Shown here: positions 1 to 32,000 of the stretch, piece after piece
How the letters are laid out: the number at the start of each line of letters is the position of its first letter
Numbering within the stretch: position 1 is the first letter of the stretch
Source: Telmatocola sphagniphila
GTDB taxonomy: Bacteria > Planctomycetota > Planctomycetia > Gemmatales > Gemmataceae
Length of the DNA: 32,000 nt
Reading direction: 5' to 3'
Assembly: GCF_018398935.1 (NCBI RefSeq)
Contig: NZ_CP074694.1
Span: 5,130,001-5,162,000 of the forward strand
Translations under genes and position numbers: made by a program
Notes under the pieces: model-generated
Told to the model about the DNA's origin: nothing
Seen by the model: only the letters and a program-made list of their open reading frames with translations
The model's database searches: none

Positions 1-2
1 CC

Positions 3-1667
3 TGGTGCATTGTTCTATCGGGCGTCTGTGCGCTCGGTGGCTCGCTGGCCGCCGCCATTCTCCCGGCCTGGCGGGCAACACGGGTGAATCCCTTGGAGGC
101 CATGGCTCCCCGGCGACCGATCCACTCCGGCCGGCTTCCGCTTCTGATGACAATCAGCGGTTTACTCTTAATTGCCATTAATCCGCTGGTAATCTTTGTG
201 ATTCCCATGCAGGATACGTCGCGCTATGCCATCGCGGCGGCCATCGGTTACACGACTCAAATCATCGGCTTCGTGTGCCTGGCTCCGCTAGCTATTATTT
301 TCACCGAACGTTTACTCGGTCCGCTTCTGGCTCGATTGCTGCGCTTGAATCGTCGTTTACTGGCCACGCAGCTTTCCTCCAACATGTGGCGAACGGCCGG
401 CACTACCGTGACTCTAACCATAGGCCTCGGTCTGTTTGTCGCTACCCAGACCTGGGGCTATTCCATGTTAGCCCCCTTCACACCCGGCGAGTGGGCTCCC
501 GATCTGCTCGTTTATATTTCCCGGGGGGGCGTTCCCGATTCGGAGATCGACGCCGTGCGAAACGTACCGGGAGTGATTCCCGAAAAGTTTCTGCCGCTGG
601 CCGTCAAGCAGGTGAAGTTCGCGGAGGATATCACCGGTTTCAAAATTCGCCCCTCGGCCACCCGGCAGGACACGTGCGTGATGGTCGGCGTGGATCCCGA
701 TCTCGCACTCGGTGGCGAACATCCGCTCTTTCCATTTCAATTCGTCGAAGGGTCTCCCTCGGAAGCGATTCAGAAATTGAAGCAGGGCCGTTATTGTCTG
801 GTGCCCGATCATTTCACCCGAGAATCGGGCTTGGGGGTGGGACAGAAGTTTGCCGTCCTGACCTCCGAGGACCGGGGACAGACCGTGGAATACGTGATAG
901 CGGGCGTTGTCTCCATGCCCGGCTGGCACTGGTTATCCAAAACCGGTTTCCGGCGCGGCCGGGCGGCCGGACTGATGTTCGGCAACTTCGATACAGTGCG
1001 GGCCGATTTCAAGACCGGTCCGACCACAATGTTCTGGGGAAATACCAATGGCAAGGCCTCGAACGAACAAATCAAGGCGTCGATTCAAGCGATCGTCGAT
1101 CGCCGATCGATGGAAAATCCGAAAGCGATCCCGAGTCCGACCACGACTCGAGCTGGTACCCCGCGCCGCGATCTTTCCAAAACTTCCGTGACTCTGCAAA
1201 CGGCCCAGGAAGAGCGCGATGAGGTACGCGACCGCGCCGACAAGATTATCTGGGCTCTCAGTGAGCTTCCTCTAGTTACTCTGCTGGTAACCTCCTTGGG
1301 TTTAATCAACACCGTTCTGTCTTCCATTCGAGCCCGCCGTTGGGATCTGGGGGTGTTGCGGGCATTAGGTGTAACGCGCTTCGGTTTGTTTCGGTTAATA
1401 GTCGCGGAATCGATTTTGATAGGAGTGGTGGCGATATTGCTGAGCCTGGGTTTCGGTACGCTGGCCGGGTATTGCGGCACGGGGGTAACGCGTTATGTGA
1501 ATATTCGCGGCGGACAGTATACGCCGATGGTGATTCCGTGGGCTCAATTAGCGGAGGGTTTTGCGATTGCGCTTTCACTCTGTTTGCTGGCAGCGATTTG
1601 GCCCGCGTTTAGAACGGGCCGAACGGAGCCCTTGCGGTTGTTGCAGGCTGGCCGCGCCGCAGGGTGA
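3..1667 (+). CDS. ABC transporter permease, FtsX/MacB type (5' end lies outside the window)
   Basis: The frame is open from base 3. The first residues, WCIVLSGVCALGGSLAAAILPAWRATRVNPLEAM, look like the end of an FtsX domain. A second FtsX-type ending (LLAAIWPAFRTGRTEPLRLLQ) closes the protein. Hydrophobic TM helices flank a large soluble loop, consistent with a two-FtsX-domain permease. The GTG at 84 in the ORF track is probably internal. Confidence 0.75.
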   Translation, partial: WCIVLSGVCALGGSLAAAILPAWRATRVNPLEAMAPRRPIHSGRLPLLMTISGLLLIAINPLVIFVIPMQDTSRYAIAAAIGYTTQIIGFVCLAPLAIIFTERLLGPLLARLLRLNRRLLATQLSSNMWRTAGTTVTLTIGLGLFVATQTWGYSMLAPFTPGEWAPDLLVYISRGGVPDSEIDAVRNVPGVIPEKFLPLAVKQVKFAEDITGFKIRPSATRQDTCVMVGVDPDLALGGEHPLFPFQFVEGSPSEAIQKLKQGRYCLVPDHFTRESGLGVGQKFAVLTSEDRGQTVEYVIAGVVSMPGWHWLSKTGFRRGRAAGLMFGNFDTVRADFKTGPTTMFWGNTNGKASNEQIKASIQAIVDRRSMENPKAIPSPTTTRAGTPRRDLSKTSVTLQTAQEERDEVRDRADKIIWALSELPLVTLLVTSLGLINTVLSSIRARRWDLGVLRALGVTRFGLFRLIVAESILIGVVAILLSLGFGTLAGYCGTGVTRYVNIRGGQYTPMVIPWAQLAEGFAIALSLCLLAAIWPAFRTGRTEPLRLLQAGRAAG

Positions 1668-1723
1668 GGGGTGAGTAGCTCAGATTCGCGGATAGATTTT
1701 TAGGTTTTAATCAAGGATGAGTG

Positions 1724-1747
1724 ATTTCGATTTGAGCTCGAAATTTT
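1724..1747. terminator. weak AT-rich hairpin between convergent genes (possible bidirectional terminator)
   Basis: atttcga (1724-1730), 7-nt loop, tcgaaat (1738-1744), followed by ttt. It lies between the permease stop (1667) and the stop of the minus-strand 146-aa ORF (1773). Confidence 0.3.
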
Positions 1748-1772
1748 AAGATCGTTCCATCGATAAAAAGGT

Positions 1773-2213
1773 TTAGTCATCCCATCCGGAACTCACCGGC
1801 AGGCCGTTTTTGAAAATTACCCAATAACCCACGTACTCATCGGCGGGGTGTCGAAAGTCAATTTGAAACGATGAGTCGCCATACAGCCAAAGTCCACAAG
1901 GTTCCACATCTCCAGGTTCAAGTTTTATCCACGATTTACCATCATTTTGAGCCAAAAAATACTTTCGCGCATGCTGAGTTAGAATTTCCAAATTTTTAAA
2001 TAGGTCTAATACTTGCTCTGCATGATCTTGTGTCGGTGGACCTTCAACACTTTCGATTGTCAATAACAGATCATCTTTTTCGCCATCCCAGAAGCGGTTA
2101 TCCGCAGACGAAAAATCGCCTAATCTGGGAACGGTGCAAAAAACTCTACGAGCCTCTCTTCGTCGGTGATCCCGGAAGCTCTTAGTAATCGTGACAATAA
2201 GATATGCGATCAT
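1773..2213 (-). CDS. hypothetical protein (146 aa)
   Basis: Clean ORF in a low-GC stretch with non-repetitive, protein-like composition. I recognise no motif. An IS element is inserted about 20 bp upstream of its start. Confidence 0.45.
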   Translation of the reverse strand: MIAYLIVTITKSFRDHRRREARRVFCTVPRLGDFSSADNRFWDGEKDDLLLTIESVEGPPTQDHAEQVLDLFKNLEILTQHARKYFLAQNDGKSWIKLEPGDVEPCGLWLYGDSSFQIDFRHPADEYVGYWVIFKNGLPVSSGWDD

Positions 2214-2234
2214 CGAAAGGGGTATCAGTACTAG

Positions 2235-2256
2235 TCCTTAAAACAGCGTAGTTTTT
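2235..2256. repeat. IS left terminal inverted repeat
   Basis: Matches the reverse complement of 4070-4091 at 18 of 22 positions, aligned by hand. Confidence 0.7.
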
Positions 2257-2363
2257 TGGGGAATTGTTTCGATTTATCGAAGAAAGCTCGAAATCCTTTT
2301 TGTTTTCTGCGGTTTGTGTAAGTAACCGCTTAACAAATCGACAGTCGCAAAAAGGAGTTTCGA

Positions 2364-3894
2364 GTGAATGTTATTTTCGGACGTTGGTTTCAAAAATGCA
2401 AGAGTCGAATCGAACGTCGCCTGGCTAAGCGAGAGGCCGCGATGACCTTCGCTCCTTCTTTCGACGCCTCCAACATTCATTACGAAGTCTCCGAACGCGT
2501 GGGGGCGATCAGTTGCGGAGGCCTCGGGGCCATGCACCTTCTGGCCCGGCGTATCGGACTGATCGACGACATCGACGAGAAGCTGCATCTGCTCCAATTT
2601 CAAAGGCCTTACTCGGAATCGGACCACGTGTTGGCCATCGCTTACAATTCCCTTTGCGGGGGTACCTGCCTGCAAGACATGGAACTGCGTCGCACGGACG
2701 AAAACTTTCTCAACGCCTTGGGCACTCAGCGTTTTCCCGACCCGACTACTTCGGGCGACTTTTGTCGACGCTTCGATAGTGGCAGCATCCAGGCTTTGAT
2801 CGACGCTTTCAACCAGACCCGTTTACGCGTCTGGTCGAAGCAACCCGATTCCTTTTGGGAATGCGCGAAGATCGACGCCGACGGCAGCTTTACCCAAACG
2901 CGTGGCGAGCGTAAAGCGGGGATGGACATCAACTATAACAGAGACTGGTGTTACCACCCCCTGGCGGTGACCCTGGCCAACACCGGTGAGACGCTGAGCA
3001 TCGTCAACCGTCCCGGCAATCGCCCTTCGCACGAAGGGGCCGCGGTCGAACTCGACCGGGCTCTTTTGCTGTGCCTTCAAGCGGGCTTTCGCAGGATCGT
3101 CTTTCGCGGCGACACCGATTTCTCGCAGACCACTCGCCTCGACGGCTGGGATGCCAACGCCAAGGTACGCTTTTATTTCGGCTACGATTCGAAGCAAAAC
3201 CTCGAAGCAATCGCGGAAAAACTGCCGGAAGCGGCTTGGCACAAGCTCGAGCTGTCCCGCGCAATACTCGGCGAAAGCGAAGTTGCGACACCGACGGGAA
3301 AACACCAAGGAGCGGATCGTCCAAGAGCGGGAATTCGTAAATGTGAAGTTGATCTCCGAAGCGGTGGCCGAGTTCGAGTACCAACCGACCGCTTGCCGAA
3401 GGGCGTATCGCCTGGTGGTGATTCGCAAGAATCTTTCCGTGGAAAAAGGCGAATCCGTTCTGTATCCGGACGAACGCTATTTCTTCTACATCACCAACGA
3501 CCGGGAGTGCACGGCCGCCGAAGTCGTCTACGAAGCCAACGATCGCTGCAATCAGGAAAATCTGATAGCGCAGCTCAAGGGCGGTTGCCGGGCCTTGCAC
3601 GCGCCGCTGCACGATCTGGAAAGCAATTGGGCGTACATGGTGATGGCCTCCCTGGCCTGGAACTTGAAAGCCTGGTGGGCCTTGACGTTGCCGGAAACTC
3701 CTGGTCGCTGGCGGGAAAAGCATCGGGACCAGAAGCAGTCGGTTTTGAAAATGGAATTCAAAACCTTCCTCAATGCTTTCATGCTTCTGCCTTGTCAGAT
3801 CGTCCGGAAGGCCGGCCGCATCGTCTATCGATTGCTCGGCTGGAACCCGCACTTGCCAATCTTCTTCCGACTACTGAAAGCACTGAGGTGCTGA
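2364..3894 (+). pseudogene. IS1380-family DDE transposase, frameshifted
   Basis: The N-terminal two thirds are in the 2364 frame (…PYSESDHVLAIAYNSLCGGTCLQDMELRRTDENFLNALGTQRFPDPTTSGDFCRRF…DADGS…FRGDTDF). The C-terminal third is in the 3151-3894 frame (RENTKERIVQEREF…YFFYITND…YEANDRCNQENLIAQLKGG…). The frames switch between 3250 and 3258 (HKLE | PAQYSAK). After that point the 2364 frame becomes R/G/S-rich nonsense. Confidence 0.8.
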
Positions 3895-4069
3895 TCGTTC
3901 GACCGACTGAAGTCGGGATCCGGATGTCCCGATCCGATAAAACGCCGAGAGCTATTCGCGGAAAGGAAGAATGTTTGAAAAATAGAAGTATGCGTTCGGC
4001 CGAGCGAAAAGCTCCGGCGTGGGGGACTCATCGAACTATCTCGCTAAAACTCCCCACGGAATTGGCATC

Positions 4070-4091
4070 AAAAACTTCGCTTGTTTGAGGA
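4070..4091. repeat. IS right terminal inverted repeat
   Basis: Reverse complement tcctcaaacaagcgaagttttt pairs with 2235-2256. Confidence 0.7.
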
Positions 4092-4272
4092 CTAGTAGGA
4101 TGGTTGTAGTCTGTAATCCCAGTTCAAGCCAGTTGAATTTGTTCATGGGAGGAGCTTATATGATTGTTTGTAGATTATCTCAGAATCTATAATAAGCATT
4201 AGATTTCGTAGCACTCAAAATTTACCATGGGTGTAATCGTGATTAATAAAAATAAACGCCAGTCTCAAAAAA

Positions 4273-4665
4273 TTATCTATTCAGATTTCGAATCGCGTTC
4301 AGATCTTCTTCGGCAGGAAGAATATTAGCGGCGCGCTCTTTAGGCAGCTTTCGTCGAGTAATGTCGTACCAGACTTCCTCTGGTCCGCAGCCTTCTAAAT
4401 CCAGTAAATCGAGAACCCCAACGAATTCGAAGTACACCATTCCGCCGACGGAATTTTTGTAACTATGTTCTTCCTTCTTTCCGTACTTCTTAGCGTACAC
4501 AAGAGCCGCTCGAGCTGATTTTGCAGTAAAAACAATAATGCGCTCCTCACAAAGCCGAATAATTTCGGAATCGCCCGAACCTTCTACTCTGTATTGGAAA
4601 AGAAATTTCGCCGAGAATCGCAATACGTTTTTCATTAACCATGAATCTCCCGCATATTTTCTCAT
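4273..4665 (-). CDS. DUF4288-like hypothetical protein (130 aa)
   Basis: The pattern FSAKFLFQYRVEG…EERIIVFTAKSARAALVYAKKYGKKEEHSYKNSVGGMVYFEFVGVLDLLDL…EVWYDI resembles the DUF4288 family as I remember it. Not searched. Confidence 0.5.
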   Translation of the reverse strand: MRKYAGDSWLMKNVLRFSAKFLFQYRVEGSGDSEIIRLCEERIIVFTAKSARAALVYAKKYGKKEEHSYKNSVGGMVYFEFVGVLDLLDLEGCGPEEVWYDITRRKLPKERAANILPAEEDLNAIRNLNR

Positions 4666-4673
4666 TGAAATAT

Positions 4674-5285
4674 TTAGGTCATCTTCGATCGATTGCGAGT
4701 TGTCGCTTCAAAGTATTCAACCCATTCACGCTGCTCTTGTGTATCCGGGACGGATCGGCCTCGAGCTTCCGTCAGCCAAGTAAACGCTTTGGTGGAACTG
4801 ACGCCCTGAAGAACGAGATAGGCTGCTAGAAGCATACTAGATCGGCCAATTCCCTGTCGGCAGTGAAATGCGATTCGACTATCGTTTGCAGATAAAATAG
4901 TTAATTTCTCCAGCAATTCAGTAACGAAATCCATCGATTCGGGAAGTCCGCGATCTGGTATGGGACAAGCGAAGAAACCGATCCCAAAACTTTCACATAT
5001 TAGCCTTTCACTGGTTAATTCCAATTCTTTTCTTCGGCTGCTGTGAGACAAGAAACTAGGGTTTTAACTCCGGAATTCGCCAGCGAGAGAATATCTGTTT
5101 CAAGCCATTCTCCGCCGCGAGATCGAGTCATTAGGGCGACCTTTTCCTGCGAATAGGTATTCAGCCAGTAAAGCTCCATCGAAATTGCACCCCCTTATTC
5201 GCTTTCCGATTTCAATCTGCGCTCGTACTCCTTTGCGGGCCCCGGGTATTCCGGCTGTCGAACCATTTAAGAAATTCCTCGGCAT
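4674..5285 (-). pseudogene. dual-specificity (Cys-based) protein phosphatase, disrupted by two frameshifts
   Basis: The CX5R active site HCRQGIGRS is in the 4674-5051 ORF. Upstream pieces of the same protein lie in two other frames: …FAGKGRPNDSIS (frame of 5100-5285), then RGGEWLETDILSLANSGVKTLVSCLTAAEEK (third frame), then ELELTSERL… (4674-5051 frame). The shifts sit near 5115 and near 5030, the latter in an A-run gaagaaaag. Confidence 0.7.
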
Positions 5286-5305
5286 CCACTAACAGGCTGT
5301 CGCTC

Positions 5306-5524
5306 TTACAGAAAGTGCTTCGAATCAACTTTAGACGATTCATAAGGAACGGTAGGTGCTTCCGACGGTTCCTGCAGAACAACGAGTCTATCCGCCTGAT
5401 CAATCAAGCTGTTTAGATCTTTAGGCTCGACATGATCTCGGGGAAAATTGGGAAAACGAGAGAAGAAAATCAAAAGTATCAGGACTGAAACGGCTGTCGG
5501 CAGCACAGAGATTCGCCGTTTCAT
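5306..5524 (-). CDS. small hypothetical protein with N-terminal signal/anchor (72 aa from the internal ATG)
   Basis: MKRRISVLPTAVSVLILLIFF is a basic N-terminus followed by a hydrophobic helix. The longer ORF start at 5575 adds an unlikely leader. No homology recognised. Confidence 0.3.
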   Translation of the reverse strand: MKRRISVLPTAVSVLILLIFFSRFPNFPRDHVEPKDLNSLIDQADRLVVLQEPSEAPTVPYESSKVDSKHFL

Positions 5525-5635
5525 GGAAGACCCCACTTGAGGCTTGGACACGCACTCGAATCTTAAAGGGCCCACAGGAACACGTCAATCGCCTAATGAG
5601 GTACCGAAGAGTCTAAATTTGGAAGATTCCCCCAC

Positions 5636-5787
5636 CCTCTGACAATAAACAGACAATTCCAGAGAAGGGGCTACAAACGACAAAACCCCTGATTTCTCAA
5701 GGGTTTAGTGACCTACGGTCATCTTGCGACAGGTTGGACCAAAACGAGGATGACGGGACTCGAACCCGCAACCTCCGCCGTGACAGG
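5636..5787. repeat. attL: left copy of the 152-bp island-flanking direct repeat
   Basis: Aligns without gaps to 31041-31192 (offset 25,405 bp). There are five mismatches: 5664, 5717, 5719, 5738 and 5739. Confidence 0.9.
5745..5787 (-). other. displaced 3' fragment of tRNA-Asp (positions 32-74, no 5' half)
   Basis: 43 nt identical to 31150-31192 of the intact tRNA gene. Similarity stops at 5788, which corresponds to the last base of the anticodon-stem 5' strand. Confidence 0.9.
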
Positions 5788-6289
5788 CCCCTAACTCTAT
5801 CGGCACAAGTATCTATTCCAGAAGCGGTTACGTCAAGTTCACCATCCGTGCATCACGACAGCATCCATAAAGAATTTGAACGCCTGTGTCTTATGGATCC
5901 CAGTTTCTTGAAACTCGTAGACAACTGGTCTCGGCTCACCGTAGTTCAATACTATCGAATCCTGGCGATTATCAATGAAATCGATGGAAAATCTGAGGAA
6001 GTCTAAACCAACGTACATAGTTTGGTGGATCGAAACTGTCCAAAATGGACAGGCATTCGGGGTTTTCGACCCTAGAGAGAATCGGATTTCGAAGATCGGG
6101 ATTCGATTTTCCAAAGATCCAAAATTCGCCATTCCAATGCTTGGAAAGGAAGAAGAACTTTGGTATGGTTTCTAGGGTCGTGTCGATCTTGAACTTTGGT
6201 CGCACAATATGAGGTTCTCGCTGTAAGCAAAATAACCAGCAAAAATACGCCTAACGCCACCGATTTTCGGATCGTGAAGCAAATCAAGC

Positions 6290-9200
6290 ATGCCTAACAC
6301 AAACTCAATCGCACTTCATCCCGAACCCGGCCAGATGGTCAGCGTCCGGTCCCGGAATTGGATGGTCACGGATGTTTCCACCAGCACGCTCCCTCCCGAA
6401 CGCCTCCAAACTGGCCTGGAATCGCCCCAGCATCTCATTACGCTCTCTTCTGTAGAAGATGACGGCTTGGGCGAAGAACTGAACGTTATTTGGGAACTGG
6501 AGCCTGGGGCCAGAGTGGCCGAAAAGGTTGCCCTGCCCGAACCCACGGGATTCGATCCGCCAGACCAGCTTGATGCCTTTCTTGATGCTGTCCGCTGGGG
6601 AGCTTCCTCGTCGGCTGATCTCCGCAACATCCAAGCTCCGTTTAGAGCGGGCATCGACATCGAAGACTACCAGCTTGATCCGGTCGTCCGTGCGATTCAG
6701 ATGCCACGGGTCAACCTCCTGGTTGCTGACGACGTAGGCCTCGGCAAGACCATTGAAGCGGGCATGGTGGCGCTGGAACTCATCATCCGTCACCGCACCC
6801 GAAAGATTCTGATCGTCTGCCCAGCCTCGCTCCAGGTGCAATGGCAGGAGCAGATGCGGGACAAATTCGGCCTCGATTTCCGAATCGTAAACTCCTCGAT
6901 GATGGGAATTCTACGCCGCAGCCGGGGCATCCACGTCAATCCATGGAACCATTTCCCCCGCCTCATCACTAGCATCGACTTTCTCAAACGAGAACGGCCA
7001 CTACGGCTGTTCCGGGAACTTTTGCCGGGGCCGGACGAGCCAGCGTTCCCTCGCAAGTTCGACTTGTTGATCGTGGACGAGGCACATAACTGTGCACCAT
7101 CGGGGGTAGGCCGCTACGCCACGGACTCGATGCGGACCCAGGCCCTAAGACTTCTCGTGCCGCATTTTGAACACAAGCTGTTCCTCACGGCCACGCCACA
7201 CAATGGCTACCCGGAGAGTTTTTCGGCATTGCTCGAACTGCTCGACAATCAGCGCTTTGCTCGAAGTACTCCACTTGATCGAAAGCAGCTCAATGCCGTC
7301 ATGGTCCGACGGATGAAATCAGAATTGCCACCAAAATGGGACGGTTCTCCCCGATTTCCAAAACGGGCTTTAGAGCCTATTGAAGTTCCGTACACCGACG
7401 AAGAACGGGCCGTCCACACTGCTCTCCGGGAATATGCAGAACTCCGGGTCGAGCGATCTCAGGACAACTCCGAGAAGCTGGCCACCGAGTTCGTTCTCAA
7501 GACACTGAAGAAGCGACTTTTCTCTAGCCCGGCTGCGTTCCTGACCACTCTCGATTCTCACGAAAAATCTCTCCGACAAGCCAAGCGTGGCAAGGCCGTC
7601 CGTAAGCCCTCCGTCAGTATCTTGAAGCAGGAACTCGACCGAATTGATGAAGATTACGCCGACGACAACGAGTACGATGAAGCCACGAGCGACGCAGTGA
7701 ATGCCGCCTCATTGCTATTCAGTCAACCATCCGAGCAGGAATTGGCCCTGTTGAAAAAGATGCGGGCCTGGGCGGAAAAAGCATCTGGCCAACTCGATTC
7801 GAAGGTGAATTGTCTGATCGAATGGCTCAACACGCATATTCGTCCCAATAAGAAGTGGAGTCACGAGCGAGTCATCCTTTTCACGGAATACCGGGCTACA
7901 CTGAATTGGCTCAAAGAAGTCCTGGCCCAGCACGGCTTCACCAAAGACGACCGCCTTCTGACCATGTACGGCGGTATGGACCTGGATGAGCGGGAGGAAG
8001 TCAAGAATGCTTTCCAATCTGGACCCGAAGAAAGCAACGTACGGATCCTACTTGCCACCGACGCTGCCGCGGAAGGTTTAAACCTTCAGAACCATTGCTA
8101 CCGACTCATCCATTACGAAATCCCGTGGAACCCAAACCGGCTAGAACAACGTAACGGGCGTATTGACCGTCACGGTCAGAAGGGCTTCCTCACCGCCAAC
8201 GGTGAACGGCAGGTCTTCGTGTATCACTTCGTCGGCCAAGGCTACAGAAATAGACAACAATCGGCGTTCTCCCCCAAAGCATCAGACTTGGACGCCGATC
8301 TGGAGTTCCTGATGCGGGTGGCTCAGAAGGTTGAAACGATCCGGGAAGATCTGGGCAGTTACGGCACAGTGCTGGCTGATGATGTCGAGCAGGCCATGCT
8401 CGGGCGCGGTTACTCGATGCCAGGTGTCAGCCGAGCAGACTCCAAGGTTGAACCGGTCCGCAAGATGCTCAAATTCGAGCGAGACTTGGCCAAGCAAATC
8501 CGCGAACTTCTCGAACAATACCGGGACACACAGCGGGAACTCCGTCTATCGCCCGAGAATATCCAGAAGGTCGTCGAGGTTGGGCTTACTTTGGCCGAGC
8601 AGCCCGCTCTGATTCCCATCAAGCATCCATCGGGTAAGCCAGTATTCCAGCTACCCGCCTTGAAGCACAGTTGGGCCGCCTGCAGAGAAGGCCTGGAGCA
8701 TCCGCACACCGGGGTCGTTCGCCCGATCACGTTCGATCATACGGCTGCTGATGGCCGGGATGATCTCGTACTGATTCACCTGAATCACCGCCTTGTTCAG
8801 ATGAGTCTGCGTTTGCTGCGTGCAGAAGTCTGGTCCGTGAAGGGCCGTAAACGTCTTCACCGAATTACTGCTCGGCTCGTACCGGATTATGCTTTAAATT
8901 CTCCTGCGGTGATAGCACACGCAAGGCTGGTGGTAATCGGGGGCGATAGCCATCGGCTCCACGAAGAGATTATCACAGCGGGCGGGATGCTCAAAGAGGG
9001 CCGGTTATCTCGTCTCAATATCGGCGAGCTGGAAAAGCTTCTGTCGGTGGCCACGAGTGATGAACCTTACGAGCCGATGCAGAAACATCTGCTGAAGCTG
9101 TGGGACAAGTTCACGCCTGGACTTGCCCAGTCCCTTGAAGCTCGCATGAAGGATCGTACCAGCGGTTTACAGAAAAAGCTTGGCGAACGGGCAGAAAAGG

Positions 9201-9475
9201 AAGCCCAGGACATCACAGCTATTTTGCTCGAACTGAAGAAAGCCATCGACACCGAACTGGATGAACCGGAATACCAGCAGCTCTCTCTATTCGAAGATAA
9301 CGAAAAGGATCAGTTTGAACGGAACAAGGACTTCCTGCGGGACAGGTCGAAGGCGATCCCCGCTGAAATCGAACGGGAGACGGCGGCAATCAAGTCCCGC
9401 TATGCTGACCCGCAGCCCCGAATGTTCCCTGTGGCCGTGACGTTCCTCGTCCCTGAGAAGTTAGCAAAAGGATAA
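6290..9475 (+). CDS. drmD: SNF2-family helicase, DISARM class 1 DrmD-like (1061 aa)
   Basis: SNF2 motifs are present: LVADDVGLGKTIEAG (I), LLIVDEAHNC (II), FLTATPHNG (III), and the helicase-C region LLATDAAAEGLNLQ…YEIPWNPNRLEQRNGRIDRHGQK (V/VI). It lies in an operon with drmMI, drmA, drmB and drmC. Confidence 0.8.
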   Translation: MPNTNSIALHPEPGQMVSVRSRNWMVTDVSTSTLPPERLQTGLESPQHLITLSSVEDDGLGEELNVIWELEPGARVAEKVALPEPTGFDPPDQLDAFLDAVRWGASSSADLRNIQAPFRAGIDIEDYQLDPVVRAIQMPRVNLLVADDVGLGKTIEAGMVALELIIRHRTRKILIVCPASLQVQWQEQMRDKFGLDFRIVNSSMMGILRRSRGIHVNPWNHFPRLITSIDFLKRERPLRLFRELLPGPDEPAFPRKFDLLIVDEAHNCAPSGVGRYATDSMRTQALRLLVPHFEHKLFLTATPHNGYPESFSALLELLDNQRFARSTPLDRKQLNAVMVRRMKSELPPKWDGSPRFPKRALEPIEVPYTDEERAVHTALREYAELRVERSQDNSEKLATEFVLKTLKKRLFSSPAAFLTTLDSHEKSLRQAKRGKAVRKPSVSILKQELDRIDEDYADDNEYDEATSDAVNAASLLFSQPSEQELALLKKMRAWAEKASGQLDSKVNCLIEWLNTHIRPNKKWSHERVILFTEYRATLNWLKEVLAQHGFTKDDRLLTMYGGMDLDEREEVKNAFQSGPEESNVRILLATDAAAEGLNLQNHCYRLIHYEIPWNPNRLEQRNGRIDRHGQKGFLTANGERQVFVYHFVGQGYRNRQQSAFSPKASDLDADLEFLMRVAQKVETIREDLGSYGTVLADDVEQAMLGRGYSMPGVSRADSKVEPVRKMLKFERDLAKQIRELLEQYRDTQRELRLSPENIQKVVEVGLTLAEQPALIPIKHPSGKPVFQLPALKHSWAACREGLEHPHTGVVRPITFDHTAADGRDDLVLIHLNHRLVQMSLRLLRAEVWSVKGRKRLHRITARLVPDYALNSPAVIAHARLVVIGGDSHRLHEEIITAGGMLKEGRLSRLNIGELEKLLSVATSDEPYEPMQKHLLKLWDKFTPGLAQSLEARMKDRTSGLQKKLGERAEKEAQDITAILLELKKAIDTELDEPEYQQLSLFEDNEKDQFERNKDFLRDRSKAIPAEIERETAAIKSRYADPQPRMFPVAVTFLVPEKLAKG

Positions 9476-9478
9476 GCG

Positions 9479-11095
9479 ATGACCTCGCCAGATGAGATGC
9501 AGTATTTAATTGACCGCTGCACTTTTCAAAGTGTTAAGGCAGTCCTCTTTAGCAAGACAGATATTGACACTGTCGTACTTGTAAAACCTAATTGTTCGCT
9601 TGAGCAAGTGGCCACCTTTTGCGTCAATAACGATGCTTCCGCTCTGGAACGGCTCAAAGTCAAGACTGACATCGTATTCCTATCTCCTACCAAGCATCCT
9701 CGAACTCCGGTTGATCGTCACTCTTATCTCCTCGACTCAGATTTCGTCGAGGTACTTTTAGTCCCGCCCTTGTATCTAGTTCGTGCGAAACCACACACTC
9801 AGGCGCTGGAAAATGCAATAGCCGTATGTGGTATCACAAGATGCAAGCAGTGTGGTTTTCTTTGTGGCACAGAACTTTCGAGCCAATACTGGCATCCGCC
9901 GGTGAACTATTCAGCAGGTGTGGACGAATACTGCCTTGGATGTTGGCTTGATTGTGGACCAGATGCGACAAGTACCCGTCACCATGTTTTGGTTGAACCG
10001 ACGGGAGACTTGATCGTAGACTACAACGCTATTTTTCATTTAGGCTACCGCTTAGCAATCTTGCCCGTCGCACGCCTTGAACTAGGCTCAGCACCCATCT
10101 GTTTTCCTAATATGATTTGCTTTTATCCCCCTGGCACAATCGACCTAGAGCAATTATTGATTCGCTCGAACAGTGAAGGCACCCTTAGACTGGCTGAGCA
10201 TTCGAGCCTTGCCTCCCAAATAAACGAAAAGGTTCTATCAACCCATCCTTTGGTCGTACTCCCCTGTCGTTTTGACTGGGATGACTTTTGTAATGCAAGC
10301 CATAAAGCGCATCTCGAGTTTATTCGAAGTCTGTCCGAGATCATAGATGATGAGTGCTTCAACTTCATTCGTTACCGTCAGTGCCATATCGAACCAATTG
10401 ATATACTTCCCGGGCGTCCGGGACAGATAAATTCAAACCACATGATGGCCGGTGCATTACTGTTTGACCCAGAGAAAGGTGGACAAATCATTGGAGGAGA
10501 TGCTTTCACTCATATAGTCACACGAGGACTTGGCCTGCCTTTAGAGCCTATTGACTGCACGCAATTTCCAAGATTCGGTGAGGTAGGTAATTTTGTTAAA
10601 CATGTGTTGTCACTTTACTCACAGTTGATAGAAGCCAACAGTAGCACTACAAAGTTCGTTCAATGTCTAACTCTTTTAGAAGTTTTAGCTTCTGCAGAGG
10701 AATCGGAGCGTTTCAAAGCGTTCAAGAATACCAAGAAAAATATAGTTCGTTACGCTACAAATGATCATAACGAATATAAACGAATCATGACTAGGATGAT
10801 TGCTTTAACAGGGCTGAAAGACGAATCCGGAAAAAATATTGGCTACAGAACAGAAATCATTCATTTCGGCAAGCGTCTCGAATCACTAATTCCAAGTATT
10901 AATGAACGAGAGAACTTATTTCGAGAATTGGAAAATTACATAAAATGTGTCCTTGATCACTTAATCGATCACTCGGAAATGTCCTGGGAAGACTACAAAG
11001 TCATTCGAGATTCAATCGGCCCCTATGGGGTGGCCCCGGATACATCTCAGTCATCGACTGCTCCAGCACAGCAGACAGATGACATTCCATTTTGA
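9479..11095 (+). CDS. hypothetical protein (538 aa): CxxC…CxxC zinc ribbon and an alpha-helical C-terminus with an Rx4H motif
   Basis: It starts 3 nt after the drmD stop and ends 36 nt before drmMI. It contains CKQCGFLCG…CLGCWLDC and, near the C-terminus, LTLLEVLASAEE…GYRTEIIHFGKRL. Hand-counted 60-nt samples give about 37-38% GC, against about 57% in a drmD sample. Confidence 0.6.
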   Translation: MTSPDEMQYLIDRCTFQSVKAVLFSKTDIDTVVLVKPNCSLEQVATFCVNNDASALERLKVKTDIVFLSPTKHPRTPVDRHSYLLDSDFVEVLLVPPLYLVRAKPHTQALENAIAVCGITRCKQCGFLCGTELSSQYWHPPVNYSAGVDEYCLGCWLDCGPDATSTRHHVLVEPTGDLIVDYNAIFHLGYRLAILPVARLELGSAPICFPNMICFYPPGTIDLEQLLIRSNSEGTLRLAEHSSLASQINEKVLSTHPLVVLPCRFDWDDFCNASHKAHLEFIRSLSEIIDDECFNFIRYRQCHIEPIDILPGRPGQINSNHMMAGALLFDPEKGGQIIGGDAFTHIVTRGLGLPLEPIDCTQFPRFGEVGNFVKHVLSLYSQLIEANSSTTKFVQCLTLLEVLASAEESERFKAFKNTKKNIVRYATNDHNEYKRIMTRMIALTGLKDESGKNIGYRTEIIHFGKRLESLIPSINERENLFRELENYIKCVLDHLIDHSEMSWEDYKVIRDSIGPYGVAPDTSQSSTAPAQQTDDIPF

Positions 11096-11131
11096 AATTA
11101 AAAAACTGTAATTGTACCGAAGAATACCCTT

Positions 11132-14100
11132 ATGTCCATCACCCGCCACCATAACGAATGGCTGTCGCTCGTGCCGAACTCAGGCCCGTTCCTGAGTTTG
11201 CCGGTGCTGGCACAGGCGTTTCCGCAGGGACTTGATGCCCATGATGCGGATCACGCTCGGCGTCTGCGCATGGCGTTCGATGAATGGGACGACAACCAGT
11301 TGGGCAAACGGCCCGATCCGGGCATTCATCGGGCATGGTTGAAATTTGTATTGGGCGAGACGCTGGGCTACGACGAACATCTCGCCGAGGGGCAGGCGAT
11401 CCCGCAGACCCTCAAAAGCGAAGTCGCCGAATGCGGTGAAACTCTGCGGCCCGATTGGATCGTCAACGACCCCGCCTCGAAGAAGGCTCGGTTGCTCGTT
11501 CAGGTCTATCCACGCTCTCAATCATTAACGAAACCAGTGGCGGGAAAGCGTTGGAGTGCCTGGCCCGATGGTCGGATGATGCAACTGCTGCACGACACGG
11601 GCATCCGGCTTGGTATCGTCACCAATGGCGATCACTGGATGTTGGTGAATGCTCCGAAGAACGAAACGACAGGCTACGTCTCCTGGTACGCAAACCTCTG
11701 GCTTGAGGAACAGATCACGCTGCGGGCCTTCCGCACTTTGCTTGGAGCCGACCGTCTCTTCAGCGTGCCGGAAGACGAAACCCTCGAAGCCCTGCTCGAC
11801 AAGAGCGCTTCCGACCAGCAGGAAGTCACTGACCAGCTTGGGTATCAGGTCCGCAAGGCAGTTGAGGTCTTGATCCAGGCGCTCGACAAGGCGGACCAGG
11901 AACATGGACGGAAGTTGCTGGCCGATGTGAACGAAAAGGTTCTCTACGAGTCGGCCCTCACTGTCATGATGCGACTGGTGTTCCTGTTCTGTGCAGAAGA
12001 ACGGGAACTGCTTCTGCTGGGCGATGAACTCTACGACAAGAACTACGCCGTCAGTACACTGCGCGAACAGCTGCGCGTCACGGCAGATGAATTCGGTGAA
12101 GAAATCCTCGGTCTTCGTTATGACGCCTGGACCCGATTGCTTACAACCTTCCGGGCTGTTTACGCGGGAGCCAAGCACGACCGGCTCAAGCTCCCGGCCT
12201 ATGGCGGCAGTCTGTTCAACCCCGACCGTTTCCCGTTCCTCGAAGGACGCAAGTCCAACACAAGTTGGAAGAACACCGAGGCTACGCCGCTACCTGTCAG
12301 CAATCGCACGGTGTTGCATCTGCTCGAAGCTTTGCAGATCTTGCGGACTAAGATTGGCAATACCACCGAGGCTCGCAAAATCAGTTTCCGGGCGCTCGAC
12401 ATCGAACAGATCGGTCACGTCTACGAGGGCCTGCTCGACCACACCGCCAAGCGTGCGACCGAGCCGGTGTTGGGATTGGCGGGAACACGGGACAAGGAAC
12501 CCGAAATCGCCCTGGCCGAACTTGAGAAGATCGCCGCCAAGGGAGAGAAGGAACTGCTCAAATTCCTGAAGGATGAATCGGGCCGCTCAGAATCGGCGAT
12601 CAAGAAGGGCCTGAACGCCGAGATTGACGATCAGCTTGCCAGTCGCTTCCGTACCGCCTGTCAGGACTCGGACCTCTGGAAGCGGGTGAAGCCGTTCGCC
12701 GGGTTAGTGAGGCTCGATGATGTGGATTACCCGGTTGTCATCACCACGGGCAGTGTCTTCGTCACCGCTGGGACCGACCGACGCAGCAGCGGCACGCATT
12801 ACACTCCCAAGAGCCTCACCGAACCCATCGTGCAATACACGCTGGAGCCGCTGGTTTACGTCGGCCCCGCTGAAGGATTGCCCAAGGACCAGTGGAAGCT
12901 CCGTTCGGCCAAAGAACTGCTTGCCCTGAAGATATGCGACATGGCATGTGGCTCCGGGGCCTTTTTGGTCCAGGCGTGCCGATACATGGCGGCTCGACTG
13001 CTCGAAGCCTGGGACGCCGTTCAACGGGCCAACCCTGGAATAGTCCACATCACGCCTGAAGGCGAAACCTCAACGGGCAAGCCCGGTGAGATGCTGATCC
13101 CCGACGACCCCGACGAGCGCCAAACCTACGCTCTGCGGATCGTGGCCCAGCGTTGCTTGTACGGTGTGGACAAGAACCCGCTGGCAGCGGAAATGGCCAA
13201 GTTGTCGCTCTGGTTGTTGACTCTCGCCAAGAACAAGCCGTTCGAGTTCCTGGACCATGCTATCCGATGCGGCGATTCACTCGTCGGCATTCACAACCTC
13301 GAACAGTTGCGGAATTTCAGTCTCGATGGCAAGGGGGATGATCGGCGAGTGGTCCTGGCTTACATGGAGGACAAAATCCAGGAGGCTATCGCCCTACGTC
13401 GCCAGATTACCGAGATGCAGGCTCATACTGCCGAGGATGTCGAGGTTCAGGACCGGATGTTACGAGAGGCGAACGAAAAGATCGACCGGCTCAAGTGTGC
13501 CGCCGACATGCTGATTTCAGCCGAGTTCGCAGCCGGCTCCGCTCCCGACAAGCGATCCGCCAGGGACAATGCAGCGATCAAAGTGGCCGTTCATTTCGGC
13601 GACAGCGAGTTGCCAACATTTCGCCGAGAGGCACAGAAGGCACTTGCCGGTCAGGTGACGTTCCACTGGCCGCTAGAATTCCCCGAAGTCATGGTTGAGC
13701 GGGGTGGGTTCGATGCGTTTGTCGGGAATCCTGCTTATATGGGCGGTCAGAAACTAACGGGAGCCTTCGGCACCCCATACCGTGATTTCTTGGTTTGTCG
13801 AGTTGCAGATGGTCGCAAGGGGCTTGTCGATTTGTGCGCCTACTTCGTACTCCGCTCACACATTCTGCTTAAATCGATAGGGACTTGTGGCTTTGTTTCA
13901 ACCAGCGCCATTGCGGAAGGCGACACCAGAAGTGTTTGCTTGGACTGGCTCTGCAATAATGGATGGGTCATATTCCGGGCGAATCAACGCATGGCATGGC
14001 CCGGCGCTGCCAGCGTAACGTATACACCCATTTGGCTGACCTCCAGGCATTGGTGCGGGGCTTGCCATTTAGAGGACATACCTGTTGAGAGCATCACACC

Positions 14101-15712
14101 TTTTCTTGTTGCAAAGGGAACAGTGTCAGGTACGCCACATCGTCTTGCTGCGAATATCGGCTTGTCTTTCAACGGAGTCAAAGTGTACGGAAACGGCTTT
14201 GTGTTGGAACCCGTCGAAGCTCACCGACTCCTTGCGCAGAACGAGCGCAATAAGCAGGTGATTTTTCCATACATCACGGGACAAGATGTCAATAGCAAGC
14301 ATGATTCAAGCCATTCTGCTTGGGCAATCCGCTTTTTTGATTGGCCGTTGAACAGGAGCACGGCACCTGTTGGATACAAAGGGAATGTCGCAAGCGATTT
14401 CCCAGAATGTCTTGCCGTGGTCGAGGAGCGAGTGAAACCTGAACGCACCAGGACCGACAACAACGGCAACTATATCGTAAGAAAGCCTATGCCTCAGCAG
14501 TGGTGGATTTATGGGGAGAAACGCCCTGGTCTTTACGCTGCGATAGAATTGCTGGATGCCTGTTTTGCCATTGCGACGCAAGCAACAAAATATATTGCGT
14601 TTGAACGGCTTCAGCCACGGATGGTTTTTTCTCATTCCCTTGCTGTGATTGCCAGCGACTCATTTTCGGTGTTTGGGCTTCTAAGTTCGTCGCTCCATGA
14701 CGCTTGGGCGAGGCTATACGGATCGTATAATCTCGCATTGCTTCGGTATTCGCCTACTGACTTGCTTGAGACCTTTGCATTCCCAAGTGATCTTTCGGGC
14801 TTGGCCGATATGGGGCGTTGCTATTACGCCTCAAGAAAGAGAGTAATGGAATCTCGGATTGAGGGCATGACGGATATTTACAACCGCTTCCACGATCCCG
14901 ACGAAACCAGCCCCGACATCCAGAAGCTCCGACAACTCCACGTCGAGATGGACAACGCCGTAGCCGCCGCCTACGGCTGGACCGATCTCGACCTCGGCCA
15001 CGGCTTCCACGAGACGAAGCAGGGTGTCCGCTACACGATCAGCGAACACGCCCGCCGTGAAGTCCTCGCCCGCCTGCTCAAGCTGAACCACGAACGCTAC
15101 GCCGAGGAAGTGAAGCAAGGGCTGCACGAGAAGAAGAAGCCTGCGCTCAAACGCAAGGCGAAACTTGCGACAGCCACAGTTCAGGCGTCACTGTTTGACC
15201 ATGATGGCACGTTTCCCAGGCCGGGACTCGAAGATTACCTCTGCGGCCTTGTCTGCGATCTCGTCAAAGCGGACCCCGGACTGCCGGTTTCTGCGTATGT
15301 CGATAGTCTCGTGATTGCCCTGGGTTACGAGCGTCACCAACGACTCCTGACCGGCAAGGATCGCACCGCCTTTGCGAATCTCTGCAAAGCCTCGCCTTTG
15401 GCGTCGTGGAGTTCAACCAACAGAATCCCCTGGGCCGAGTTGCGCAACTTGCTGACTCAACGCAAGGCTATCAAACCGGAAGACCAAACGATTCAAGCTG
15501 GGCCGAAGTTGGCAGCGGTTCGGAATTCATATTCCGCTGCTGCACCCGAACTGGTCGCTTTGCTTCGCAAAGCATCAGCAGAGTTGGTTGAGCTACAAGC
15601 ATCTGTCGGCCCCGACAACGCTGAAGCCCCCAAGGACATCACGACAGAATTTACGGAAATTCTCCAGTCATTTGTGCATGACAAGGATCAGTGGTACGGA
15701 GTAGCAGCGTGA
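11132..15712 (+). CDS. drmMI: large N6-adenine DNA methyltransferase (Eco57I/type IIG-like), DISARM DrmMI-like (1526 aa)
   Basis: The SAM-binding motif I is ICDMACGSGAFLVQA. Motif IV has the typical context HWPLEFPEVMVERGGFDAFVGNPAYMGG. Its size and position next to an SNF2 helicase and the drmABC triad support the call. Confidence 0.8.
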   Translation: MSITRHHNEWLSLVPNSGPFLSLPVLAQAFPQGLDAHDADHARRLRMAFDEWDDNQLGKRPDPGIHRAWLKFVLGETLGYDEHLAEGQAIPQTLKSEVAECGETLRPDWIVNDPASKKARLLVQVYPRSQSLTKPVAGKRWSAWPDGRMMQLLHDTGIRLGIVTNGDHWMLVNAPKNETTGYVSWYANLWLEEQITLRAFRTLLGADRLFSVPEDETLEALLDKSASDQQEVTDQLGYQVRKAVEVLIQALDKADQEHGRKLLADVNEKVLYESALTVMMRLVFLFCAEERELLLLGDELYDKNYAVSTLREQLRVTADEFGEEILGLRYDAWTRLLTTFRAVYAGAKHDRLKLPAYGGSLFNPDRFPFLEGRKSNTSWKNTEATPLPVSNRTVLHLLEALQILRTKIGNTTEARKISFRALDIEQIGHVYEGLLDHTAKRATEPVLGLAGTRDKEPEIALAELEKIAAKGEKELLKFLKDESGRSESAIKKGLNAEIDDQLASRFRTACQDSDLWKRVKPFAGLVRLDDVDYPVVITTGSVFVTAGTDRRSSGTHYTPKSLTEPIVQYTLEPLVYVGPAEGLPKDQWKLRSAKELLALKICDMACGSGAFLVQACRYMAARLLEAWDAVQRANPGIVHITPEGETSTGKPGEMLIPDDPDERQTYALRIVAQRCLYGVDKNPLAAEMAKLSLWLLTLAKNKPFEFLDHAIRCGDSLVGIHNLEQLRNFSLDGKGDDRRVVLAYMEDKIQEAIALRRQITEMQAHTAEDVEVQDRMLREANEKIDRLKCAADMLISAEFAAGSAPDKRSARDNAAIKVAVHFGDSELPTFRREAQKALAGQVTFHWPLEFPEVMVERGGFDAFVGNPAYMGGQKLTGAFGTPYRDFLVCRVADGRKGLVDLCAYFVLRSHILLKSIGTCGFVSTSAIAEGDTRSVCLDWLCNNGWVIFRANQRMAWPGAASVTYTPIWLTSRHWCGACHLEDIPVESITPFLVAKGTVSGTPHRLAANIGLSFNGVKVYGNGFVLEPVEAHRLLAQNERNKQVIFPYITGQDVNSKHDSSHSAWAIRFFDWPLNRSTAPVGYKGNVASDFPECLAVVEERVKPERTRTDNNGNYIVRKPMPQQWWIYGEKRPGLYAAIELLDACFAIATQATKYIAFERLQPRMVFSHSLAVIASDSFSVFGLLSSSLHDAWARLYGSYNLALLRYSPTDLLETFAFPSDLSGLADMGRCYYASRKRVMESRIEGMTDIYNRFHDPDETSPDIQKLRQLHVEMDNAVAAAYGWTDLDLGHGFHETKQGVRYTISEHARREVLARLLKLNHERYAEEVKQGLHEKKKPALKRKAKLATATVQASLFDHDGTFPRPGLEDYLCGLVCDLVKADPGLPVSAYVDSLVIALGYERHQRLLTGKDRTAFANLCKASPLASWSSTNRIPWAELRNLLTQRKAIKPEDQTIQAGPKLAAVRNSYSAAAPELVALLRKASAELVELQASVGPDNAEAPKDITTEFTEILQSFVHDKDQWYGVAA

Positions 15713-17736
15713 CTCGAAAGGCGACGAAGACCGACAATCGACGCACTTCGCCCTTGTTCTGGGTGAAGCAAGTGACGTTGTATCGGTCGCTCTCGCCAGT
15801 TGAGGAAATACGCACCATTCCGTTCGCCCCTGGCTTGAACATCATCCAAGGAAAACTTGACGACTCTGCACAGGAATTCGAGTCCGGGCATGGCAATGGC
15901 AAAACGACCTTGTGCCGACTGATTCGCTACTGTCTAGGAGAAAAGACATTCGGCCAGGAACATCTGGTAGCCGAGGTCAAGCATTGCTTTCCGCACGGAT
16001 ACGTCGGTGCTGTCGTCGTAGTGAATGATGAAGAATGGAGCGTGTTGCGAACGGTCGGAAATCATCGGAAAGAGTTTGCTCGACAAGGCGTTTCGCTTGC
16101 TGATCTGACTGCTGCGGAGGATCGACCGGCCTACTCGGAGTTTCTGAACAGAATCCACGAGATTGGACTTTCGAGGCTTCAACAACGAGAAGTTCTCTCC
16201 GGTGGAGAGGTAATTCAATGGCTGCATGTGTTGGCGCTTTGCAGTCGAGATCAAGAGAGCCGTTACGACCGATTCTGGAATGTTCGCCCCTCGCGAAGTG
16301 ATTCAGGCTTCTCGAAGTTCACGAAGGTTGATGTGTCTCTTTGCGTGCGGGCAATGCTTGGAATGCTCGACGTTCGAGAACCACAGATTTTGAAACGTCA
16401 GTTGGAGTTGGAATCTGAACTGCACCAACTGCGAAAAAAGATCGAAGAGAAAACCTCCGAGCCAGCATTTCACATTACCCAACTACGCAATCGGCTCCTC
16501 AATGAATATGGGGTGGCGCAGGCAGATGTGGCTCCGCTGACATCGGAAGGTCTTTTCACCATTTCCAAAATGCGTGACGCTCGCCTCACGAGCATCCGAG
16601 ACGAGTTGGACGAGATCGAGCGGAAGATCGCAGACCTCGACACGCAAATCAACGGGGCCACGGCGAGACTCAACGAAATCCACGAGATGCAGGAACGGAA
16701 CGTGACCGCGAACGAAGCCACCGCCAGCGGTTCAGCCGTTCTCGAACAGTCCGTTGGCCCGGAGAACGAACGCCAGACCATCTTGGAAAAGATGGACAGG
16801 CTGTGTCCAACTGGTGAACTGGTTCGAGAATGCGAAAAGGTCAAAGAAAAGCTGGTTCAACTGGACAAGGAGATTACGAGCAAGAAGCTCACTGAAGACC
16901 AACGGCAAACGGTAGCGATAGTCCAGAGGCGGGATCAGGCTCAGGCCGAATTAGGCCGACAAGTGGAACGACAGGAGAACCCGCTCCAACAAATCCGGGC
17001 AAGGTTGAAGCAACTCAACGAGGAAAAGAACACGCTCCTGAAACGCACCGGCATCGTTAGCGAATGGTTGAGAGTGATTCCAAGAGTCACAGACGAGTTG
17101 CTGAAGTGGCACAGAGTTGAGCAAGGCGAAGAACCGAATCAAGAACTCACGACACTTCGTTCCGACGAGAAGAATAAAGTCGATGAAAGCGAACGACTGA
17201 AGGCTGAACTCGTAGTGTTGCTGACGAAGCAGAATGAGCGAATGCAACAGTTCCAAAGCCGGTTTCACGGCATCGTTCGACAGGCGATCAACTCCACGTT
17301 CAAGGGCGTGGTATCCGTCGCAAAAGATGAGCTTGTCTTCCGTATCAGCCGAGAGCGGTCTTTGGCTGGCGAGGCGTATGAGACGTTGGCCGTACTATTG
17401 GCCGACCTTGCAATTCTGTTGGAGAGTTCATCGGAATCCGTCTGCCATCCCGGTTTGCTAATTCACGACAGCCCACGGGAAGCCGACCTGAACGTGCGAC
17501 TTTACGAGAAAATGCTGGATGCAGCTTTCTCACTGATGACAGATGGACAAGGCAAAACGCCTTACCAATACATCGTAACGACCACGACTCAGCCATCCGA
17601 ATCGCTTCGCTTGGCAAACGTAACGAAGGAGACGTTGAGTAGCGGCCCTGGGTCGCTTTTCGGAATGCAGCTTGAAATTGGTTCGTCTGATGCCAACCAA
17701 GGAACACTTCCTTTTGGCGAAGGGAGTGACACATGA
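15709..17736 (+). CDS. SMC/ABC-type ATPase with a long coiled-coil insert (DUF3732/LmuB-like or DUF2326-like), ~675 aa
   Basis: The N-terminal head is IPFAPGLNIIQG…SGHGNGKTTLCRLIRYCLGE (Walker A). About 300 aa of heptad-rich E/K/R/L/Q sequence follow. The C-terminal head has GLLIHDSPREADL (Walker B/D-loop-like). The GTG at 15709 overlaps the drmMI stop (GTGA). Alternative starts are 15691 and 15763. Confidence 0.65.
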   Translation: MTRKATKTDNRRTSPLFWVKQVTLYRSLSPVEEIRTIPFAPGLNIIQGKLDDSAQEFESGHGNGKTTLCRLIRYCLGEKTFGQEHLVAEVKHCFPHGYVGAVVVVNDEEWSVLRTVGNHRKEFARQGVSLADLTAAEDRPAYSEFLNRIHEIGLSRLQQREVLSGGEVIQWLHVLALCSRDQESRYDRFWNVRPSRSDSGFSKFTKVDVSLCVRAMLGMLDVREPQILKRQLELESELHQLRKKIEEKTSEPAFHITQLRNRLLNEYGVAQADVAPLTSEGLFTISKMRDARLTSIRDELDEIERKIADLDTQINGATARLNEIHEMQERNVTANEATASGSAVLEQSVGPENERQTILEKMDRLCPTGELVRECEKVKEKLVQLDKEITSKKLTEDQRQTVAIVQRRDQAQAELGRQVERQENPLQQIRARLKQLNEEKNTLLKRTGIVSEWLRVIPRVTDELLKWHRVEQGEEPNQELTTLRSDEKNKVDESERLKAELVVLLTKQNERMQQFQSRFHGIVRQAINSTFKGVVSVAKDELVFRISRERSLAGEAYETLAVLLADLAILLESSSESVCHPGLLIHDSPREADLNVRLYEKMLDAAFSLMTDGQGKTPYQYIVTTTTQPSESLRLANVTKETLSSGPGSLFGMQLEIGSSDANQGTLPFGEGSDT

Positions 17737-19610
17737 ATGCCAGCGATATCCTGGCGGCAGTAAACGCCGGGGAAGACAAAGATTGGGAATTTAAGTCGGC
17801 CAGGGGCGGCATGCCGGGGAGTCTTTGGGAAACCTACAGTGCGATGGCGAACACCGATGGCGGCGTCATCGTCCTGGGTATCCGGGAGAACGACGGCGAC
17901 TTCGAGGTTCAAGGACTGGACGATCCCGTCAAGATCGAGAAAGACTTCTGGACCACAATCCACAACCGGGGCAAGGTCAACGCCAACCTACTTGCCAACA
18001 GCAATGTGCGAATCGTGCCTGTTGATGGCAAACTGGTCCTTTTCGTAGAAGTCCCTCGCGCCTCAAGACGGCAGCGCCCGATCTTCGTGGGCCAGAATCC
18101 ACTCGAAGGAACCTATCGGCGATACAGCGACGGCGACTACTTGTGCAGCCGGGATGAAGTGGGTCGGATGCTGGCGGATCAATCCGAGCAATCCGCAGAC
18201 AGCCGTATCTTGTTGAAGTTCACGCCGCACGATCTTGACGACGAATCTCTGAGGCAGTACCGCAATCGCTTTTCAGCCCGCAACCCGAATCATGCATGGC
18301 TGACAGAGGACACGACAGGCTTCCTTCGTAAACTCGGCGGTTGGAATGTCAACCGGGAGACAGGCGAAGAGGGATTGACTGTGGCCGGACTCTTGATGTT
18401 CGGCAACGAGGATGCATTAAACGATCCATCGATTGGACTAAAATTCCATCTTGATTATCGAGAGCGAGTCAGCAACTCGATAGCGGATCGCTGGGTGGAT
18501 CGGCTAACCATTGACGGAACTTGGATGCCGAACCTGTTCCAGTTCTTCCAGCGGGTTTACCCGAAGTTGATAATCGGGCTGAAGCTGCCCTTCGCTTATC
18601 AAACACTCAACTCGCCATCCCTCTTCACTGATCCGCTGCGTAGTGGCATGTCTCCTACCCATGAGGCGATTCAGGAAGCACTTGTCAACGCACTCATCCA
18701 CGCCGATTACCGAGGTCTAGGCGGGGTAGTTATCGACCGCTATCCCGACAGGCTGGAGCTATCGAATCCTGGCACTCTTTTGGTGTCGTTAGAGCAGTTG
18801 CGGCACTCGGTAACCGAGTGTCGGAATCCTTTGCTTCAACGGATGTTTCAAATGATGGGGGCGTGCGATAAGGCGGGGTCTGGCATCGATAAAATCCGCC
18901 AGGGTTGGGCCTCGCAAAAGTGGCGATGGCCTATTATTGAAGAGCAACTTAAACCCGATCGGGTGAGGCTGACTCTGCCGATGGTTAGTCTGTTACCGGA
19001 AGACTCTTTGGCCCGGTTACGCCTAGTTCTGGGTGATAACATGGGTGGACTGGACGGACATGAGGTCCAGGCATTGGTGACCGCGGACGTGGAAGGTAGT
19101 GTCTCCAACCATCGTTTACAGCAGTTCTCCAGCGAACACACAACCGACATCACTCGAATGCTGCAAGACTTGGTGGCTAAAGGATTTCTGATCAAAGATA
19201 ATTACGGTCGTTGGGCTTCATACCGGCTGGCGGAGCAGTTTATGAACTCCAGACATGGGGAGTCTACTCCAGATACGGACTCCGGACATGGCGAAGCAAC
19301 TCCGGATACGAACTCCGGACATGGGGAGATTACCGAGAATCAACAACAGTTATTGAAGATCGCCGAACCCGCCCGAAAAAAGCGACAACTGAACCCTGAA
19401 ATCATGCGAGCGATTATTAGAGAATTGTGCGATGGACGTTATCTGACAGTCAAACAACTTGCAGAATTATTGAGTCGAGAGTCGAATGGCCTCCAGAGAT
19501 GGACACTACGTCCAATGGCTCAAGATGGGCAGCTAGTGATGCAGTATCCAGATAACCCCAACCATCCGAAACAATCGTATCGAACCAATCCAGCGTGGAG
19601 TGCGGAATGA
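17733..19610 (+). CDS. Schlafen-like AlbA_2 domain protein with HATPase_c_4-like region and C-terminal wHTH domains (COG2865-type, often mis-annotated RecG-like), 625 aa
   Basis: The AlbA_2 signature is GEDKDWEFKSARGG…SAMANTDGGVIVLGIRE. The middle region is THEAIQEALVNALIHADYRG…DRLELSNPGTL. The C-terminal wHTH-like segments are TRMLQDLVAKGFLIKDNYGRWASYRL and LTVKQLAELL…YPDNPNHPKQSYR. Its ATG overlaps the upstream stop (ATGA, 17733-17736). Confidence 0.75.
   Translation: MNASDILAAVNAGEDKDWEFKSARGGMPGSLWETYSAMANTDGGVIVLGIRENDGDFEVQGLDDPVKIEKDFWTTIHNRGKVNANLLANSNVRIVPVDGKLVLFVEVPRASRRQRPIFVGQNPLEGTYRRYSDGDYLCSRDEVGRMLADQSEQSADSRILLKFTPHDLDDESLRQYRNRFSARNPNHAWLTEDTTGFLRKLGGWNVNRETGEEGLTVAGLLMFGNEDALNDPSIGLKFHLDYRERVSNSIADRWVDRLTIDGTWMPNLFQFFQRVYPKLIIGLKLPFAYQTLNSPSLFTDPLRSGMSPTHEAIQEALVNALIHADYRGLGGVVIDRYPDRLELSNPGTLLVSLEQLRHSVTECRNPLLQRMFQMMGACDKAGSGIDKIRQGWASQKWRWPIIEEQLKPDRVRLTLPMVSLLPEDSLARLRLVLGDNMGGLDGHEVQALVTADVEGSVSNHRLQQFSSEHTTDITRMLQDLVAKGFLIKDNYGRWASYRLAEQFMNSRHGESTPDTDSGHGEATPDTNSGHGEITENQQQLLKIAEPARKKRQLNPEIMRAIIRELCDGRYLTVKQLAELLSRESNGLQRWTLRPMAQDGQLVMQYPDNPNHPKQSYRTNPAWSAE
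19245..19328 (+). repeat. 33-bp coding tandem repeat (~2.6 copies) in the linker of the AlbA_2 protein
   Basis: The units are 19245-19277, 19278-19310 and 19311-19328, encoding NSRHGESTPDT / DSGHGEATPDT / NSGHGE. Units 1 and 2 are identical at 26/33 positions. Inside, a 13-nt motif ACTCCRGAYAYGR occurs 5 times with alternating 20- and 13-nt spacing. Confidence 0.85.
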
Positions 19611-22600
19611 GTACAGCGCCACTGAAACCCACCGTCTCGCCCCTCCAACTTCGGGATGAACTCGAAACGATGGTCCTAAAGGAACTGCTTGGCCCCGGTA
19701 GCTTTGACGAGGAACTTATCGAGTCTCCCGGAACTCGGTATTTCGTGGGCGTCCTGGCTCCCCGTAAGCGTGCCAAGGCAGAGGAGGTACTCGCCAAGGC
19801 GGCCGCTGCTCCTGCCGGAGACGATGAAGAAGGAGACACGGACCTTGAGATGCTCGATGGTGATGAACTCGCTCTCGGCGGCAAAGATTCTTCGCAAGAC
19901 GGCACGACGGATCTGGCTCCGGCTCAGGACAAAGCTCTGATCCCGTCGTCGTTCGGCATGACCTTTTCTCTAAACATTGAGGCCAAAGAACTGGAACTGA
20001 CGGCGACCTGGGGCCAGTACGTCAAACAGTTCAGCGAATATCTCGTTAGCGAGAAGACCGGCAATCCTCGGAAAGTGTGGAAGCGATTTCCTCGTGGGGG
20101 CAGGCACTGCCTGAAACTGAAGGAAGGGCCCATCTCACCAATCCCGCTCGATAAAAATTGTCCCGAGGTAGTTGTCCAGGGCCTTATCCGCAAACGCAAA
20201 GATCACTGGTGTGTCACGGTATTCCTGGTCAATGAGCAGCAGGAGCCTGAGAAGCTGAAGGACACTGCCTGGATATTTCAACCGGAACTGATGGCTGAGG
20301 GAATAGATGGCGCGGCAGTCATCCACAAACGGCACACTATCCTGGAACTCACTGGCACGGACCCGAGAGTGAAGGCCGAGAACGATCAGCTGGCGATGCT
20401 CTATCGTCGGCACATCGAGTTCGCCGTGGGGCATGGCATTGGCGTACATGTCGATATCTCACCTGATCCGAATTACGCTTTCAGTGTCCGCACTAAGGTG
20501 ATACCAAGTTACGAGATCCCCAAGACGACCCCACCCCGACCCGAAGACGCCGAGATCAACCCGTCCTTCGCCAAGTTGCAGGGCATGGTCCTTGATATGA
20601 AGGTGTTGGCCGAGGCCAGCCCGAAGCAATATGGGTCGAAGCTGAAACCGCTGGTCGAAGCCTATCAAGATTGGATCGACCGAGAAGAAAAACGGATTAA
20701 TGATCCCATCGAAGGACTGGCGAGCTTCAAGAATCCCGCCCAGCAAGCCATTGCCAAATGCCGCACGACGCTCAAGCGAATCGAAGAAGGGCTGGACTTG
20801 CTCGACAAGGACGAGAAAGCTGCTCAGGCGTTCTCCTTCATGAACCGAGCCATGTGGCTCCAGCGAACCCACTCCCTCTTTGCAGAGCGTGTACGCCGCG
20901 GCGACGATAAGCCCGACATGGGGGCCATCGACATTTCCGAGAACCGCAGTTGGTATCCGTTCCAGCTTGCGTTTGTACTGCTAAATTTACCGGGGATCAC
21001 AAAGTTCGATCACCCCGACCGCAGCGAATCCCCAGAAGCTGTGGCGGATCTGCTCTGGTTTCCAACCGGTGGCGGTAAAACTGAAGCTTACCTGGGCCTG
21101 ACCGCCTACACGCTGGGACTGCGACGGCTGCAAGGGATAGTCGAAGGTCGTTCCGGAGAAAACGGCATCACGGTGTTGATGCGGTACACTTTAAGACTTC
21201 TAACTCTCCAGCAATTTCAACGAGCCACTACTTTAATCTGTGCGTGTGAGGATATTCGACGCGAAGCTGCTAGTAATGGTGATCACCGCTGGGGAGAGAC
21301 TCCATTCCGAATCGGTTTATGGGTCGGAGGTGGAACCACACCTAACTGGACCAATGACAGCGATGAAGCTATTAAACTCGCTCGCAGTCCAAGACGTTCC
21401 AGCTCTATCGGGGGTACGGGATCTCCGAATCAACTGACCAATTGCCCCTGGTGCGGTACGAAGATTGATCCCGGTAAACACATCATCGTGGAGAAGTACT
21501 CCACCGGTACTTGCCGCACGTTGATTTATTGTGGAGCGTCGGAAGATAAATGCATTTTCAATAGGAAGTTAGCCGCAGGTGAAGGCCTGCCAGTAATAGT
21601 CGTGGACGAGGAAATCTATCGTCGCCTGCCATCGCTATTGATTACTACCGTGGACAAGTTCGCACAGATGCCGTGGAACGGCTCTGTCCAGATGCTCTTC
21701 GGTCAAGTGGACGGATATTGTGAACGACACGGCTTCCGGTCGCCGGGATTGGCTGATTGGTCTGAAGAATTGGAAGTTAACGCAGTCCACCGGGGAAAGG
21801 GACAAGAGAAGTCAGCCAAGGTTCTACCTCATACTCGCTTGCGACCACCAGACCTAATCATCCAGGACGAGTTACATCTCATTAGTGGTCCTCTCGGTAC
21901 TTTAGTCGGGCTCTATGAGACGGCCATCGATCGACTCTGCACTTGGGAAGTGAAGGGTAAGAAAATCCGTCCAAAGGTTGTGGCATCGACGGCAACGATC
22001 CGTAATGCGAAGGACCAATTGCACGCTCTGTTTCTTCGCCGGCTGGAGACATTCCCACCGAACGGATTAGACATCAGAGACAATTTCTTCTCCCTACAGC
22101 GGCCCTCAAACGAGAAGACACCCGGGCGCAAGTATATAGGCGTGTGTGCCCCTGGACGCCGTTTGAAGGCAGCACTCATTCGGGTATATGTTGCGTTCCT
22201 ATCTGCAGGTCAGGTGTTGTTCGAAAAGTATGGCCTGGATGCCGACCCCTGGATGACTCTCGTGGGATACTTTAACAGCCTACGAGAACTCGGTGGCATG
22301 AAGCGCCTAGTCGATGACGACGTCCGCACTCGACTTCGGAGAATGGCGGATCGCGGATTAGCGAAGCGAATTCTTCATACTCCTGATGCCGTAAAAGAAC
22401 TTACTTCCCGATTGGGTTCCGGAGCGATCCCCGAAATTCTCGATCTTCTGGAGAGTCGCTTCGACCCGGCACAATTCGATCAGTTTAAGCAAGGCAAGGC
22501 AGGAGGCGAATTCGTCTCCCGTCCAATTGACGTATTGATGGCAACGAACATGATCTCGGTTGGGGTGGACGTGCCTAGGCTGGGATTGATGGTTACTGCC

Positions 22601-23224
22601 GGTCAGCCGAAAACAACAGCAGAATATATTCAGGCTACCAGCCGTGTTGGGCGTAAGCATCCTGGTCTAGTCTGCACAGTCTACAACTGGGCAAGACCAA
22701 GGGACTTATCCCACTACGAAACATTCGAACATTATCACTCCACTTTTTACAAACATGTAGAAGCCCTATCAGTTACTCCATTCTCGGCTGGAGCAACTTC
22801 TCGCGGACTGGCCGCGTTGCTGATTTCATTAGTCCGTCAGCCAGGCTTCGAGTTTAACTCAAACGACAAGGCCATGCAGATGGCAACCCAAAGAAACCAT
22901 CAATATGTCACGGACGCGATAGAAGCGATCACCAGTCGAGCTGAATTGATTGCCGGTGTCCCAGCCGCTGATGAAGTCCGGCAGCAACTCAAACGAAAGA
23001 TGGACCTTTGGCAGAAACGTGCACAACGTACGGCCCAAGGCAATCAGCTGGGATATGAGACGAAAAAAGATGGTGTGACGATTGGCTTGCTGCGTAAGCC
23101 CAGTATTGAACCATGGGACGAATTTACTTGCTTAAACTCCCTCCGGGATGTTGAACCGACTGCCAATTTGATTCTTGATGATTTTGGCATGGATGACGAG
23201 CCCGATGACGGAGAAACGCCATGA
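19607..23224 (+). CDS. drmA: DISARM DrmA-like superfamily-2 helicase (~1205 aa)
   Basis: Helicase motifs are present: LWFPTGGGKTEAYLG (I), LIIQDELHLISGPLG (II), and LMATNMISVGVDVPRLGLMVTAGQPKTTAEYIQATSRVGR (V/VI). There is an inserted zinc ribbon, CPWCG…YCGASEDKC. Its ATG at 19607 overlaps the upstream stop (ATGA), and a DUF1998 gene follows immediately. Confidence 0.8.
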   Translation: MSTAPLKPTVSPLQLRDELETMVLKELLGPGSFDEELIESPGTRYFVGVLAPRKRAKAEEVLAKAAAAPAGDDEEGDTDLEMLDGDELALGGKDSSQDGTTDLAPAQDKALIPSSFGMTFSLNIEAKELELTATWGQYVKQFSEYLVSEKTGNPRKVWKRFPRGGRHCLKLKEGPISPIPLDKNCPEVVVQGLIRKRKDHWCVTVFLVNEQQEPEKLKDTAWIFQPELMAEGIDGAAVIHKRHTILELTGTDPRVKAENDQLAMLYRRHIEFAVGHGIGVHVDISPDPNYAFSVRTKVIPSYEIPKTTPPRPEDAEINPSFAKLQGMVLDMKVLAEASPKQYGSKLKPLVEAYQDWIDREEKRINDPIEGLASFKNPAQQAIAKCRTTLKRIEEGLDLLDKDEKAAQAFSFMNRAMWLQRTHSLFAERVRRGDDKPDMGAIDISENRSWYPFQLAFVLLNLPGITKFDHPDRSESPEAVADLLWFPTGGGKTEAYLGLTAYTLGLRRLQGIVEGRSGENGITVLMRYTLRLLTLQQFQRATTLICACEDIRREAASNGDHRWGETPFRIGLWVGGGTTPNWTNDSDEAIKLARSPRRSSSIGGTGSPNQLTNCPWCGTKIDPGKHIIVEKYSTGTCRTLIYCGASEDKCIFNRKLAAGEGLPVIVVDEEIYRRLPSLLITTVDKFAQMPWNGSVQMLFGQVDGYCERHGFRSPGLADWSEELEVNAVHRGKGQEKSAKVLPHTRLRPPDLIIQDELHLISGPLGTLVGLYETAIDRLCTWEVKGKKIRPKVVASTATIRNAKDQLHALFLRRLETFPPNGLDIRDNFFSLQRPSNEKTPGRKYIGVCAPGRRLKAALIRVYVAFLSAGQVLFEKYGLDADPWMTLVGYFNSLRELGGMKRLVDDDVRTRLRRMADRGLAKRILHTPDAVKELTSRLGSGAIPEILDLLESRFDPAQFDQFKQGKAGGEFVSRPIDVLMATNMISVGVDVPRLGLMVTAGQPKTTAEYIQATSRVGRKHPGLVCTVYNWARPRDLSHYETFEHYHSTFYKHVEALSVTPFSAGATSRGLAALLISLVRQPGFEFNSNDKAMQMATQRNHQYVTDAIEAITSRAELIAGVPAADEVRQQLKRKMDLWQKRAQRTAQGNQLGYETKKDGVTIGLLRKPSIEPWDEFTCLNSLRDVEPTANLILDDFGMDDEPDDGETP

Positions 23225-25089
23225 ACAATAATGATTCTAAACGCTGCAAAGTAGGCGAACTTCGTCCTAGTCAAGCACTTACTACCTTCGGTATCGGCTC
23301 GATTATTGACCTGCCAAATTTGTCTGTAATGGTAATGGGTCTGGAAGATTGGTCGTATAAGGACACCGTGGAGATTGGCGAACAACGGCTTCTGGCTTCG
23401 GTAAAAGAAATGCTGGGGCATCAAGTCAAGTCCCTTAGGTCGGCTCCGGTCGTCCCTGATACCTATCAAGTGAATCAGTTTGATTCCGCGACGCTCGTGG
23501 GTATTCCCGTTGCTCCTTTTCCTCGTTGGATGGTATGCCCATATTGCAGACGACTTGCTCCTCTGGGGAGTGGTCTGTTCAAGTTAGAGACACCCTACCG
23601 TACCGATCAGATTCGCTACATACATGCGAACTGTACAAAGCCCGGCAAGTCGCCTACTATCGTGCCCGCCCGCTTTATCGTGGCTTGTAAGAATGGTCAT
23701 TTCGATGATTTTCCCTGGCGGGATTTCGTCCATCGTGGACCCAACAATTGTAAGGGTGGTCTGAAGCTCCTCGAAAACTCAGCCACTGGAGAAGCCGCAA
23801 GTATCTTCGTACAGTGCGAAGGTGCAAATTGCGGAGCTACTCGCCCGATGTCCGATGCTTTTAAAATGGATCTGATGGCGATGCCAGTCTGCAAGGCACG
23901 TCGTCCTCATCTCAGAGATCACGATGATGCCGGATGTAAGACACCCAATGGTCAAGACATGCGAATGGAGCCAATGCTCCAAGGTGCATCGAACTCCTGG
24001 TTCGGGCTCACACTTTCGGCGTTGGCGATTCCCCAAGCGTCCGGAAAACTGAAACAACTCGTTGAAGATAACTGGACGACTTTGGGGAAAGTACAGAGTG
24101 AACAAAACATTGAACTCTTGATGTCTATCTCGCAGTTACGTGACCTTTCCGAGTATACTGCCGCTGAAATCTGGCAGGCAGTCCAAGCCAAAAAAACCGA
24201 AGTTCCGGAAGAAGATGTTGAACCGACCGATATCAAGACGCCCGAATGGGAAGTCTTTATCAACCCCGACTCCTCGGAAAAAGGTCGGGACTTTCAGATT
24301 CGGATCGCCGCTCCTCCAAAAAGATACGCCAAGTACTTTGAGAAAATCGTCTTGGCCGAGCGATTGCGAGAAGTGAGAGCATTAGTCGGGTTTACTCGAA
24401 TCGAATCGCCCAGCGATTATGACAACCCTACAGCTTTTCCTGAGAATCAACGGGTTCCGCTTTCTCGCACGCAACCAACCTGGGTACCTGCATCAGAGAT
24501 TCGGGGCGAAGGTCTGTTTTTTCAATTCAAGGAAGACGTAATCCAAAAGTGGGTCAAGAAAGCTAAGAGCTTGGACGCCGTATTTATGGAAGCTCACCAA
24601 CGGTGGCGTAGCGCACGTAAGTTGGAACCGCCACAAGAATTTTACCCCGGGATTCGCTACGTTTTGCTGCACTCATTTGCACACGCATTAATTCGTCAAT
24701 TGGCAGTTGAATGCGGTTATACAACGGCTTCCCTTAGAGAGCGGATTTATTCAACGAATTCCAAAAAGCCCGAAGTTGAGATGGCAGGAGTTTTGATTTA
24801 CACAGCTGCACCGGACAGTGAAGGCACACTTGGTGGTCTGGTGTCTCTCGGCAAACCGGAAACGTTAGAACGGCATCTAGATCAGGCTCTGGACAATATG
24901 CGGCTGTGTGCCAGCGATCCGCTCTGTGCCGAGCATCATCCGTATCGGGATGGCAACACGCTGCATGCCGCCTCGTGCCATGCCTGCTTATTCGCTCCAG
25001 AAACGTCCTGCGAGCGCGGCAACAAATATCTGGACCGAGCAGTACTTGTTTCCACTGTCGAACGCAGCGACTTGGCATTCTTCGAGTAA
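23221..25089 (+). CDS. drmB: DUF1998 (MrfA-type Zn-binding domain) protein, DISARM DrmB-like (622 aa)
   Basis: The Cys clusters are MVCPYCRRL, ACKNGHFDDFPW and VQCEGANCG. The characteristic C-terminus is LCASDPLCAEHHP…LHAASCHACLFAPETSCERGNKYLDR. Its ATG overlaps the drmA stop (ATGA, 23221-23224). Confidence 0.8.
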   Translation: MNNNDSKRCKVGELRPSQALTTFGIGSIIDLPNLSVMVMGLEDWSYKDTVEIGEQRLLASVKEMLGHQVKSLRSAPVVPDTYQVNQFDSATLVGIPVAPFPRWMVCPYCRRLAPLGSGLFKLETPYRTDQIRYIHANCTKPGKSPTIVPARFIVACKNGHFDDFPWRDFVHRGPNNCKGGLKLLENSATGEAASIFVQCEGANCGATRPMSDAFKMDLMAMPVCKARRPHLRDHDDAGCKTPNGQDMRMEPMLQGASNSWFGLTLSALAIPQASGKLKQLVEDNWTTLGKVQSEQNIELLMSISQLRDLSEYTAAEIWQAVQAKKTEVPEEDVEPTDIKTPEWEVFINPDSSEKGRDFQIRIAAPPKRYAKYFEKIVLAERLREVRALVGFTRIESPSDYDNPTAFPENQRVPLSRTQPTWVPASEIRGEGLFFQFKEDVIQKWVKKAKSLDAVFMEAHQRWRSARKLEPPQEFYPGIRYVLLHSFAHALIRQLAVECGYTTASLRERIYSTNSKKPEVEMAGVLIYTAAPDSEGTLGGLVSLGKPETLERHLDQALDNMRLCASDPLCAEHHPYRDGNTLHAASCHACLFAPETSCERGNKYLDRAVLVSTVERSDLAFFE

Positions 25090-25093
25090 TCCC

Positions 25094-25897
25094 ATGTACC
25101 ACGAACATCTCCAAATTGGAGCAGCGGCAGCTCAATTGGCTGATCATCTACCCCATTCCGTGATGATCGTGGTGGCAAGTGCTGTGTCGCTGCATAGGGG
25201 AATGGATCGGTCAGCGGCAAGGCAGGCAATCCTTCAAAGCCTGCCGACCCCGGACTTCCGTGATGCGACCGCTGACTTTCTCGACCATTGGCATAATCAT
25301 GCCGCCAACGTCGGAGCCGAGGCAGTCGCCGTGGCGCTCGTGACAGCAGCCAAGAGTGAATACGATCACAGGCGCGAAGAGACGGTCGAACTCGTATGGA
25401 CCGGCCCGGAACCCGCCGAGACTCGGTTCCGTCATACCGAGCAAGCCATCCTTGAGGTCATAAATACGGCGGAAACGCGACTGACGGTCGTCAGCTATGC
25501 GGTCTACCGGATTCCCCGCATCCGTGAGGCCCTGGTCGCCGCAGCCAACAGAGGTGTCAGTATCCGGCTGATCGTGGAGACTCCTAACAGGATCGATGGG
25601 CAGAGCGAATATGATTGCCTCATGGCTCTGGGCAACAACGTGGCTTCGGCCTGCTCGGTCTACTACTGGCCCCAGGAGAACCGGGCCAAGGACGACAACG
25701 GCAAGATCGGCATTCTTCATGTCAAATGTGCCGTAGCCGATGGACACCGAATGTTTCTGTCAAGCGCCAACTTCACCGAGTATGCCTTCACCATCAATAT
25801 GGAGTTAGGGTTACTCGTGACGGGCGGTAAGTTGCCTGGGGAAGTGGAGAGGCATTTTGAGAGGCTAATTGCCGATGGAACGTTAGTAAAGGTTTAG
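25094..25897 (+). CDS. drmC: phospholipase D-family (single HKD) nuclease, DISARM DrmC-like (267 aa)
   Basis: The HxK(x)4D motif with downstream SxN is LHVKCAVADGHRMFLSSANFT. The start is placed at the ATG 4 nt after the drmB stop. The ORF-track start at 24908 would overlap drmB by 182 nt. Confidence 0.75.
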   Translation: MYHEHLQIGAAAAQLADHLPHSVMIVVASAVSLHRGMDRSAARQAILQSLPTPDFRDATADFLDHWHNHAANVGAEAVAVALVTAAKSEYDHRREETVELVWTGPEPAETRFRHTEQAILEVINTAETRLTVVSYAVYRIPRIREALVAAANRGVSIRLIVETPNRIDGQSEYDCLMALGNNVASACSVYYWPQENRAKDDNGKIGILHVKCAVADGHRMFLSSANFTEYAFTINMELGLLVTGGKLPGEVERHFERLIADGTLVKV

Positions 25898-26033
25898 TCA
25901 TTAATGCTCATACGCTTCGACTTACCATTTAGGAGTTTTTTCCCTTATTAACAAATTGGATTAAGTATCAGGCGAAATAAAATTTGCCAAAACTTAGATC
26001 TGGCTCGCGTCGGCAACTCAATTTTTAACTGCG

Positions 26034-26756
26034 TTAATCGTGTCCATTTTGGACAGTCTCATCAGTCTTATGGAAGTGGTAATGTACTACAGGCTTGTTT
26101 CTCTGAGTATCCATCAGGGCCCAAACGAGCGATAAGATCCAGCCAATGAGGATGATGCCCAAAAAGAAGTTAAGGCAAAAGAGTGCCAGCAAATTGGCAT
26201 GTCCGCGATACCAGGCGATAATGGACGGAGTAAAGTAGAAGGCGAGGGCAAACGGGAAAAGAATCAATCTCTTAATACGACGCGCGAGAATTTCATCGTC
26301 ATACGCATCCTGGCTAGGCTGGAGTGACTCATTCAGGGATGCGATCGAGGCATCGGTCTGCTTGTCCGTCGCGGATCGCCGGTCATATTTGGCACTTGTC
26401 GGCTTAGGGGTATTGGCGACAGCAGGCGTTTTTGTGTGATGGTAGCGATAATACATGACGCCAGTGAATACGCACCCCAGAAATAGGCCTAGGATCGCCA
26501 CAACCAATCCAATTGGAAACGGTCGTGAAGTCCCCTGGGGTATCTTCGCAATTGCTGGCACGTAGAACGCACTGCTACAATCCGGGCAGTCCATCATTTT
26601 ATTGGATTTATGATCGGGAATTACTAGCTTCGAGTGGCAGTACGGGCAAGGGAAGTTGATGGGCATCTCATTTTCCATGGGATAAATATTTATAAACATC
26701 CTATCAAGTAAAGAACTGGAATCAATTGCTTTAGCTCTGGTTGGATCTCGAAGCAT
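26034..26756 (-). CDS. membrane protein: N-terminal zinc ribbon plus C-terminal superinfection-immunity-like (Imm_superinfect) TM domain
   Basis: It has CPYCHSKL…CPDCSS, then a TM helix. The C-terminus is YFTPSIIAWYRGHANLLALFCLNFFLGIILIGWILSLVWALM, which resembles the Imm_superinfect motif (…R.h.n…N.llG…GWi.aliWA). The start is uncertain: 26756, or the internal Met codons at MENEMPINF. Confidence 0.55.
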   Translation of the reverse strand: MLRDPTRAKAIDSSSLLDRMFINIYPMENEMPINFPCPYCHSKLVIPDHKSNKMMDCPDCSSAFYVPAIAKIPQGTSRPFPIGLVVAILGLFLGCVFTGVMYYRYHHTKTPAVANTPKPTSAKYDRRSATDKQTDASIASLNESLQPSQDAYDDEILARRIKRLILFPFALAFYFTPSIIAWYRGHANLLALFCLNFFLGIILIGWILSLVWALMDTQRNKPVVHYHFHKTDETVQNGHD

Positions 26757-26873
26757 AATCGATGGTATGAACGAAAGATGTTCTCAATTGGTCCAGATTA
26801 AGCAAGTCCGAAAAATGGTTGTCCAGTTGCGAAATTCACTGCCTACCATTTTTAAGGAATTGGAAATTGCACG

Positions 26874-27323
26874 ATGAAAGCGCTCTCAATTTTACAGCCT
26901 TATGCCTGGGCAATCATTCACGGGAAGATCAAGACTGTGGAAAATCGAACCTGGGCTACATCATATCGTGGACGAATTGCAATCCATGCTGGAAAGGCAG
27001 CGACTTGCCGAGAGGATTGCCAGCCTGATATATGGAACGGTGGCAGACTCCTTACGATGCCAGCCTACCCTCCTACCTGGAAGCAGCTACAGAGAGATGG
27101 TCAATTAGGAGCCATCATAGGATTCGTGGACCTGATTGACTGTGTAAGGTTCGAGGAGCTGCCTGAAGAGTATCAGTCGGATTTCGCCCAAGGGCCGTAT
27201 TGCTGGCTCTTACGCAATCCCAGAGCTATCCAATCCCCTATTCCTTACACAGGGCAAGTCAGGCTGTTCAACGTGCCAGACGAATACCTTGAATTAGAGC
27301 AAATTGGAAAATGCGAAAAATAA
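26874..27323 (+). CDS. ASCH domain protein (149 aa)
   Basis: MKALSILQPYAWAIIHGKIKTVENRTWATSYRGRIAIHAGK is the typical ASCH N-terminal beta-barrel signature, common in prophages and islands. Confidence 0.7.
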   Translation: MKALSILQPYAWAIIHGKIKTVENRTWATSYRGRIAIHAGKAATCREDCQPDIWNGGRLLTMPAYPPTWKQLQRDGQLGAIIGFVDLIDCVRFEELPEEYQSDFAQGPYCWLLRNPRAIQSPIPYTGQVRLFNVPDEYLELEQIGKCEK

Positions 27324-27531
27324 TGCTTCTGAAGAGTTGCTTGCAACATGACCAAAACTGGGCGAAATAGGACTTTTTAATCGCAGTGTAGATCACTGAC
27401 AATTAAAGCACTATTGTGCTGCAGAAACGAATACTCTGTACGATCGGCAAATAGTAGCATTACTTTTGCGTTGCGAATATCTATCCAAAATGGACAAGCA
27501 AAGCTTGATTGATCAAACAATTATCAGAATT

Positions 27532-27564
27532 GTGGCTCAAGTAGAGCCACTTTATATCTTTCTT
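27532..27564 (+). terminator. candidate intrinsic terminator
   Basis: gtggctc (27532-27538), loop aagta, gagccac (27544-27550), then the T-rich tail tttatatctttctt. It lies about 210 nt downstream of the ASCH stop, in a 500-bp non-coding stretch. Confidence 0.4.
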
Positions 27565-27692
27565 GTCTGACCTACCCCAATTCTAAATGAACTCGCCGGA
27601 TCAGTTTGATTGGGCTAGGAACCGAAATTTTAACGCATTGCGATTCGACGAGTAGCAACCGCTGGGAATGCTCAAAATAATTTGCACTCCTA

Positions 27693-27796
27693 TGCATATA
27701 CTCTTGCAAGCAACTACTTGGACAAATGGAGTCCTCGACGCGGATCGGCTAGTATTGAGATTTCTAAATTATTTACACACTGTTGCATATACTCTT
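27693..27796 (+). promoter_or_regulatory. pair of 13-bp direct repeats upstream of the excisionase-like gene (possible operator or arm-type sites)
   Basis: tgcatatactctt occurs at 27693-27705 and again at 27784-27796. The second copy ends 30 nt before the ATG at 27827. Confidence 0.35.
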
Positions 27797-27826
27797 TTAA
27801 CGAAGACAAAACATGCGAGGTGCAAA

Positions 27827-28057
27827 ATGACCGAAGAGTTACGTTTAAATTTGCAAAGCCAGGGAAGCAATTATTCCTGTAATGCAATTACTGGAACATA
27901 CGACACAAAAGACTTGGCAGTATTACTCAAATCATCAGAACGGCATATCCGTCGCATGGATGCTCTGGGTGAAATACCCGGTCGAATCAAGTTCGGTCGG
28001 TCAGTTCGGTACTCGAAAATCAAAATTGATAACTGGCTTTCTGGGGAAGGCAAATAA
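27827..28057 (+). CDS. excisionase/AlpA-like helix-turn-helix DNA-binding protein (76 aa)
   Basis: YDTKDLAVLLKSSERHIRRMDALGEIPGRIKFGRSVRYSKIKIDNWL fits the MerR-type HTH_17/excisionase pattern. A gagg sequence lies 7 nt upstream of the ATG. The longer ORF-track start at 27668 adds unlikely sequence. Confidence 0.65.
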   Translation: MTEELRLNLQSQGSNYSCNAITGTYDTKDLAVLLKSSERHIRRMDALGEIPGRIKFGRSVRYSKIKIDNWLSGEGK

Positions 28058-28065
28058 CATCACTT

Positions 28066-28091
28066 GTCGGGATGGTTCCGGTCATCCCGAC
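28066..28091 (+). terminator. stem-loop immediately after the excisionase-like gene
   Basis: A perfect 9-bp stem: gtcgggatg (28066-28074), 8-nt loop, catcccgac (28083-28091). The tail tctccttaatc is only moderately T-rich. Confidence 0.4.
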
Positions 28092-28272
28092 TCTCCTTAA
28101 TCAATCAATAATTTGCTGAGGCAGTATTTGAAAAATACCATGATAACGGCCTTAACATTGAGATCAACGTTTCCAATACAGGGAACGAAATATTGTGGTT
28201 TTCCATTTAAAAAAACGAGTTCTACGAATCTGCTGGGCCAACCCGTAACATTTCTGTCTGGGAGTGCGGAAC

Positions 28273-29352
28273 ATGAATGAGTGCGATCGACTACTAAAAT
28301 TCAAATCGTTTCACGAAATCTCCGAGAGCAAAATGGAATGGCTCTGGCGAGGTCGCATACCGAGAGGAGTACTTGTCGGATTGATAGGTATGCCGGGCGT
28401 GGGGAAATCCTTGATCTGTGTCGATATTGCTTCGCGCATAACAAAAGGCGTTGAACTGCCTTTCGATTCAACACCGCGAGATCCTGAGAACGTGCTATGG
28501 ATTTCTGCTGAAGAAGATGCTTCAACGATAATTAAACCTCGGCTCGGAGTGGCAGGGGCTGTTATGTCAAAAGTATTCTTTTTCACAGGTGCAGATAAAT
28601 GCGACTCTATGCTGGCACTTCCTCTAGATGCCAAACGATTAGAGGACGCGCTGACGGAGCACGACGCTAAAATGGTCGTAATCGATACTGCAACCTCTGT
28701 ACTTGAATCGCGATTATCTCACAACAGTGACAAAGATGTTCGAGAGGCTTTACTCCCACTTTCAAAGGTCGCTTCAGAAACTGGTGCGGTATTCATATTG
28801 ATTCGGCATACAAACAAGCGGAATGGTGAAAGTGCGTCTAATCGCGGCATAGGCAGTCGCGCGTGGGAAGGTGTTTGTCGGAGTGTCCTTTTCGTGGGGA
28901 CCCATCAAGAAAGTCAACAAAAAGCTGTTGGGGTGATGAAACTTAATTGTGGCCAGATCCCCCCACCGCTTACTTACGCCATACAAGATCAAGTAGGAAC
29001 AGGTTTGATCCAATGGGGTAAAGAGGCTCCAAATATCACCTGTGACGATTTGGCGACGCTACCAGCTATCAGTTCGGGCAGAAGCCGCGGGCGACCGTCC
29101 AAAACGAACCGAGATAGTGTAGAGGATCTGAAAACAATCTTTGGAGAACGACTCGACGTGGATTCTTCAGAAATTGAGGATAAGATGAAGAACTATGGGC
29201 ACTCTAAAGGGGCAATAGCTCATGCGAGAAAAATGCTAAAAATAAAATCGTTAAAAGTAGATCACAAGTGGTTTTGTCGTATGCCACCAGAGCAACTTTC
29301 ATCTCCCCTAAATGAACATCCACCTCGATGCGATAACATTCCGGAAAGTTGA
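28273..29352 (+). CDS. RecA-like AAA_25 family ATPase (RepA-like, typical of integrative elements), 359 aa
   Basis: The Walker A is LVGLIGMPGVGKSLICVDIA and the Walker B is KMVVIDTATS, followed by AVFILIRHTNK. The start could instead be the GTG at 28264. Confidence 0.65.
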   Translation: MNECDRLLKFKSFHEISESKMEWLWRGRIPRGVLVGLIGMPGVGKSLICVDIASRITKGVELPFDSTPRDPENVLWISAEEDASTIIKPRLGVAGAVMSKVFFFTGADKCDSMLALPLDAKRLEDALTEHDAKMVVIDTATSVLESRLSHNSDKDVREALLPLSKVASETGAVFILIRHTNKRNGESASNRGIGSRAWEGVCRSVLFVGTHQESQQKAVGVMKLNCGQIPPPLTYAIQDQVGTGLIQWGKEAPNITCDDLATLPAISSGRSRGRPSKTNRDSVEDLKTIFGERLDVDSSEIEDKMKNYGHSKGAIAHARKMLKIKSLKVDHKWFCRMPPEQLSSPLNEHPPRCDNIPES

Positions 29353-29383
29353 AAATTCTAGAATATGCAATAGAAATTGCACG

Positions 29384-29402
29384 TTTCAGGAACTTCCTGA
29401 AA
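29384..29402. promoter_or_regulatory. perfect 9-bp inverted repeat with 1-nt spacer upstream of the integrase gene
   Basis: tttcaggaa c ttcctgaaa. The spacer is too short for a stable hairpin loop, so it is more likely a dimeric-protein operator. It lies in the 232-bp gap between the AAA_25 gene and int. Confidence 0.35.
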
Positions 29403-29584
29403 TACTCTCGCCATAGGGTGGGATTCCGGGAAGTTGGGTTTCCTCAAAATAGAATTCACAGATTTATAACTGACATGGCGCGCTGCTAGAGGTGGCGCTA
29501 TAATCCTAAAACCCTTATCGGCCCGGGCGAAAGTGTCCTGAGTGCTTACCCTCGTTTTCAGTCCATTAATGGAAGGCAAGCAAA

Positions 29585-31204
29585 GTGAAACCATTTAGAA
29601 AAAAGTGGAGCCATTGGGAATTAGATGGGCAGCGCGTTAAAGCTGAGACACCCAATGCTAAGAAGATCACGACTGTTTCAAAGAAATGGTACGGGCTGAT
29701 CGGACAGAAGCAGGTCTCACTCTCCGAAAATCACCAACAATCTTGCCTGATGTTGAAAAAGTTGCAAGGTGATGGTGCCTTGCGAACGGTTGGTTTAGTC
29801 GATCCGCATGCGAAGCATCTAGATAAGCCCTTAATTGAGCATCTGAATGATTACGCAACGATGCTCCATGGAAAAGGTGCAACTGCAGGTCATGTAAAGC
29901 AAAAGATAAGTCGACTTACCGCCATGCTAAGAGATTGTGAATTTAAAACAGTTCGGGAAATCGATATTGGCCGAATAACAGAATGGCTGACGATCAAACG
30001 CAAGAATAGCTCGGCGCCGATACTTCCGACCAAAATAACGGAATTTACCCCAATACAGGCAACTGTGCTTCTTGGCATTTCAGGGACTGCACTCAGAGCA
30101 AAAATAAAACGATTAGGTCTTCCTGCCACTGGCAAAGGTAAGTCGCGCAAGTATCCCAGATCGACGCTAGAGTTCATCCTTGAAAAGACGAGCCAGGGGA
30201 TTGGTCCTGCAACCGCCAATTGCTATGTGGCTGCTGCGAAGTCTTTCGGGAACTGGCTGCGAAAATCCCGACGGTCTCCTATAAACCCTTTTGAAAACTT
30301 GGTTAGATTGAATGAATCTGGGGATATTCGACGAAAACGAAGCGAATTCTCGGTAAGCGAACTTCAGGAACTTTTGCAAACAACTCGCTTCAGTAAGCGA
30401 ATCTACCGTGGACTGACTGGAGAAGATCGCTATCAGCTTTACCTTACCGCCTATGCAACCGCATTTAGAGCTACTCCTCTTTCCAAGTTAACTCCAGAGG
30501 ATTTTCACTTCGATGCTGAGCTACCTTATGTCGCGCTAGCGGCTCGACACAATAAATGCTTGAAAGCGAAGGACCAACCTCTGATTGACTCAGTGCTGCC
30601 AACCCTAAAACCCTACATTTCTACCAAACCGAAAGGGCTCCCCATCTGGGGTGGGACATGGGCAAAGGACCACAAGGGCGCTGAAATGTTGCGGGGTGAT
30701 TTGGAAGAGGCAGGGATTCCGTACACTCTCGAAGGACCACACGGAGTAGAATATCGCGATTTTCACGCTCTAAGACATTCGGCACTGACTCATGCTGGCC
30801 GAGCGGGGATGAACCTCATGGACATTCGAGAGATGGCAGGGCACGGAGACGTAAAAGTTACCCAGCGTTATGTGCACCGTCGTTTAGATGATGTAGCGGG
30901 TAGCATGAATAAGTTGCCAAACATCCTAACTCTAGAGGGTAGCGAACGAGTCTTGGTTTCCTCTTCTATGGCTAGCGGGAAAAAATCTGCATCCATTCTG
31001 CATCCATATCCAGACGGCATTCCGGTTCATTCCCCATCATCCTCTGACAATAAACAGACAATTCCAGATAAGGGGCTACAAACGACAAAACCCCTGATTT
31101 CTCAAGGGTTTAGTGACCTACAGCCATCTTGCGACAGGTTGGGACAAAACGAGGATGACGGGACTCGAACCCGCAACCTCCGCCGTGACAGGGCGGCGCT
31201 CTAA
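29585..31204 (+). CDS. int: tyrosine site-specific integrase (539 aa as integrated)
   Basis: The catalytic-domain signature is FHALRHSALTHAGRAGMNLMDIREMAGHGDVKVTQRYVH (HxxR … Y). It lies adjacent to the tRNA-Asp target. The ORF has no stop until 31204, so it reads through attR into the tRNA gene. Confidence 0.85.
   Translation: MKPFRKKWSHWELDGQRVKAETPNAKKITTVSKKWYGLIGQKQVSLSENHQQSCLMLKKLQGDGALRTVGLVDPHAKHLDKPLIEHLNDYATMLHGKGATAGHVKQKISRLTAMLRDCEFKTVREIDIGRITEWLTIKRKNSSAPILPTKITEFTPIQATVLLGISGTALRAKIKRLGLPATGKGKSRKYPRSTLEFILEKTSQGIGPATANCYVAAAKSFGNWLRKSRRSPINPFENLVRLNESGDIRRKRSEFSVSELQELLQTTRFSKRIYRGLTGEDRYQLYLTAYATAFRATPLSKLTPEDFHFDAELPYVALAARHNKCLKAKDQPLIDSVLPTLKPYISTKPKGLPIWGGTWAKDHKGAEMLRGDLEEAGIPYTLEGPHGVEYRDFHALRHSALTHAGRAGMNLMDIREMAGHGDVKVTQRYVHRRLDDVAGSMNKLPNILTLEGSERVLVSSSMASGKKSASILHPYPDGIPVHSPSSSDNKQTIPDKGLQTTKPLISQGFSDLQPSCDRLGQNEDDGTRTRNLRRDRAAL
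31041..31192. repeat. attR: right copy of the 152-bp island-flanking direct repeat
   Basis: 147/152 identical to 5636-5787. It overlaps the integrase 3' end and tRNA-Asp positions 32-74. Confidence 0.9.
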
Positions 31205-31223
31205 CCAATTGAGCTACATCCCC
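31150..31223 (-). tRNA. tRNA-Asp (anticodon GTC), 74 nt, CCA not encoded
   Basis: The reverse complement is GGGGATGTAGCTCAATTGGTTAGAGCGCCGCCCTGTCACGGCGGAGGTTGCGGGTTCGAGTCCCGTCATCCTCG, and it folds by hand into a cloverleaf. The acceptor is GGGGATG/CATCCTC, the D stem GCTC/GAGC and the anticodon stem CCGCC/GGCGG. The anticodon loop is CTGTCAC, and the T arm is GCGGG-TTCGAGT-CCCGT. Confidence 0.9.
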
Positions 31224-31381
31224 AACCGATAGCTAAATATAAGCAGCCGACCCTCGCGCAGCAAGACCCCTCGACACATTTCCTTCACCGGTTTTGCCCC
31301 GCTCGTGGTACAATCCCTAAGAGCGTTTACCCGCCGCCCAGGTTCGCCCCGAAAATCTCCCGCTAACGAGGGTGCTCGGTT

Positions 31382-32000
31382 ATGTACTTTATCTTCGTCG
31401 TCCTCTTCAGCTTTTTCTGCCTGTTTCAGGCTCCGCGCGTTCAGTCTCCCGATAAAGAGCTGAACAAGTTCGAAAAAGAAATCGTGGCCTTCGAAGAACT
31501 GGACAAAAAACAGCCCGTGAAAACCGGCGGCATCCTTTTCGTCGGCAGCTCCACCATCCGCAAATGGAAACTCTCCAATAATTTCCCGGACCGAAGCGAT
31601 CTGATCAACCGCGGCTTCGGCGGCTCCGAGATTTCCGACAGCGTGAAGTACGCCAACCGAATTATTATCCCCTACAAACCCCGACAAATCGTCTTCTACG
31701 CCGGGGATAACGACCTGGCCAACTCCAAAAAGCCGGAAACCCTGCTGGAAGACTATCGTCAACTCGTTAAAGTGATTCGCCAGAGCCTGCCCGATACGGA
31801 GATTCTCTTTCTCTGCATCAAGCCGAGCCCGAGCCGGGAGAAACTACTACCCTTTCAAAATCAGGCTAACGCCTTGATCGAGGCCGAGATTCAGAAAGAC
31901 CCCAAGTCGAAATTCATCGATTTTCGCAAAGCGATTTTAGATCGCAACGGCATGGCCAAGCCCGAGCTGTTCGAGAAAGATCTGCTGCACCTGAATTTGG
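31382..32000 (+). CDS. SGNH/GDSL-family hydrolase with N-terminal signal peptide (3' end outside window)
   Basis: This gene is absent from the ORF track because no stop occurs before the window end. My translation is MYFIFVVLFSFFCLFQAPRVQS…GILFVGSSTIRKW (block I Ser)…NRGFGGSE (block II)…VFYAGDNDL (block III)…EKDLLHLN (block V DxxH). The 182-aa minus-strand ORF at 31214-31762 is its antisense shadow. Confidence 0.7.
   Translation, partial: MYFIFVVLFSFFCLFQAPRVQSPDKELNKFEKEIVAFEELDKKQPVKTGGILFVGSSTIRKWKLSNNFPDRSDLINRGFGGSEISDSVKYANRIIIPYKPRQIVFYAGDNDLANSKKPETLLEDYRQLVKVIRQSLPDTEILFLCIKPSPSREKLLPFQNQANALIEAEIQKDPKSKFIDFRKAILDRNGMAKPELFEKDLLHLNL

Follow-up and report, generated by a model that had tools for sequence, protein, structure and literature searches.

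The window analyzed here is a 32,000-nucleotide stretch of the Telmatocola sphagniphila genome. Between positions 6290 and 25897 it carries eight intact open reading frames (ORFs), all on the plus strand and none with an internal stop, which form a 19.6-kb operon in the order drmD, orf538, drmMI, ATPase, AlbA_2, drmA, drmB, drmC. Coordinates, strand and gene order agree with an earlier, sequence-only reading. Neighboring genes are separated by 3 nt (drmD/orf538), 36 nt (orf538/drmMI) or 4 nt (drmB/drmC), or they overlap: by GTGA at drmMI/ATPase, where the ATPase starts at GTG 15709; by ATGA at ATPase/AlbA_2 (17733) and at AlbA_2/drmA (in-frame ATG 19607); and by 4 nt at drmA/drmB. The longest ORF for drmA begins at GTG 19595, and its 1205 aa are counted from ATG 19607. 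The operon and its surroundings comprise the following features.

5696–5787, no strand: attL, left copy of the 92-bp direct repeat bounding an integrative element, 95.7% identical to 31101–31192
6290–9475, plus: drmD, SNF2-family helicase, 1061 aa (NF038317 DISARM_DrmD, 1332.6 bits, cut-off 610; Pfam SNF2-rel_dom, Helicase_C; DEAH at aa 263)
9479–11095, plus: orf538, embedded gene from a rare family; a C-terminal core of ~350 aa is conserved and preceded by an N-terminal extension of ~175 aa containing CxxC...CxxC
11132–15712, plus: drmMI, Eco57I/MmeI-type N6-adenine methyltransferase, 1526 aa (PDLC02643 DrmMI, 1743 bits; Pfam Eco57I, MmeI_Mtase, MmeI_TRD)
15206–15601, plus: C-terminal domain (CTD) of DrmMI, aa 1359–1490, about 133 aa, putative ATPase docking domain (domain HMM; co-evolution with the ATPase)
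15709–17736, plus: ABC ATPase, SMC/Rad50-like, LmuB/YydD clade, 675 aa (start GTG 15709), in translational coupling with drmMI (PADLOC LmuB PDLC03859, E=1.9e-26, full length)
17733–19610, plus: prokaryotic Schlafen (pSlfn), 625 aa, with AlbA_2/Slfn nuclease domain, HATPase_c_4 and C-terminal wHTH; ATGA overlaps at both ends (Pfam SLFN_AlbA_2 2e-13, HATPase_c_4 3e-15)
19607–23224, plus: drmA, DISARM helicase, 1205 aa (NF038325 DISARM_DrmAS, 1395 bits, cut-off 950; DELH at aa 754)
23221–25089, plus: drmB, DUF1998/MZB zinc-binding partner of DrmA, 622 aa (NF038324, 695 bits, cut-off 240; Pfam MZB 3.8e-11; CHAC...C at aa 586)
25094–25897, plus: drmC, PLD-family nuclease, 267 aa, one HKD motif (NF038319 DISARM_DrmC_I, 218.6 bits, cut-off 133; PLDc_2 6.5e-20; HxKx4D at aa 209)
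26034–26756, minus: Imm_superinfect, island backbone gene (Pfam)
26874–27323, plus: ASCH, island backbone gene (Pfam)
27668–28057, plus: HTH_17, excisionase-like, island backbone gene (Pfam)
28264–29352, plus: AAA_25, island backbone gene (Pfam)
29585–31204, plus: tyrosine integrase (Pfam Phage_integrase 6.9e-13)
31101–31192 (within 31101–31224, minus): attR, 92-bp repeat overlapping the 3′ end of tRNA-Asp
31149–31224, minus: tRNA-Asp (ARAGORN)

Assignments of the DISARM genes were checked against three HMM libraries (Pfam, NCBIfam and PADLOC). Four of the five products exceed NCBIfam equivalog or subfamily cut-offs, and DrmMI is identified by its PADLOC model, whose match is restricted to aa 2–1349. 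The sequence-only reading had named all five components from motifs, and its DELH, CHAC...C and single HxKx4D motifs were located in DrmA, DrmB and DrmC. Its DUF1998 gene matches both Pfam MZB/DUF1998 and NF038324, and its PLD nuclease matches PLDc_2 and NF038319. PADLOC gave neither PglZ nor BrxC, two markers that the same reading had not seen. By this gene content, the operon is a complete class 1 DISARM, an anti-phage system that resembles restriction-modification. The edges of the surrounding island are the two copies of the 92-bp repeat, and the integrase adjoins tRNA-Asp. The DISARM operon is the main cargo of this ∼25.5-kb integrative element inserted at tRNA-Asp.

DrmMI has motif I as CGSGAF (aa 606) and an atypical motif IV, GNPAY (aa 865–869), whereas 50 of 56 methyltransferases checked have GNPP[FYW] at this position. 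The methyltransferase, and hence the whole system, may be impaired through NPAY instead of NPPF/Y/W.

An SMC-like ATPase and the tail of DrmMI

The ATPase gene belongs to a family with 784 representatives at E≤1e-30, and 534 relatives were found among 185,579 species genomes. Walker A (GHGNGKTT), Walker B/D-loop (LLIHDSPREAD) and signature (SLSGE) motifs are conserved family-wide. The AF2 model (pLDDT 85) consists of a head, a long antiparallel coiled coil and a second head, and Foldseek ranks YydD first (9e-18), then LmuB (6e-16), followed by Rad50, SMC and JetC. The PADLOC models for DndD and PbeC do not match the protein, and its match to the embedded candidate PDC-M68B in the same library is confined to the P-loop region. 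No effector domain is present in the ATPase, and no equivalent of the kleisin-like LmuC was found.

The position of the gene is highly recurrent. In 80 of the 84 ATPase loci with upstream sequence, the immediately preceding gene in the same orientation encodes a DrmMI/ArmB-type methyltransferase or another protein with the CTD, with a gap of at most 27 nt or an overlap, and this holds for homologs down to 27% identity. Such adjacency is seen at 10 loci of DISARM type and at 45 that are ARMADA-type-I-like. A Mesorhizobium AR02 plasmid that is also in Table S1 of Bell et al. corroborates the ARMADA label. Gene calls in related loci are longest ORFs labeled by phmmer, and three carriers labeled as methyltransferases turned out to be non-methyltransferase CTD carriers. 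The architectural variant proposed in the sequence-only reading is real and recurrent, with ten DISARM-type loci. In four of these (L002, L007, L008 and L011), drmA follows the ATPase with no gene between, so the ATPase does not need a downstream effector gene of its own.

The CTD lies within a ∼190-aa C-terminal extension of DrmMI and has no match in Pfam or PADLOC. A domain HMM finds it in 77 of 82 ATPase-linked carriers versus none of six ATPase-less plasmid class 1 DrmMIs (Fisher p=1.6e-6), although the loci are not phylogenetically independent and the Fisher and Mantel p-values are thus optimistic. Besides the five missed carriers, an ATPase-linked plasmid methyltransferase (L092) escapes the HMM. 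The missed carriers and the Mesorhizobium methyltransferase, which is not hit either, all belong to a divergent proteobacterial subgroup. DrmMI homologs are present on 112 plasmids versus 8 with the ATPase. For the best 25 of the 112 plasmid records matching DrmMI (≤54% identity), the alignment starts near aa 1 and stops near aa 1333. Conversely, a scan of ∼990 ORFs showed the ATPase directly after 73 of 75 CTD-bearing ORFs.

Mirror-tree comparisons indicate that the CTD follows the ATPase (r=0.90) and not its own protein body (CTD versus methyltransferase aa 1–900, r=0.30, rho −0.01). The methyltransferase body follows SNF2 closely (r=0.98), whereas ATPase distances correlate weakly with both (r about 0.37). 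At one locus (L045), the SNF2 protein and methyltransferase body are DISARM-like, but the CTD and ATPase are nearest to those of verrucomicrobial ARMADA-type loci. At L007 and L098 the C-terminal module of the methyltransferase is a separate ORF that overlaps the ATPase start, and elsewhere the CTD is fused to type I HsdS (L015) or to an AbiLi/AriA-like ATPase (L055, L064). Because the CTD co-evolves with the ATPase rather than with its own protein body and is also fused elsewhere, the two constitute a portable module. They appear to be one evolutionary unit that is horizontally exchanged, and from co-evolution and adjacency, which are indirect evidence, we infer that the ATPase docks on the CTD of DrmMI. 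No description of this add-on module was found in the literature searched.

Cargo genes in the operon

The sequence-only reading held that the DISARM core is interrupted twice by extra genes. This is correct for orf538 and the Schlafen gene, but not for the ATPase; the three extra genes are not equivalent to one another. Recurrent adjacency to the methyltransferase and co-evolution with its CTD argue that the ATPase is not a chance interruption. Genes embedded within DISARM have been published previously (Payne et al. 2024, bioRxiv 10.1101/2024.01.29.577857).

The orf538 product has no match in Pfam, NCBIfam or PADLOC, and its AF2 model (pLDDT 80) has no fold match in PDB or BFVD. The gene has a GC content of 44.5%, compared to 56% for the flanking genes, and the 23 homologs found sit outside DISARM. 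Given this foreign composition and distribution, orf538 is an interruption, an AT-rich recent insertion that represents separate cargo at an insertion hotspot.

The Schlafen protein retains an intact Ex4ExK catalytic motif (E14...E19.K21), in the definition of a study that describes this class (PMC13056530). A Schlafen gene lies downstream from the ATPase in seven loci from distant phyla, with an intervening gene in four of them, and is missing from ∼79 of 86 ATPase loci. Other occupants of the slot after the ATPase include Drt1a, RmrA-like, RES, TIR, GmrSD and HNH genes, as well as 67 singleton genes. In ATPase-less DISARM loci, the drmMI/drmA junction likewise holds unrelated genes, for example a PARIS-like pair (Trichormus) or small genes (Sinorhizobium). 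This junction is thus an insertion hotspot even without the ATPase, and component and cargo are not separable there by position alone. As one among many cargoes at the hotspot, the Schlafen gene is an interruption, recurrent and separate from the DISARM core. Between the window and a second locus (L083), the Schlafens are 51% identical and the ATPases 30% identical, which points to separate histories. The Schlafen is most likely an independent RNA-cleaving back-up effector. Of seven pSlfn constructs tested previously, protection came only from the DUF262- and Ig-like fusions (PMC13056530).

Possible roles of the ATPase

We consider it probable that in this class 1 DISARM on a tRNA-Asp island the CTD and ATPase form a sixth component and the Schlafen gene and orf538 are separate cargo at two insertion hotspots. 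DrmD is the SNF2 helicase, and DrmMI the adenine methyltransferase that would mark self DNA. The DrmA–DrmB helicase complex, known to be activated by 5′-overhang DNA (PMC9142583), would engage foreign DNA, and DrmC is the PLD nuclease. The operon belongs to a recurrent DISARM sub-lineage with a CTD-tailed methyltransferase and an overlapping ATPase gene. In R-M-like systems, the module has been added at the 3′ end of whichever gene encodes the subunit for DNA recognition or modification. Its hosts are DrmMI (DISARM), ArmB (ARMADA type I), HsdS (type I R-M) and a type IIG-like fragment, as well as an AbiLi-like ATPase. An ATPase dimer docked on the CTD could, by analogy with Lamassu LmuB and Rad50, bind DNA as a sensor or clamp and so link the recognition of targets by the methyltransferase to restriction. 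The restriction arm would be DrmAB/DrmC in the window and, in many ARMADA-type loci, an HNH nuclease. Lamassu senses DNA, and its effector LmuA is sequestered by LmuB/LmuC (bioRxiv 2025.03.14.643221, 2025.04.02.646746).

It is possible, though unlikely, that the ATPase is instead a PrrC-like sentinel that is bound through the CTD to the methyltransferase or specificity subunit and gives DISARM no help normally. Phage anti-restriction attack on that subunit would change the state of the ATPase and elicit a second-line response by Schlafen, TIR, RES or HNH neighbors. The docking step is common to this proposal and to the sixth-component reading, which differ only in the role of the ATPase. Precedents are PrrC, embedded almost exclusively in type I R-M, and ABC ATPases, AriA of PARIS among them, that respond to anti-restriction proteins as their trigger (Payne et al. 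2024, bioRxiv 10.1101/2024.01.29.577857). The targets of anti-restriction proteins (methyltransferase/TRD, HsdS) are precisely the subunits to which the CTD is fused, and toxic effectors are frequent directly after the ATPase. However, many loci have no effector gene following the ATPase, and several downstream genes are complete stand-alone systems (Drt1a, GmrSD).

A role confined to modification is doubtful. The ATPase would aid the methyltransferase, for example in DNA loading or scanning, and take no part in sensing or restriction, in parallel with DndD in phosphorothioation and with BrxC, which PglX requires for methylation. Dnd and Pbe modification modules have SMC-like ABC ATPases as integral parts, and the modification or specificity subunit is the only component to which the ATPase is linked. 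Dnd and Pbe ATPases are also listed among defense ABC ATPases (Payne et al. 2024, bioRxiv 10.1101/2024.01.29.577857). Against this proposal, most methyltransferases of class 1 DISARM and ARMADA function without the ATPase, as the plasmid counts illustrate; neither PADLOC model for these modules matches; and the CTD has a further fusion partner, an AbiLi-like ATPase, that is not a modification enzyme.

It is improbable that the ATPase and Schlafen constitute a self-contained two-gene, Lamassu-like abortive-infection system, with an SMC-like sensor and an RNase effector, nested in DISARM. The ATPase is LmuB-like by sequence and fold, LmuB is paired with many different effectors in Lamassu (bioRxiv 10.1101/2024.01.29.577857, 2025.03.14.643221, 2025.04.02.646746), the two genes overlap by 4 nt, a Schlafen gene recurs downstream from the ATPase across distant phyla, and the catalytic motif of the Schlafen in the window is intact. 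Yet most ATPase loci have no Schlafen, an LmuC homolog is absent, the histories of the two genes differ, and the CTD is left unexplained. Moreover, the Slfn-HisKinase-HTH arrangement is the second commonest stand-alone pSlfn type (19.2% of pSlfns; PMC13056530).

The view in the sequence-only reading, of a canonical five-gene system with three unrelated hitch-hikers and an ATPase without functional tie, is very improbable: DISARM, BREX and type I R-M systems commonly harbor foreign genes (Payne et al. 2024, bioRxiv 10.1101/2024.01.29.577857), unrelated genes occupy the drmMI/drmA junction in ATPase-less loci too, and the weak correlations with methyltransferase body and SNF2 indicate a horizontally mobile ATPase, but the same adjacency spans two architectures, a dedicated CTD is on the upstream protein only where the ATPase is present, the two co-evolve, and the ATPase lacks an effector domain and, in four DISARM-type loci, a following effector gene.

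Comparison with known systems

Relative to class 1 DISARM (Ofir et al. 2018; Serratia sp. SCBI, bioRxiv 10.1101/2021.12.28.474362; DrmAB structure, PMC9142583), the window has all five genes in canonical relative order in one operon. It differs by the three extra genes, by the C-terminal extension and NPAY motif IV of DrmMI, and by the SMC-like ATPase translationally coupled to drmMI; no ATPase is mentioned in the class 1 DISARM paper searched. ARMADA type I (Bell et al. 2025, bioRxiv 10.1101/2025.09.15.676423) likewise has an SNF2 helicase and a PglX-like methyltransferase, and the same CTD and ATPase module directly follows the methyltransferase in the 45 loci; no ATPase is named in the main text of that paper or in the supplements examined. 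ARMADA type I has a fused YprA-Vsr helicase-nuclease, whereas the window has split DrmA/DrmB and the PLD nuclease DrmC.

The Schlafen gene resembles pSlfns (Nat Microbiol 2026, PMC13056530) in its Slfn/AlbA_2 domain with Ex4ExK, HATPase_c_4 (HisKinase-like) and HTH, but it is embedded inside a DISARM operon by 4-nt overlaps. Same-strand nesting in a multi-gene system is shared with embedded defense genes and PrrC guards, among which ABC ATPases form the most frequent class (Payne et al. 2024, bioRxiv 10.1101/2024.01.29.577857). Here, in contrast, the host gene itself bears a matching fused domain, and the ATPase has no fused or obligatory neighboring effector. Proteobacterial ARMADA-type relatives resemble Septu (PtuA ABC ATPase with PtuB HNH) in that a gene for an HNH nuclease of ∼250 aa comes after that of the ATPase, in many cases overlapping it by 4 nt. 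The window has no HNH gene, and PtuA-containing retron complexes are among the weaker fold matches of its ATPase (ranks 36–49), which is closer to LmuB than to PtuA.

Lamassu LmuB and Bacillus subtilis YydD, both ABC-3C SMC-like ATPases, match the window ATPase best both by HMM (PDLC03859) and by fold (9a6c for YydD; 9uxh and 9hqu for LmuB). They share with it the head-coiled coil-head layout and a Walker B motif of the 'D-[SQ]-P' type, and LmuB chains are 12–15% identical to the ATPase in structural alignments. Lamassu has LmuC and LmuA, whereas the window has neither. The Lamassu partner is a free effector; the putative partner of the window ATPase is a domain that a methyltransferase or specificity subunit carries as a fusion.

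The class 1 DISARM operon and its island

Eight intact ORFs, all transcribed in one direction, fill positions 6290-25897 in the order drmD, orf538, drmMI, ATPase, AlbA_2 (Schlafen), drmA, drmB and drmC. Three junctions are gaps, of 3, 36 and 4 nt, and the other four are 4-nt overlaps, including a GTGA overlap between drmMI and the ATPase gene and an ATGA overlap at each end of the AlbA_2 gene. The sequence-only reading had described intact, co-directional ORFs with short gaps or overlaps that include all five class 1 DISARM components, and both points hold. The genes drmA, drmB, drmC, drmD and drmMI are all present, as judged with three independent HMM libraries (PADLOC, Pfam and NCBIfam). The DUF1998 and PLD domains proposed for the last two ORFs were assigned, and the motifs quoted for DrmA, DrmB and DrmC were each located.

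6290-9475, plus strand: drmD, SNF2-like helicase upstream of the core (NF038317, 1332.6 bits; cut-off 610)
11132-15712, plus strand: drmMI, N6-adenine methyltransferase (PADLOC PDLC02643, 1743 bits; Pfam Eco57I/MmeI_Mtase/MmeI_TRD)
19595/19607-23224, plus strand: drmA, helicase (pfam00271; NF038325, 1395 bits, cut-off 950; Helicase_C; DELH at aa 754)
23221-25089, plus strand: drmB, DUF1998/MZB (pfam09369; NF038324, 695 bits, cut-off 240; PF09369, 3.8e-11; CHAC...C)
25094-25897, plus strand: drmC, PLD nuclease (pfam13091; NF038319, 218.6 bits, cut-off 133; PLDc_2, 6.5e-20; single HKD, HxKx4D)

Other system assignments were rejected for the window. ARMADA type I does not apply, since there is no fused YprA-Vsr, the helicase and DUF1998 proteins are split and both match DISARM equivalogs, and the nuclease is the PLD protein DrmC. 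Lamassu is dismissed because none of the eight ORFs has a PADLOC LmuC match, and the neighboring DrmMI and Schlafen proteins match no LmuA model. BREX markers had been reported absent, and PADLOC indeed returned no PglZ or BrxC/PglY match, leaving only weak similarity of DrmMI to PglX and of DrmD to BrxH. A search of the whole locus against the E. coli genome gave no match, and promoter and terminator scans of the sequence gave matches at the level of shuffled sequence.

DrmD, DrmA, DrmB and DrmC are 77-85% identical to their Gemmata obscuriglobus counterparts, in keeping with a planctomycete as the probable host. A swap of the DrmMI and ATPase cassette relative to Gemmata (63-67% versus 77-85% identity for the core) was considered and rejected, since sliding identity reveals ordinary divergence of the target recognition domain (TRD) and the coiled coil.

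Catalytic motif IV of the window DrmMI reads GNPAY (13733-13735, corresponding to aa 868). The form GNPP[F/Y/W] occurs in 50 of the 56 related methyltransferases checked, and it is kept in all DISARM-type relatives and in six plasmid DrmMIs from loci that lack the ATPase. Because the closest full-length relative (70% identical) reads GNPPF, the change from Pro to Ala is recent. DrmMI is a predicted methyltransferase, and its GNPAY motif puts activity in doubt, a point that needs checking.

The operon lies within an element that has the features of a tRNA-targeting island: a tyrosine integrase gene beside a tRNA gene, and direct repeats that contain the tRNA 3' end.

5696-5787 and 31101-31192: 92-bp direct repeat, copies 95.7% identical, including the 3' 44 nt of tRNA-Asp
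29585-31204: tyrosine integrase
31149-31224, minus strand: tRNA-Asp

The repeats bracket ~25.5 kb, in which the genes other than the operon encode Imm_superinfect, ASCH, HTH_17 excisionase-like and AAA_25 proteins and the integrase. The bracketing repeats, the integrase and the tRNA-Asp gene thus identify an integrative island at tRNA-Asp, with the DISARM operon as its main cargo. The integrase ORF overlaps the tRNA-Asp gene by 56 nt and its 3' end contains the right repeat, so excision or integration would recombine inside the end of the integrase frame. Outside the island are a DDE_Tnp_1_4 transposase gene (2364-4088, plus strand) and a minus-strand pair encoding a DUF4288 protein (4273-4665) and a dual-specificity-phosphatase-like protein (4674-5051).

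orf538 and the Schlafen gene

The core had been described as interrupted twice by extra genes. This description stands for orf538, a foreign insertion, and for the Schlafen gene, which is cargo, but not for the ATPase gene, which is tied to the methyltransferase and its C-terminal domain.

orf538 (9479-11095) is a foreign gene that was inserted recently. Its GC content, 44.5% (GC3 42%), compares with ~56% (GC3 63-65%) for the flanking drmD and drmMI, and the position between drmD and drmMI in related loci is empty or holds other, unrelated small ORFs. Among 5.8 billion proteins there are 23 homologs, most of them ~350 aa in length and matching the C-terminal core. Two full-length homologs reside outside DISARM, one beside QatABCD and one amid CHAT, TIR and HD-CE genes, and a short-form homolog is found in an ordinary neighborhood. 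Neither Pfam, NCBIfam nor PADLOC contains a family for orf538, permissive Pfam searches with each of the 23 family members yielded noise only, and comparison of the AF2 model (pLDDT 80) with PDB and BFVD revealed no similar fold. An invariant GYRTxIVHxGxRxE motif, with R-x4-H spacing (R457-x4-H462), lies within the all-helical C-terminal region. A HEPN-like RNase was set aside as speculation, the evidence for it being the R457-x4-H462 motif and two Foldseek hits at E>2.

The Schlafen gene belongs to a known class.

17733-19610: AlbA_2/Schlafen gene, SLFN_AlbA_2 (PF04326, 2e-13), HATPase_c_4 and a C-terminal winged HTH

Its product carries the catalytic motif Ex4(E/D)xK as E14-x4-E19-x-K21. This is the motif described for Schlafen ribonucleases, some prokaryotic members of which can defend against phage (PMC13056530, 2026 Nature Microbiology). 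The "HisKinase-HTH" composition accounts for 19.2% of prokaryotic Schlafens, and among seven constructs tested only the DUF262 and Ig-like fusions were protective (PMC13056530). In the window gene, a 33-nt tandem repeat (19244-19328; 2.6 copies, 80% matches) encodes HGE(S/A)TPDT(D/N)SG units within the linker ahead of the winged HTH.

Seven loci of distant lineages have an AlbA_2/Schlafen gene downstream from the ATPase gene. E14 and E19 do not vary among them, and another gene separates the Schlafen and ATPase genes in four of these loci. When the window is compared with the related locus L083, the Schlafens are 51% identical and the ATPases 30%. Across loci the slot after the ATPase gene holds Drt1a, RmrA-like HTH-M78, HEPN/RES, TIR, GmrSD, DUF4062, DUF3800 and HNH genes and 67 singleton genes. 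The drmMI/drmA junction of class 1 DISARM loci that lack the ATPase also houses foreign genes. These varied contents, the separate identities of ATPase and Schlafen, and the foreign genes at ATPase-less junctions therefore indicate that the Schlafen gene is recurrent cargo at an insertion hotspot. It is most likely an independent back-up effector.

In the ATPase-less class 1 DISARM locus L096 (Trichormus variabilis plasmid C, 9008-10991), the drmMI/drmA junction is occupied by a PARIS-like pair, consisting of a 352-aa ATP-binding protein whose gene overlaps drmMI by 4 nt and a DUF4435 protein. In the plasmid-borne class 1 DISARM locus L091 (Oscillatoria pOSC7112.01, 22103-26063), dnaN, dnaX and holA, which encode the beta, gamma/tau and delta subunits of DNA polymerase III, follow drmB in place of drmC, and an XisH/XisI pair lies on the opposite strand between drmMI and drmA.

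The ATPase and the C-terminal domain of DrmMI

The gene after drmMI encodes an intact ABC ATPase with a Walker A sequence GHGNGKTT, a Q-loop-like SRDQ, a signature SLSGE and a Walker B/D-loop LLIHDSPREAD, all common to the whole family.

15709-17736: ATPase gene, coupled to drmMI by the GTGA overlap
15206-15601: C-terminal domain (CTD) of DrmMI, ~133 aa (aa 1359-1490), defined by an iterated HMM

In the AF2 model (pLDDT 85), a ~300-residue antiparallel coiled coil separates two head halves. Foldseek matches are led by B. subtilis YydD (9e-18) and LmuB of solved Lamassu complexes (6e-16 to 1e-14), with Rad50, SMC, MukB and JetC ranking next; a sequence-profile search against PDB returned coiled-coil noise only. 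The best PADLOC match is also Lamassu LmuB (PDLC03859, 1.9e-26, full length), a similarity at the level of family only. Relatives number 534 in a scan of 185,579 species genomes and span many phyla, 784 representatives reach E<=1e-30 in an exhaustive profile search, and the nearest named homologs are from Planctomycetaceae.

The ATPase is tied to METHYLTRANSFERASE, that is, to an upstream DrmMI-type methyltransferase or other CTD carrier. In context look-ups of homologs with 27-68% identity, the ATPase gene was directly 3' of a DrmMI-type methyltransferase gene in all cases. A Gemmata class 1 DISARM locus reads drmD-drmMI-ATPase-drmABC with no further extras, and another class 1 locus has a TIR and a DUF3644-like gene after the ATPase gene. 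Homolog loci outside DISARM have the order fused-YprA helicase, SNF2, methyltransferase, ATPase. Such loci have the ARMADA type I architecture (Bell et al. 2025, bioRxiv 10.1101/2025.09.15.676423), and Table S1 of that paper includes the YprA helicase of a Mesorhizobium AR02 plasmid on which the ATPase is also found.

Adjacency was counted in the 80 best ATPase loci plus loci fetched earlier, with genes in related loci taken as the longest ORFs. Upstream sequence is available for 84 loci. In 80 of these, the gene immediately before the ATPase gene has the same orientation, encodes a methyltransferase or other CTD carrier, and either overlaps the ATPase gene or ends <=27 nt from it. By type, 10 ATPase loci are DISARM-like and 45 ARMADA-like, and in four of the DISARM-type loci the ATPase gene directly precedes drmA. 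In two ARMADA-type loci, L035 (8967-9962) and L054 (8977-9984), related ORFs of ~331-335 aa separate the gene for the CTD-bearing methyltransferase from that for the ATPase; these ORFs are 37.5% identical to each other and have no similarity elsewhere in the set.

PADLOC DrmMI models span aa 2-1349 of the 1526-aa window protein. In the best 25 of 112 plasmid homolog records (identity up to 54%), every alignment is confined to about aa 1-1333, and the loci that were inspected are of the canonical class 1 DISARM type and lack the ATPase. An HMM iterated from the last 187 residues of the window DrmMI was run on the fetched loci. It matches 77 of 82 ATPase-linked carriers, at the extreme C-terminus, and gives no hit in the six ATPase-less DrmMIs, even with the threshold relaxed to E<=10 (Fisher p=1.6e-6, for phylogenetically related loci and uncorrected for phylogeny). 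The missed carriers fall within a divergent proteobacterial subgroup, and the ATPase-linked methyltransferase of L092, a Mesorhizobium plasmid locus, was missed too. The CTD has no match in Pfam or PADLOC; tblastn of the CTD alone against plasmids and a word-indexed homology search were too insensitive. Among ~990 ORFs from all fetched loci, 75 bear the CTD; the ATPase gene directly follows 73 of these, and one ORF intervenes in the other two.

Pairwise distances were compared across 42 complete loci. The methyltransferase body and SNF2 distances correlate at r=0.98, and the ATPase correlates with either at r of about 0.37. The ATPase does not co-diverge with the whole methyltransferase (r=0.37-0.41), and a CTD-specific distance test was therefore made. 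ATPase and CTD distances correlate at r=0.90 (rho 0.68); the CTD correlates with aa 1-900 of its own protein at r=0.30 (rho -0.01) and with the 300 residues immediately upstream at r=0.21. In L045, a DISARM-type locus from Opitutaceae, SNF2 and the methyltransferase body are closest to DISARM relatives, and the CTD and ATPase are both closest to verrucomicrobial ARMADA-type loci. This co-evolution and the affinities of L045 therefore indicate that CTD and ATPase form one module that moves between systems, with a breakpoint inside the methyltransferase gene.

The CTD also occurs on other proteins. In Kolteria novifilia (L015, CP036279, 3099-17298) it ends a type I specificity subunit (HsdR-HsdM-HsdS::CTD-ATPase), and a type IIG-like C-terminal fragment carries it in L076. 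In Oleiharenicola lentus (L055, 8054-12028) and an Opitutales genome (L064, 8031-12028), an AbiLi/AriA-like AAA_21 ABC ATPase is fused to the CTD and followed by the SMC-like ATPase. These two genes form a stand-alone pair in both loci, and that of L055 adjoins a divergently oriented E2/E1/JAB (ubiquitin-like conjugation) gene. Two large helicase/nuclease genes after the L015 ATPase gene match PADLOC candidates PDC-S37, MkoA/MkoC and Hhe. In two further loci, L007 (9072-10004) and L098 (284-1171), the C-terminal ~300 aa of DrmMI, comprising the end of the canonical enzyme and the CTD, is a separate ORF whose stop overlaps the ATPase start. The upstream L007 methyltransferase (1504 aa) aligns to the window DrmMI only as far as ~aa 1177, and its C-terminus is different. 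This arrangement may represent a split or rearranged specificity region.

Possible function and relation to known systems

The DISARM core presumably works as published, with DrmMI marking self DNA. DrmAB is subject to auto-inhibition and becomes active on 5'-overhang DNA (PMC9142583), and DrmC was dispensable in the Serratia class 1 system (bioRxiv 10.1101/2021.12.28.474362). The case for the ATPase as an add-on to this core rests on adjacency, translational coupling, a carrier-specific domain and co-evolution at the level of that domain. We infer that an ATPase dimer would dock on the CTD. By analogy with LmuB, the ATPase might then serve as a DNA sensor or clamp that couples recognition by the methyltransferase or TRD to restriction. 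Two alternatives are live, in which the ATPase would be a guard like PrrC or a modification helper like DndD or BrxC. Docking is common to the sensor, guard and helper models.

We tentatively propose, with confidence a little short of even, that the CTD and the LmuB/YydD-like ATPase are an undescribed, horizontally mobile accessory module. Such a module would plug an SMC-like DNA sensor onto the recognition or modification subunit of R-M-like systems (DISARM DrmMI, ARMADA ArmB, type I HsdS and a type IIG-like fragment). If true, there would be a physical link between epigenetic discrimination of self from non-self and SMC-type DNA sensing, and new DISARM and ARMADA subtypes would exist with an extra component that is essential or broadens specificity. 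A methyltransferase hard-wired to an SMC/Rad50-like ATPase in a recurrent sub-lineage offers a concrete, experimentally accessible way into the coupling between recognition and action in DISARM. The occurrence of one module on both ARMADA and type I R-M subunits suggests a general route for upgrading R-M-like systems. The operon also displays three grades of extra gene side by side, from an integral add-on through recurrent cargo to a fresh insertion.

Both class 1 DISARM and gene embedding within it have been described before (Payne et al. 2024, bioRxiv 10.1101/2024.01.29.577857). There is a fair chance that the CTD and ATPase module is a genuinely undescribed accessory of R-M-like systems. 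Open-access text (figures aside) on class 1 DISARM, ARMADA including supplements, embedding and modularity networks describes neither the CTD nor an SMC-like ATPase coupled to DrmMI or ArmB; the modularity-network paper simply notes an SMC-like ATPase as a highly connected node. Annotation pipelines label the ATPase "chromosome segregation protein SMC" or "hypothetical" and defense-system HMMs end before the CTD, and therefore such loci are scored as plain DISARM or ARMADA with unexplained insertions.

Two known systems offer comparisons. In Lamassu, which senses DNA, LmuB and LmuC sequester a domain of the effector LmuA (bioRxiv 2025.03.14.643221, 2025.04.02.646746). In many proteobacterial ARMADA-type loci, an HNH nuclease gene (~250 aa) follows the ATPase gene, often with a 4-nt overlap. 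Examples are L092 (Mesorhizobium pMspAR07b, 11058-13690), L068, L079, L080 and L084, and where Drt1a, GmrSD or Schlafen genes are present in loci of this type, they lie between the ATPase and HNH genes. The pairing of an ATPase with an HNH nuclease in Septu resembles this order.

Follow-up and report, generated by a model that had tools for sequence, protein, structure and literature searches.

The two genes lodged between drmMI and drmA in the DISARM operon of Telmatocola sphagniphila are probably two separately acquired, co-transcribed additions, the first encoding an ATPase that would be an optional component of the SNF2 helicase and methyltransferase machinery and the second a self-contained Schlafen backup.

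PADLOC was run on the window, i.e. the whole stretch of 32,000 nucleotides analysed here, and returned strong matches for a complete class 1 DISARM operon with its five genes on one strand and in canonical order. These were drmD, coding for a SNF2 helicase (6290..9475; DrmD, 1402 bits), drmMI, coding for a PglX/MmeI-like N6-adenine methyltransferase (11132..15712; DrmMI PDLC02643, 1743 bits; Pfam Eco57I and MmeI domains), drmA (19607..23224; DrmA, 1055 bits), drmB (DUF1998/MZB, 23221..25089; PADLOC and Pfam) and drmC, coding for a PLD nuclease (25094..25897; DrmC, 3.8e-76; Pfam PLDc_2). All features reported here lie on the + strand. Two open reading frames, 15709-17736 (675 aa) and 17733-19610 (625 aa), separated drmMI from drmA and were indeed foreign to the class 1 gene set, as claimed in a preliminary description of this DNA. 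The 4-nt start/stop overlaps announced there were found at all three junctions (GTGA 15709-15712, ATGA 17733-17736 and ATGA 19607-19610); homologue N-termini placed the start of the first gene at GTG 15709 and not at the upstream GTG 15691. Since such overlaps are ordinary in operons, they are evidence of co-translation and not of partnership. The GC contents (52.7 % and 53.5 %) were close to those of the five DISARM genes (50.3-56.8 %), as had been estimated, which does not exclude acquisition of both genes as cargo. A third embedded and non-canonical gene, orf538 (9479..11095), which the preliminary description did not include, was located between drmD and drmMI; it matched no family, displayed a GC content of 44.5 % and had 23 detected homologues. 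Compared with class 1 DISARM, the window thus added orf538, the ATPase and Schlafen genes and an extra C-terminal domain on the methyltransferase, none of which is encountered in canonical operons such as that of Deinococcus p96k.

The product of the first gene (15709..17736) is a short-LmuB/YydD-like ABC ATPase of the SMC family, devoid of an effector domain. It matched the PADLOC LmuB model PDLC03859 over its full length (1.9e-26), and its AF2 model (pLDDT 85.8) retrieved YydD (9a6c, 2.6e-16) and LmuB (9uxh/9hqu) as best Foldseek matches, followed by Rad50, MukB and SMC. The SMC/Rad50-type fold initially proposed was therefore borne out, YydD (DUF2326) and LmuB being the nearest relatives, and both motifs quoted in support of it were present. 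Walker A (GHGNGKT, aa 60-66; 15886..15906) displayed invariant G60, H61, G64 and K65 in 53 homologues, and the Walker B region (LLIHD-S followed by PRE, aa 583-591; 17455..17481) displayed invariant H586, D587, S588, P589, R590 and E591, in agreement with the short-LmuB consensus hhhhD[Q/S/T/E] (10.1101/2025.04.02.646746). At the coiled-coil apex, where the AF2 model breaks between two long helical arms, a Cys-x8-Cys motif (C366...C375; 16804..16833) combined an invariant C366 with a C375 kept in at least 90 % of sequences; it is a possible zinc-hook-like dimerisation motif. The family comprised 764 representative clusters at E<=1e-30, and nearly all of the 150 listed were ~640-716 aa long, shorter ones appearing truncated; none of these 150 carried a fused domain.

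The genomic context of the ATPase was considered in a non-redundant set of 135 loci, each extending at least 1.5 kb upstream. Its constant neighbour was the upstream methyltransferase and not the downstream gene. In 116 of these loci the ATPase gene immediately followed that of a large PglX/DrmMI-like methyltransferase, and a median of 12 nt separated the methyltransferase stop codon from the start of the ATPase gene (20 nt or less in 76 out of 91, above 100 nt in none of the 91). Most methyltransferase-linked loci were ARMADA type I-like operons, DISARM forming a minority; among 89 ATPase loci with at least 9 kb of upstream sequence, 65 displayed an ARMADA-type YprA helicase upstream, nine DrmA downstream and none both. 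ARMADA type I consists of a YprA-like helicase, a BrxHII-like SNF2 helicase and a PglX-like methyltransferase (Bell et al., bioRxiv 10.1101/2025.09.15.676423); the text of that preprint (10.1101/2025.09.15.676423) mentions no ATPase, ABC, SMC or HNH component. Most ATPase relatives occupied the 3' end of the ARMADA gene order, and the window shares with ARMADA the SNF2 helicase and PglX-like methyltransferase module, which is common to class 1 DISARM and ARMADA type I; it differs by a split DrmA/DrmB located downstream, in contrast to the fused YprA located upstream in ARMADA. The ATPase of L038, a DISARM locus from Opitutaceae, clustered with ARMADA-type ATPases of the same taxon. ATPase and methyltransferase distances were correlated (Mantel r 0.42), a signal that was lost among distant pairs.

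The C-terminal domain of the methyltransferase (~135 aa, at ~aa 1358-1490; 15203..15601) co-occurred with the ATPase. A profile derived from this segment matched 79 of the 92 ATPase-linked methyltransferases, including neither the remaining 13 nor those of plasmid loci L172 and L173, and it matched none of the methyltransferases from DISARM/ARMADA loci without ATPase, a small control set of 10 loci, while those of the ATPase-bearing loci L163 and L184 were recognized. Among loci picked regardless of the ATPase, the domain was present in two out of two with it and in none of ten without it; the close relatives L163 and L161 differed jointly by the domain and the ATPase. As domain and ATPase gene are contiguous, one indel removes both, so that co-absence is weaker evidence than it appears. 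The domain lies outside the PADLOC DrmMI model, had no match in Pfam, PADLOC or the PDB and resembled neither LmuA nor LmuC in sequence.

These features suggest a model in which the ATPase, a short-LmuB-like SMC protein with a Walker B of the presumed slow-hydrolysis type, would be an optional fourth component of the SNF2 helicase and PglX-like methyltransferase module. Its dimer would possibly dock on the methyltransferase through the C-terminal domain, in a Lamassu-like manner, and the docked ATPase could serve as a sensor or clamp on DNA, for instance at DNA ends or replication intermediates, thereby recruiting or licensing the methyltransferase and helicase machinery on incoming DNA. Likeness to Lamassu/ABC-3C systems (LmuA effector, LmuC and SMC-like LmuB) extends to ATPase size, fold, short coiled coil and the D-S of Walker B; the gene order, a methyltransferase with an extra C-terminal domain followed by the ATPase, echoes that of Lamassu, where an LmuA effector with a C-terminal docking domain precedes LmuB. 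In contrast to Lamassu, the window contained no detectable LmuA or LmuC homologue, the upstream partner is a methyltransferase of 1526 aa and not a small toxic effector, and the ATPase apex displays C-x8-C instead of CxxC. Hma is likewise a helicase-methylase-ATPase triad, often with embedded genes (Payne et al. 2021, PMC8565338); however, HmaB is an m5C methyltransferase (PMC8565338) and the window's ATPase matched no PADLOC Hma model.

The ATPase could alternatively be autonomous defence cargo, embedded or appended, such as a reduced Lamassu deprived of its effector, functionally unconnected with the methyltransferase, its position merely marking a favoured insertion site. This seems rather unlikely, although several observations point to it. 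Defence genes are commonly embedded in DISARM (10.1101/2024.01.29.577857), and short Lamassus can lose components (10.1101/2025.04.02.646746). The ATPase is also optional: in a plasmid collection, it was present in only eight records, against 70 with ARMADA-type YprA and 101 with a DrmA homologue (at least seven of the eight also carried ARMADA-type YprA, and none was found among the 40 of the 101 DrmA records listed), and only one out of seven methyltransferase-centred viral loci displayed it. It was further encountered after Type ISP, Type III-like and Type I-like enzymes, as would be expected of a general cargo gene no less than of an accessory. However, the ATPase offers neither an effector domain nor a conserved downstream partner able to act as one, its position directly after the methyltransferase stop codon was invariant, and it co-occurred with a dedicated methyltransferase domain. 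Where a DrmMI-like methyltransferase was missing, it was free-standing in none of the 15 gene maps inspected; a same-strand gene abutted it upstream, and six of the seven neighbours scanned were restriction-modification-type enzymes.

The second gene (17733..19610) encodes a prokaryotic Schlafen protein (pSlfn) of 625 aa, whose AlbA_2, GHKL-like and wHTH regions had been correctly recognized at the outset. SLFN_AlbA_2 (aa 14-135) and HATPase_c_4 (aa 332-406) passed Pfam thresholds, PDB sequence matches were 2kyy and 3lmm, and Foldseek retrieved 3lmm (1e-21), then SLFN11 and SLFN13 (probability 0.97-0.99) and MarR-type wHTH proteins. The acidic residues of the catalytic motif Ex4ExK (E14-x4-E19-x-K21; 17772..17795) were conserved, E14, E19 and K21 being invariant in 42 homologues, and the motif was kept in distant ARMADA-linked copies. 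The N-box-like segment of the GHKL region (HEAIQEALVNALIHAD, aa 310-325; 18660..18707) displayed invariant E315, N319 and H323, and the lid motif G382-x-G384 was likewise invariant. Judged by sequence, the protein belongs to the 'HisKinase-HTH' pSlfn class of PMC13056530, with which it shares domain order, the Ex4(E/D)xK motif defined there and the habit of residing inside PglX-based defence operons (PMC13056530, PMC12839542), the host being here DISARM or ARMADA and not BREX (PMC12839542). The former view that no mechanism is established for COG2865-type proteins has been superseded: pSlfns are phage-activated tRNases (Perez Taboada et al., Nat Microbiol 2026, PMC13056530), and the same architecture, Schlafen with a minimal histidine kinase and wHTH, is embedded in BREX of at least 1017 taxa as backup effectors (PMC12839542). 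When assayed in E. coli, histidine-kinase-type pSlfns did not protect against the phages used, so that the function of the class is not demonstrated, and phage protection is not known for any member of the HisKinase-HTH fusion class (PMC13056530). With its own putative sensor domains and a tRNase-type effector, the protein encoded directly upstream of drmA may act as a second-line abortive backup co-expressed with DISARM.

One of the three readings offered in the preliminary description was a Lamassu-like sensor-effector pair; in such a pair, which could also be a split version of PrrC/RloC, the ATPase would sense foreign DNA or DISARM inhibition and activate the Schlafen RNase. PrrC and RloC, whose genes lie within type I restriction-modification loci, are anticodon nucleases with an ABC ATPase, and the window is similar in combining a Rad50-like ABC ATPase with a predicted tRNA-targeting nuclease inside a restriction-modification-type operon; they are, however, single polypeptides, in contrast to the two independently distributed genes found here, and the nuclease families are unrelated. 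The LmuB-like character of the ATPase and the overlap of the two genes are also in line with a pair. The survey of further loci showed that both genes recur in DISARM: 12 of 106 loci had a Schlafen gene downstream of the ATPase, in DISARM as well as in ARMADA contexts, and marine contigs L163-L166 repeated the seven-gene order of the window. Yet ~90 % of ATPase loci, among them L001 and L081 with the closest relatives (73 % identity), had no Schlafen gene, and the Schlafen-positive loci were scattered over the ATPase tree. Of seven close Schlafen homologues, selected by the length of their contigs, five were located just upstream of drmA, where the ATPase was clear in L163, undetected in the DISARM loci L161 and L168 and in the degraded operon L169, L171 being too fragmented; the other two (L167 and L170) stood alone among housekeeping genes, away from any DISARM genes. 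Identities were discordant in L082 (53 % for the ATPase, 74 % for the Schlafen protein) and L074 (30 % and 51 %). Moreover, neither protein matched the PADLOC LmuA/LmuC models and no LmuA-type or LmuC-type partner was detectable, a downstream effector gene would reverse the Lamassu order, and the Schlafen protein possesses GHKL and wHTH domains of its own. The designation as a two-gene module thus did not hold and, given the independent distribution of the two genes, a sensor-effector pair is unsupported and appears improbable.

That the Schlafen protein instead controls transcription of drmABC and is not an RNase effector is more doubtful still: its MarR-like wHTH folds, its consistent place just 5' of drmA and frequent database annotations ('transcriptional regulator' or 'putative DNA binding domain-containing protein') would fit, but the gene is internal to the operon, with stop/start overlaps on either side, the catalytic motif is invariant, close homologues occur away from DISARM genes, and the literature regards the class as RNase effectors equipped with sensor domains (PMC13056530, PMC12839542).

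The preferred reading remains that of two separate additions. Elsewhere, the slot between drmMI and drmA was filled by other cargo (PIN, RES, DRT1, IrrE-HTH, or an ATP-binding protein together with an O-methyltransferase), in agreement with the embedding of defence genes described for DISARM (10.1101/2024.01.29.577857). Embedding of a Schlafen gene in PglX-type defence systems is of an already known kind (BREX, PMC12839542), and the ATPase would represent a so far undescribed optional accessory of the SNF2-methyltransferase module.

The DISARM core triplet drmA-drmB-drmC was complete in the window, with drmD and drmMI ahead of it (PADLOC, Pfam), and class 1 DISARM is defined by this triplet preceded by drmD and drmMI (10.1101/2021.12.28.474362). 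Eight genes from drmD to drmC formed a single tightly packed operon on the + strand: drmD (6290-9475; PADLOC DrmD, 1402 bits), the non-canonical orf538 between drmD and drmMI (9479-11095), drmMI (11132-15712; PADLOC DrmMI, 1743 bits; N6-adenine methyltransferase of Eco57I/MmeI type), the ATPase gene (15709-17736; PADLOC LmuB), the AlbA_2 (Schlafen) gene (17733-19610; Pfam SLFN_AlbA_2), drmA (19607-23224; PADLOC DrmA, 1055 bits), drmB (DUF1998; 23221-25089; PADLOC DrmB, 2.7e-80; Pfam MZB) and drmC (PLD; 25094-25897; PADLOC DrmC, 3.8e-76; Pfam PLDc_2). The operon is a genuine DISARM of class 1 with three insertions, namely orf538, the ATPase gene and the Schlafen gene. The 4-nt overlaps that the preliminary description had placed at all three junctions of the latter two genes were recovered exactly, and so was their operon-like GC content (52.7% for the ATPase and 53.5% for the Schlafen gene vs 50.3-56.8% for the five DISARM genes). 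Scanning the operon for promoters and terminators gave no more matches than shuffled sequence did, and within 15709-19610 no terminator was seen on the + strand. Further along the window, an AAA/RepA-like gene (28264-29352) was followed by a tyrosine integrase gene (29585-31204) that overlapped the 3' end of the abutting tRNA-Asp gene (31149-31224, - strand). Given the integrase at tRNA-Asp, the DISARM operon is cargo of an island that is integrated at this tRNA gene and has the integrase gene at its end.

An SMC/Rad50-type ABC fold had been ascribed to the ATPase (675 aa), and its AlphaFold2 model, Foldseek and the PADLOC LmuB model agreed on this. The LmuB model matched it over the full length (1.9e-26); Pfam and NCBIfam gave nothing useful, the latter matching none of the three extra genes. 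Apart from a marginal match to LmuB 9hqu (single sequence, E 0.0076, in the coiled coil), sequence and profile searches of the PDB returned coiled-coil noise only. They were uninformative for this protein, so that a fold search was needed. In the model (pLDDT 85.8, from a 53-sequence alignment), a half-head at the N-terminus was linked to one at the C-terminus through a pair of long helical arms running antiparallel. Its top Foldseek match in the PDB was B. subtilis YydD (DUF2326; 9a6c; 2.6e-16), followed by LmuB of type II and Salmonella Lamassu (9uxh/9hqu; 1e-14 to 9e-14), with Rad50, MukB, SMC, Smc5/6 and JetC at lower ranks. As modelled, the ATPase is structurally closest to short LmuB/YydD proteins and it is predicted to work like them.

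Conserved motifs of the ATPase comprised Walker A GHGxGKT, a Q-loop-like RDQ, a signature-like L(A/S)GEA, Walker B LLIHD-S with an invariant PRE, and QYIVTTTT where the H-loop is expected; the D-S of Walker B fits the consensus hhhhD[Q/S/T/E] of "short" LmuB proteins (10.1101/2025.04.02.646746). The coiled-coil apex displayed a conserved Cys-x8-Cys pair. An exhaustive profile search yielded 764 representative clusters at E<=1e-30, of which 150 were listed; nearly all of these 150 measured ~640-716 aa, and the few that fell short of this appeared truncated. The ATPase ends ~30 aa past its C-terminal head and no extra domain was encountered among the listed members, whose lengths indicate a family without fused effector domain. 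Identity with PrrC/RloC was rejected, the ATPase being devoid of a fused C-terminal anticodon-nuclease domain. Identity with PADLOC PDC-M68B was rejected as well: the match was partial, covering only the N-terminal head, and PDC-M68B belongs to a separate candidate cassette, laid out as two genes or in A-middle-B order.

Motif scans for the ATPase uncovered 504 relatives in contigs representing one genome per species and more than 538 in metagenomes; the best 160 loci were analysed, 155 of them non-redundant. A large PglX/DrmMI-like N6-adenine methyltransferase gene ended immediately before the ATPase gene in 116 of the 135 loci for which 1.5 kb or more of upstream sequence was available. The distance between methyltransferase stop and ATPase start was 12 nt in the median, at most 20 nt in 76 out of 91 cases and never above 100 nt. 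The usual gene order was a fused YprA-like helicase with DUF1998, an SNF2 helicase, the methyltransferase and the ATPase. Minus the ATPase, this is the order described for ARMADA type I by Bell et al. (10.1101/2025.09.15.676423), whose preprint text mentions no ATPase, ABC, SMC or HNH component. ARMADA type I combines a fused YprA-like helicase with a BrxHII-like helicase and a PglX-like methyltransferase; most other ATPase loci conform to this, in contrast to the split DISARM-type DrmA/DrmB of the window. Where 9 kb or more of upstream sequence was available (89 loci), an ARMADA-type YprA was present upstream in 65 and a DrmA downstream in nine; no locus displayed both.

In loci without a DrmMI-like methyltransferase, a same-strand gene ended at the ATPase start in 15 out of 15 gene maps. 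Pfam scans of seven of these neighbours identified six restriction-modification-type proteins and one AAA_21 ABC ATPase (locus L047). The alternative upstream enzymes included Type ISP (L076, L148), a Type III Res-like helicase-nuclease (L133), a ResIII/SNF2-type helicase (L158), a DUF7008-Eco57I methyltransferase (L099) and a type I S-like protein (L008). In the plasmid collection, ARMADA-type YprA was found in 70 records and a DrmA homologue in 101, and the ATPase in only eight; at least seven of these eight also displayed ARMADA-type YprA, and none was among the 40 listed DrmA records. The ATPase was also absent from three plasmid DISARM loci inspected. It is a conserved but optional component, and its constant partner is the methyltransferase.

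Planctomycete DISARM ATPases formed one clade in the ATPase tree. The ATPase of the Opitutaceae DISARM locus L038 fell outside this clade and grouped with ARMADA-type ATPases of Opitutaceae (L035, L039, L040). This grouping suggests exchange of the SNF2-methyltransferase-ATPase unit across DISARM and ARMADA, and the unit appears to recombine with both kinds of YprA helicase. ATPase and methyltransferase distances were correlated overall (Mantel r 0.42, reached in 0 of 999 permutations); as r was 0.02 among distant pairs, co-phylogeny was discarded as evidence.

The methyltransferase itself displayed a feature linked to the ATPase. DrmMI of the window extended ~175 aa past the end of the PADLOC model, and a profile was derived from this C-terminal domain (CTD; DrmMI aa ~1358-1490, nt 15203-15601). 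It matched 79 out of 92 ATPase-linked methyltransferases, DISARM and ARMADA types alike; it missed the other 13 and those of plasmid loci L172 and L173, whose C-termini were analogous-looking but divergent. Among loci not selected for the ATPase, the CTD was present in both loci with the ATPase (L163, L184) and in none of the ten without it (L161, L174-L179, L183, L187, L192), a split giving p ~0.015 in an exact test calculated by hand on this small control set. The closely related DISARM operons L161 and L163 differed accordingly: the L161 methyltransferase stopped precisely at the position expected for the start of a CTD, and the ATPase was also missing. Since CTD and ATPase gene are contiguous, one deletion removes both. 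The CTD had no sequence match in Pfam, PADLOC or the PDB (the last searched by profile). In the literature that could be searched, neither the association of the ATPase nor the co-varying CTD is described. Among the options of the preliminary description, "new DISARM accessory" came closest for the ATPase, which is rather an accessory of the SNF2-methyltransferase module.

The ATPase and Schlafen genes are not a pair. A Schlafen gene followed the ATPase gene in only 10 of the 106 loci that extended 4 kb or more downstream (12 when shorter loci were counted). The 14 DISARM-type ATPase loci, window included, were variable: the Schlafen gene lay between ATPase and drmA in five (window, L063, L082, L085, L087), the ATPase gene directly abutted drmA in four (L001, L004, L081, L084), and five harbored something else at this place, in one case a HEPN/RES protein. 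The closest relatives of the ATPase, in L001 and L081 (73% identity), were without Schlafen gene. Identities were discordant in L082 (ATPase 53%, Schlafen 74%) and in L074 (30% and 51%), an ARMADA-type locus with its Schlafen gene 3' of DRT1. The Schlafen family was also far larger, with 3195 proteins at E<=1e-10 among 8000 scored, vs 126 for the ATPase at E<=1e-5. Seven close Schlafen homologues were sampled with long contigs as the sole criterion; five were located immediately upstream of drmA and two stood alone amid housekeeping genes (L167, L170). One of the five (L163-L166) displayed the seven-gene order of the window, three had no detected ATPase (L161, L168 and L169 (degraded operon)), and L171 was too fragmented for its ATPase status to be called. 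The rarity of Schlafen genes after the ATPase, the variation among DISARM-type loci, the discordant identities and the Schlafen genes without ATPase thus speak against the two-gene module first proposed.

A Lamassu-like pair, with the Schlafen as effector, is improbable. Lamassu and ABC-3C systems do share with the window an LmuB-like ATPase of ~650 aa with a short coiled coil and the Walker B LLIHDS. PADLOC models returned no LmuA match for DrmMI, the CTD or the Schlafen, and no LmuC-like small ORF occurred between the drmMI, ATPase and Schlafen genes, where the overlaps leave no room for one; LmuC is also missing in some systems. The system of the window is not Lamassu, because LmuA and LmuC are absent. 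Hma was rejected as a helicase-methylase-ATPase triad: HmaB is an m5C methyltransferase, unlike the N6-adenine enzyme DrmMI, and the ATPase had no HmaC match.

The AlbA_2/Schlafen, HATPase_c_4-like and wHTH make-up ascribed to the second protein (625 aa) was upheld by both Pfam and Foldseek. Pfam placed SLFN_AlbA_2 at aa 14-135 (PF04326, 2e-13, above its cutoff) and HATPase_c_4 at aa 332-406 (PF13749, 3e-15), and PDB sequence matches were 2kyy and 3lmm. In the structural model (pLDDT 68 overall, 77-91 in the N-terminal domain), Foldseek retrieved the uncharacterised 3lmm over the full length (1e-21) and 2kyy, further SLFN11, SLFN13 and SLFN12 at high probability with weak E-values, and many MarR-type wHTH proteins; a count of two wHTH domains is tentative at this pLDDT. 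The motif E14-DKDW-E19-F-K21 did not vary among 42 homologues and persisted in distant copies, and the GHKL N-box and GxG motif were invariant; Ex4(E/D)xK is the catalytic motif of prokaryotic Schlafens (PMC13056530). Of two candidates for the third acidic residue of the eukaryotic Schlafen E/E/D triad (SLFN13 D248), D42 was conserved in at least 90% of sequences, and E52 was changed to Q in some homologues. The linker that separates the two C-terminal wHTH regions, GHGE(A/S)TPDT(D/N)S, is encoded by a 33-nt tandem repeat of 2.6 copies (19244-19328, + strand); at this position, homologues displayed repeats that differed greatly in length and sequence.

By its architecture, the Schlafen is a member of the known, widespread HisKinase-HTH pSlfn class in a new host system. 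This class comprises 19.2% of pSlfns, which are phage-activated tRNases; tRNA cleavage on infection was shown only for the Ig-like fusion RorSlfn5, and those histidine-kinase fusions that were assayed did not protect against the coliphages used (PMC13056530). Schlafens embedded in BREX were read as backup suicidal effectors (PMC12839542). This embedding pattern now extends to DISARM and ARMADA, and the Schlafen gene offers a natural setting for probing the commonest pSlfn class.

Orf538, absent from the preliminary description, was the third non-DISARM gene. It was a composition outlier (GC 44.5%, GC3 42%, vs 50-57% for the operon) without match in Pfam, PADLOC or NCBIfam, and only 23 homologues were found among 5.8 billion proteins. 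One of them, P0244 (L233), adjoined QatABCD-like genes in a defence island, and a shorter relative of 350 aa had non-defence surroundings. Orf538 was probably inserted recently, as a single gene, and counts as a defence candidate. In L161, the same slot between drmD and drmMI harbored an NYN-domain RNase gene (5342-5893).

The slot 3' of the ATPase, or of the methyltransferase, serves for cargo in general, and DRT1, HEPN/RES, IrrE-HTH pairs, HNH, PIN and others occur there; this agrees with the published pattern of defence genes embedded in DISARM (10.1101/2024.01.29.577857). In ARMADA-type operons, a gene for a DRT type 1 reverse transcriptase-nitrilase (~1270-1340 aa) recurred as an insert 3' of the ATPase gene and ahead of a terminal HNH endonuclease gene (L039, L040, L069, L074, L080, L124), with a Schlafen gene next in L074 and L080. 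An HNH_2 endonuclease gene was often the last of such operons, 3' of the ATPase (21 of 106 loci; e.g. L172 13914-14690 and L071 12096-12881).

The Lamassu order of LmuA, with its C-terminal domain, then LmuB is echoed by methyltransferase, with CTD, then ATPase; the likeness of the CTD to the docking/oligomerisation domain of LmuA is in position only. In Lamassu, LmuA is sequestered by LmuB and LmuC until DNA is sensed (10.1101/2025.03.14.643221; 10.1101/2025.04.02.646746). From this order it is proposed that the ATPase may dock on the methyltransferase and act as a DNA-sensing or licensing subunit. A fuller scheme, in which a Lamassu-type SMC sensor is wired into methylation-based immunity, is put forward tentatively and is rather unlikely. 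An LmuB-like dimer would hold the DISARM or ARMADA methyltransferase through the dedicated CTD; triggered by phage DNA ends or replication intermediates, it would flip the methyltransferase, or the helicases that partner it, from self-marking to attack or back, and a co-embedded Schlafen RNase would serve as fail-safe in some lineages.

If true, this scheme would truly unite DNA sensing of the SMC type with epigenetic restriction in one hybrid. The findings bear on the question of how foreign DNA is told apart from that of the host by DISARM and ARMADA. The tie between the ATPase and a specific extra methyltransferase domain offers a concrete handle, consisting of one gene and one domain, and hints at a reuse of LmuB-type sensors in systems other than Lamassu. 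Overlapping genes in defence operons, read as "pairs", can be two independent insertions.
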